A stretch of 64,000 nucleotides of DNA from Schmidtea polychroa (lineage: Eukaryota), in contig CM097888.1 in the NCBI GenBank assembly GCA_044892525.1, positions 91,016,001 through 91,080,000 on the forward strand, in the 5' to 3' direction. Of the stretch, positions 1 to 64,000 are shown one piece after another. Position 1 is the stretch's first letter. Every line of letters begins with the position of its first letter. The position numbers and the translations under genes are program-made. A model generated the notes under the pieces. It was not told the origin of the DNA and ran no database searches. It saw nothing but the letters and a program-made list of their open reading frames with translations.

Positions 1-433
1 TTAAAATTTTGATGCCATTTGTGACCACTTATATGTGTGAAAGATCTTTCTCGCTATATATTGCCACAAAAACAAAATACAGAAATAAATTAGATGCTGA
101 AAATGAAATGAGGCTACAAATTACAAGAATTGTACCAGATTTCAATGTAATTTGTAGCAAAAAACAGGCTCAACCTAGTCATTGAGTACCATTTAATATC
201 AAATTTCTATTTTTTTTATGTTAAACTTTATATTTTTGCCATTAATTATTTAAATAAAATAATTTTATATTATAAAGTGCATTATTTTTTTATAAATTAC
301 CACATCGACAACCCCAATTGAATACATATATACATGCCCACATATACATGGGGAAATTTTTATTGGAAGGGTTCCGACGACTGCGAAAGTTTTTGGAAGG
401 GTTCCGACGACTGCGAAAGGTTGAAGAGCACTG
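1..433 (+). mobile_element. 3' end of hAT (Buster/Charlie-type) DNA transposon: transposase C-terminus (3-185) plus 3' terminus
   Basis: Frame from nt 3 reads KILMPFVTTYMCERSFSLYIATKTKYRNKLDAENEMRLQITRIVPDFNVICSKKQAQPSH*, the typical Buster/Charlie C-terminal dimerization segment. The element ends in AAAGGTTGAAGAGCACTG (433), a Charlie-like TIR (reverse complement CAGTGCTCTTCAA). Confidence 0.85.
363..419. repeat. Two-copy 30-bp-period subterminal repeat of the hAT element
   Basis: TTGGAAGGGTTCCGACGACTGCGAAAG at 363-389 and 393-419. Confidence 0.9.
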
Positions 434-555
434 GTTTGGTTGATTATTTGTTTAATAATCTAAATGTTTATTTTTTCCCCAATCAAAAATTTGATTCTGA
501 TTTTTATTTAATTAATAATTGTAATACTGAACAAAATGAAAATGACTGAATATTT

Positions 556-3533
556 GTGAGTGATTGTGATAAAAATGATTGTTTTTTAAATATATCTAAT
601 AAAAAATTAAAATTACCGAGAGTTAATGTTATAAAAGAGATATGTGATATAGGATATTGTAATGTAGATGGTAGACCATTTAATAATGTTAAATTAAATA
701 ATGTGACTTTTAATTCATTGTTTGACACAGGAGCGAAAATATCCCAATCGATTGTTGAAAAATTGAATTTAAAATTTTTTAATGAAGGAAATAGAAAGAT
801 ATCATGCGCAAACGGTAGTATGTTAGGGATTTTAGGGAAAGTTTCTCTAAGTTTAGAGTTTAACAATAAAGAAATAACTGGAGACTTTTTCGTTGCTAAG
901 GAAATATACCCAGAAGTAATTGTAGGAATAGATATATTGAATTCTTTAATTATAAGTTAGTTGAATTTTGTAATGAAAATGTCCTCAGTTTGCAAGCAAA
1001 ATTTGGTAATAATTTAAAAGTAAATAATAAAAATAAATTTAAGATGAAATATTGAAAATAGAAAAATGCAATCCGATATATGAAATAGTTGTTGAATTCT
1101 CAGATATTTTTATGTATAATAAATGGGATATAGGCAAAACAGATATTTTAAAGCACAGAATAGAAACTAATTGCAACCCAATACCAATTAAGCCGCGACG
1201 ACAACCAATGCATTATGAGGAAAAACTCGAGGAAAATAAAATTATAGAGAAATGCGAATCACCTTGGAATTCACCAATAGTATGTGTGCCAAAAAACTGA
1301 ACTTCTAAATTCGGATGTGTTTTGATTTTAGGATTTTAAATTCAAATACAGTTAGACCAGCTTTTCCAATTCCCAATGTTGATGAAAAGCTTGATTCTTT
1401 GTATGGGGCCAAATATTTTTCGTCGATCGACTTAGGAAATCCTATTATCAAGTTGAATTGGATGAAAAGAGTAAATTGAAAACAGCATTTTCTACAAGAC
1501 AGTGCCAATTTTGTTTTAATAGGATGCCTTTTGGAATAGCTGCCGCACCATCAACGTTTCAAAAACTTATGACATTAATAATCGGAGATATGATGTGGAA
1601 TGAAGCATTAGTCTATTTAGATGACATATTGATCTTTTCGAAAACTATTGAAGAACAAAAAGAAAGAATAAATAAACTTTTCCTTAGAATTAGGAAATCG
1701 GGACTAAAAATTAACCCTGAGAAATGCAAGTTCTTAGTATCTGAATTAAAGTTTCTTGGACAAATAATTAATGAAAAAGGTATCAAAACAGATAATTCTA
1801 AGATTGAAACAATTAAAAATGTAAAGCAGCCTAATTGTGTGAAACATCTTAGGAGTTTTTTAGGATTGTGTAATTACTAAAGAAAATTTATTCAAAACTA
1901 CTCAAAAATAGCTAGGCCATTTGAATCTTTGATTGGAGGTAAAAACAAAAGTATTATTTGGACATCACAATGTGAAAAAGCTTTTGACGAGTTAAAACAT
2001 AGTTTGATCAGTGCACCATTACTATTCCATCCGGATTTTAATAAAACGTTAATTTTATATACCGATGCTAGTTTTGATTGTATTAGCCCTGTTTTATCGC
2101 AAAGAGATGACAATAATGAAGAAAAGATAATCGCATATGGGTCAAAAAGTATGAATAAACATGAAATTGGGTACTGTATAACAAGGAAGGAATTATTATC
2201 TGTTTTCCATTTTACACAGTATTTTAAACATTATCTGTACGGGAAAAAATTTATTTTAAGAACTGATCATAAGGCCAACGCATTATCACGACTGAATATA
2301 GGAAATTGCACACAATGTCAGATGAATCATATTGATGCTAAAGCAGAAAAAATTAAAACCAAAATTTTAGCAATGTCAATAGAAGATCAAGATTTAAATG
2401 GCAAAATAATTCTGAAGAAATAATGAAAATAAAAGAAAATATTCAGAACGGCAACACTGAAGATTATTATGTGGACAATGGAATTATTATGACTCATAAT
2501 TATAAAATATATATTCCTTCATATATGAAAAACGATTTTATTCTAGAAATCCATAAAGAATTGTGTCATACAGGAATCAACAAAACTACAAATTACATAA
2601 AGAATTATTTCAATTTCCAAGAACTGGATAAAAGTATCAAGAGAATCATCTCAACTTGTGAAATTTGCCAGAAAAGTAAAACATTCACTGGGAAAACAAA
2701 AGAAGTTATTGAAAAATTAATTGCGCATGAACCATTTGAAAAAATATATATTGATTTTTGTAGCTCCTTTAAAATGACACCATCTGGCAAAAGATATGTA
2801 ATGGCTATAATAGATCATCTGAGTAAATATATAGTATTAAAAGCTGTAACACAAGAAGAAAAGACATTAATTGATAATGTTAAAAGTTCGTGGAAATTGA
2901 AGTTTGGACCGCCAAAGAAAATTCATGTTGATAAAGGAAAATGTTTCGAATCCCAAGTCCTTATCATCATCAATCTAATGGACAAATTGAAAGACAATTT
3001 GGAACGCTAAGAGACTGGATTTCATGCTGTCGGGAAGAGAAACAATTTAAGACCTGGGAAGAAGCATTGCCTCATATAGAATTTGCACTGAATTCAACAA
3101 CGCAGTCAAGTATAAAAGTTAATCCTGTTGAAGTAATATATGGAAGGAAAGAGCGTTTTATTAATAGTCCAGAAATTGATGCTAAAGAATCAAAGAAGCA
3201 TGAAATAGCATTGAATATTAAATCATTGAATCGTTGAAATAATAATAATAATGAAAATCGAATGCATAAATCTTTCAGAGTCGGTGAATTGGTACTCGGT
3301 AAGGAAGATATCAGAAACAAGCAAGATAACAGGTATTGCGGACCTTTCGAAATAATAGGAAAATATAATAAAAAAAGTTATTTATTAAGGAATCCTGATA
3401 ATAAATGAATTCCTAGAACTGTGGAATGACTAAAGCCATTTAAAACGAGGGAGGAGTGATGTAATTAAAATTGGATATTATAAGTAGTACCCCAATTTCG
3501 TAAATAAAGTTTTTGGAATTTAACAATTATTCT
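556..3533 (+). mobile_element. Degenerate Ty3/gypsy LTR retrotransposon (pol: protease, RT, RNase H, integrase; start of 3' LTR)
   Basis: Fragmented ORFs contain LFDTGA (protease), RMPFG and YLDD (RT), LYTDAS and RTDHK (RNase H), H-x-H/C-x2-C and IYIDF...GQIER (integrase). Many stops and frameshifts. Purine tract GAGGGAGGAGTGA precedes TGTAATT at 3460, which runs into an N gap. Confidence 0.92.
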
Positions 3534-4236
3534 NNNNNNNNNNNNNNNNNNNNNNNNNNNNNNNNNNNNNNNNNNNNNNNNNNNNNNNNNNNNNNNNNNN
3601 NNNNNNNNNNNNNNNNNNNNNNNNNNNNNNNNNNNNNNNNNNNNNNNNNNNNNNNNNNNNNNNNNNNNNNNNNNNNNNNNNNNNNNNNNNNNNNNNNNNN
3701 NNNNNNNNNNNNNNNNNNNNNNNNNNNNNNNNNNNNNNNNNNNNNNNNNNNNNNNNNNNNNNNNNNNNNNNNNNNNNNNNNNNNNNNNNNNNNNNNNNNN
3801 NNNNNNNNNNNNNNNNNNNNNNNNNNNNNNNNNNNNNNNNNNNNNNNNNNNNNNNNNNNNNNNNNNNNNNNNNNNNNNNNNNNNNNNNNNNNNNNNNNNN
3901 NNNNNNNNNNNNNNNNNNNNNNNNNNNNNNNNNNNNNNNNNNNNNNNNNNNNNNNNNNNNNNNNNNNNNNNNNNNNNNNNNNNNNNNNNNNNNNNNNNNN
4001 NNNNNNNNNNNNNNNNNNNNNNNNNNNNNNNNNNNNNNNNNNNNNNNNNNNNNNNNNNNNNNNNNNNNNNNNNNNNNNNNNNNNNNNNNNNNNNNNNTTC
4101 TGACATAACTTTTAATATATTTCAAATTAAGCTGCTTATCATTGTAAGTAATATAATTTCATTAAATGTTTATGAATTTTTAATCCTACGAAATTCTACC
4201 AAATGTGCAAATCAAAAATAAAAGAGATTCACTTAC

Positions 4237-4672
4237 TATATTGATTTGTCTGAAATGTTCGACTTGTTGAATTTCCCCATCCGAAACCGTTCAATGATAT
4301 CACATTGATTGTGTAATTTGTATAAGGCAAAATCTTTCCATCATTGATTGTGACAGCAAATGATTGATTATTTGAACTAAATGTTGATCCAGTTATTGCA
4401 TAACATTGACCGGTATTATTGGGCCATGTTTGAATTGATATCTATATCAACATGCAAATCATCATTAATAGCAGCATTGGTCAAGCTCACATTATTTACA
4501 CAGCCAGTGCAATTCAATGACATTGTCAATACGCATGCACTATTCGTATTCTGCACCCAGATCAAATATTTCACGATTTCTCCATTCGCAACTTCAGGAG
4601 GTGACCAAGAGATAGAAAGTGGCGATAAAGGAAATGAACTCATTATATTTAAATTTCTCACAGAGCCACTGG
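4237..4672 (-). CDS. FN3 cassette 1 (two exons, 129 aa) of tandem-FN3 surface protein
   Basis: Exons 4672-4491 and 4441-4237, intron 4490-4442 (GTGAG..TAG, 49 nt). Spliced product TSGSVRNLNIMSSFPLSPLSISWSPPEVANGEIVKYLIWVQ...CTGCVNN|ISIQTWPNNTGQCY...LPYTNYTINVISLNGFGWGNSTSRTFQTNQY. Flanked by ttcag acceptor and gtaagt donor, phase 1/1. WSPP..NG.I..Y and LPYTNY.I.V are FN3 motifs. Confidence 0.85.
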
Positions 4673-4823
4673 CTGAATGATGAAAAAAGAAATTAGAAAT
4701 ATTTGAAATAGGAAAGCAGTAAAGAAATACTATCTAAATGAAAAACAACAAATGTCATAATATAAAAATGTTTGAAATAAGATTAAAGTCTCAAAGTTGT
4801 ATTATTTAGTCCATATTTCCTGT

Positions 4824-4963
4824 AAATATTACTAAAGCAAATTATAACATTAATTTGTTTGAGGAGTTTCTAAAAAATAATAATAATTGTATAAGTAAGG
4901 ATTTCAAAATACAATCAAACATGCACAACATCATACCATTATTTTAATACAAATTACAAAACG
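4824..4963 (-). mobile_element. Gypsy LTR relic inside cassette-1 upstream intron
   Basis: Matches the sequence directly following the polypurine tract of the gypsy fragment at 34704-34929. A second copy lies at ~11458-11598. Confidence 0.6.
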
Positions 4964-5012
4964 CTCAACGATGATAATAATAAAATAATGAAAATATATA
5001 ATATTAATACGA

Positions 5013-5013
5013 A

Positions 5014-5069
<56 letters not shown>

Positions 5070-5085
5070 TAATAATAATAATAAA
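5013..5085. repeat. (AAT)n microsatellite between FN3 cassettes
   Basis: Visible AAT run. The same position in most other cassettes is an N run flanked by AAT-rich sequence. Confidence 0.95.
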
Positions 5086-5256
5086 AATAGCTCTAATACA
5101 TTTTCTCAGTAAATCTGTTCTGACATAACTTTTAATATATTTCAAATTAAGCTACTTATCATTGTAAGTAATATAATTTCATTAAATGTTTATGAATTTT
5201 TAATCCTACGAAATTCTACCAAATGTGCAAATCAAAAATGAAAGAAATTCACTTAC

Positions 5257-5692
5257 TATATTGATTTGTCTGAAATGTTTGACTTGTTGAATTTCCCCAT
5301 CCGAAACCGTTCAATGATATCACATTGATTGTGTAATTTGTATATGGTAAAATCTTTGCATCATTGATTGTGACAGCAAATGATTGATTATTTGAACTAA
5401 ATGTTGATCCAGTTATTGCATAACATTGACCAGTATTATTGGGCCATGTTTGAATTGATATCTATATCAACATCCAAATCATCATTAATAGCAGCATTGG
5501 TCAAGCTCACATTATTTACACAGCCAGTGCAATTCAATGACATTGTCAATACGCATTCACTATTCGTATTCTGCACCCAGATCAAATATTTCACGATTTC
5601 TCCATTCGCAACTTCAGGAGGTGACCAAGTGATAGACAGTGGCGATGAAGGAAATGAACTCGTTACTTTTAAATTTCTCACAGAGCCACTGG
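5257..5692 (-). CDS. FN3 cassette 2 (two exons)
   Basis: Exons 5692-5511 and 5461-5257, 49-nt intron, open frame, intact splice sites. Confidence 0.85.
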
Positions 5693-6649
5693 CTGAATGA
5701 GGAAAAAACAATTAAGAAATATTTAACATTGGAAAGCGGTAAAGAAATACTATCTAAATAGGCAAAAAAAGAATTTCAATGAATAAAAATGTTTGTAAAT
5801 ATCATTAAAAAGTCTCAAAGATGAATTATTTGTTAATATTTCCCGTGATAATGAATTCTGCTTAACCCAGGAGGTTCTTCCTTATCCATGAGAGGAAATT
5901 TAACGTCATTATAAAATTAATAACTTTGGGAAATCATGCAAATCAATAACAAATTCGACAACTCTTTTTAGAATCTTGAAAGCGACTTTATTTCAAATTA
6001 CTTATCAAAATCTATTTCATAAGCTCAAATTGCTCAATGCATTTGTACTCCTAGGAATCTTATAATTGTATTTTATTTCTCGTTTTATCCTCCATAATGC
6101 AAATCAAATCTGGCGATTCATGGAAAACGTCCCTAACTTTCTCACAACAATTTTGAATATATCAAAAAATTTTACAACCTTAATTTTGAATGTTTTAATT
6201 GTATCTTGAAACTTTCTTTTTGTTACTTGAGGCATTTTGTTACAAAATAGATGTAAATGTAATTATCTCACTCATTCTATTCTGGATATATTATTCATTA
6301 TGAAGATTATTTAACAATTTATGTAAAGAAATTTCTCAACAGTTTACATAGCTTCATCAAAAATTAAATATTATAGTGATAAAATTAAATTATAAAAATA
6401 AATATTATTAACACGAAAAATAATGAATATTAAAAATAAAAATATCAATAAAAAATAAAAATATAATAAAATAAGNNNNNNNNNNNNNNNNNNNNNNNNN
6501 NNNNNNNNNNNNNNNNNNNNNNNNNNNNNNNNNNNNNNNNNNNNNNNNNNNNNNNNNNNNNNNNNNNNNNNNNNNNNNNNNNNNNNNNNNNNNNNNNNNN
6601 NNNNNNNNNNNNNNNNNNNNNNNNNNNNNNNNNNNNNNNNNNNNNTATA

Positions 6650-9545
6650 AAGCTTCTATAATTAGCTTCTAGAAGCCTAATAAAATATTTCAAATTATTT
6701 TAAATAAAGCCTCCAATAACTATTTATATACGCGTTTTAAATATTTCAATAAATGTGTCAATTTTGATTTTTAAATCCTATTTTTTAAAAATATATTTCC
6801 TAAAATTTTCTATATTATTTTAATTATTACTTTTTAATTTATTATATTTTTTATATATTGCCAGTTATTCTCAAGGTCAATGACAACAGATCAAATTCAT
6901 GATTTCATTGATTTCTTCTTTACTTTTATTTTTGGCCGTCGGTTTGTGATGAGATTGCTTCTTTGAATCTGACATTTTTCTTTTGGATGTTTCCATTAGC
7001 TATAATTTCGATTGAAATATTTTTTCTTTCCTCTGTTGGTTGACATTGTTGGAGATGTCTGTTTATCGAGGATGTTCCATCAGGATCTAGATGTTCTTTA
7101 ACTATTTGGTCCTGAGTGTATTTCCAATGTAGATTTCATTGCATGCATCGCACGTGATGCAATAGACGATGTTTTTTCTAAAGCACATATATTTCGGCGT
7201 CTGGCAGTTTTTCATTGTGCAATTGTTTTCTCTATTTGTGTTGTTTGCCAGAGCTTTTCTCAATGTCCAAGATTTATGTGCTATCCGAATTGGAAGACCG
7301 GTACGTTTAAGTTCTTTCAGGATCTTGAAGTCGAGTTTGTCACTGATGAATGGGATATTAGGATAGAAATATTTCTGATTCTTTTGTGTTAATTCCCTAG
7401 ATCTTTTTGTCTATACGAAGGTGAAAAAGGATTACTCTCACTAGGACCAAAGTTCAGTATAAACAAAGAAATAGAGGAAACAGAATTCCTCAATTTCAAA
7501 ACAGCTCTTTTCCGCATTGCGTACCAGATCAAATAGAACAATACAATACCTCATGAAAATGAGAATAGTATACATAAACACAGATAAACTCTTTCAACCA
7601 AATCCTGATACAGAATTAGATTCAACACTTTCAAAGGTCTGCCACAAAATCATGGAGATAGTGGAGAAGGAAAAAAGAAAACCATATTTCTGAAACCTAA
7701 CGAAAGATGAACAAGCATTATTAAAATCCCTTAAAAAGAAACCATACGTTTACTTAACAAGTGACAAGGGGGAGAATTTGCAATATAGAGAAAAATCGTT
7801 ATTGTGAAGCTGGTTACGAACACCTCGGTAACATCGAAACATACAAGAAAGTCAGCCGCGTGTCACCAAACACCATCGAAATGAAGATCAACAAAGTTTG
7901 GAAAGCCATAGCTTTGGAAATGAAGCGCCACAAAGAATAACCAACAGCTTCGTCACAAAAAATTCTGATCTTCCCAATTTATACCAACTAATTAAAACCC
8001 ACAAAGAAGGTCCTGCTATCAAAATTAGATCTATAGTGTCCAACACAAATGGACCAACAACTAAAACAAGTTGGCTCCTTGCAAAGATCTTGAAACCTTT
8101 ATTGGACACAATAACACACCATCTTCAAAGCAGCGACTGCCTCATGACAAGATTAAATAATAACATAACTTTTCATAGAGAATTCAAATACCGATTCAGA
8201 GGCTATTCAATGTTTAGAAAATAAATTAAGAGAAAGCAACTTGTTAATAAAGGAAATGAATATCGAGAATATCACCAAACTACTTACTGTTATCCTCGAG
8301 AACACCTATTTTACCTTTGAGCAAAATACCTATAAACAAGTTAAAGTTCTGCCTATGGGTTTAGCATATCAGGATTGCTAGCAATCATCCTATGGATAAC
8401 CTCGAACGACAGACACTGAGGACCATACAACCCGTCGTTTTCTATGCAAGATATGCAGATGATATCTTCATCACGACTAAAAGCAGAAAAGAAGCGAAGG
8501 AAATATTTCATACATTCAATGCGGCTCACCGAGATATTAAGTTCGAAATCGAATATCCGGAAGAAGATGGATCCCTCAATTTATTGGATTTGAGAATTAA
8601 AATAGAAGCAAATACTCCAACATACGGTTCTACAGAAAACCAACTCGCAAAGAAATATTTATGCACCAAATATCAGCTTCCATACTTACAGAAAGTACAT
8701 GTCATAAGAAACGAGAAGCAAAGGATAGCCAATCGATGCACTGAAAAAAACGAAAACTTTAAACAACAATCAAATTTCAATTAAAGCCTACACAGAATTC
8801 TACCCCAAAAAGATAAAGGGAATTAACACAAAAGAAGAAGAAATATTTCTATCTAAATCAGTGACATACTCGACTTCAAGATCCTGAAAGAACTTAAACG
8901 CACCGGTCTTCCAATTCGGATAGCACATAAATCTTGGACATTGAGAAAAGCTCTGGCAAACAACACAAATAGAGAAAACAATTGCACAATGAAAAACTGC
9001 CAGACACCGAAAGATATGTGCTTTAGAAAAAACATCGTCTTTTGCATCACGTGCAATGTATGCAATGAAATCTACATTGGAAATACACTCAGAACCAAAG
9101 AGTTAAAGAACATCTAGATCCTGATGGAACATCCTCGATAAACAGACATCTCCAACAATGTCAACCAACAGGGGAAAGAAAAAATATTTCAATAGAAATC
9201 ATAGCTAATGGAAACATCCAAAAGAAAAATGTCAGATTCAAAGAAGCAATTCTCATCATAAACAGACAGCCAAAAATCAACACTAAAGAAGAAATCAATG
9301 AAATCATGAATTTGATCTGTTGTCATTGACCTTGAGAATAACTGGCAATATATAAAAAATATAATAAATTAAAAAGTAGTAATTAAAATAATATAGAAAA
9401 TTTTAGGAAATATACTTTCAAAAGATAGGATTTAACAATCAAAATTGACACATTTATTGAAATATTTAAAATGCGTATGTAAGTGGTTATTAAAGGCTTT
9501 ATTTAAAATATTTTGAAATATTTTATTAGGCTTCCAGAAAAAAGC
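6650..9545 (+). mobile_element. Penelope-like retroelement (degenerate RT + GIY-YIG) with an inverted copy of its 3' end at the 5' side
   Basis: Plus strand: LGPKFS, KTSWLLAKILKPLL, YKQVKVLPMG, YARYADDIF, LNLLDLRI, then IVFCITCNVCNEIYIG. Segment 6650-7404 is the reverse complement of ~8815-9545. Confidence 0.88.
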
Positions 9546-10079
9546 TTTAAAAAATTTAAAAAAAAATTAGTTTGTGTCATTTTGAATTTTAAATGGTATT
9601 TATTTTATTTTATTTTTAATTTGAATTTTCAATAAAATTTTAAAAATTTTTAATAAAATAAAATCCATAAAGGAAGTATCTATTATATTGATAACCAATG
9701 AGAATTAAGAGAAAGGAAATAAAAGAAAGATAGAAATTTATTTTCAGGAGGGAGATTGCTAAATTCCAGGAGATTGACATGGAATATCTTATAGTCGAAA
9801 ATATTTTCATTAAATACATTATTTGCAGCAAAAGGCTTAAATTATCACTTTATTGTTTTATATAATAAATGCTGCTACCAAGNNNNNNNNNNNNNNNNNN
9901 NNNNNNNNNNNNNNNNNNNNNNNNNNNNNNNNNNNNNNNNNNNNNNNNNNNNNNNNNNNNNNNNNNNNNNNNNNNNNNNNNNNNNNNNNNNNNNNNNNNN
10001 NNNNNNNNNNNNNNNNNNNNNNNNNNNNNNNNNNNNNNNNNNNNNNNNNNNNNNNNCGTACGTTGGATGTTAATATTGG

Positions 10080-10703
10080 GTGTGCTTAAAAAAACATAAA
10101 TTTTTTCATTTTTATTTAGGTAAAATAAACATCAAATAAACATCAAATAAACCTATCTTCAACAGTATTCTTCATCATTATTGGGGTAAATAAAAAATAG
10201 AAGCTAGAATAAAACATAAATATGTATTGATAATATGTAAATAAGATAATAAACTATTTTACGCCAAAATATAAAAAATGAGTTACCTGTTATTGTGAAA
10301 TAATGTAATAAAAAAGCAGCGACGCAAGAGTTTTTGAAGTACGCACACCAAATTCAAGAGCAATTTTTCTACTGAGCGCTGCCAGCGGACAGATCGACTT
10401 GAGCAGTTAAATCTCGGAACAATTTACATGAGTCACCGTCCGCGCGAACAGTTGAAGAGCCACAAGCGTTGTTATATAGCCGTTGCTCGCGCGCAAACGT
10501 TCCGAGCGACTGACAAATATCAATGCACACTATTCACGCGCTCACAAATACAAGCGCTTACAAATACTACTGTATGGCATATAGTGTATGCAAAACAATA
10601 TGGTCGCTTTATGCCCTAAATTTTCTAAATTTCTAAATTTATATTTTAGATGGTTTTGCGGGTGTGCGCCGCACACCTAGCACACCCTGAATATACGCCC
10701 CTG
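10080..10703. mobile_element. Terminal region of a hAT-like DNA transposon
   Basis: Ends in CACACCCTGAATATACGCCCCTG (reverse complement CAGGGGCGTATATTCAGGGTGTGC), a hAT-style terminus, abutting the conserved cassette flank TCTAATACATTTTCTC. The other end was not seen (N gap). Confidence 0.55.
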
Positions 10704-10868
10704 TCTAATACATTTTCTCAGTAAATCTGTTCTGACATAACTTTTAATATATTTCAAATTAAGCTACTTATCATTGTAAGTAATATAATTTCATTAAATG
10801 TTTATGAATTTTTAATCCTACGAAATTCTACCAAATGTGCAAATCAAAAATGAAAGAAATTCACTTAC

Positions 10869-11307
10869 TATATTGATTTGTCTGAAATGTTTGACTTGTT
10901 GAATTTCCCCATCCGAAACCGTTCAATGATATCACATTGATTGTGTAATTTGTATAAGGCAAAATCTTTCCATCATTGATTGTGACAGCAAATGATTGAT
11001 TATTTGAACTAAATGTTGATCCAGTTATTGCATAACATTGACCAGTGTTATTATTGGGCCATGTTTGAATTGATATCTATATCAACATGCAAATCATCAT
11101 TAATAGCAGCATTGGTCAAGCTCACATTATTTACACAGCCAGTGCAATTCAATGACATTGTCAATACGCATTCACTATTCGTATTCTGCACCCAGATCAA
11201 ATATTTCACGATTTCTCCATTCGCAACTTCAGGAGGTGACCAAGTGATAAACAGTGGCGATGAAGGAAATGAACTCGTTATATTTAAATTTCTCACAGAG
11301 CCACTGG
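10869..11307 (-). CDS. FN3 cassette 3 (two exons, 130 aa)
   Basis: Exons 11307-11126 and 11076-10869. In-frame 3-nt insertion (WPNNNT), 49-nt intron, open frame. Confidence 0.85.
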
Positions 11308-11817
11308 CTGAATGATGAAAAAAGAAATTAGAAATATTTGAAATAGGAAAGCGGTAAAGAAATACTATCTAAATGAAAAACAACAAATGTCATAATATAA
11401 AAATGTTTGAAATAAGATTAAAGTCTCAAAGTTGTATTATTTAGTCCATATTTCCTGTAAATATTACTAAAGCAAATTATAACAATAATTTGTTTGAGGA
11501 GTTCCTAAAAAATAATAATAATTGTATAAGTAAGGATTTCAAAATACAATCAAACATGCACAACATCATACCATTATTTTAAAACAAATTACAAAACGCT
11601 CAACGATGATAATAATAAAATAATGAAANNNNNNNNNNNNNNNNNNNNNNNNNNNNNNNNNNNNNNNNNNNNNNNNNNNNNNNNNNNNNNNNNNNNNNNN
11701 NNNNNNNNNNNNNNNNNNNNNNNNNNNNNNNNNNNNNNNNNNNNNNNNNNNNNNNNNNNNNNNNNNNNNNNNNNNNNNNNNNNNNNNNNNNNNNNNNNNN
11801 NNNNNNNNNNNNNNNNN

Positions 11818-14800
11818 AATAGCTCTAATACATTTTCTCAGTAAATCTGTTCTGACATAACTTTTAATATATTTCAAATTAAGCTACTTATCATTGTAAG
11901 TAATATAATTTCATTAAATGTTTATGAATTTTTAATCCTACGAAATTCTACCAAATGTGCAAATCAAAAATAAAAGAAATTCACTTACTATATTGATTTG
12001 TCTGTAATGTTTGACTTGTTGAATTTCCCCATCCGAAACCGTTCAATGATATCACATTGATTGTGTAATTTGTATATGGTAAAATCTTTGCATCATTGAT
12101 TGTAACAGCAAATGATTGATTATTTGAACTAAATGTTGATCCAGTTATTGCATAACATTGACCAGTGTTATTATTGGGCCATGTTTGAATTGATATCTAT
12201 ATCAACATGCAAATCATCATTAATAACAGGATTGGTCAAGCTCACATTATTTACACAGCCGGTGCAATTCAATGACATTGTCAATACGCATGCACTAGTT
12301 GTATTCTGCACCCAGATCAAATATTGGACGATTTCTCCATTCGCAACATTAGGAGGTCCCCAAGTGATAGACAGTGGCGATGAAGGAAATAAACTCGTTA
12401 TAGATAAATTGGTTACGGGTCCACTGGCTATATTTAGATGAGAAATACGTTATAAATGAATAATTAAGAAAAGTTCCATCTTTTAATAAATGCATTTCCC
12501 CAGAAAATATACTAAATGTGAAATCCTTGTCAATGGGTTTCCTATCCTATATATTCTAGTCGCAGTCTACCGTTTTTCCGAGTTTTCTCTATCCAAATAT
12601 ATCTATAATTTTATTACGATTGGGCCACTTTAAAAAAGCTTTATCTTTATTGATCGATTATTTTCAATTTATTTTCATTTCATTTTCTTACATTGTAAAA
12701 AAGTTTTCCATGCGATAAAATCGTTAATTTCTCACTTGATAATTCCTGTGCAGGATATGTGTTTAGTTTGGATTTATTGATCTAGTCATAAGAATTAGGT
12801 GAAAGGAAATTGAATATTTTACATGATTTAGAAAGATAACATTTAAATTTAAGTATAATTATAACTATTTTCCAATTTCACCACTGATATTTGTTTTCAT
12901 TTTAATTAACTATAATTGTTTAATTATTATGATTTTCAGTTTTATGAGATATTTTTAATCTAAATTTTATTTTTTTAAGAGTAATTAATTTTTAATGTTG
13001 AATGCAGTTGTTGTTGGTATAATTTAATTTTAGTTGGGAATATTTGAAAATTCGGTTCATGAGTTGCTGGTTCCATCCGAGCATGGTCCGTTATATTTTC
13101 ATTTGTATTTGCAAGGAATGGTGATTTGATAGTGCAAATTTCATCACAAAATCCAGTGATTCATAGCAGCAGCAGAATTTCCTGATTATTTGTGGCGGGG
13201 GGGGGGGGGGGGGTTCTCACAGCTCATTTACATTGCTTCCATTTATGTAACTAAGTTATGTTTGATAATACAAATCAAGCAATTTCCAGCAAACTATATA
13301 TTGAATTGTCTGATTATAAATTTAACTGAGAAAACTGCCAAACATTCGATTCAAGAAAGCTGACTCAAAGGAGGATTTCTGTGAAATAGGAATGTTAATT
13401 AATGAGGAATAAATTGGGTGCCCCAGTTGGAGCATGATTGAAATAAACATTTCCTAAGAAATCAAATTACCATTTGATATAAGCTTCATCAGTTAATATT
13501 TATTGCAATATTTTTGAATTTTATTTTAACATTATCACTGAATTTCTCAAAGTATCAATTTTAGATCTAGAATTTCTAAGAATTCCCATATAAATTTTAA
13601 CCTCCTTTATCATTTTTGAATTGCTTTCTAAGCGTATTCTTCATAAGCTTTTCATTTCTTTTCTTAATAATATAAAGTTTCATTGCATTCTATGTTCTAT
13701 AGGATTTATTTTTTAACCTGCTGCGCTAAATAGATATATACAACAACAAATAATACAATAAAGAAATATTTATAAGCTAGCAAAAGGCCGCATTAGAATA
13801 TTGTGACCCCCTCCGTGTCGAATATTAGATATTGTAAAAAAATTTCCACAAAAAATCTATTATAAAATAATTTCATCCAATCTGGAGAAACGTAAATAAC
13901 TATTCAAAGAACATAAATAAATAATAATTTGATATATGAAATATAATTGTTACATGCAATAAGCAAAAGTAATATATAATGGACTGTCATAAACAAAAAT
14001 AAATTATCATAATCAGAGCTCGAATATCTTTGACCGTTAGATGATGGTGCTGAAGGTTAGCAAATTTGGGTGGCAGTTTAGGATTTTCAATGATATTGAC
14101 ATCAAGAAATACACTCGTCGTTTAAATTAAGTGAATTCTAAATATTAGTTGAGAAATCCTGTATAGGTTACGCTTCATAAATGAGATAAATGCCGCTTAT
14201 TAAATTCATATGAAGCTGAGAAATGTGCCGGAAGAGGCGAGCGTTTTATACTATGAAGTCATTGATAAAAGTCCACAGAAAGCTCAAATATAATATTAAC
14301 ACTGGCCATGAAATATTTAGTCACATATCAACTATTTGACGGTGAAATAATTTGTTACGCACCGACAACACCATTAATAAACAGAACTTCTCAAGTAAAT
14401 CCTATCCCCTGTAGGCCCCCAAGTAATATCATTGAAAATGAGATCTATTTCATATTCATTAAGCGGTCAACTAGAGTTCATGGCCAATTCTGAGAGTAAC
14501 ATATTGCCAGCAGCTTGGGTCACTATCAGTTATCGTGACGATGAGCATAGGCTCTTTTCTTTAAATGTTTATATAAGGTTTGAAGGATTTCGGAAATGTT
14601 TTGATTTTATTATGTTTTGTCGAAATTTATATATTTATTATTTATTAATCTTTGATTATTACATTTATTCTTTGTTATAATTTTTATTATTTTTTATTTG
14701 CCTTATTTCTTAGTTTTTTAATTTTAATTAATATTTACAATATTACTTGTAGTTTTTATTATTTTAGTTGATCATTTTTATCAAATCATTTTAAAATGTC

Positions 14801-16460
14801 CGCTTAAATCTATTGAAAAGAACCGAATCTCAGATGCGCGGTAACTGATGGTGTCCCAAGCTGCAAACATTATCCTACTGCTGAGCCCTGATTATAATAG
14901 AATAATGTAATAACAAAGGACAATTTCACGACCACAAGCAGACAATAAATAGAATACACATAAACATGGATTGTACCAACCTTCCGACACAGATCGTTTA
15001 AATATTCGTTTTACTAAATCTAGAAATTATTTCAATTACCTTTTACCTAGATCTCTATTATTTATTATATTTAATATTAGATGCATTGCATTGAGAACCA
15101 ATGTTAAACAAGTAAAAACATTTCCATATTCAGTAACCTCACCATAAGGTACAAGGCAATAATTCCCTTCTCCACTAACAGTAGTCTTAACAGTCAGCTA
15201 AAGTCAGCCTCCACATTTGTATGAATATCAATGACAAAATATTATAATGTGATAAATTATTTGCATAATATATAATACTAGGAACGAAATCCCATTATAT
15301 GGACTGGGTTGATAACATCACATGGAGAATTTTACAAATATTATTTAAGAAAATGTAAATATAAAATTTCATTGATATAAAATTTAATTAAGAAAATTTC
15401 AAATCAATACTTTACTGACAAATTATAAGTAAAAAGTTAAGGTAAAATTATTTTGCTACTCAACTCGTTTTCTCAGCATCATCATTTGGCATCTTATATT
15501 AGATATTTATTAATGACATATAAAAGGAATGATAAATGAATAAAATGTGGGCAACGTTCACACCTATTTGTGAAATATCCGCTAAAGAAATTGATAAAAG
15601 ACTAGAATAATTCATAAGGTATAAAATGAAGATATAAAAAATCAAGTATAAGAAATAAATTCTAAAAAATATCTTAAATAAGAATCTGACATTAAAAATT
15701 TAATTGTGATGTCTAATTGCAAATAATTGGCATAAAGGGGAAGCTGAGGTAATGGAGCATTTCATTTAGAGATGAAACTTTGCTAAGTTGATAGAAGGAA
15801 ATTGTTTCAACCACATTATGATGTATTTGTGATTCGGCTTTGTGAAGGGTATGAAATAAATAACAGCAAAATGAAGCATACAAAAGCATAAATATTTCAA
15901 TAGAAAATATACATTCAAAATATGGTATAAACTAACTAATTTTATATCGGTTGCAGGGACAAGAAATGTGAAATTAGAAATATTCTCACGAATGAGGAGA
16001 AAGAAAAAGTGCAAACGAGAGGAAAAAATAAATTTTTTTATATTTTTGGAAGGTAAATAATAAAATATTTTATTATATTTGAAACATAAGGATAGATTAT
16101 CATAGAATATTTATATCATTAAATTAGATATTTTTAAGATAATAAAACATTTTTCAATTGAAAAACCAAAATAATTAAATTACCAATGACTGTTTGCCTT
16201 TTTTATCAATTTCTAATATCATAAACCAATTTTAATCAGAATACCAATGAATGATATGGAACCATATTTTGTATATTATTACATTTATTATGAGGTCTAT
16301 TCTATAATTTTCCATATTTATGGTTCTAACCAGTCATATAAGCTCTAGATCAAGGAACACAACAAATGTTAGGAAATTGATTTTCCCAGCAAAGTTTTTT
16401 GTTTATAAAAATAAAATTCAAATTCAATCTAGACAAGAATTATTAAAAATAAAAATAAAA
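11818..16460. repeat. Segmental duplication copy 1 (B cassette + ~4-kb spacer)
   Basis: Near-identical to 23316-27815. The same short ORFs recur at offset 11387 (14308/25695, 14432/25819, 15766/27153). Confidence 0.95.
11989..12427 (-). CDS. FN3 cassette 4 (B-type variant)
   Basis: Exons 12427-12246 and 12196-11989. Starts TSGPVTNLSITSLFPSSPLSITWGPPNVANGEIVQYLIWVQNTTSAC after a different acceptor (aaatatag). Open frame. Confidence 0.85.
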
Positions 16461-16595
16461 NNNNNNNNNNNNNNNNNNNNNNNNNNNNNNNNNNNNNNNN
16501 NNNNNNNNNNNNNNNNNNNNNNNNNNNNNNNNNNNNNNNNNNNNNNNNNNNNNNNNNNNNNNNNNNNNNNNNNNNNNNNNNNNNNNNNNNNNNNN

Positions 16596-19500
16596 ATAAT
16601 TTCCAACGAATTACTTACATAACCAGGACACTAGACCTTGATATCTATTGAATGATGCGGGAATGCTTGGATAACTAAATTAAGTAAGTATGTTTGTCTT
16701 CTGTGTCAACAGTATCACTTAAACTAATAATTCTCCCTTTTGTAGATTACGCAATTCAATGTACTATAAATAGTATAACGATTGTGTGTTCCGTTTAGAT
16801 TTTTGAAGTGAATAAAGATTTCTGTGAAACTATGTCTTCTTCTAACATGGCGACCACGCCAGGACTCCAGAACTATATCAAGCCACCTAATCAATTGCTG
16901 CCAAATGGTGATTTAGAAATTTTTATTTTGGAATTGAAGAGATTTTTCGAAGTCACTCAACAACCGCAAGAAACTCAAGAAATAGTTACCAAGGCCTTTC
17001 TGTCGGTAGAGTTGATCCAGAAATATGAAGAAGTACAGAGCGATTATTCAGGCTATGAAGAAAGATTAAGAAAAGCGTTCGAGCCAAGGAAAAATCTAGC
17101 CATGGATCTAGACGCAGCTTTAAGATATCGAAAAGGAAATGACTCGTGCACCGAATTTTTCAATAAAGTGGAAAAGCTCGTCGACAATGTTCTTCGACAC
17201 AAATTAACAAAACCGGCATTAATGTTATTTTTAATGCAGAATGCAATGGAAGATATGGAAACAAAAAGAACTGAAATTAAGAGAAGTTAAATCAGTAGAT
17301 AAGGCCAAGGAAGTGATATCAAGAATGGAAGAAATTCAAAAAGAGCTTTCAAGTGAACAATCATTAGCATCTCTACATGAAAATAAATCATATGCGGAGA
17401 CAGTCAAAAGTCCGAGAAAAACTCAGTTGTAGCAACAGAATAAGACGCCAATATTTTCTAACTCTAGAACCAATGAGGCCATGAACTTCAATAGGCCAAA
17501 TAAAAGTGACTGGAAGAACGGGAGCAGGCGATTTAAACTGCAGAGATGTTGGGCGTGTGGAGAGCAAGGACATATTCGAGCAGAATGCCCAAACGTAAAA
17601 TGCTCTCAATGTTCCAAAAATGGTCATTTCAAGTATCAATGTTGGGACATCAGAAGAAATTCAGTTAAAACAGAAGCATATTACAACGGAAGAAATTATG
17701 ATAGAAATCAAAAACAATTTGGATCCAGAGGACAATATCAAAGCAGAAACCAATCTTCAGACAGAGGACCACATCGAAGGCAATGCAATGCGATATACGA
17801 CTACGAATACGAGGAAGGAGAGCTGATTCAACAGGATGACAAGCAAAAAGATTCCGAACAGCTAAAAGGGGAGGCTCCAGTTTCAAGGGAGTTGCTAGGA
17901 GCCATAAATTTGGTTTAAGTAAGTATATTGTTGACACAGAATGTTTGAATTTGAATGCTTGTGATTTCAAGATTTCCGTAATGAATGAATTTAAAGATGA
18001 TTTAAAAATTAATGATGTAATTATGAATGATTGTGAATGTTTTGACTTTGAAAATTATTTTGAATATAGTTTTTATGAAATTAGTAACAAAATTGATAAG
18101 ATTATGAGTATCGATATAATTAATAATAAAGTTAATGAAAATAAAGAAAGACCTTTTGCACCTAAATTCGTTTACGAAAGAATGAATGGCAGACCTAGTG
18201 TAGGTATTTGGCTGGAAAATAAAATAAAAGTTAATTGTCTTTTGGATACCGGGGCTAGAATAAACGTGATTAGCGAAGATGTTGTTAGTAAATTAAAGAT
18301 GCGTGATAAAATAAGGGAATCCAATATTATGGTTACATGTACAAACGAGAGCACACTTAAAATCATAGGAACAATATTACTAAAAGTGAGAATTTCGGGA
18401 TTAGAATTGGTAATAAGATTCTTTGTGGCAAATAAGATTAATCCGAGCGTAATTGCAGGCGTAGAAATGATGAATTGTTTTGATATTAAATTACAGACAG
18501 TAACTAAAGTAAAATTAAAAAATTAATTAATGAATTTAGAGGAAAACAATTTGAAAGGAATTATCGACCCAACGATTAATAAATTACTTAAAGAATTTTC
18601 GGATATATTCATTAAATATAAATGGGATGTAGGAAAAACACAGTTAATTAAACATAAGATAGTTACTAGAGATAGCCCAGTGACAATTAATCCTAGACGT
18701 CAGCCGATTCATATTGCTCACAAAATACAAGACATGCTAAAAGACATGGAAGAAGCAGGAATTATAAAAAAATGTGACTCGGTGTGGAATAGCCCATTGG
18801 TATGTGTGTTAAAAAAGAATAAATCAGATATGGATTTTCGGGCACTAAATGCAATTACGGAGAGACCTTGATTTCCAATACCAAATATTGAAGAGATGAT
18901 GGATATCCTAAATGGAGCACAGATATTTAGCACTATCGATCTTGGTAATGCTTATTATCAAGTGGAATTAGAAGAGGAATCAAAAATAAAGACTGCATTT
19001 TCAACAAAAGATGGTCAATATTGTTTTAACCGAATGCCTTTTGAAAATGCAGCTGCCCCAGCAACTTTTCAAAAATTAATGACTCAAGTTTTGGGTGATC
19101 TGAATTGGAGAGAAGCAATTGTCTATTTAGACGATATCCTTATATTTGCAGACAATGAAATCGAACATAAAAAAAGACTAGAAAGAGTTTTTCGAAAGAT
19201 TCAAGAAGCTGGTTTGAAAATAAGCTTAGAAAAATGTTGTTTTAACAAACTAGAAATAAAATTTTTGGGACACATTATAAATAAAAATGGTATTAAGACA
19301 GATTATGAAAAGATAAAAGCAATGCAAGAATATGAAAAACCAAAATGTATTAAACGTTTAAGAAGCTTTCTAGGCTTAACAAATTATTATCGAAAATTTG
19401 TTAAAGATTACGCCAAGTATGCAAGACCATTAGAAAGGTTATGTGGGTCTAACAAAGATAAACTTATATGGACTGAAGAATGTGAAACAAATTTCAACAC

Positions 19501-21273
19501 GCTAAAGAAAGCGTTAACGTCTACCCTAGTACTAGGATTTCCGGATTTACGAAAAACCTTTATTTTAGATACAGATGCTAGTTTCGATACGATTGGGGGA
19601 GTGCTTTCGCAGTTGAGTAGTAATGGACAAGAACAAGTTATTGCATATGGATCAAAGACAATGAATAAGCACGAAATCGGTTACTGCATTACGCGAAAGG
19701 AATTGCTTGCAATCTATCATTTTACTCAGCATTTCAAACACTATCTATATGGAAAAAGATTTACTTTAAGAACCGATCATAAAGCTATAACCTTTATGAT
19801 AAATACAAAAAAGCCAATCACAGCACAATTCCAAACATGGATTAACTATTTAAGTGGACTAGATATCAAATTAGAATACAGAAAAGGAGAATTGCATGCT
19901 AACGCAGATGCCCTATCAAGAAAAGACTGTACTTCATGTGGTCAGTGCCAAACAGTTCATGAAAACGCCAAGGTAGATAAAAATAAAACTAAATATTGGC
20001 CATAGAAAATATGGACCAAGAAATAAAAGTAAATAATGAAGGTATAATTTTTAATATACATAAAGACTTATGTCACGCAGGGGTAAACAAAATTTACGAA
20101 TATGAACGGAAAAATATGAGAATGAAAATTAGTGAAAACGAAGTTAGAAGAGTGATTGAAAATTGTGAACAGTGTCAGAAACGGAAGACGTGGACAAGAC
20201 GAACAAAAGAACCGCTGATTAAACAGAGTACAGATGAAGTTTTCAAAGAGATATTTATTGATTTCAGCGGACCATTTAAGAAAACAATTCATGGAAAACA
20301 ATATATTTTAGCTATAATTGATCAATTTAGTAGGTATATATCATTGACGGCAGTTGCTCATCAGGATGAAAAGACGACGGCAAAGATTTTAAGAGAAAAT
20401 TGGATTTTGAAATTTGGTGCCCCTAAAAGCATTCATTCCGATAGAGGAAAAACATTTGAATCTCAACTCCTTTTAGAAGTGTTGAAAACTCATCATATTA
20501 CAATAATATATTCAAGCCCATATCATCATAGTACAAACAGTTTAGTTGAGAGGCAATTTAGAACTATAAGGGATGCAATTGCAATTAAGTTAAAAGACAA
20601 ACGGCATAAAGATTGGGCAGAAATATTGCCAGATGTGGAATTTATGTTAAATGCGACGATACAGCAGACAACCGGATTTTTACCCTCTGAAATAATATTT
20701 GGGCGGAATATTTGTAGACAATGGATGGAAAAAGAGAATTTGGATATACAAAATAATGATGCTAATAATCGGAGAAGGGAGATCGTGGAGGGAATTAAAC
20801 ATAAACAAAACATAGAAAAGAAGTTAATTACACAAAATTATAGGAATTTTGAAGTTGGAGACCAAGTATTGGTTAAAAAAGAAAATACTAGAAAGATGGA
20901 TGAACGTTATGAAGGGCCTTATGAAATAACTGGAAAACGACATGACAGAAGCTATGTTCTAAAGAATAAGCAAGGCAAAGAAATAATCCGAAATGTAGAA
21001 TGGATCAAAAGTTTTAAATGGAGGGGGATGTAAGATGATATAATAATTTCCAACGAATTACTTACATAACCAGGACACTAGACCTTGATATCTATTGAAT
21101 GATGCGGGAATGCTTGGATAACTAAATTAAGTAAGTATGTTTGTCTTCTGTGTCAACAGTATCACTTAAACTAATAATTCTCTCTTTTGTAGATTACGCA
21201 ATTCAATGTACTATAAATAGTATAACGATTGTGTGCTCCGCTTAGATTTTTGTAGTGAATAAAGATTTCTGTA
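16596..21273 (+). mobile_element. Full-length but defective Ty3/gypsy LTR retrotransposon
   Basis: 5' LTR ends ...TCTAACA at 16847. 3' LTR starts TGTAAG at 21029 after PPT GGAGGGGGA. The visible LTR parts differ at only a few sites, and the outer ends are in N gaps. Gag has two CCHC knuckles (CWACGEQGHIRAEC, CSQCSKNGHFKYQC). Pol has LLDTGA, YLDD, RNase H and integrase, broken by stops and frameshifts. Confidence 0.96.
16848..16867 (+). promoter_or_regulatory. Primer binding site, tRNA-Arg-like
   Basis: TGGCGACCACGCCAGGACTC directly after the LTR terminal CA. Complementary to a tRNA 3' end (...GAGTCCTGGCGTGGTCGCCA) resembling tRNA-Arg. The isotype is inferred from memory of tRNA sequences. 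Confidence 0.7.
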
Positions 21274-21654
21274 NNNNNNNNNNNNNNNNNNNNNNNNNNN
21301 NNNNNNNNNNNNNNNNNNNNNNNNNNNNNNNNNNNNNNNNNNNNNNNNNNNNNNNNNNNNNNNNNNNNNNNNNNNNNNNNNNNNNNNNNNNNNNNNNNNN
21401 NNNNNNNNNNNNNNNNNNNNNNNNNNNNNNNNNNNNNNNNNNNNNNNNNNNNNNNNNNNNNNNNNNNNNNNNNNNNNNNNNNNNNNNNNNNNNNNNNNNN
21501 NTCTCAGTAAATCTGTTCTGACATAACTTTTAATATATTTCAAATTAAGCTGCTTATCATTGTAAGTAATATAATTTCATTAAATGTTTATGAATTTTTA
21601 ATCCTACGAAATTCTACCAAATGTGCAAATCAAAAATAAAAGAAATTCACTTAC

Positions 21655-22090
21655 TATATTGATTTGTCTGAAATGTTTGACTTGTTGAATTTCCCCATCC
21701 GAAACCGTTCAATGATATCACATTGATTGTGTAATTTGTATAAGGTAAAATCTTTCCATCATTGATTGTGACAGCAAATGATTGATTATTTGAACTAAAT
21801 GTTGATCCAGTGATTGCATTACATTGACCAGTGTTATTGGGCCATGTTTGAATTGATATCTATATCAACATGCAAATCATCATTAATAGCAGCATTGGTC
21901 AAGCTCACATTATTTACACAGCCAGTGCAATTCAATGACATTGTCAATACGCATTCACTCTTCGTATTCTGCACCCAGATCAAATATTTCACGATTTCTC
22001 CATTCGCAACTTCAGGAGGTGACCAAGTGATAGACAGTGGCGATGAAGGAAATGAACTCATTATATTTAAATTTCTCACAGAGCCACTGG
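21655..22090 (-). CDS. FN3 cassette 5 (two exons)
   Basis: Exons 22090-21909 and 21859-21655, 49-nt intron, open frame. Confidence 0.85.
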
Positions 22091-23315
22091 CTGAATGATA
22101 AAAAAAAGAAATTAGAAATATTTGACATTGGAAAGCGGTAAAGAAATACTATCTAAATGAAAAACAACAAATTTCATAATATAAAAATGTTTGGAATAAG
22201 ATTAAAGTATCAAAGTTGTATTATTTTTTTCGCATTTCTGTGATAATGTATTCTGCTTAACCCAGGATTTTCCTCCTCAACCACGAAGGGAAATTTTAGG
22301 TCATTATAAAATTAGTAACTTTGGGAAATCATGCATATCAATAACAAATTCGACAACTCTTTCTAGAATCTTGAAAGCGACTTTATTTCAAATTACTTAT
22401 CAAAATCTATTTCATAAGCTCAAATTGCTCAATGCATTTGTACTCCTAGGAATCTTATAATTGTATTTTATTTCTCTCTTTAACCCCCAAAATGCAAATT
22501 AAATCTGGCGATTGATAGAAAACGTCCCTAACTTTCTAACAACAATTTGGAATATATCAAAAACATTGCGCTGTTTATTTTAAAATGTAAGACATCCAAC
22601 AAAAAAAATTTCCAGCCTTAGATTTAAATGTTTCAATTGTAACTTGAAACTTTGTTGTTGTTACTTGAGGGATTTAATTAGAAAATAGATGTAAATGTAA
22701 TTATCTCACTCATTCTATTCTGGATTTATTGTTCTTTTTGGAGATTATTTAACCATTTAGGTAAAGAATTTTCTCAACAGTTTCCATAGCATAATTAAAA
22801 ATTAAATATTATAATGATAATAATAAAGTAATGAAAATATATAATATTAATACAAAAACAAATAAGAATAAAAATATTAATAACATTAAATAATAACAAA
22901 AAATTAGCTAATGTGTTNNNNNNNNNNNNNNNNNNNNNNNNNNNNNNNNNNNNNNNNNNNNNNNNNNNNNNNNNNNNNNNNNNNNNNNNNNNNNNNNNNN
23001 NNNNNNNNNNNNNNNNNNNNNNNNNNNNNNNNNNNNNNNNNNNNNNNNNNNNNNNNNNNNNNNNNNNNNNNNNNNNNNNNNNNNNNNNNNNNNNNNNNNN
23101 NNNNNNNNNNNNNNNNNNNNNNNNNNNNNNNNNNNNNNNNNNNNNNNNNNNNNNNNNNNNNNNNNNNNNNNNNNNNNNNNNNNNNNNNNNNNNNNNNNNN
23201 NNNNNNNNNNNNNNNNNNNNNNNNNNNNNNNNNNNNNNNNNNNNNNNNNNNNNNNNNNNNNNNNNNNNNNNNNNNNNNNNNNNNNNNNNNNNNNNNNNNN
23301 NNNNNNNNNNNNNNN

Positions 23316-26300
23316 CATTTTCTTAGTAAATTTGTTCAGACATAACTTTTGATAAATTTCAAATTAAGCTGCTTATCATTGTAAGTAATATAATTTCATT
23401 AAATGTTTATGAAATTTTAATCTTAGCTAATGTGAAAATCAGAAATAAAAGAAATTCACTTACTATATTGATTTGTCTGCAATGTTTGACTTGTTGAATT
23501 TCCCCAACCGAAACCGTTCAATGATATCACATTGATTGTGTAATTTGTATACGGTAAAATCTTTCCATCATTGATTGTAACAGCAAATGATTGATTATTT
23601 GAAATAAATGTTGATCCAGTTATTGCATAACATTGACCAGTGTTATTGGGCCATGTTTGAATTGATATCTATATCAACATCCAAATCATCATTAATAGCA
23701 GCATTGGTCAAGCTCACATTATTTACACAGCCAGTGCAATTCAATGACATTGTCAATACGCATGCACCAGTCGTATTCTGCACCCAGATCAAATATTGGA
23801 CGATTTCTCCATTCGCAACATTAGGAGGTCCCCAAGTGATAGACAGTGGGGATGAAGGAAATAAACTCGTTATAGATAAATTGGTTACGGGTCCACTGGC
23901 TATATTTAGATGAGAAATACGTTATAAATGAATAATTAAGAAAAGTTCCATCTTTTAATAAATGCATTTCCCCAGAAAATATACTAAATGTGAAATCCTT
24001 GTCAATGGGTTTCCTATCCTATATATTCTAGTCGCAGTCGACCGTTTTTCCGAGTTTTCTCTATCCAAATATATCTATAATTTTATTACGATTGGGCCAC
24101 TTTAAAAAAGCTTTATCTTTATTGATCGATTATTTTCAATTTATTTTCATTTCATTTTCTTACATTGTAAAAAAGTTTTCCATGCGATAAAATCGTTAAT
24201 TTCTCACTTGATAATTCCTGTGCAGGATATGTGTTTAGTTTGGATTTATTGATCTAGTCATAAGAATTAGGTGAAAGGAAATTGAATATTTTACATTATT
24301 TAGAAAGATAACATTTAAATTTAAGTATAATTATAAGAACTATTTTTCCAATTTCACCACTGATATTTGTTTTCATTTTAATTAACTATAATTGTTTAAT
24401 TATTATGATTTTCAGTTTTATGAGATATTTTTAATGTAAATTTTAGTTTTTGAAAAGTAATTAATTTTTAATGTTGAATGCAGTTGTTGTTGGTATTTTA
24501 ATTTTAGTTGGGAATATTTGAAAATTCGGTTCATGAGTTGCTGGTTCCATCCGAGCATGGTCCGTTATATTTTCATTTGTATTTGCAAGGAATGGTGATT
24601 TGGTAGTGCAAATTTCATCACAAAATCCAGTGATTCATAGCAGCACAATTTCCTGATTATTTGTGGGTTTCTCACAGCTCATTTACATTTCTTCCATTTA
24701 TGTAACTAAGTTATTTTTGATAATACAAATCAAATTTCCAGCAAACTATATATTGAATTGTCTGATTATAAATTTAACTGAACACTGCCAAACATTCGAT
24801 GCAAGAAAGCTGAAAGATTTCCAAACTCAAAGGAGGATTTCTGTGAAATAGGAATGTTAATTAATGAGGAATAAATTGAGTGCCCCAGTTGGAGCATGAT
24901 TGAAATAAACATTTCCTAAGAAATCAAATTACCATTTGATATAAGCTTCATAAGTTAATATTTATTGCAATATTTTTGAATTTTATTTTAACATTATCAC
25001 TGAATTTCTCAAAGTATCAATTTTAGATCTAGAATTTCTAAGAATTCCCATAAACATTTTAACCTCCTTTATCATTTTTGATTTGCTTAATAAGCGTATT
25101 CTTCATAAGCTTTTCATTTCTTTTCTTAATAATATAAAGTTTCATTGCATTCTATGTTCTATAGGATTTATTTTTTAACCTGCTGCGATTAATAGCTGGC
25201 AAAGGGCCGCATTAGAATATTGTGACCCCCTCCATGTCGAATATTAGATATTGTTAAAAATTCCACAAAAAATCTATTATAAAATAATTTCATCCAATCT
25301 GGAGAAACGTAAATAATTATTCAAAGAACTTAAATAAATAATAATTTGATATATGAAATATAATTGTTACATGCAATAAACAAAAATAAATTATCATAAT
25401 CAGAGCTCGAATATCTTTGACCGTTAGATGATGGTGCTGAAGGTTAGCAAATTTGGGTGGCAGTTTAGGATTTTCAATGATATTGACATCAAGAAATACA
25501 CTCGTCGTTTAAATTAAGTGAATTCTAAATATTAGTTGAGAAATCCTGTATAGGTTACGCTTCATAAATGAGATAAATGCCGCTTATTAAATTCATATGA
25601 AGCTGAGAAATGTGCCGGAAGAGGCGAGCGTTTTATACTATGAAGTCATTGATAAAAGTCCACAGAAAGCTCAAATATAATATTAACACTGGCCATGAAA
25701 TATTTAGTCACATATCAACTATTTGACGGTGAAATAATTTGTTACGCACCGACAACACCATTAATAAACAGAACTTCTCAAGTAAATCCTATCCCCTGTA
25801 GGCCCCCAAGTAATATCATTGAAAATGAGATCTATTTCATATTCATTAAGCGGTCAACTAGAGTTCATGGCCAATTCTGAGAGTAACATATTGCCAGCAG
25901 CTTGGGTCACTATCAGTTATCGTGACGATGAGCATAGGCTCTTTTCTTTAAATGTTTATATAAGGTTTGAAGGATTTCGGAAATGTTTTGATTTTATTAT
26001 GTTTTGTCGAAATTTATATATTTATTATTTATTAATCTTTGATTATTACATTTATTCTTTGTTATAATTTTTATTATTTTTTATTTGCCTTATTTCTTAG
26101 TTTTTTAATTTTAATTAATATTTACAATATTACTTGTAGTTTTTATTATTTTAGTTGATCATTTTTATCAAATCATTTTAAAATGTCCGCTTAAATCTAT
26201 TGAAAAGAACCGAATCTCAGATGCGCGGTAACTGATGGTGTCCCAAGCTGCAAACATTATCCTACTGCTGAGCCCTGATTATAATAGAATAATGTAATAA

Positions 26301-27815
26301 CAAAGGACAATTTCACGACCACAAGCAGACAATAAATAGAATACACATAAACATGGATTGTACCAACCTTCCGACACAGATCGTTTAAATATTCGTTTTA
26401 CTAAATCTAGAAATTATTTCAATTACCTTTTACCTAGATCTCTATTATTTATTATATTTAATATTAGATGCATTGCATTGAGAACCAATGTTAAACAAGT
26501 AAAAACATTTCCATATTCAGTAACCTCACCATAAGGTACAAGGCAATAATTCCCTTCTCCACTAACAGTAGTCTTAACAGTCAGCTAAAGTCAGCCTCCA
26601 CATTTGTATGAATATCAATGACAAAATATTATAATGTGATAAATTATTTGCATAATATATAATACTAGGAACGAAATCCCATTATATGGACTGGGTTGAT
26701 AACATCACATGGAGAATTTTACAAATATTATTTAAGAAAATGTAAATATAAAATTTCATTGATATAAAATTTAATTAAGAAAATTTCAAATCAATACTTT
26801 ACTGACAAATTATAAGTAAAAAGTTAAGGTAAAATTATTTTGCTACTCAACTCGTTTTCTCAGCATCATCATTTGGCATCTTATATTAGATATTTATTAA
26901 TGACATATAAAAGGAATGATAAATGAATAAAATGTGGGCAACGTTCACACCTATTTGTGAAATATCCGCTAAAGAAATTGATAAAAGACTAGAATAATTC
27001 ATAAGGTATAAAATGAAGATATAAAAAATCAAGTATAAGAAATAAATTCTAAAAAATATCTTAAATAAGAATCTGACATTAAAAATTTAATTGTGATGTC
27101 TAATTGCAAATAATTGGCATAAAGGGGAAGCTGAGGTAATGGAGCATTTCATTTAGAGATGAAACTTTGCTAAGTTGATAGAAGGAAATTGTTTCAACCA
27201 CATTATGATGTATTTGTGATTCGGCTTTGTGAAGGGTATGAAATAAATAACAGCAAAATGAAGCATACAAAAGCATAAATATTTCAATAGAAAATATACA
27301 TTCAAAATATGGTATAAACTAACTAATTTTATATCGGTTGCAGGGACAAGAAATGTGAAATTAGAAATATTCTCACGAATGAGGAGAAAGAAAAAGTGCA
27401 AACGAGAGGAAAAAATAAATTTTTTTATATTTTTGGAAGGTAAATAATAAAATATTTTATTATATTTGAAACATAAGGATAGATTATCATAGAATATTTA
27501 TATCATTAAATTAGATATTTTTAAGATAATAAAACATTTTTCAATTGAAAAACCAAAATAATTAAATTACCAATGACTGTTTGCCTTTTTTATCAATTTC
27601 TAATATCATAAACCAATTTTAATCAGAATACCAATGAATGATATGGAACCATATTTTGTATATTATTACATTTATTATGAGGTCTATTCTATAATTTTCC
27701 ATATTTATGGTTCTAACCAGTCATATAAGCTCTAGATCAAGGAACACAACAAATGTTAGGAAATTGATTTTCCCAGCAAAGTTTTTTGTTTATAAAAATA
27801 AAAATCAAATTCAAT
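23316..27815. repeat. Segmental duplication copy 2 (B cassette + ~4-kb spacer)
   Basis: Near-identical to 11818-16460 apart from small indels (e.g. the poly-G at ~13195 is absent here). Confidence 0.95.
23464..23899 (-). CDS. FN3 cassette 6 (B-type variant)
   Basis: Exons 23899-23718 and 23668-23464. SGPVTNLSITSLFP...QNTTGAC. Open frame. Confidence 0.85.
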
Positions 27816-28308
27816 NNNNNNNNNNNNNNNNNNNNNNNNNNNNNNNNNNNNNNNNNNNNNNNNNNNNNNNNNNNNNNNNNNNNNNNNNNNNNNNNNNNNN
27901 NNNNNNNNNNNNNNNNNNNNNNNNNNNNNNNNNNNNNNNNNNNNNNNNNNNNNNNNNNNNNNNNNNNNNNNNNNNNNNNNNNNNNNNNNNNNNNNNNNNN
28001 NNNNNNNNNNNNNNNNNNNNNNNNNNNNNNNNNNNNNNNNNNNNNNNNNNNNNNNNNNNNNNNNNNNNNNNNNNNNNNNNNNNNNNNNNNNNNNNNNNNN
28101 NNNNNNNNNNNNNNNNNNNNNNNNNNNNNNNNNNNNNNNNNNNNNNNNNNNNNNNNNTATCAGTAAATCTGTTCTGACATAACATTTGATAAATTTCAAA
28201 TTAAGCTACTTATCATTGTAAGTAATATAATTTCATTAAATGTTTGAATTTTTAATCCTACGAAATTCTACCAAATGTGCAAATCAAAAATAAAAGAAAT
28301 TCACTTAC

Positions 28309-28747
28309 TATATTGATTTGTCTGAAATGTTTGACTTGTTGAATTTCCCCATCCGAAACCGTTCAATGATATCACATTGATTGTGTAATTTTTATAAGGT
28401 AAAATCTTTCCATCATTGATTGTGACAGCAAATGATTGATTATTTGAACTAAATGTTGATCCAGTTATTGCATAACATTGACCAGTGTTATTATTGGGCC
28501 ATGTTTGAATTGATATCTATATCAACATGCAAATCATCATTAATAGCAGCATTGGTCAAGCTCACATTATTTACACAGCCAGTGCAATTCAATGACATTG
28601 TCAATACGCATTCACTCTTCGTATTCTGCACCCAGATCAAATATTTCACGATTTCTCCATTCGCAACTTCAGGAGGTGACCAAGTGATAAACAGTGGCGA
28701 TGAAGGAAATGAACTCGTTATATTTAAATTTCTCACGGAGCCACTGG
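28309..28747 (-). CDS. FN3 cassette 7 (two exons)
   Basis: Exons 28747-28566 and 28516-28309, open frame, intact splice sites. Confidence 0.85.
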
Positions 28748-29710
28748 CTGAATGAGGAAAAAACAATTAAGAAATATTTGATATTGGAAAGTAGTAAAGA
28801 AACACTATCTAAATAGACAAAAAAAACAATTTCAATGAATAAAAATGTTTGTAAATATCATTAAAAAGTCTCAAAGATGAATTATTTGTTAATATTTCCC
28901 GTGATAATGAATTCTGCTTAACCCAGGAGGTTCCTCCTCATCCATGAGGGGAAATTTTACGTCATTATAAAATTTAACTTAGGGAAATCATGCAAATAAA
29001 TAACAAATTCGACAACTCTTTCTAGAATCTTGAAAGCTTCTTTATTTCAAATTATTTATCAAAATCTATTTCATAAGCTCAAATTGCTCAATGCATTTGT
29101 ACTCCTAGGAATCTTATAATTGTATTTTATTTCTCGTTTTATCCTCCATAATGTAAATCAAATCTAGCGATTCATGGAAAACGTACCTAACTTTCTCTTA
29201 ACAATTTTGAATATATCAAAAAATTTTACAACCTTAATTTTGAATGTTTATTGTTTCTTGAAACTTTCTTTTTGTTATTTTTATGACAAAGTACATAAAA
29301 ATGTAATTATCTCACTCATCCTATTCTGGATATATGATTCATTTTGGATATTATTTAACAATTTAGGTAAAGAAATTTCTAAACAGTCCCCATAGGATAA
29401 TCAAAAAATTAAATATTATAGTTATAAAATTAATTTATAAAAATAAATATTATTAATACGAAAAATAATGAATATTAAAAATAAAAATATCAATAAAAAA
29501 AATATATTTAAAAAAATCAANNNNNNNNNNNNNNNNNNNNNNNNNNNNNNNNNNNNNNNNNNNNNNNNNNNNNNNNNNNNNNNNNNNNNNNNNNNNNNNN
29601 NNNNNNNNNNNNNNNNNNNNNNNNNNNNNNNNNNNNNNNNNNNNNNNNNNNNNNNNNNNNNNNNNNNNNNNNNNNNNNNNNNNNNNNNNNNNNNNNNNNN
29701 NNNNNNNNNN

Positions 29711-30690
29711 TTCTACAGAAAACCAGCTCGCAAAGAAATATTTATGCACCAAAGATCAGCGCTTCCATACTTACAGAAAGTACATGTCATAAGAAACGAG
29801 AAACGAAGAATAGCCAATCGATGCACGGAAGAAAACGAAAACTTTAAAGAGCAATCAAATTTCAATAAAATCCTACACCGAAACGGATACCAAGGTGAGG
29901 ACATTGAAAAAATGAATTCTACCCCAAGAAGATCTAGGGAATTAACACAAAAGAATCAGAAATATTTCTATCTGAATATCCCATTCATCAGTGACATACT
30001 CGACTTCAAGATCCTGAAAGAACTTAAACGTACCGGTCTTCCAATTCGGATAGCACATAAATCTTGGACATTGAGAAGGGCTCTGGCAGGCAACATAAAT
30101 AGAGAAAACAATTGCACAATGAAAAACTGCCAGACACCGAAAGATATGTGCTTTAGAAAAAACATCGTCTATTGCATCACGTGCAATGTATGCAATGAAA
30201 TCTACATTGGAAGTACCCTCAGGACATTGCACCAAAGAGTTAAAGAACATCTAGATCCTGGTGGAACATCCTCGTTGGGCAGATATCTCCGGCAGTGTCA
30301 GCCAACAGAGGAAAGAAAAAATATTTCAATAGAAATCATAGCTAATGGAAACATCCAAAAGAAAAATGTCAGATTCAAAGAAGCAATCTCATCACAAACA
30401 GACGGCCAAAAATCAACACTAAAGAAGAAATCAATGAAATCATGAATTTGATCTGTTGTCATTGACTTTGAGAATAACTGACAATATATAAAGAAATTAA
30501 AAAAAATAGAATAAATTAAAAAGTAATAATTAGAATAATATAGAAAAAAAATTTTAAAAAATAGGGTTTGAAAATCAAAATTGACACATTTATTGAAATA
30601 TTTAAATAGCATATATAAGTAGTTATTGGAGGCTTTATTTAAAATATTTTCAAATATTTTATTAGGCTTCTAGAAGCTAATTATAGAAGC
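29711..30690 (+). mobile_element. Penelope-like element 3' part with open GIY-YIG endonuclease frame
   Basis: ORF to 30445: FYRKP...YFYLNIPFIS...NIVYCITCNVCNEIYIGSTLRTLHQRVKEH...KEAI. Same family as 6650-9545. The 5' part is hidden in an N gap. Confidence 0.9.
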
Positions 30691-31254
30691 TGTAAAAAAT
30701 TTAAAAATTTTTAGTTTGTGTCATTTTGAAATTTAAATGTAAAAATTATAAAAAATTTTAAAAGTTTTTAGTAAAACAATTCATTATATTTACAACCAAT
30801 GAGAATTAAGAGAAAGGAAATAAAAGAAAGATTGAAGGGTATTTTGAGGAAGAACATTGCTAAATTCCAGGAGATTGACAAGGACTATCGTATAGTCGAA
30901 AATTCTTTCATTAAATACATTATTTGCAGCAAAAGGCTTANNNNNNNNNNNNNNNNNNNNNNNNNNNNNNNNNNNNNNNNNNNNNNNNNNNNNNNNNNNN
31001 NNNNNNNNNNNNNNNNNNNNNNNNNNNNNNNNNNNNNNNNNNNNNNNNNNNNNNNNNNNNNNNNNNNNNNNNNNNNNNNNNNNNNNNNNNNNNNNNNNNN
31101 NNNNNNNNNNNNNNNAGTAAATTTGTTCTGACATAATTTTTGATAAATATCAGATTAAGCTACTTATCATTGTAAGTAATATAGTTTCATTAAATGTTTA
31201 TGAATTTTTATTAATTTTCTGTGACTCTACGAAATGTAAAAAAACTAAAAAATT

Positions 31255-31850
31255 CATGTACTATATTGATTTGCATCCATATTACAATATTTTCAATTTA
31301 ATTCTTTGCTGACGAAAGATCATTTCAGGAAAGATAATCTATTGATTATGATATTATCTTTTGCTCAACATATTATTATTTATTTCTTGTACGGTGTTTC
31401 TTTGGTATTGACTCTACATAATCCAGTTGGTTTATTTCATGCCCTAATTATCTGCTATTTGATTCATTACTGTTTTGAAGACATTGGTTATAAATTGTCA
31501 TATTTTCGGCCGATCTTCAAATAGATGCCTAATGAAAGAATTGTAGATATGCAAAAATATATTTCTCAGTGTTGATAAAGCAAATGACCGATCCCCTGAC
31601 TCTTATTTAGTGTGGATCATAGCAGTAATGTTGAATGATAATTTAATTGGAGTTCTTATTTTGTTACTAGGCAAACTGATATAAAACCTATTTATGATTT
31701 CACGAATCTTCTTGTTGCATATTGTATGATTTCAGGTGCAGATTATTTAGTTGAACATTCCTTTAATGAAGTTATACTCAAATTACATTCTCCGTTGAAC
31801 AGTGTCACAACAATTATATTTGTAAATGATTTTGTACTCCTAGGAATCTT
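31255..31850 (-). pseudogene. Highly decayed coding relic, possibly non-LTR (RTE-like) reverse transcriptase, between the same flanks as FN3 cassettes; second copy ~39290-39790
   Basis: Stop-ridden frame includes SV(I/D)CFIN(T/Y)EK and LGHEI, reminiscent of RT CFIDxEKAFD. The identification is weak. Confidence 0.3.
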
Positions 31851-32568
31851 ATATTTGTATTTTAGTTCTCGCTTTATCCTCTAAAATGTAAATTAAATCT
31901 GGCGAGTGATGATATATAAGTGGAAGTTTGCCACAATCTTAATATCCTAGGATTGATTTTTACTAATAAACCTGAAAATATTCCAAATAAAAGTTTAAAA
32001 ATAAATTCTCGCTAGAAAAATGCTTTAAAATGATTTTTACTAAAGACTTGAAAAAGACTTTTCATTAAAAAATGAAAAATAAACATTCTCAACTAAAAAA
32101 GTATTCATAAATAATTTTCATTAAAATTCTTTAAAATAATTTCGCACTAGAAAATGCTTTAAAATAATTTTTATTAAAAAATCCTAAAAGAATTTTCATT
32201 AAAAATAAAGAAATTATATAATATAAATAAGAAATAAAAAAATAAGAAACAATGACAATGAAAATAATAATATAAATAATAATAATTATAATTGGTGAAT
32301 CATGAGTTGAAGTGTCACGTCTGTGTGCGGTTTTTGCTCGGAAATTGGATTTATTTTGTATGCGCATACAGACGCGGACAATTTGTTATTTCGAGTTGTT
32401 ATTATCGAATTTTGGAGTTTTTCGGTTTTTTTGTATCTTATTTGGTTTTCAAATTCTTGGATTGTTTATTGGAAATTGTTTTAAAATGTGACTTTTTTAA
32501 AAATTTTGTAATTTTTGTGTTTTTTTGAAAATAAAAGATTTAAATTGAGTTTGCTTGATCATTTCGAA

Positions 32569-33236
32569 ATGGAAAATGGTATGGATTTTGAAAATGCTAA
32601 TGATAATGAAATGGAAATGTAATTGAAGCATGTGAAACAGATCTTGATGAGGGTGAATTTGAAGAAATTATTCCATTAAAAGATGATGCAAAATTTGTTT
32701 TGAGTGGTCATTTGAATGTTGTTTGGTCAGTAGTTTGTGACAATAAATCGAGAGTTGCATTCACTGGTGGAATGGATGATACTATAATTGCATGGAGTTT
32801 AGAAGATGGCAAACAGATTAATATATTATATGGACATTCAGAATTAATAACGAAATTAAGCATCAACGAAGCTAACTCATTCCTTGTAAGGGTGGATTTA
32901 TGTAATTATGTAATCGTATGGAAATAAAATCTTGATCAAACGAAGTTTAATAAATTCAAATCAGTAGAAGTTTCAGATATTATTGACTATAAGTGGATAG
33001 TTTATCCATTATCCAAAGATGAATTTCTATATGTTCAACCAATAAAACTGGAACAGACGCATGGAAATTTGGACACGAATCTATATAAATTGGACTTTAT
33101 GCTTGTCGTTATTCCCGAAGATGATTTATTACAATTTGAGGAATCAAGTCTAAGACTTTTAGTTAGTGCTTTGAAAGAATATAATGCAAAATTCCAGATC
33201 AAGTATATCAGAACAAATGTTCTTTTCGAAAAATAA
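32569..33236 (+). pseudogene. Intronless WD40 gene fragment, AAMP/SQT1-like N-terminus
   Basis: Acidic N-terminus, then DDAKFVLSGHLNVVWSVVCD...AFTGGMDDTIIAWSLEDGKQINILYGHSELI...VIVWK*...VEVSDIIDYKW, colinear with the first WD repeats of AAMP as I recall them. One frameshift near the start and one in-frame stop. Confidence 0.65.
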
Positions 33237-33582
33237 ACAATAAAAACAAAAATAATGTTAATAATAATANNNNNNNNNNNNNNNNNNNNNNNNNNNNNNN
33301 NNNNNNNNNNNNNNNNNNNNNNNNNNNNNNNNNNNNNNNNNNNNNNNNNNNNNNNNNNNNNNNNNNNNNNNNNNNNNNNNNNNNNNNNNNNNNNNNNNNN
33401 NNNNNNNNNNNNNNNNNNNNNNNNNNNNNTCTCAGTAAATCTGTTCTGACATAACTTTTGATAAATTTCAAATTAAGCTACTTATCATTGTAAGTAATAT
33501 AATTTCATTAAATGTTTATGAATTTTTAATCCTACGAAATTCTACCAAATGTGCAAATCAAAAATAAAAGAAATTCACTTAC

Positions 33583-34021
33583 TATATTGATTTGTCTGAA
33601 ATGTTTGACTTGTTGAATTTCCCCATCCGAAACCGTTCAATGATATCACATTGATTGTGTAATTTGTATAAGGTAAAATCTTTCCATCATTGATTGTGAC
33701 AGCAAATGATTGATTATTTGAACTAAATGTTGATCCAGTTATTGCATAACATTGACCAGTGTTATTATTGGGCCATGTTTGAATTGATATCTATATCAAC
33801 ATGCAAATCATCATTAATAGCAGCATTGGTCAAGCTCACATTATTTACACAGCCAGTGCAATTCAATGACATTGTCAATACGCATTCACTATTCGTATTC
33901 TGCACCCAGATCAAATATTTCACGATTTCTCCATTCGCAACTTCAGGAGGTGACCAAGTGATAAACAGTGGCGATGAAGGAAATGAACTCATTATATTTA
34001 AATTTCTCACGGAGCCACTGG
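33583..34021 (-). CDS. FN3 cassette 8 (two exons)
   Basis: Exons 34021-33840 and 33790-33583, open frame. Confidence 0.85.
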
Positions 34022-34703
34022 CTGAATGAGGAAAAAACAATTAAGAAATATTTGATATTGGAAAGTACTAAAGAAATACTATCTAAATAGACAAAAAAAA
34101 CAATTTCAATGAATAAAAATGTTTGTAAATATCATTAAAAAGTCTCAAAGATGAATTATTTGTTAATATTTCCCGTGATAATGAATTCTGCTTAACCCAG
34201 GAGGTTCCTCCTCATCCATGAGGGGAAATTTTACGTCATTATAAAATTTAACTTAGGGAAATCATGCAAATCAATAACAAATTCGACAACTCTTTCTAGA
34301 ATCTTGAAAGCGACTTTATTTTAAATTACTTATCAAAATCTATTTCATAAGCTCAAATTGCTCAATGCATTTGTACTCCTAGGAATCTTATAATTGTATT
34401 TTATTTCTCGTTTTATCCTCCATAATGCAAATCAAATCTGGCGATTCATGGAAAACGTCCCTAACTTTCTCTTAACAATATTGAATATATCAAAAATTTC
34501 ACAACCTTAATTTTGAATGTTTTAATTGTATCTTGAAACTTTCTTTTTGTTACTTGAGGCATTTTGTTACAAAGTACATGTAAATGTAATTATCTCACTC
34601 ATTCTATTTTTGATAAATTGTTCATTTTGGATATTATTTAAGTATTTAGGTAAAATATTTTTTCAACAATTTCCATAGCTTAATCAAAAATTAAATATTA
34701 TAA

Positions 34704-36630
34704 TGATTATTAGTCACAGAGCTTCCGGTATTAATATAATCCATAACTGAAACTTTATTAACACGTTTTTTATTAAAATTACGAATATTATTAAAACAAA
34801 TTATAACGTCAATTTGTTTGAGGAGTTTCTAAAAATTAATAATTAATGTATAGGTAAGGATTTCAACATACAATCAAACATGCGCAACATCATACCTTTA
34901 TTTTAATACAAATTACAAAATGCCTTATATACCCCCTTTTTTAAAACTCTTCAACCACTCAATATTTCTCGTGGCAGTACTTCCATTTTCCAATATTATT
35001 TCGTAACCTTGATCATGAATCTTTGTAGTAATGACACCTGGATCCATATATCTGTTATCACTTTTATTTCGAACATTTACTTTGATCAACACGCAATCTC
35101 CTATTTGAAATTGGTGATTTGTCGTTTGGTTGATTTTTTCTTGTTCCAATATTTCTGGATAATTCTCTATAAGTCTTATTTCCGAACACCATTTCAGCTG
35201 GAGTCTTTCTAATACTTTTTTGAAAAGTTGAATTCAACATAAACTGTACTTCGCGAAGAACATCTATCCATGATTTATGTCATTTATCTTTGAGTGTTAT
35301 CTGTATTGCATCTCTAATTGTACGGAATTGTCTCTCAATCTGTCCATTCGCTGAGTGATGATATTGACTTGAATAATTAATTTCAATATTGTGGAATTCC
35401 ACAAAATCTTCCATTAGCTTTGATTGAAATGATTTACCTCTGTCACAGTTTATTATCCTTGGTGCTCCAAACTTCATTATCCACTCTTCTTTCAGTAATC
35501 TTACCACTGTTTTTTCATCTTGCGATTTCACTGCATATAAAGAAATAAACTTACTATGATGATCTATAATCCCAAGAATATATCTTTCTCCTTTCATTGC
35601 AAGTTGTAATGGACCACAAAAATTTACATAGATTGTTTCAAATAATTTCGAATCACATTTCCAAATTATTTCTTCTTTTGTTTTAGTTGTATCAATCTTT
35701 CTTTTCTGACAGTTTTCACAGGTTTGTACAAAATACGAATAGATTGCTCCAAATCTTTCATATCAAAATTTTTTGATGCATACATTTTTACTTTTTAGCA
35801 CCCGCGTGACAGAGCTTTTTATGATATTCTATGATGAATTCAGACTTGTTTTCTTCTGGAATCCAGATTTTATTATTATTCGTCATAATCACTCCGTTGA
35901 CATATTTAAAAAATGTTTTATACTAATATTTTCTTTATATATTTTCAATTTCTTTCGAGTTTTTTTGCCATAAATTTTCAATATTATCAGTCGTCAGTGT
36001 CAACAATATTGTTTTAATTTACCCATTTTAATATTTTCGTGAATCGTTTGACATTGAACACATGTTTCACATTCTTTTCTAAATAAAGCGTCGGCATTAT
36101 TGTGCTTATCACCTTTTCTGTATTGAATCTTCATGTCCAGACCACTAATATGGTTAATCCAAGTTTGAAATTGTAGGGTAATAGCTTTCTTTGTCTCCAT
36201 CATAAATGTAATGATTTTGTGATCCGTTCTCAAAATAAACTTTTTAACATATAAATAATGATTAAAATGACCAGTAAAATAAAATATAGATAGTGTTTAT
36301 TCATAGCTAGGGATCAATATGCGATTACTCTTTCTTTTTTCCATCTTTTTGAGACAGAACAGCACCAATGCGGTCAAAACTTGCATCTGTATCTAAAATA
36401 AATGGCTTAGAAAATTCTGGGAAGTGTAGACGTTAATTTTAGTTTTAAATTTTGAAAGGATGTTTCACACTCATCAGTCCACATAACGCTTCTAATACTT
36501 TGGAATTTTTAGTGTAATTTTCTATAAATCTGCGATAGTGATTTGCAGAGCCTAAATATTCTCTCAAACTTTTTACGCATTTAGGTCTTTCAAAATTTTT
36601 AATAGTTATCACCTTTATTTCGAACATTTA
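34704..36630 (-). mobile_element. 5'-truncated degenerate Ty3/gypsy fragment (RT end, RNase H, integrase, PPT, 3' LTR)
   Basis: KSLREYLG, RTDHK, ILGIIDHHSKF...GQIERQFRTIRD. PPT AAAAAGGGGG at ~34932-34941 is followed by an LTR-like ~226 bp ending in CA at 34704. Confidence 0.88.
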
Positions 36631-37104
36631 CTGGATATATTGTTCATTTTGGAAATAATTTAACAATTTAGATAACAAATTTTCTCAACAATTTCCAAAG
36701 CATAATCAAACATTAAATATTATAATGATAATTATAAAACAATGAAAAAATATAATATTATTATGAAAAATAATAATAAAAATATTAATAATAAATGATA
36801 ATAAAATTAANNNNNNNNNNNNNNNNNNNNNNNNNNNNNNNNNNNNNNNNNNNNNNNNNNNNNNNNNNNNNNNNNNNNNNNNNNNNNNNNNNNNNNNNNN
36901 NNNNNNNNNNNNNNNNNNNNNNNNNNNNNNNNNNNNNNNNNNNNNNNNNNNNNTCAGTAAATCTGTTCTGACATAACTTTTAATATATTTCAAATTAAGC
37001 TACTTATCATTGTAAGTAATATAATTTCATTAAATGTTTATGAATTTTTAATCCTACGAAATTCTACCAAATGTGCAAATCAAAAATAAAAGAAATTCAC
37101 TTAC

Positions 37105-37543
37105 TATATTGATTTGTCTGAAATGTTTGACTTGTTGAATTTCCCCATCCGAAACCGTTCAATGATATCACATTGATTGTGTAATTTGTATAAGGTAAAA
37201 TCTTTCCATCATTGATTGTGACAGCAAATGATTGATTATTTGAACTAAATGTTGATCCAGTTATTGCATAACATTGACCAGTGTTATTATTGGGCCATGT
37301 TTGAATTGATATCTATATCAACATGCAAATCATCATTAATAGCAGCATTGGTCAAGCTCACATTATTTACACAGCCAGTGCAATTCAATGACATTGTCAA
37401 TACGCATTCACTATTCGTATTCTGCACCCAGATCAAATATTTCACGATTTCTCCATTCGCAACTTCAGGAGGTGACCAAGTGATAAACAGTGGCGATGAA
37501 GGAAATGAACTCGTTATATTTAAATTTCTCACGGAGCCACTGG
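37105..37543 (-). CDS. FN3 cassette 9 (two exons; first amplified cassette in transcript order)
   Basis: Exons 37543-37362 and 37312-37105, open frame. Confidence 0.85.
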
Positions 37544-38273
37544 CTGAATGAGGAAAAAACAATTAAGAAATATTTGATATTGGAAAGTAGTAAAGAAATA
37601 TTATCTAAATAGACAAAAAAACAATTTCACTGAATAAAAATGTTTGTAAATATCATTAAAAAGTCTCAAAGATGAATTATTTGTTAATATTTCCCGTGAT
37701 AATGAATTCTGCTTAACCCAGGAGGTTCCTCCTCATCCATGAGGGGAAATTTTACGTCATTATAAAATTTAACTTAGGGATGTTTTGAATGTTTTAATTG
37801 TATCTTGAAACTTTCTTTTTGTTATTTTTATGACAAAGTACATGTAAATGTAATTATCTCACTCATCCTATTCTGGATATATGGTTCATTTTGGAGATTA
37901 TTTAACAATTTAGGTTAAGAATTTTCTCAACTGTTTCCATAATCAAATATTATAATGATAATAATAAAATAATGAAAATATAAAATATTCATACGAAAAA
38001 TAATAAGAATAAAAATATAAATATAAATAAATAATAATAGTAAAATAAAATAAAAAGTANNNNNNNNNNNNNNNNNNNNNNNNNNNNNNNNNNNNNNNNN
38101 NNNNNNNNNNNNNNNNNNNNNNNNNNNNNNNNNNNNNNNNNNNNNNNNNNNNNNNNNNNNNNNNNNNNNNNNNNNNNNNNNNNNNNNNNNNNNNNNNNNN
38201 NNNNNNNNNNNNNNNNNNNNNNNNNNNNNNNNNNNNNTCACTATCATCATCAGGTTACCTACATTCACCAGGG

Positions 38274-39271
38274 ATGAATAACTATACTATATTTATAATA
38301 TATAAACAAATTATAAATTCTATAAATTTTAAATTATAAATAAAAATTTTAAACAATTAATTTTTTAAAAATAATTTTCAATAATCAATTATATTTAAAA
38401 TTTCAGTGAAAAGTGTAGATAAATTAGTTGAATTACTGGTGAAGAATGGCTACTCAAAACGGTTTTTATTGTTAACGTTGAAAGAGACTGTTGATAAATG
38501 TATGAATAATGCTAAGGATCGTAGTAAATTGACTGATAAGTCGAATGATGTAGTGAATATGAGAGTTGATACTAACAAACAAGATGATCCGAAATATATG
38601 ATGGTATTACCGTATTTTGAAGGATATAAAGATTTCAAAAGAAAGATAGTCAAACTGCTGGGTGAATTGAATTATAGAATTGTTTCAAAATCGTGCAAAG
38701 TACGTAGTATGTTTGTTAGTAAATCTCAAACGCCGGTTGGATTGTGTTCGGATCTCGTTTATCAATTAACATGTAATGGGTGTAATGCCACATACATTGG
38801 AGAGGCTTCCCGTCATCTCTGTACTCGAGTTCAAGAACACTGTCGACCAAAGAGAATGTCTAATATTAAAGATCACCATAACGTCTGTATGAGAGAATTA
38901 GGAATGTCGGATTTTAAAATCTTATCAAAAAATTTTTCATAATTGTTTTGAGCGTGTGATATGTGAAGCATTATTGATAAGAACTTTTAATCCTAAAATC
39001 AATGTGCAGAATGCAGTGTATGCGTGTGTGTGTTGAATGTTTTTAATTAAATTTTTGTATGTTGATTGAATAATAGTTATGTTAAATAATTAAAAAAATA
39101 ATTAAAAAAATAATTAAAATAATATTTTTAAATAATTCTAAAAGTTTAAATAAAATTGATTATTGAAAATTATATTTAAAAAAAATAATTGTTTAAAATT
39201 TTTATTTATAATTTAAAATTTATAGATTTTATTATTTATTTATATATTATCAATATAGTATAGTTATTCAT
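38274..39271 (+). mobile_element. Second-family Penelope-like fragment (GIY-YIG) bracketed by ~125-bp inverted repeats
   Basis: ORF 38406-38942 MVLPYF...LVYQLTCNGCNATYIGEASRHLCTRVQEH, continuing ERVICEALLIRTFNPKINVQ. ATGAATAACTATACTAT (38274) and ATAGTATAGTTATTCAT (39255-39271) mark the inverted arms. Confidence 0.85.
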
Positions 39272-41614
39272 GATTTTTATGTTATTATAGTTATTATGAT
39301 TTCATCTTTTGCTGAATATATTATTATTTATTTCTTGTACGGTGTTTCTTTGGTATTGATTCTACATAATCCAGTTGGTTTATTTCATGCCCTAATTATC
39401 TGCTATTTGATTCATTACTGTTTTGAAGACATTGGTTATAAATTGTGATATTTTTGGCTGATCTTTAGATAGATGCCTAATGAAAGAATTGTAGATATGC
39501 AAAAATATATTTCTCATAGTTGATAAAGCAATCGACCGATTCCCTGACTCTTATTTAGTGTGGATCATTGCAGTAATGTTGAATGATAATTTAATTGGAG
39601 TTCTTATTTTTAATGGGTAAACTGATTTAAAACCCATTCATGATTTCCCGATTCTTCTTGTTGTATGTTTTATGAGTTCAGGTGCAGATTATTTAGTTGA
39701 ACATTCCTTTAATGAAGTTATACTCAAATTACATTTTCCGTTGTACAATGCCATAACAATTATGTGTTAAGGATTTTGTATTCCTAGGAATCTTATAATT
39801 ATATTTTAGTTCTCTCTTTATCCTCAAAATCCAAATTAAATCTGGCGAGCGATGATATGTAAGTGGAAGTTTGTCAGAAGCCAAATATCCTAGGATTGAT
39901 TTTATTTTGTTTAAGTTAAAAAATGAATTAAATTAAAAAATGTCTAAAAATAAAATTTTCGTTAAAAAGACTTTAAATAAATTTTATTTAAATAATGCTT
40001 AAAAATTATTTTTACTAAAAAACATGAAAGAGTTTCAAATAAAAAGTTTAAAAATAAATTCTCACTAGAAAAATGCTTTAAAATATTTACTAAAAAATCC
40101 TAAAAGAATTTTCATTAAAAAATGCCTAAAAAGAATTTGTCCCTAAAAAAGCCTAAGCTAAAAGTTGGATTTTCTAATGTAATTGTCCTATGTAACACTT
40201 GATAAAAGCAATACGGAAAATGTAAGAAAATAAAATTTTACAAATATCCAAAAACTTAATAAAAAAGATTCTGTATTTATAATGGCAATGTTGAACTTAT
40301 CCCGGAAAATGAAAGAATTCAAAGTGATTAACACTGTATAAATTGGCATAACGATATTATAATACTACTCAATCATCCATAAAAGATCGCGACATTATAA
40401 ATGCATTTCATTTGCGGAATTTGCATAAACTTTACCATATAATTACGCAGTTAGCAAAACTGATTAGTGATATAATTAGCATATTTGGTTATTAATATAA
40501 TTGAGACCAACTACACGTAATATTGTATGAGCAATTAAAAGATTATATGCTAGCAAGAAAGAATAGAACATAATTGAATAGAATAGAACATAATAGAACA
40601 TAATAGAACCCAATAGAACATAATTGAATGTTTGTGCAAGAGAAATATTGGTTTAGATAAGCACGCATTCCATTTCATGGAATAACATCATTTATGTGGA
40701 AATGGAATTAAGGAAATCATGGGCCATGTCCAAAAGTTCGTTTAGTTTTATAATTTACAGATTTATGGAGAAAGAAAAATGTCAATATTAGATTCTTAAA
40801 GCATTATTTTGTGAATATTCGCTGTTTCTCCTACAATGCTGAAATTAAATGAAAATGTGCGGCGTTATTGGGTTGGTGATAGAATTAAAATTCATTGACT
40901 CCAAGCGTGTATTTGACTGACCCACAAATAAAACTTGACAACAGAAATCTTTATTGATAATTACAAATAATTTTCACTTTACACTGACAATCAATCCAAC
41001 CCTCTGCTCGGTGACTATACAATGCTTATTGCAACACTCAGTGAGGAATAGCACTTGTGTATAACACCGGATTGAAAGATCACTAATTACTGATTGGTTT
41101 ATCGACTGGGACTTTGAGTTGGTTGTTTTCTTTGACCTTCTTAGACAACTTTATTCAAATATTCAAATAACTTCCTTTGTTTATTTCTCAACTAATTCTT
41201 TTCTGAAAATTCTCCAACAAATTGTTTTCCAATAACTACTCGTCTCAATGACTTCTATAAAATTTCTCCCACAATTTCTCCGTTAGTTTATCTACTTTTG
41301 ACTCGTTTTCCGTTTCGTTCTCCAATAAATTTAGTCTAATATTTTGTCTGGTTTTTTGTGTCCCTCAGTTTCTCTTTATAAAGCTTGCTTTATTTGTGGC
41401 ATTAGAGATAATCAAATGTTTCCCACTTTTTCTCCTGCATTTCCCGACTGTTCCCATTTAATATAATCAGCGACAACTCATCAATAATATCATCATATTA
41501 TTGAGTGTTCTGAACTACTATGAGTTATCACGCATACCCCTTGTTGTATCAACAAAATCCAGATTTTGCGAATGGAGTTTCCGCTCATTTATTAGATAAG
41601 TCATTTGGATAATT

Positions 41615-41720
41615 AGTTATCGTGCATTTGAGTGATGAGTTATCGTGCATTTGAGTGATGAGTTATCGTGCATTTGAGTGATGAGTTATCGTGCATTTGA
41701 GTAATGAGTTATTGCGCATT
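41615..41720. repeat. 23-bp minisatellite (~4.5 copies)
   Basis: AGTTATCGTGCATTTGAGTGATG in tandem. Confidence 0.95.
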
Positions 41721-42094
41721 GTGTAGGTTTAATTACTGTTGATATGTGCTGGTAAATTTTATATGTATGTTTTATATATGCTTCGTGAATTCTATTACTT
41801 TATATATCTTAATTTGAACAATCATGAGATATATAAGAGGATTTTTTGTAACATTGGCTCTTAGTGCTGTATTATCTTATAATGTTTCTTCCTAGTTTTG
41901 GATATCTTAAAAATTATTTTAATTTTCTTAGCTCAGCCCATGCATTTGTATAAGGTATTAATATATCGTATAAATGTGTACTACTAGATGCGATCAAGTG
42001 AAATATATGTGTAGCGCCAATTGCCTCCAAATATGTCCGCATAAAATCCTAGACAGAGAACTACAAGAAAGACTTATTCCAGGAATTGATAAAT

Positions 42095-44160
42095 TATTCA
42101 CTATTAATTTCGTTTTTACAGAAATGCATCAATTATAAAATTGATTTAATAATTAATTAATTGTGTGAAATAAAACCAATCGATAAATGATATATTGAGA
42201 ATCGAATTGATATTAATACAATAATTGTGTTGTTGAAATCAATAATATTATAGGATTATATACATTTAGTGGAGCATTATATATCAATGGGACAGGTAGC
42301 GGTGATAGTGACAGTGACAGTGACCGTGACGATGACGGTGACGAAATGAAATAATTTGCATGTGCCAGCCAGAGCATTTGGCTAGAGTATTAGTGCAATA
42401 ATGCACAATTGCGTCCTGCTGGAAGCAATCAAGCGTAGTACTGTATGTATGTATGTATGTATGTGTGTATGTGTGTCTGTGTGTGTGTCTGTGTGTGTGT
42501 AATATGAAGCCCCTCGCTTTATTGCAGTTGACCAAGATGACATTGACGCATTATTTACAATAATATCTCATTTATTATCAAACAAATAATAATAAAAATA
42601 ATAATAATCAATAAGCTCAAAATTTGCATAATCAATTGAGCCCTTCTCTCTGCGTGTGGCGGTGGTATTTGTGGTGGTCCTTGTGGTAGTAGCGCAACAT
42701 CAATGCGTGAGTTATATCGATTATAAATGTGCATTTGATTAAAACAAAATCATTTGCTACTATTGTATAACAAAGTTTTGCATAAACAATCACATAACAA
42801 TGGATGCCGTAACAACGGCACAGTGCACAGTGTGTGACACAATCAATTCATATCACAAATGAGAATTGGTATATAGAAGGGACTGTACGGAAGGGAGGAT
42901 AAGAGCGGGGGGGGGGGGGGGGGGGGTAATGGAGCATTTGTGACACCCTCACAGATGAATAACTCAACTAGAATTTATTGATTTAAGGTGTTTGCCCGAT
43001 TATTATTATTATTTATGGTGCGTAATTGATTTTCTTGATTATTGTGGCTAATTTGGCAGACAATTTGAATTTGAATCGATTGTAGCGGGTGATATTGCCA
43101 ATTCTCTGTCAATCAGATCATTTGATTGGGTGATTGATTGCGTCATACAGATTATTCCTTATAACCAACCAGCCAATCACACTGTAGCACAAATTGCTTT
43201 TTTATTTTTATATTTTTATTTCTTATTTTCATTCTTTCCTTTTTTCTTATCTCCGCTTATTTTTTAAATATTTCCCTTTTACATTTCATTTTCCCACCTT
43301 TTTATAATGGATAATTCCGAAATGTGTAATTTAACTGTTGCCAGCACTGTTGCCACCTTTGGCAAATTTTTGACACGGACATTTGAGTAAATTAATGTTT
43401 TTGTAACACGAAATGAAGCTGTTATGATTACAATTGATTAACATACAAAATGGATTGATTCTTAAAAACAGGAAAATATTTTGTAAAGTCAATGTAAATT
43501 TTATTTTTTATTTTTATAACTGCATTTTATATTGCTCCGTATTTTATATTGCTCCGTATTTTATATTGCTCCGTATTTTATATTGCTCCGCGCTGCTTCT
43601 AAAAGCTTTTTATTTCCTGCTGCCATAGCCAAAAATTTGTCGCATTTTATTTTGAAATTGTTACGAATTAATAATTCGGCTTTAACATGATCAGGCGTTA
43701 AACGGTTCCCTTTATCCCCCCACCCCAATGAGCACATTACTGAAAAAGGAATTACAGGCGGGAATGCTGAATAAAAATTCCATAAACTTCCTCAGTATTT
43801 GCGCCCACAATTGTCCATCGCTTTTTTCGTTCTTTTCGTTTTCGGTGATATATTTAGCTAATATGAATTATTTAGTTGACGACAAATCGAAGTGGCAGAT
43901 CAATTCGGATGCAACCTGGACAGGTGGCAGCACTGGTTACCAGTGACAACCGTTTATTTCTATCATCATTCGGTTACGAATTGATCAATTATTCACTATT
44001 AATTTCATTTTGTTGAGAAATGCAGCATCAATTAAATAATTGATTTAATAATCAATCAATTGTATGAAATAAAACCAATCAATAAATAATATATTGAGAA
44101 TCGAATTGATATTAATCCAATAATTATATTTGATTTATATAATTACTATAGGATTATTTA
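42095..44160. repeat. Dispersed ~165-bp direct repeat pair (42095-42260 and 43990-44160)
   Basis: Both share AATTATTCACTATTAATTTC...AAATAAAACCAATC...ATATATTGAGAATCGAATTGATATTAAT. Confidence 0.8.
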
Positions 44161-45000
44161 TGGGCAATGTTCATAGGAAGGCCATTTGGTACCCAGGGCA
44201 AGCGCAAGGGCGCCATTCAAAATAAATGTGCTAAAGTCATGGGAAATTGTCTGATTATTGTTTGTTTGTTGTTTAAATGTTTCATATTTTTTCGCGCACA
44301 GTTTTAATATTTTACATTTCTGGAATGGTGAGTGCAATAAATTTTCTCGAATAGTTATGTGAATTTTGAGTGAATATCGATTTTTTAAATTTCCCAGTGA
44401 TCTAATCAATAGTTTTCAAAGGAAATTTGATTGCTTGGCACAGCGAATTAAATACTTTATATGGATATTTTTTTGAATTTATTGATTTTTAAACTTTTCA
44501 ATTTTTATAGTGAAATAATCAATATTTCATAAAATATTTGCAATTCATTGCAATAAGCACAGAAAATCAATATATGGTGAAAGTGAATTATCTATTCAAA
44601 TAAGGTTGACGAGATCAGAGGAGTAAAGGAAGTGCCAAGGAAGTGCTGTAATATATATATGGAAGATGCAATCGAATGTTTTGATGCGGTTTCATAAAGA
44701 ATGGATGGAGTTGAGAGCCTATCTGGAGGAATAGATCGAGATGTCTCTCTGTATAATTTGGATAAGAAGAACAAGGAGAACAGCAATAACGATTGAGAGA
44801 GACTATTGAAGCTGTGTAAATAGATGAAACAGAATGGAAAGTATATAATATCGATATCAATAGCAACAGCATTAGCAACAATACCAATAATAACCGTGAC
44901 TGATATAAGGTGAGTTTATATAGTAAATTAATCCGGTTAGCATATACAAATAGATAGATTAATATTGCTGATTCTATGGTGCGTTTCTATGGCGGCTGTT

Positions 45001-47307
45001 GGATCCAATTGGATGCTAGTGGATACTATTAGGTGTCATGGGTGCTATTGAATGCAATTGGGTCCTATTGGGTACTATTAGATTCTATTAGGTGCTATTG
45101 AATGCCATTAGGTGCCATTGGGTGCTATTAGGTGCTATTCGGTCCTATTGAATGCAATTGGGTCCTATTGGGTGCTATTGGATGCCATTGGGTGCTATTA
45201 AATGCTATTGAATGCCATTAGGTGCTATTGAATGATATTAGGTGCTATTGAATGCTATTAGGTGCTATTGAGTGCTATTGGATGTTATTGAATGCTATTC
45301 GGTCCTATTGAATGCAGTTGGGTCCTATTGGGTGCTATTAGGTGCTATTGAATGCCATTAGGTGCTATTGAATGCTATTCGGTCCTATTGAATGCAATTG
45401 GATCCTATTGGGTGCTATTGGATGCCATTGGGTGCTATTGATTGCTATTGGGTCCTACTAATGCTATTGGGTCCTACTAGGTGCTATTCGGTCCTATTGA
45501 ATGCAATTGGGTCCTATTGGGTGCTATTGGACGCCATTGGGTGCTATTGAATGCTATTGGATGCTATTAGATGCTATTGGGTCTTATTTGGTACTATTGG
45601 GTCCTACTAGATGCCATTGGGTCTTATTAGAAGCTATTCGGTCCTACTAGGTCCTACTAGGTGTTATTGGGTCCTACTAGGTGCTATTGGGTCCTACTAG
45701 GTGCTATTGGATCCTACTAGGTGCTATTGGGTCCTACTAGATGCTATTGGGTCCTACTAGATGCTATTGGGTCCTACTAGGTGCTATTGGGTCCTACTAG
45801 ATGCTATTGGGTCCTACTAGGTGCTATTCGGTCCTATTGAATGCAATTGGGTCCTATTGGGTGCTATTGGACGCCATTGGGTGCTATTGAATGCTATTGG
45901 ATGCTATTGGATGCTATTAGATGCTATTGGGTCTTATTTGGTACTATTGGGTCCTACTAGATGCCATTGGGTCTTATTAGAAGCTATTCGGTCCTAATAG
46001 GTCCTACTAGGTGTTATTGGGTCCTACTAGGTGCTATTGGGTCCTACTAGGTGCTATTGGATCCTACTAGGTGCTATTGGGTCCTACTAGATGCTATTGG
46101 GTCCTACTAGATGCTATTGGGTCCTACTAGGTACTATTGGGTCCTACTAGGTGCTATTGGGTCCTACTAGATGCTATTGGGTCCTACTAGATGCTATTGG
46201 GTCCTGCTAGATACTATTGGGTCCTACTAGGTGCTATTGGGTCCTACTAGGTTCTATTGGGTCCTACTAGATGCTATTGGGTCCTACTAGGTGCTATTGG
46301 GTCCTACTAGGTGCTATTGGGTCCTACTAGGTGCTATTGGGTCCTACTAGGTGCTATTGGGTCCTACTAAGTGCTATTGGGTCCTACTAGGTGCTATTGG
46401 GTCCTACTAGGTGCTATTGGGTCCTACTAGATACTATTGGGTCCTACTAGGTGCTATTGGGTCCTACTAGGTGCTATTGGGTCCTACTAGGTGCTATTGG
46501 GTCCTACTAGGTGCTATTGGGTCCTACTAGGTGCTATTGGGTCCTACTAGGTGCTATTGGGTCCTACTAGGTGCTATTGGATCCTACTAGGTGTTATTGG
46601 GTCCTACTAGGTGCTATTGGGTCCTACTAGGTGCTATTGGATCCTACTAGGTGCTATTGGGTCCTACTAGATGCTATTGGGTCCTACTAGATGCTATTGG
46701 GTCCTAATAGGTGCTATTGGGTCCTACTAGGTGCTATTTGGTCCTACTAGGTGCTATTGGGTCCTACTAGGTGCTATTGGGTCCTACTAGGTACTATTGG
46801 GTCCTACTAGATGCTATTGGGTCCTACTAGGTGCTATTGGGTCCTAATAGGTGCTATTGGGTCCTACTAGGTGCTATTTGGTCCTACTAGGTGCTATTGG
46901 GTCCTACTAGGTGCTATTGGGTCCTACTAGGTACTATTGGGTCCTACTAGATGCTATTGGGTCCTACTAGGTGTTATTGGGTCCTACTAGGTGCTATTGG
47001 GTCCTACTAGGTGCTATTGGATCCTACTAGGTGCTATTGGGTCCTACTAGATGCTATTGGGTCCTACTAGATGCTATTGGGTCCTAATAGGTGCTATTGG
47101 GTCCTACTAGGTGCTATTTGGTCCTACTAGGTGCTATTGGGTCCTACTAGGTGCTATTGGGTCCTACTAGGTACTATTGGGTCCTACTAGATGCTATTGG
47201 GTCCTACTAGGTGCTATTGGGTCCTACTAGGTGCTATTGGGTCCTACTAGGTGCTATTGGGTCCTACTAGGTGCTATTGGGTCCTACTAGGTGCTATTGG
47301 ATCTTAT
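45001..47307. repeat. ~2.3-kb satellite of 20-bp unit GGTCCTACTAGGTGCTATTG built from 10-bp subunits
   Basis: Directly visible. A 20-nt period puts stop codons in every frame on both strands, so it is non-coding. Confidence 0.98.
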
Positions 47308-47559
47308 TCAGCGCCGGCTTTACACAGTGCTGTAATAATGCCGCTCTAGGTGGGTATACAGCTTGGGTAATTTGTTACCAGGTGAGTGATCGCAGTGCTT
47401 GCATTAGACAATTTTGTGCCACATAAAAAGTGATATTAGTAACACGAAGGACAACAAATAATTTTCATAACATAAAAAATATTTTTAAATTTTAATTTTT
47501 CATAATTTTGCCGCCCCTTAAAATAATTAAAAATATTTAATCAATTATTAATTGCCAAT

Positions 47560-48780
47560 AATTTTTAAATTATTAATTTATTTTTTTCTTTAATTATTCT
47601 TTAATTATTAATTGATTTGTAAATATTGATTGTCAATAATTATAATTAATAAAATAAATCAATATGAATATAATTAATTAAATAATTATTTAATTTATAT
47701 ATAAATAATTACATTTTTAATAATCATTAATTTTCTTTTTTCATTCAATTGTTTATTATAAATTTAACTTTAATTATTTTAATTAAGTCATTTCATTAAT
47801 TAATTATAATTTTTTGATTATAAATTAACTAATTCATTTTATTTTTCTATTCAATTAATTTTAGTAATTTATATAATAATTAATAATTATATATTTGGTA
47901 ATTTTAAATTACTCATTTAATTAATAATCATTTATTTCTTTAATTATTAATTAATTTGTAATTATTAATTGTCAATAATTATAATTTATAAAATAAATAA
48001 TTATGAATATAATTAATTAAATAATTATTTATTTTATATAAAATTAATTACATTTTAGATAGTCAATAATTTTCATTTTTTTTATTTAATTATATTAATT
48101 TAATTAATTATTAAATTATTAATAAATTAGTAAATATTGATTATCAATAATTATAATTTATAAAATAAATAATTAGGTATATAATTAATTAAATAATTAT
48201 TTAATTTATTTATAATTAATTATAATTTTAATAATCAATAATTTTCATTTTTCATTTAATTGTTTATTATAAATTTTATTTAAATCATTTAATTAAATCA
48301 TTTCATTAATTAATTTATATAATAATTAATAATTATATATTTGGTAATTTTAAATAACTTATTTAATTAATCGTCATTTTTATTTGATTATTTTAATATA
48401 ATTAAATTAATTTATATTTATTAATTAATTATATTTTTCAAAATTTATAATTTAATAATTAATTATATCAATATTTATAAAAATAATTAATTATTTATAT
48501 TAATTAATAATTAATAAAATAAATAATTATGAATATAATTAATTAAATAATTATTTAATTTATAAATAATTAATTATATTTTTAATAATCAATAATTTTC
48601 ATTTTTCATTTAATAATTTAATTTAATTAATAATTATATATTTGGTAATTTTTAATTACTTATTTAATTACATTAATTAATCATTATTTTTATTCGATTA
48701 TTTTAATTATTTTTTATTAATTAATTAATTAATTAATTATATTTTAATTAATAATATTGCTAATAGTTATTAATGAATAA
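47560..48780. repeat. Extremely AT-rich degenerate tandem repeat
   Basis: Almost no G/C. Blocks such as GTCAATAATTATAATTTATAAAATAAATAATTATGAATATAATTAATTAAATAATTATT recur near 47630, 47970, 48140 and 48520. Confidence 0.8.
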
Positions 48781-48814
48781 TAATGAGGAGAGCAATCGGG
48801 ATAAAATCACTAAC

Positions 48815-49613
48815 TGAATTGATCAGTGACCACCGATATCGAGTGCGCTGCTCCCCATCCGAATTCATTGAGAGCAGTCACGGTCACTAGGTAATTGCTG
48901 GCCGGCTGGATATTGGAATCATTGATTGCCATTGATAAATGCGTGCTAGCAGCTGTCAGGAATGTAGTAGCATTATCAATCTGGCTGCAATTCCTCAGTG
49001 ATGGATCTAGCAAGCTCTGTGCAATCAGCTGAGCTGGCAACTCCTGGCAATCGCTACAACTGACCAGCCAGCGCTTCATGCATATCGAATCATTCAATTG
49101 TCCACCAATCGCCATTAAATACGCTAGAATCCCTCCTCCAATCACTGAAGGACGATCCCATTCAATCAGGAGATTATTCACTCCCCATTTGCTTGTTCCC
49201 TTCAGGTTTTGCACTGGTGAACTCTTGCTCAATGCTGCAATGTTGACAACATCTGTTACTATGGAACTAGCATTATTGATGGAGATTGCATACGTACTGC
49301 CGCTGGTGATGCAGCATATGTTAAATGTTGCATAGATTTGTCCATTAGTTATGTTACCATTGACATACTTTATAAGCCCACAACTGCTGTTCTGAGGCGG
49401 CACAGTTTCTGATAGCTAGAATCATCGGTTATTCCGTCAGTAATTTAATAAGTTTTACACTCTGATTATTGATAGATATTAAATTGCTGGTAAAGCAAGA
49501 TGCTTCAGAAACATTGATATAGAATACAGTTTGTGATTCTAGGACCGTTACATTAATTATAACTGATAGATATGTATTCTTTTGAGAAAAACTCGCAATC
49601 AATCCAAATGAAT
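48815..49613 (-). CDS. 5' exons of the tandem-FN3 surface-protein gene (possible Ig-like region + divergent FN3 domain)
   Basis: Exon 49613-49459 (phase-1 acceptor ttttag), 43-nt intron 49458-49416 (GTAAAAC..TAG), exon 49415-48815 ending TDQF-A|GTTAGT (phase 1). Encodes SPVQNLKG...IEWDRPSVIGGGILAY...CMKRWLVSCSDC...C...INDSNIQPASNYLVTVTALNEFGWG, colinear with the cassettes. Confidence 0.82.
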
Positions 49614-50229
49614 CTAAAAGATAGTAATTAATAATATATAAAGTTAACAAAACTTGCATTGTATTAGATTTGTTACAAAAATAAGATGTATAAACAGTCT
49701 AATAATTTCCGATCTCATTTAAATAGAAATAAACCACTCGTTAATAATAGCAATAAATATTAAAATCTCGATTTTCTTTAGAATATTATAATATGATATT
49801 AGATTTATAATTTAGAAGTTGCTCACTAGCTTTTATTTTAATTGATTTAATCAAACAAATTCTTTATTTTTAATTTTAACGTCAAATTAATGATTCTAAG
49901 TTGAAAAAAACTTCTTACAGTTCATCTAATCCTAGAAGTTCCAAAACTTTTTTGTTCCGTAAATCCGTTGATGAGTTTTTATGTTTTTGATAGAACTGCT
50001 TTCCTAAAATAAAACATCTACAGAAGCGCAAAAATATATGTTTGAAAAGCTACATGGAGTTTTTCACTTTCATAGTTTTTACAGTAGAATAAAAATGTAA
50101 ACTGAAAAAACATGTATATTTTTAAAGTTATACGTTAATTAAAACTACATATGCTGAAAAATCACTTCTTTTAATGAAAGGGATAAATAGTAAAGTTTCA
50201 ATATTTGGCTTCAATTTTGTCAATTGCAA

Positions 50230-53200
50230 CATAAAATTTACTTGAAGAATTACTCCAACCTGTTTCTCTCTTCGCGAGGATCCTTTCTCACTATATTTCA
50301 TAATTTAGGATACGTATCTTTGGTACCATTTTTGAACTCCACTTTAAGTTCTTCATTTCTACTTATTCCGGATAGCACTTCATCTAGCATTATATCTTTC
50401 TTCACAGTCACTGTAGGAATTTATAGTCCAATGTGGTATTTTCATAGTTAAATAATCTTCAAATATACTTTCAAATTCTGATTAAAGGACGTGTAGATAT
50501 TCAATGTAGACTGAAATGTTCTCATCGTTGCAGCTTATTTTCGTCAAATTGGAAAATTGAAAATAAATTTGCTGTCCAAGTTTTTTTCATTAATTTTATT
50601 ATCCCAAATAAGGATGCAATAATGGATTTTTTTTATTAAATTTAGACTATTTCCCGGCAGCTGAAGGTTAAATTCGTTTAATTTAGTATATATCTTTAGT
50701 TCCAGTGATGGGGGAACTTTTCATCGATTGGGCCATATTGTCCAATTTCGATTTGAGTGTTGGCCAAAAAAAATTATTTGTTAAAACATGAGTCATGCGA
50801 TATTAATTTTTATTTTTAATATGACACAATAATTAAGTCAAAACATTTTCCTTATTAAATAAATTTTACACATATATTTGTTATAAAAAAATGGAAATTA
50901 ATATATTTTTATCTTGATGGTACTTCCATACTGTTCAGTTCTATTCCATACTCTGAAAATAATACAAATAAATTTTTATTTTATTTTAAAAAAATCTTAC
51001 AATTACTAAAATTATATTGCTCTTATTTTTAGAAGAGGATGAAAAATGAAATTGTGATTGCTTTTCTATATATTCATCGAAGTTAGGCTCCATTTGAGAA
51101 CTTATTTTTAAAATTGAACCAAGGTGACTATCAGTAAGTCTATTTCGGACTAAAGTTTTTCTGAACTTCATTGTAGAAAATACTTGTTCACGTCAAAAAC
51201 ATACGTCCAAACATCGCCACGATTTTTTGTGCATGCAAAACCAAATTCGGGAATAATTTTTTATTCAAATTTTTATAACCTTCTAAATGTGGTACATTTA
51301 TAAGCATTTGCTTCAATTCAATATTATTGTGGAACTCAATTAATTCTATTTGAAATTTGGGTTCGACTTCTTCAGCATTTACCAAAAATGGAGTTAAAAA
51401 AATGTTTATATCATTTTCTATTTGTTTGAAATTTGCAAAACGTTTTTCAAATTCGTTATGTAATTGCAAAAGCTGTTCTGCATATAGTTTTAATTTATTA
51501 TCAGTAGGATTTCTTGTTAAAAGTTTAGGAAAATGAGTTAAATCATTTTTTAAGAGATGATTTTTGAAAAGTACTAAAAGGCTTTATATTACCACATAGC
51601 ACGTCAATAAATTGGTCTTTCCATTGAAGTTTTATATTTAGTTTATTTAAATAACTAAAAAAGTCAGTGAAAAAAGCGAAATCTGAAATCCAGTTATTAT
51701 CTTCAAACATTAAAGTTTTTTCTTTTTTATTAGCTTTCTCGAAAAACAAAATGATTTCATCTTTTAAGTGCGAAACCCTTTCGAATACCTTAACTGCACT
51801 TAACCATCGCACTTTTGTGTAATAAATCAGGTAGGAATATTCAGATTCTACAGATTGTAGAAAGTCTTGAAATTGTCTATGATTAAGTGCTCTGGAACGT
51901 ATAAAATTAATAACAGATACAATAATTTCAAGCACTTCTTTCACGTTAAGAGCTGTGTTGCATAAAGCGTCTTGATGATACAAAGTGATACAATGCAGAA
52001 ACACAACTAAAACTTCTGGATATTCTTTCTTGAAAGTTCATTTGAAACCAATATTTTTGCCAATCATATTTGTTGCACCATCAGTTGGAATATTAACTAA
52101 CTTATTATTAACTGAATATATCTAAACCTGTAGTTCTAGTTCCTTTTATAGATGGTAGAGAAAGTTGCTCTTCTATGTTATCGAAATTTTCATTTAGACC
52201 TCTTATAAATATTAGAAGCTGTGCAGTATTGCTGATATTGCTAATTTCGTCCATTGTTATAGAAAAAAAAAGTAAAAGTAGATTTTTTCAACAAACCCGA
52301 ATACAAATTTTCATCTATTTTTTTTATTCTTTCGGTAATAACCCTATGCGACAACGACACTGATTGAAAATCTTTTTTTCCTCATAGCGGATATAATCAC
52401 ACATTGCCAGCACACATTGTCTTTCACAAATTCGCCATAAAACGTCTTGTTAGCTTGAGCAATTTTAAACGTCACTGCATAACTTGCTTTTGTGGCTGAT
52501 TTTTGCGAAGCAGTCGTTTTAGTGAATAGATTACGTTGTGCACTAAGTGACTTTAATAGCTCATTAACTCGGGCTTCTTTTTCAATTTTAGTCAAAGCCA
52601 CATAAGAAGAAGAACCATGTCTTGTATTAAAATGTCTTGTAATGTTATATATCTTTAGGCACGTAAACATTTTCATTACATAACAAGCACAAATACATTG
52701 TAAAACAATATTTCCATTTCCATTCATCATTAAAGCTTCTATATTCCGAATCCTTCTTTCTTTTCTTACCTTCACTACTCATTTCAAATTTCACACAATT
52801 ATTTAATTTAAAAAAACGCACTTACATTTATATTATTCAAAAGTTTAAATAAAAATAATTGTAAACAGTTCTTCCATAAAAACTTCACCCAAAATGTAAT
52901 TAACTATGAATGCAAAATAACATGTTAAAACATTATTAAAATTATAAAATATTTGGAACTAAAATTTTGTAATTTCAAAATTTCAAAATTTTTGATCAAC
53001 TGAATATATAATTTTCGTTACGTTAAAACATTAAAAAATAAAAAAATATTAAAATTTTTATTTTAACTTTATCAAATATTCTGGATCGAAGAGTGAGCCA
53101 AATTGAAAGCTCTCGCGGGCCATAGTTCCCCCATCACTGATATATACATATGTTAAGTACGCAATATATGGTTTCTATTTTATTCGTTTTTCGTCAAAAA

Positions 53201-53600
53201 TGAAATCCTATGCATCCAAAAACTTTAAAACAGTTTCAAAAAGTCAAAAGAATCGTGAAACATAAGCCTATAAACAACAAACGTACTTCACTGTGGAAGT
53301 CCTCGTCTTTTTCGTCATATAGCTATGCAAATGACCAATTACTATTCAACATGTTACTTCGAATTTTGTAGAATGTCCTTATAACGAATCGAAGAGACTT
53401 GTGTAATATGCCACTAAGTTTTTTCGCAATTAAATGTTGTATGTGGATAAATCGCAAACACTCCGGATACCGGTTGCTTTAAATGGCTTATAAACACACG
53501 ATAGTGTTTAAACATTCTGGGGCTTAATCTGCTGCCGCCAATAATAAATTTGAAAAGTAGAATCCTTTTTCAATGAAAATCTCTTGAACATTAGATATCG
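50230..53600 (-). mobile_element. Decayed hAT (SCAND3/ZBED8-like Buster) transposase, split by a younger hAT
   Basis: Right of the insertion: FA*LYDEKDEDF..HSEVR...LFETVLKFLD...YIAYLT. Left of it: KLNEFNLQLPGNSLNLIKK...FEDILTMKIPHW...ISRNEELKVEFKNG..YPKL*NIVRK..RNRL. The two sides are colinear with this transposase family. Confidence 0.75.
50703..53139 (-). mobile_element. hAT transposon (GTF2IRD2/SPIN-like transposase, frameshifted) with perfect 15-bp TIRs
   Basis: TIR CAGTGATGGGGGAAC (50703-50717) and GTTCCCCCATCACTG (53125-53139). ORF pieces include KIYNITRHFNTRH, HCI..HQDALC, FIRSRALNHRQF, YYTKVRWLS, RNRLTDSHL. No clean 8-bp TSD. Confidence 0.9.
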
Positions 53601-54169
53601 ATTTGCCCTTATGTTAGGTTCGTAAGTGGGTTATACGACTTACACACTCACTCGATCTGACTTCAGGGATATGTGTTCGATAAATCAAAAGTTTTGATTC
53701 AAAACAATAGCTAGACTTTTACATAAAACTATTTATACATCTTATTTTGTTATTTAAAAACGTAAAAAAAATTATAAAAAATAATATATTTTAAAAATAG
53801 TAAAAAAAAGGAGAAGCAAAACAAAAGTTTAAAAACTATATATTTTTTTTAAATATATAATTTAAAATAAATTGAAAATAGATTAAAAACAAAATAATAA
53901 CTTTATAATTTATAATCCAATCTCGTAGACTCCCAAAATTGCTTGCGTAGATGTGAACCCCCTTTAGACCTTCATGAACTCTTGAGGGTCGATATAAACC
54001 ATTTTGAGAATGACTTAGTTAGATGGTCAATGTTTATACGACAGAACGGACATCACTTCACATGATTTGGAGGATTGAAGTCACAAGGTCACGAAGATTA
54101 AGATTATTTACACAATAAACATTTATTAATATTTTATTAGTTACAAAGATGTCAAAACTCTAATAACCT

Positions 54170-54600
54170 AAGCCCTTTAGTGACGCAGTCATCGTGCTTT
54201 AGTTTCATGATTCATCTTGGGGTTCCACCACAAGTGGTACTGTTGAGGCTGTGTGGACGGTTACAGATGCAGAAGACACAGTAATGGAAATCAGACCTTG
54301 GACTAGCGATGATTCGCTTCGGCTTGGTGGGAGTACTAAAGCATGAGTCGGCATGATCTCTAACAATTCGGGGTCCTCCAAGAGGGGTAGACGCTGGTTA
54401 AGTTGGTTTTCAGTATATGTCCGACAGAGTAATAAGTGATGCTACTTCATAAAGTTACTTTGAACACGACTTTTGCTAATCAAGTCATCCCTAAATTTCT
54501 CCAGGCGAGCTACTTTGTCAGATAAGGCTTGGAACAAAGACAAAAATAGAAATAAAATTACATAGATTGTCCTTGTCCGATACATGTCTACAACGAAACT
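54170..54600 (-). other. Possible spliced exons of an unidentified host gene
   Basis: Higher GC than surroundings. Open segments such as ALSDKVARLEKFRDDLISKSRVQ and an S/T/P-rich frame are separated by short GT..AG candidates. No family recognised. Confidence 0.3.
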
Positions 54601-54849
54601 GGATAATTCAAAAATGTAATTCAATGGTCAACTACAGTGTTAAATAAAACTAGAAGTCGAATTCAAATTATATTCAAAAATTATATCAATATCGGTTTGA
54701 CTAAACAAATCATTAAATTGACGATTAAGCATTTCTAAATAACAATAATAATTATGTACGCCATAATATAATACGAATATAATACTTTAATATATGTATA
54801 TGTTAATTTCTTAATAGTAATAATTCAGATGTAATTTATTATTATAATA

Positions 54850-57800
54850 TTATATTGTGCTAATAATTAAATCTTCCTCACATCCCCCCTGTTTAAAAGG
54901 CTTTAGCCATTCTACATTTCGAATCATTGTTTTACCTTCTTTATCCATAAGTTCGTAACTTCTATCATGTAGTTTTTTTATCACTCGAAAAGGTCCTCTG
55001 TATCTATCATCTTCTTTTTTTCTTGTGTCTATCTTTACTAAAACGTTGTCATCTATTTTAAATTCTCTATTAATTCTATCTGCGTTTCTGTACTTAACAT
55101 TTCTTTGCTTTTCTTGTATCTCTTCAATGATTCTAATTCGGTCATTAGTAACTTCCTTTTTGTTTTGCCATTCTCTTGTTATTCGAAACCCAAATACTAT
55201 TTCCGCTGGACTTTTCCCTAATGTACTTTGTACGGTTGCGTTCAAAGCAAATTCAATTTCTGGTAATACCTCTACCCAATTGCTTTTTAATCTATCTTTA
55301 ATTGAGGTACTCATGAAATCTCTTATTGTTCGAAATTGCCGTTCTATTAATCCATTTGCACTATGATGGTATGGACTTGAAAATTGAAGCATTATGTTAT
55401 GGGTTTTAGCTAATTCTTTCATCACACCTGATTCAAATGTCTTCCCACAATCTACTTGAATTATCCTAGGAGAACCGTATTTTAGAATCCAAAATTTCAT
55501 TATTGTGTCCGCTGTTGTTTTCTCATCTTGCTTAGAAACTGCTGTAAGAGAAATATATCGAGTGCACATATCAATAATTCCTAAAATATACTTTTTCCCA
55601 TGTACACTTGTTTTCAAAGGTCCACAAAAATCTATAGCAATTGTTTCAAACGGTTTCGACACTTCCGTTTTTAGTATAGTTTCCTTTGTTTTAGTTGTTA
55701 GTGTTTTTCTTTTTTGACATAATTCACAATTTTGAATAATTTCTGTAGTTATCATTTGTAATTCATCCATGTCATAATTTACTTTTATGTAGTCAATCAC
55801 TTTTTTGCAACCTGCGTGGCATAGGATTTTATGCATTTCTTTGATAAATTTTTCGCGATTGTTTTTAGGAATCCAAATTTTATTTTCTTTTGTCATGATA
55901 ACATCATCATCAATCTTAAATTTAGTTTTTACATTTTTCATGATTAATTCTTTTTGATTTTCTATCTCAACATTACCCTTTTGCCAAATCACACCTTGCT
56001 TAACAGCTGTCATTGTTAAAAGTCTTGTTTTCATTTTTTCTGTTTTAGGATTTTCATGAACTTCCATACATTGAGTACATCGTCCACACTTATCTCGGGA
56101 TAATGCATCTGCATTGGTATGTTCCATACCTTTTCTAAATGAAATATCCATATCCAAACTGCTAAGAAAATTTATCCAAGTTTGGAATTGTGCCGTGATT
56201 GGCTTTTTTGTTGCCATCATGAATGTTATTGCTTTATGGTCCGTTCTTAATTTAAATTTTTTCCCATACAAATAATGTTTAAAATGTTGAGTAAAATAAT
56301 AAATGGCCAATAACTCCTTCCTTGTTATACAATAACCTATTTCATGCTTATTCATTGAATGCGAACCATATGCAATTACTCGCTCATGTCCCTGTTCGTC
56401 TAACTGTGATAAAACCGCACCAATTGTGTCAAAACTTGCATCAGTGTCCAAAATAAATTCTTTCTGAAAGTTAGGGTATATTAATACTGGTGTTTTCGAT
56501 AATGCATTTTTTAATTCTTCAAATGCTTCTTCACATTTTTCTGACCATATAAGTTTTTCATTAGTCGTACCACATATAGACTCTAATATTCGTGAAAACA
56601 TTGAATAATTTTTTATAAATTTTCTATAATAATTACACAACCCCAAAAAACTTCTTAGTTGTTTCAAACATTGAGGTCTTACAAAATTTTTAATTGCTTC
56701 AATTTTATTTTCATCCACTTTCACACCTTCATTATTAATTATATGGCCTAAAGATTTTGTCTCATTTGTTAAAAATATACATTTTTCTGGATTTACTCGT
56801 AATCCCGCTTCCTTAATTTTCATTAATACTTCATTTATTCTTTTAAAATGCTCTTCTTTATTTGTAGAAAATATTAATATGTCATCCAAATATACAATAG
56901 CTGTATTCCACAGAAGTTTTCCTAAAACCATATTCATTAGTTTTTGAAATGTAGCCGGTGCCGCAGCAATTCCAAAAGGCATTCTATTAAAACAGTACTG
57001 TCCGCTCCTTGTTGAAAATGCGGTTTTTTCTTGTGAATTATTTGTTAACTCCACTTGATAATATGCACTTCCAAGATCTATAGTACTAAAAAACTTGGAT
57101 CCATTGAGTGAATCTAACATTTGTTCAATATTAGGCATTGGAAATATTTGTCTTTCTGTTATTTTATTTAGGTTTCTAAAATCCAAACACAATCTGATGT
57201 CATTCTTTTCTTTTTTCCAAACACATACCAATGGAGTATTCCAACTCGAATCACATTTCCTAATAATACCATTTTCTTCCAAATTTTTTATAGCTTCCTC
57301 AATTTTTTCTTCTAAATGAGCCGGTTGTCGTCTAGGGTTCATGTAAATTGGGCCCTCAGTAGTTTTGATTTCGTGCCATAATAAATCTGTTTTTCCAATG
57401 TCCCATTTATCAGCCATAAAAACTTCTTTATTTTCATTAATTATCTGATACATTTTATCTCCTTTTTTTAAATCAAATAATTTTATTGCTCGACTAAATC
57501 TTTTCTCATCATTATATGAGTTGCTAAATCTTGCCTCAATATTACAAATTTCATTAAAATTATTTTCTATTTCCGTATTTTCAGTTATACTATCGTTTAT
57601 TTTCATTAACTTGATGTTGAATTGACGAAGTAAATCTATCCCACCAATAATTGACGGTGAAACCTTTTTAACATCAACAAAAATCACATTCTCTTCTTTG
57701 TTACCGATTTGAATCTTCAATTTAACATTGCCAAATGTTTCCAATGGACTGCCATTTGCACACCAAATTCCTTCATTGTGAGGTTTAATATCTATCTCAC

Positions 57801-57915
57801 CTATTTCTTTGATGATCGAGCTATCTATTACATTCATTCTAGCCCCCGTATCCAATAGACAATGTTTGAAATAAATCCTATTAATCCCAACTATTACGCT
57901 TGGTCTTCCACCCAT
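54850..57915 (-). CDS. pol: Pol polyprotein (protease-RT-RNase H-integrase), 1021 aa open frame
   Basis: LLDTGA, RMPFG, YLDD, LDTDAS, RTDHK, H-x4-H..C-x2-C, AIDF..VDCG..LIER. The same frame extends upstream to ~58450 through one TAA at 57933-57931. Confidence 0.95.
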   Translation of the reverse strand: MGGRPSVIVGINRIYFKHCLLDTGARMNVIDSSIIKEIGEIDIKPHNEGIWCANGSPLETFGNVKLKIQIGNKEENVIFVDVKKVSPSIIGGIDLLRQFNIKLMKINDSITENTEIENNFNEICNIEARFSNSYNDEKRFSRAIKLFDLKKGDKMYQIINENKEVFMADKWDIGKTDLLWHEIKTTEGPIYMNPRRQPAHLEEKIEEAIKNLEENGIIRKCDSSWNTPLVCVWKKEKNDIRLCLDFRNLNKITERQIFPMPNIEQMLDSLNGSKFFSTIDLGSAYYQVELTNNSQEKTAFSTRSGQYCFNRMPFGIAAAPATFQKLMNMVLGKLLWNTAIVYLDDILIFSTNKEEHFKRINEVLMKIKEAGLRVNPEKCIFLTNETKSLGHIINNEGVKVDENKIEAIKNFVRPQCLKQLRSFLGLCNYYRKFIKNYSMFSRILESICGTTNEKLIWSEKCEEAFEELKNALSKTPVLIYPNFQKEFILDTDASFDTIGAVLSQLDEQGHERVIAYGSHSMNKHEIGYCITRKELLAIYYFTQHFKHYLYGKKFKLRTDHKAITFMMATKKPITAQFQTWINFLSSLDMDISFRKGMEHTNADALSRDKCGRCTQCMEVHENPKTEKMKTRLLTMTAVKQGVIWQKGNVEIENQKELIMKNVKTKFKIDDDVIMTKENKIWIPKNNREKFIKEMHKILCHAGCKKVIDYIKVNYDMDELQMITTEIIQNCELCQKRKTLTTKTKETILKTEVSKPFETIAIDFCGPLKTSVHGKKYILGIIDMCTRYISLTAVSKQDEKTTADTIMKFWILKYGSPRIIQVDCGKTFESGVMKELAKTHNIMLQFSSPYHHSANGLIERQFRTIRDFMSTSIKDRLKSNWVEVLPEIEFALNATVQSTLGKSPAEIVFGFRITREWQNKKEVTNDRIRIIEEIQEKQRNVKYRNADRINREFKIDDNVLVKIDTRKKEDDRYRGPFRVIKKLHDRSYELMDKEGKTMIRNVEWLKPFKQGGCEEDLIISTI

Positions 57916-58397
57916 CTTATCATATACAATTTATAAATCGTCATTTAAAACAGAAATATTATTTATATGTTTATCCAATGTTCCGTCATAAACAAACCTT
58001 TTACTGCTATTTATTAATTTTGCCTCACAAATACTTATTATCTTCTTACAATTCTGATCACATTTATTTTCAATTACATTAATTTTATCACGCATCCAAT
58101 TACAATCATTAATATCAGTTTTATCTCTTACGTCATATATAATCTTACTGTTACTCTGATTATCTTCCTTTATTACATCATATTTTTTTAATTTACTTTT
58201 CACGTTTTTAATACGATCTTCTAAAATTACATCTGATTTAAATCTAATATTTTTTACCTTTAAATTTGATTTAGATATACTGTCTAAATTATTATTACTA
58301 CTTTTAAAATTATACATACTGTCTAAATTACTATTACTATTATTATTAAAAAATATACTATACTTATCTTGGCGCACACAATCATCATTATTACCTT

Positions 58398-59561
58398 TTA
58401 ATGCATGGCTCCTATCATCTCGCCTAATGATGGAGCCCTCCCATTTGGGTGTCCATCACTTCGGGTAGACTGAGAATCCTCCGCTTCGTTTCCGCGGTCT
58501 TCCATAGCTGCCACTCTTCCATCGGCATATCTGTCTTGATATCGTCTGTTATCCTCGTAATTTCTAGATTGGTTTCTTCCTGATGATCGTGTGTCTGCTA
58601 TTCCCCAACATTGAAACCGCAAATGACCACGTTTTCCACATCCTGAGCATGAAATCAATGGACATTCTCCCCGGTGATGGCCAGATTCCTTACAAGCGTT
58701 GCATCTCAATTCTGAATTTATCTTGTTATTTTTACATTCTCTAATCATGTGTCCTTCTTTTCCACATCCATAACACTTCTTTTTTGGGCATTCTCGACTC
58801 GAATGTCCTAGTTCTTGACAATTCCAACATGTAACAACGCGACTTCCACTTGCTCTGTTGTCTCTATGGTAATACTGTTGATTAGTATTCCTTCCAGAAT
58901 CGAAGCTTTGAGCGTGCGGAATAGAATTGAATCTTGGTTCAAAATTTCGTCTTTCTTGAACATTCGAAAAATTGCGTTGTCGATCTTGTATATCGGCAAA
59001 TCCTTGTCGTTTCTTTATTACGTTTGCGAACGTTTCTTTTCTTTGCATAACTGCAATACTAGAAACTTCAATGTTGATAGCATCAACTTTACGAATTACG
59101 TCCTTGATCTCTTCGACTTTTAAAGCATCTCGCATCTTGATCTCTTTTTGGATTTCTTTGTCTTTGACACAATGTATCAAAAAATAAGCGACTAATTCGT
59201 TTTTATCCCACTTGTGTTTCAATACTTTGTCGACCATTTTCTCAATCTTTTCGAAAAACACTGGCGCTGCATCGTTATCTTTCTCATAATTGTATAAGTT
59301 CAGAAAATCGCCTATCAGTGTTGACGGCTTCTTGAAAGCTTCTCTGAGTCTATCTTCAAAATTAATAAATTTGACATCGACGGCTTCATAAATCGGTAAA
59401 ATATCTCTTGAAATAAGGCATTTTATCATCATATTTTGGTTATCTTGATCTAACCCACATAACTGAAAATATCGCTTACATTCTTCAATGAAAGTTTCGA
59501 TTTCGTGTCTTCCGTCGTAAACATCCGGAATCATCTTATTCACTATTGCCAGGGTCGCCAT
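58398..59561 (-). CDS. gag: Gag (387 aa) with four CCHC zinc knuckles
   Basis: Open ORF containing CWNCQELGHSSREC, CYGCGKEGHMIREC, CNACKESGHHRGEC, CSGCGKRGHLRFQC. Confidence 0.93.
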   Translation of the reverse strand: MATLAIVNKMIPDVYDGRHEIETFIEECKRYFQLCGLDQDNQNMMIKCLISRDILPIYEAVDVKFINFEDRLREAFKKPSTLIGDFLNLYNYEKDNDAAPVFFEKIEKMVDKVLKHKWDKNELVAYFLIHCVKDKEIQKEIKMRDALKVEEIKDVIRKVDAINIEVSSIAVMQRKETFANVIKKRQGFADIQDRQRNFSNVQERRNFEPRFNSIPHAQSFDSGRNTNQQYYHRDNRASGSRVVTCWNCQELGHSSRECPKKKCYGCGKEGHMIRECKNNKINSELRCNACKESGHHRGECPLISCSGCGKRGHLRFQCWGIADTRSSGRNQSRNYEDNRRYQDRYADGRVAAMEDRGNEAEDSQSTRSDGHPNGRAPSLGEMIGAMH

Positions 59562-59952
59562 GTTAAATAAAACTAGAAGTCGAATTCAAATTATATTCAA
59601 AAATTATATCAATATCGGTTTGACTAAACAAATCATTAAATTGACGATTAAGCATTTCTAAATAACAATAATAATTATGAACGCCATAATATAATACGAA
59701 TATAATACTTTAATATATGTATATGTTAATTTCTTAATAGTAATAATTCAGATGTAATTTATTATTATAATATTATATTGTGCTAATAATTAAATCTTCC
59801 TCACATACAGAAAGACATTAAAACAAAATCGTAAATTATGCCTTTGTTCACCATTTATTTTTCAAGAAAATTGATTCTGTAGATATTTATTTGGAGGTAA
59901 AATATGAATTAAAGAATACTATTAATAATATATCGTACTTTACTCTGTATAG

Positions 59953-59953
<1 letters not shown>

Positions 59954-60008
<55 letters not shown>
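59954..60008. repeat. (TA)n microsatellite
   Basis: Directly visible. Confidence 0.98.
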
Positions 60009-60010
<2 letters not shown>

Positions 60011-60212
60011 CGGTTAAACTAATTACTATTTTATTCGGTTGTTTTATTAATTCAAATTGGGAAAGGTTTAATTACAATATTCGAAATTTCCAAACTGATA
60101 GTTATTTACAGTTAGTATGACGCAAATTTGAGAATTAGAAATATCAACTATTAGTTGCATAAAGCAATAAAGTGATAATTTAAGCCTTTTGCTGCGAAAT
60201 TTTTTTCATTAA

Positions 60213-60451
60213 CACTAGATTTACGGGTAAAAATACCCGTAAAAATAGGTATACCTAATTCAATATATGAAATGAGGGAGTCGGTAGATTAGAGTAATTA
60301 ATATTTTCCTATATTTCATGATGTATCTGAAAACCAACATATGAATTCAAAAAATAATTATTCAGTAATATATATATATATGTAGAAACAGAATTTTAAA
60401 TGAGTCAAATTGTCTCAGTCCGTCAAATTGACGGGTTCCGTAAATCTAGTG
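60213..60451. mobile_element. piggyBac-type MITE (239 bp)
   Basis: TTAA|CACTAGATTTACGG ... CCGTAAATCTAGTG|TTAA: perfect 14-bp TIRs with TTAA on both sides. Confidence 0.85.
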
Positions 60452-62161
60452 TTAAATACATTATTCACACCAAAAGGCTTAAATGCTGCTACCAAGAAAT
60501 TATCACTTTATATTAGTTGCATAGTTATAAGTAAGAAAAACTGGCATTCCGATGTCATGATGATAAAAGATATTGGTTCAATTGCAATGAAAGCTATGCC
60601 GACGCTTATTATCAAAAGGAGACATAAACATATCCAAATTGTTTTATCAAGAAATGAATGCCAATCGAAATAATCAGAATCCTTCCAACATTTTGATAAA
60701 TATATATATCTGCATTTAAAGTTAAAGTTAAAGTGAAGGACACTGGATCCGAATGAGTCTGGAAATTAATAAATCTCAATGGTTCTCAACTTTGTTTTCG
60801 GGTTCCATCCAACTGTACAAGGCCAACGTCACTACTGATGAATACTGTTTGCTCTGACTACCGTTTGATTGGGCTTGTGACAGTTACAATTGAACTATAG
60901 TAATGTTTCCGAACTTTTTAAAAATATCTGTTGCAAAAAAGAAAAATTGCTTTGCATGCTGTAATGAGCTGTCCACATTATTAGCTGAAAATCTTGAAAC
61001 TTGCTTTTAAGTTCTGAAATAATTTTTTATTCTAACTTGTGACCCATAAATTGAATAACCTCCTAACAAATATATTTTGATCCTTATGTTGTAATTGACA
61101 TGAAAATGCAACTATTGACGGTTTGTACAAAGTGTATGCGATTTGTGTAAATCTATAATATTATGATGGAAACAATAGCTTCTAAACAACAGCAAATAAA
61201 CAATTAGGAAATAAATGACGTCCCTAAAACCCAAAAGCTATTATACATCGGTAAGGACATATAACAAGCGATGGACGATGACTTAGATTGATATTGTGGT
61301 CTTACAGCCAAAAGAGTTATCAGAGGTCATGGTAAGTCAATTCGGATAAACCTATAAGAGAGATGTCATCTTATAAAATTGTCAATCATATTTCTTGATG
61401 AGCAGAAGAACATCTGGGATCAAAGTTTTCGGATTTGAAGAAACCAATTTCCACTGAGAAGGCACCTACTTCAATCGTGTTGCTGTAAGCGGTTAAATGT
61501 TGCTGTATGGGGTTAAATGTTGCTGTATGAGGTTACATGTTAGTAATTGAAGTTATATATCTTCATAGTCTTCCACCAAACAAATCAATTAATAGTGTTT
61601 GATTCGCAGGAAAGAGGTTTGAATCCGCATAAATTCTTTATTTTTATGATCTTGTTTTGAATTTTAAAATTATTATGCATGAAAAAATACTTTTTATGTG
61701 CAATGTAAATTCTATATTTAAAAATGAATTGAATTAAATGTTAGATTATAATAATCAAAAGTGGAAAATTATATTTAAATGACTTTAGTGTGATAAAACT
61801 AAAACTTAAAATAATGTTAAAATTATCCCTACTAAACAACTTTTAAAAATATTTTTCATTTATTTTTAAAAAGTCATATTAAGAATTTTTATTTTTTACT
61901 TCAAATCTTTAATGAATTAAGCTGCAAATTGAAATTAGCAAATAAGAAAAGTTTAAAAATTAAAATTATAAATATATTTTTAAATTTATGAAATGAATTT
62001 ATGCATAAAAAATTGAGTAAAAATATAAATTTAGTTCATAAATGATAAAAATCAAAAATTAAAATTGAGTTACATAAAAAATTTAAATTTCAAATAATCT
62101 TAGATTAAAATTGTTTAAATTATTAACATTAATTTAGAATAAATTTTTTGAATCTAATAAT

Positions 62162-62618
62162 ATGGTAAGAATATTTTATTTATCATTATGTATTTATAAG
62201 ACAAATTAAAGACCTGCAAACGAAGAAATCACGGACGTAACAAAAAGGGACGTGGACACGTCAAATTTATTCGATGCACAAATTGTGGTAAATGCTGCCC
62301 CAAAGATAAGTCTATCAAAAAATTTGTTGTTAGAAATGTTGTTGAAGCAGCTGCCGTTAGAGATATGACTGATGCCAGCGTCTACTCAAGTAAAACTTTA
62401 AAATTAAATTAATAACCTAATTTCTATAATAATTTCTAGGCTACCCATTACCAAAATTGTACAACAAAATGCACTATTGCATTTCATGTGCTATTCATAA
62501 CAAAGTAGTTAGAAATAGAAGCAGAGAATCAAGACGTGATAGAAATCCACCAGCTCGATTCACCCGTACTCAGAAAAATGCCAAGCCATTTGGACAAGCT
62601 AAACCTGTCAAGGCTTAA
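62162..62618 (+). CDS. RPS26: 40S ribosomal protein S26 (eS26), 3 exons, 119 aa
   Basis: Exons 62162-62164, 62212-62389, 62440-62618 with introns of 47 and 50 nt. [52 protein letters not shown]...[24 protein letters not shown] at 62627. Confidence 0.97.
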
Positions 62619-62899
62619 TTTTTTTCAATAAAATTTGGATTTAATTACTTTTATTATATAAATTAAATATTTATCTGGCATTTATAATTGTTTTCCATTG
62701 CAATTTTGTATCAGATCTCTATTAATGTTTGATCCAGCTTTATCCAATTGGTTCAGAATGCTTATTATGGTTATCTGTATGTCATGAAGGTAACAGTAGT
62801 TATGATACAAATGTGACACCTCCAATGGATGTGAGATACGCATTAATAACTATTTTATATTCTTATTGTCAAGCATTTGTTAAATTTTGAAATGCCGGG

Positions 62900-63990
62900 T
62901 AAAATATCCAATCAGTAATAATTGAAATTTCTAAATGATGGAATCAAATTTCATGATAGAAATTTAATATTATCAAGAAAATAATTTCACAAATATCCCA
63001 GCTGACCTTTGGCGGATTTTATCTCGGATTCGGGTGACCTTGGCAGCAATAAAAACAATTTGAATTTGAGTAAATAATATTTATACGTTTTTGAGGCATT
63101 AGAATAATCTAAAACCTTCATTTTGTCTTGTTATAATTAATTTGTATTTTTAATGTTGTATAAGGATTTCTTTTTAAGTTTTAATTAATATATTTATAAC
63201 TTTGCCTATCAATCATTTGATTAAAATTATTGCATCAATGTGAACCCGTTTAGCAATTCTATGATTTTCTACCATTGCTCTGATGGTTTCTTGATCGCTC
63301 CCTGGTTTTAAATTGAGCTTTCTCGAGTGCTTTGATGAAGGTTGGAGATATGTCGCTTCAATTCTTCTGTATTAACTCAACCTGGGCGAGCCGGTTCTGA
63401 TGTATAATAGTTCCACCGTAAATGATTTTGTTGTAATTATATATAATAATAAGTGTAACCGCCTCAGTTGAGTATTTAATGAGAATAATTTTTGTTTATT
63501 TATTGCAACAAGTCAGGATTAAAAATATACGTTTAAATTTAATAAATTCTTTATCCAGTTATATAATCTTGAATAAAATAAGAAAAAAATTAGTGAAAAT
63601 AAATTATCCTTTTTCTCAAATTCTCCATGTTTCTATGAAAGTCTCCCCGGGTGATTGAGGTGGCCACCCTAATAATAAAAAAAAGTAATGAATATTTGAT
63701 TTAATAAAAAGATTCATTGGCAAGATGTAACGAAATAAATGAATTGTTAGAGCTCCTCCCGAATTTAACTGCACTCGTAATTTATCGGCTTCTCATCTAG
63801 ATCATAAATACTGAAAACTTTGGAATCTAAAATTAATTCAGGCATATTTATCAAAAATTTCATCGTTAATATTATCAAATTGTGTAGTCAATGCTTACTA
63901 TTATTTTCATTTTCTGATCAGCAACCGCTCCTCGAAACTCCATTTCCAAGGACCTCGTCAATTAGTTTATTTACCAGTTTAAATTTACTT
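62900..63990 (-). other. Probable multi-exon host gene of unknown identity, convergent with RPS26
   Basis: GC-richer open blocks bounded by GT/AG, e.g. RIEATYLQPSSKHSRKLNLKPGSDQETIRAMVENHRIAKR, VATSITRGDFHRNMENLRKR, AAKVTRIRDKIRQRSAG. The exon chain is not resolved. Confidence 0.4.
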
Positions 63991-64000
63991 ATAGGACCGT

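Follow-up and report, generated by a model that had tools for sequence, protein, structure and literature searches.

The window, a stretch of 64,000 nucleotides from Schmidtea polychroa, contains a tandem array of near-identical two-exon FN3 cassettes, which we regard, with a probability of roughly 0.75, as constitutive-type exons of one minus-strand receptor-type PTP gene with R3-like architecture, amplified in tandem. The gene is of a known receptor type, and its exon amplification is recent and still homogenising. Its parts follow each other as a candidate signal-peptide exon, a divergent FN3 exon, 11 cassettes, one further FN3, a Cys-rich stalk, a TM segment and the PTP domain, with 13 recognisable FN3 modules in all: that of exon 2, the eleven cassettes and the one after them. 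The initial annotation had proposed one large surface-protein gene, PTPRQ-like and with PTP exons beyond nucleotide 1, and had considered a lengthened ectodomain; the first two proposals are borne out, the second by Y_phosphatase exons below the window, and the third fits, as cassettes are connected in RNA-like contigs both with one another and, at the end of the array, with unique downstream exons.

Structure of the cassettes

With one cassette as BLAST query, nine minus-strand copies were found in the window, 93.7-99.5% identical over 476-571 nt. Anchored extraction (n = 9) resolved each into an exon A of 182 nt and an exon B of 205 or 208 nt, separated by a GT..AG intron of 49 nt in phase 0, so that the spliced cassette measures 387 or 390 nt. 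Both outer borders lie in phase 1, giving the pattern 1:0:1; none of the nine has an in-frame stop, and all splice sites are GT..AG.

37543-37362 (exon A) and 37312-37105 (exon B), minus strand: cassette c9, 390 nt spliced
34021-33840 and 33790-33583, minus strand: cassette c8, 390 nt
28747-28566 and 28516-28309, minus strand: cassette c7, 390 nt
23899-23718 and 23668-23464, minus strand: cassette c6, 387 nt
22090-21909 and 21859-21655, minus strand: cassette c5, 387 nt
12427-12246 and 12196-11989, minus strand: cassette c4, 390 nt
11307-11126 and 11076-10869, minus strand: cassette c3, 390 nt
5692-5511 and 5461-5257, minus strand: cassette c2, 387 nt
4672-4491 and 4441-4237, minus strand: cassette c1, 387 nt, the lowest in the window

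This agrees with the earlier description of nine two-exon FN3 cassettes with a 49-nt intron, phase-1 borders and open frames, and also with the remark that the ORF track shows only antisense shadows, the plus-strand ORFs over the cassettes being antisense. The estimate of "at least nine" copies holds for the window, but the array is larger: two further cassettes, c0 and c-1, lie below nucleotide 1 (window -4255..-4690 and -6160..-6582), intact and open, with GT..AG sites and 1-1 outer phases like the window copies, which brings the assembly total to 11, nine of them inside the window.

Each cassette encodes about 129 residues and has 6-8 N-glycosylation sequons as well as four cysteines, the latter in an insertion that separates the two halves of the fold. 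The assignment to FN3, as initially proposed, is upheld by profile matches and by the fold of a relative's modelled cassette. Exon A of c9 matches positions 2-42 of the fn3 profile (Pfam PF00041) with 23.7 bits and exon B positions 34-81 with 19.5 bits; each half thus stays below the 25-bit cut-off, and the two are collinear on the profile. A spliced four-cassette protein of a related species, P0001 (UniParc UPI0005FF8A4E), yields four fn3 domains with 124.9 bits. The AlphaFold2 model of one of its cassettes (P0001:131-259; pLDDT 70.9) is all-beta, in keeping with the seven-stranded beta-sandwich of FN3 domains, with a low-confidence insertion at residues 58-65, and its 16 best Foldseek matches in the PDB are all FN3 domains, with target TM-scores of 0.21-0.78.

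Upstream and downstream exons

Two exons were located upstream of the array.

49459-49659, minus strand: candidate exon 1, with an ATG at 49659, 67 codons and a GT donor at 49458, as read from the sequence
48815-49415, minus strand: exon 2, with 65 residues followed by a divergent intronless FN3, ending in a GTTAGT donor in phase 1

The N-terminus of candidate exon 1 is hydrophobic and on inspection resembles a signal peptide; this putative exon, with its putative start codon, is followed by a 43-nt intron (49458-49416). The FN3 of exon 2 matches the cassette across the whole module (phmmer E 8e-14) and the Pfam fn3 profile with 20.1 bits, so that the divergent paralogous FN3 exon ending in phase 1, which had been noted upstream of the array, is indeed found there (49415-48815). 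Exon 2 presumably splices to c9. Two protein searches with exon 2 returned no match, and the approximately 130 N-terminal residues have no match in Pfam.

At the other end, four collinear minus-strand exons about 17 kb below the window start match positions 14-222 of the 234 of Y_phosphatase. Within the 104 kb examined there is a single occurrence of each of the motifs DYINAS, DFWRM, KCSQYWP, VVHC and SAGVGRTG; ORF pieces further show KNRY and QMVQTE, and the catalytic loop is intact (HC-SAGVGRTG). Since the 40 kb below the window contain only one HC..SAGVGRTG motif, the gene has a single PTP domain over that range. One PTP exon of 97 aa matches the solved receptor PTPs S, F/LAR, C/CD45, alpha, zeta, epsilon and gamma (E 4e-8 to 6e-4), with no R3 member among the matches of this one exon. 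The mRNA as reconstructed from RNA joints encodes, by inspection, a TM of about 23 hydrophobic residues followed by YKRLHR; no Pfam family matches the Cys-rich juxtamembrane stretch of about 190 residues. A 2.4-kb repeat of A/T-rich triplets follows the exon with QMVQTE, and the genes further down encode ankyrin repeats and a kinase.

Splicing of the array

Assembled contigs were available from four runs of two studies, presumed to be RNA and termed RNA-like here; they contain 53-64% of the words of exon 2. Such contigs do not tell how many cassettes one molecule carries, and skipping could escape them. Joints were read as GT..AG on the minus strand. Splicing of the 49-nt intron, assumed from the outset, is seen as a skip at 5514>5564 in one run (X8), and depth in intron bins is zero or nearly so. 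All four runs contain the joint 5736>5310 (it "goes back 427"). It includes the nine letters that open exon A of the c1-c9 type and therefore connects an exon B to the exon A of a next cassette; because these letters are not of the c0/c-1 type, at least one window cassette is spliced behind another. As the copies are near-identical, a contig of one cassette may lie on another, and the joint is not assignable to particular copies. Tandem inclusion is nevertheless evident from such joints, and mutually exclusive use is contradicted.

Two runs link c0 to c-1 by the joint 3840>5310, while the joint 3354>5310 leads from a cassette to the next unique FN3 exon, bypassing c-1, whose exon B has almost no contig cover. 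Downstream of the array, five more small introns are spliced, and a loose contig end (L014:2120) maps to a 15-nt micro-exon plus the next exon, toward the PTP domain.

Copy number and assembly

How many cassettes does the gene really contain? All 13 N-runs in the window lie outside the exons, so that the reading frames are independent of the gaps. Seven of these N-runs stop 140-172 nt 3' of a cassette:

3534-4097, N-run
11629-11817, N-run
21274-21501, N-run
22918-23315, N-run
27816-28157, N-run
33270-33429, N-run
36811-36953, N-run

The order, number and continuity of the copies therefore rest on scaffolding. Self-alignments of the repeat units begin at the edges of these seven gaps, and c2, which is gap-free at the matching place, has a simple repeat of A/T-rich triplets there. 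It could be argued that the array is real and its count overstated, alleles or one locus having been scaffolded repeatedly, so that clearly fewer cassettes exist, say six or fewer. Such inflation would be most likely for c7/c8/c9 and for the blocks c3-c4 and c5-c6. A gap edge marks the start of seven of the nine window cassettes; the contigs of c7 and c9 are 1.1-1.4 kb long and almost wholly repeat unit, that of c7 (1.36 kb) consisting of the unit alone with a gap on both sides; the upstream blocks of c4 and c6 share 95-98.5% identity along 4.5 kb, each running up to a gap; and of the words of the c1-c2 stretch DNA runs contain only 31-57%, compared with 100% of those of exon 2. The c7, c8 and c9 units are 98.7-99.2% identical to one another, with a single differing site between c8 and c9 in about 535 aligned nt.

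The copies do, however, differ structurally. Their upstream flanks fall into three kinds: in c6, the flank and the 5' part of exon A are of a different type, common to c4, and c5 is a mosaic, with a body like c3 and a flank like c2/c7/c8. Variant patterns across the copies are likewise mosaic, and the neighbouring retroelements differ:

16799-21030, plus strand: broken Ty3/Gypsy-type retroelement in the c4-c5 intron, with a gap on each side
29447-30739, plus strand: element fragment with a GIY-YIG endonuclease domain (Pfam) in the c7-c8 intron

The former carries protease, RVT_1, RNase H and rve on separate ORF pieces (Pfam); the latter is read as Penelope-like, and repeat pairs place related copies at 6651-9595. 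With these domains, the transposons initially reported between the cassettes prove real. Furthermore, c1 and c2 share one gap-free contig, c0 and c-1 likewise lie on gap-free sequence, and both the 387-nt and the 390-nt type occur in RNA (3-nt indel, 127/350 in run X9). A hint in the same direction is that in each of the four runs collapsed exon-B contigs are 5-7 times as deep as the unique exons downstream, although contig depth cannot rank gene parts. Taken together, we consider an inflated count unlikely, and 11 is our presumptive copy number.

Slightly less doubtful, if still improbable, is that the array forms a variable-number module, in which exchange and conversion change count and content between individuals and skipping adds isoforms, such that ectodomain lengths differ. 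The c-1 bypass joint, the absent cover of c-1 exon B and a difference of 3-7% between RNA contigs and assembly hint at it.

Divergence and gene conversion

Among the copies, exon A is the most variable part, with a divergence of 5.7%, compared with 2.0% for exon B and 1.7% for the 49-nt intron. With an intron no less conserved than exon B, the similarity is young or converted, and is not kept by selection alone. The initial annotation had stressed the open frames; they are indeed intact, but this is weak evidence on its own, since the intron is equally conserved. Purifying selection on the cassettes is modest: pN/pS is 0.44, the variant codons comprise 23 synonymous and 37 nonsynonymous ones where a synonymous share of 0.216 is expected (p = 0.002), and none of the 60 is a stop, against 5.9% expected of random substitutions. 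Two modules of a paralog located 1.5 Mb away match a tract of about 160 nt, which includes the intron, at 100% identity, compared with 50-60% in its flanks, a pattern that points to gene conversion.

Could the cassettes instead form a Dscam-like pool, used singly or in variable subsets through regulated splicing to give recognition isoforms, as the initial annotation had considered? Symmetric 1-1 phases permit any subset, exon A is the more variable half, and the direct joining of a cassette exon B to the unique exon after c-1, beside the c0 to c-1 joint, could be skipping of c-1. However, the bypass would equally arise from a strain with a c0-type c-1 exon B, and the direct cassette-cassette junctions in four of four runs are incompatible with one cassette per mRNA. 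The diversity gain would be very small, as only a few positions vary among the cassette proteins and that of c9 is the same as that of c3; the conserved 162-nt tract, when folded, gives no RNA-structure signal (z = -0.37). We therefore regard such a pool as highly improbable. Just as improbable is that only a few cassettes by the unique exons enter the mRNA and the rest are young pseudo-exons in a long intron: at a divergence of 2-6%, chance alone would leave the frames intact, conservation of the intron equals that of the exons, and the retroelement-filled inter-cassette introns of 3-10 kb are very unlike the gene's other introns of 42-93 nt, but the cassette-cassette junction has a c1-c9-type exon A start, and synonymous changes are in excess while stops are absent.

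Evolutionary scenario and implications

For constitutive-type exons amplified in tandem, we envisage that a two-exon FN3 module of pattern 1:0:1 was multiplied to the 11 assembled copies, which splicing would join head to tail, and that unequal exchange and gene conversion would keep the copies nearly identical. The primary transcript would exceed 65 kb because retroelements landed in the inter-cassette introns. The predicted protein would present a very long, heavily glycosylated FN3 stalk, with about 1,400 residues of repeats, before the last FN3, the Cys-rich region, the TM and the PTP domain.

The array belongs to a large expressed receptor phosphatase gene, missed by ORF-based tracks, that extends from a candidate start near 49659 to the PTP exons. 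It illustrates clearly how a receptor ectodomain can grow longer when an exon pair of symmetric phase is amplified in tandem, with copies kept alike by conversion even against the distant paralog. The size of the ectodomain is thought to influence where such phosphatases sit and what they reach; its length may have a functional effect here, and a changeable module count would be a simple evolutionary adjustment. For annotation, the array is a warning, as the repeats are liable to be collapsed or truncated in gene models of the region.

Comparison with known systems

The R3 RPTPs (vertebrate PTPRB, PTPRJ, PTPRH, PTPRO and PTPRQ; Drosophila Ptp10D, Ptp4E and Ptp52F; C. elegans DEP-1) share with this gene an ectodomain with FN3 repeats, one TM and one PTP domain. 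FN3 exon patterns of 1:1 and 1:0:1 have been described for them, the latter, with an extra phase-0 intron inside the FN3 domain, for PTPRO (PMC5336234). Their phase-1 FN3 borders and partial 1:0:1 pattern recur here in the 1:0:1 cassettes and the phase-1 end of exon 2. Unlike in the R3 RPTPs, 11 of the 13 FN3 modules are 90-99.8% identical in DNA and kept alike by conversion, the cassettes carry a Cys-containing insertion of about 40 residues, and the WPD loop reads WLD.

Another close counterpart is the paralogous receptor phosphatase on the plus strand of the same chromosome (G000:C4, about 92.52-92.54 Mb), in which modules of the same two-exon type are followed by PTP exons with the same motifs. 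It has only three such modules in the 50 kb examined, and these have diverged from each other and from the window cassette (36-72% aa identity over the aligned parts). In the related species, the 513-residue partial protein P0001 has four tandem cassettes, near-identical mutually and in an A-B-A-B pattern, with a best aligned stretch 67% identical to window exon B and with the same junction (..QY-T/I-SG..) and internal intron position. It is a partial gene model, whose end reads through a donor site (..QYSK), and one of its cassettes has extra residues at the internal intron while another is without 14 residues. Dscam-type clusters, finally, resemble the array in being tandem, same-phase, similar exons in one surface-receptor gene; the members of the present array, in contrast, are spliced to each other and encode almost one protein.

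Anatomy of the cassette array

What does the array consist of? Comparing one cassette by BLAST with the AT-rich window (29% G+C), which the 781-Mb genome contains at G000:C4:91016001-91080000, yielded nine minus-strand copies at 93.7-99.5% identity, called c1 to c9 here, with c9 most 5' in the gene. Anchored extraction gave one layout, an exon A of 182 nt, a GT..AG phase-0 intron of 49 nt and an exon B of 205 or 208 nt, so that spliced cassettes measure 387 or 390 nt, with stop-free frames and phase 1 at both outer borders; in a multiple alignment, acceptor and donor sites are conserved in nine of nine. The nine two-exon phase-1 cassettes with open frames described in the initial annotation are confirmed by these three approaches, position 4237, taken there as the start, being the last base of c1. 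Each window cassette carries four cysteines and 6-8 N-glycosylation sequons.

Features upstream of the array
49659, minus strand: ATG of candidate exon 1, 67 codons, hydrophobic at its N-terminus; a 43-nt intron lies between it and exon 2
49415-48815, minus strand: exon 2, a divergent FN3 exon, intronless, ending in phase 1

Because exon 2 ends in phase 1, joining it to c9 would reproduce the linker between cassettes; the exon 2 to c9 junction is a predicted one, and exon 1, with its start codon at 49659, is a candidate upstream exon. Scanning the interval from exon 2 to c9 with a profile of all the FN3 modules revealed no additional FN3 exon, and exon 2 (200 aa) and its final 65 aa, used as queries in protein word searches, returned zero matches.

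The non-cassette sequence holds several elements of its own. A satellite with a 10-bp unit occupies 2.3 kb (44960-47300) of the 11-kb interval from exon 2 to c9. Two open pieces on the plus strand at 32610-33233, in the c7-c8 intron and antisense to the gene, may represent either a fragment of a gene or a nested gene, the first resembling WD40 repeats. Just upstream of the gene lies an intact-looking minus-strand Ty3/Gypsy-type retroelement (54853-59585), whose pol ORF of 1021 residues encodes protease, RT, RNase H and integrase and whose gag ORF of 387 residues has zinc knuckles, and a plus-strand exon at 62200-62409, which resembles ribosomal protein S26, would be a neighbouring host gene.

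The FN3 assignment, to which the initial annotation had come by motif, is borne out by profile and structure prediction. Each exon matches half of the fn3 profile, exon A with 23.7 bits and exon B with 19.5 bits. Exhaustive searching with exon B as query led to P0001 (UniParc UPI0005FF8A4E), a 513-residue partial protein from a related species with four tandem cassettes, whose best aligned stretch shares 67% identity with exon B and which scores 124.9 bits against fn3 over four domains. A model of one of its cassettes is an all-beta fold (pLDDT 70.9), the low-confidence part being a cysteine-bearing insertion, and its best 16 PDB matches are all FN3 domains. With P0001 as query, only P0001 itself was matched. 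Three matches of the representative search, P0002, P0003 and P0005 (many short stretches), were rejected as relatives: none of them matched over the full length of the cassette, and P0005 is also a Calx-beta protein. The same two-exon module, 43-53% identical and with its intron at the equivalent position, occurs in genomic contigs of two other organisms.

Gaps and copy number

Could the cassette count be inflated by the assembly? The window contains 13 N-runs, none of which overlaps an exon, so that the reading frames are independent of the gaps. Seven gaps terminate 140-172 nt 3' of a cassette, and since repeat-unit alignments start at the gap edges, these seven sit at one common point of the unit. 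There, the gap-free c2 carries an A/T-rich triplet simple repeat, and the simplest reading is that the assembler was unable to cross it. With gaps at this repeat, the array has been scaffolded from eight contigs of one or two cassettes each, and cassette order, orientation and count across the gaps rest on scaffolding, beyond check by sequence. The count may be partly an artefact: seven copies adjoin gaps, two contigs consist almost solely of the repeat unit, and the c4 and c6 blocks are alike over 4.5 kb. However, the copies fall into different flank and length types and have different retroelement neighbours and mosaic patterns, each of two gap-free stretches holds two cassettes, and the 387-nt and 390-nt types are both transcribed. 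We judge the array to be real and the number of cassettes to be approximate. A look-up meant to reveal other assemblies of the array gave no exact match to an antisense 100-aa ORF.

The gene continues into a receptor tyrosine phosphatase

A whole-genome search placed two more cassettes just under the start of the window and gave two partial matches at a distance of 1.5 Mb. The 40 kb below the window are gap-free (negative positions lie below window nt 1; L014, L015 and L017 are pieces of this sequence).

Features below the window
-4255..-4690, minus strand: c0, an intact cassette
-6160..-6582, minus strand: c-1, an intact cassette with its intron shortened to 36 nt
L014:2120-2143: micro-exon of 24 nt, AG/GT-bounded, found in RNA contigs; cytoplasmic juxtamembrane part
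-9644..-9658: micro-exon of 15 nt, AG/GT-bounded, found in RNA contigs; cytoplasmic juxtamembrane part

Directly after c-1 follows an FN3 exon pair across a 63-nt intron (Pfam fn3, 26.1 bits), the first exon past the array being -6646..-6854, and then, in order, a Cys-rich region, a hydrophobic transmembrane stretch with basic residues behind it, the two micro-exons and a PTP domain. Transmembrane and PTP exons had been anticipated beyond nt 1, and both are present there: four collinear exons match Pfam Y_phosphatase at positions 14-75, 69-122, 130-177 and 176-222 of 234. The motifs DYINAS, DFWRM, KCSQYWP, VVHC and SAGVGRTG occur once apiece within 104 kb, and ORF pieces show KNRY, QMVQTE and a WPD loop with the sequence WLD. 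Two ectodomain segments match no family. An in-frame stop at L014:2669-2671 was rejected as a break in the gene, being removed by a 42-nt intron (L014:2669-2710) according to loose ends of the RNA contigs. Directly after the PTP exon ending QMVQTE stands an A/T-rich triplet repeat of ~2.4 kb (L015, about -17300..-19760), beyond which the last exon or exons of the phosphatase gene must lie.

Other coding-like sequence lies in and beyond this part of the gene. In the c1-c0 intron, an uninterrupted plus-strand ORF of 654 residues, running from window 1-182 on to -1779 (L014), looks like a hAT/ZBED-type transposase. Inside the c0/c-1 intron is a plus-strand Rab-like GTPase fragment (L014:4360-4833; -5640..-5167), which very abundant RNA contigs match at ~90-93% before continuing into sequence that differs; the fragment probably represents a pseudogene or a retro-copy piece of a highly expressed gene elsewhere. 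About 33 kb downstream, a minus-strand ORF piece (L017, -39764..-39997) resembling the post-array FN3 exon and stalk exon may be a further paralog or fragment.

Cassettes are spliced in tandem

Four sequencing runs were guessed to be RNA, X7 from one study and X8, X9 and X12 from another. They contain 53-64% of the exon 2 words and 7-12% of the words from the c1-c2 stretch, and their assemblies amount to 14-69 million letters, against a genome of 781 Mb. We aligned their contigs to L014:2000-6000, which comprises c0, c-1 and the subsequent unique exons. Depth is zero or close to it in wholly intronic bins (3876-4143, 5082-5215, 5752-5885) while exons are covered, and all contig joints listed read GT..AG on the minus strand; taken together, this shows that the contigs derive from spliced RNA.

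Splicing of the 49-nt intron, on which the initial annotation had relied, is seen in c0 (joint 5514>5564, one run, X8). Joint 5736>5310, which goes back 427, occurs in all four runs, and its nine intervening letters are the reverse complement of the start of a c1-c9-type exon A, so that exon B joins the next exon A directly. Joint 3840>5310 links c0 to c-1 (two runs), 3354>5310, again in all four runs, leads from a cassette exon B into the unique FN3 exon, and five small introns downstream, of 46-93 nt, are spliced out in the contigs. A loose end at L014 2120 matches, as two halves, the 15-nt micro-exon and the next exon toward the PTP domain, and part of the depth at 5486 has an insertion of 3 nt, which shows that both length types are expressed. 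The joints therefore show cassettes spliced one behind another into an mRNA whose sequence runs on in the direction of the phosphatase domain.

The alternative raised in the initial annotation, a Dscam-like pool of alternatively used cassettes, is not supported, as exon B to exon A joints in all four runs contradict mutually exclusive use. The exon B of c-1 is almost uncovered and one joint bypasses c-1, which may reflect skipping, or may reflect a strain with a c0-type exon B in its last cassette. Collapsed exon-B contigs stand at 5-7x the depth of unique exons in every run, a hint only of copy number, since contig depth is unsuited to ranking gene parts; nor can RNA contigs assign joints to particular copies or count cassettes per molecule.

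Homogenisation and a paralog

Among c1-c9, exon A diverges most, by a pairwise mean of 5.7%, against 1.7% for the intron, 2.0% for exon B and 2.2% for the 95 nt that follow. As the intron is as conserved as exon B, conservation does not track coding potential and points to youth or homogenisation instead. The variants form a mosaic: c9, c8, c7 and c3, separated by 3.5-26 kb and several retroelements, differ at few of ~535 sites; c4 and c6 have in common a distinct 5' exon A haplotype, part of which is found in c-1; and c5 combines a c3-like body with an upstream flank like that of c2, c7 and c8. Selection on the cassettes is visible but modest, with a pN/pS of 0.44 among variant codons, 23 of which are synonymous and 37 nonsynonymous (expected synonymous 21.6%; p = 0.002), and with no stops among the 60, where random substitutions would give 5.9% (probability ~0.03).

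Paralogous locus
G000:C4, about 92,521,000-92,540,000, plus strand: paralogous receptor phosphatase gene with three FN3 modules (L020-L024)

The paralog has the same two-exon FN3 module type as the window array, but its three modules (21018-21441, 25820-26219 and 27374-27771 of the joined 50 kb) are well diverged. Two of them contain a ~160-nt tract with 100% identity to c9, made up of the final 100 nt of exon A, the entire 49-nt intron and a few bases at the start of exon B, within flanks of 50-60% identity. Such a tract within such flanks is a signature of gene conversion, which, from the sequence, looks to have acted across 1.5 Mb. The idea of an RNA element embedded in the shared tract was rejected, since folding of its 162 nt gave no RNA structure signal and no unusual fold.

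Relation to known receptor phosphatases

Our reading is that an FN3 exon pair was amplified in tandem, lineage-specifically, inside a receptor phosphatase of R3-like architecture, and that conversion maintains the homogeneity of the array. When a single PTP exon was compared with PDB sequences, the result did not discriminate between subtypes, and we call the gene R3-like on architecture only. The architecture that defines R3 receptor PTPs consists of FN3 repeats, one transmembrane segment and one PTP domain. Among the phase patterns described for them is 1:0:1 (PMC5336234). The cassette shares this 1:0:1 pattern with the R3 receptor PTPs, and the gene shares their layout of FN3, transmembrane and PTP parts.
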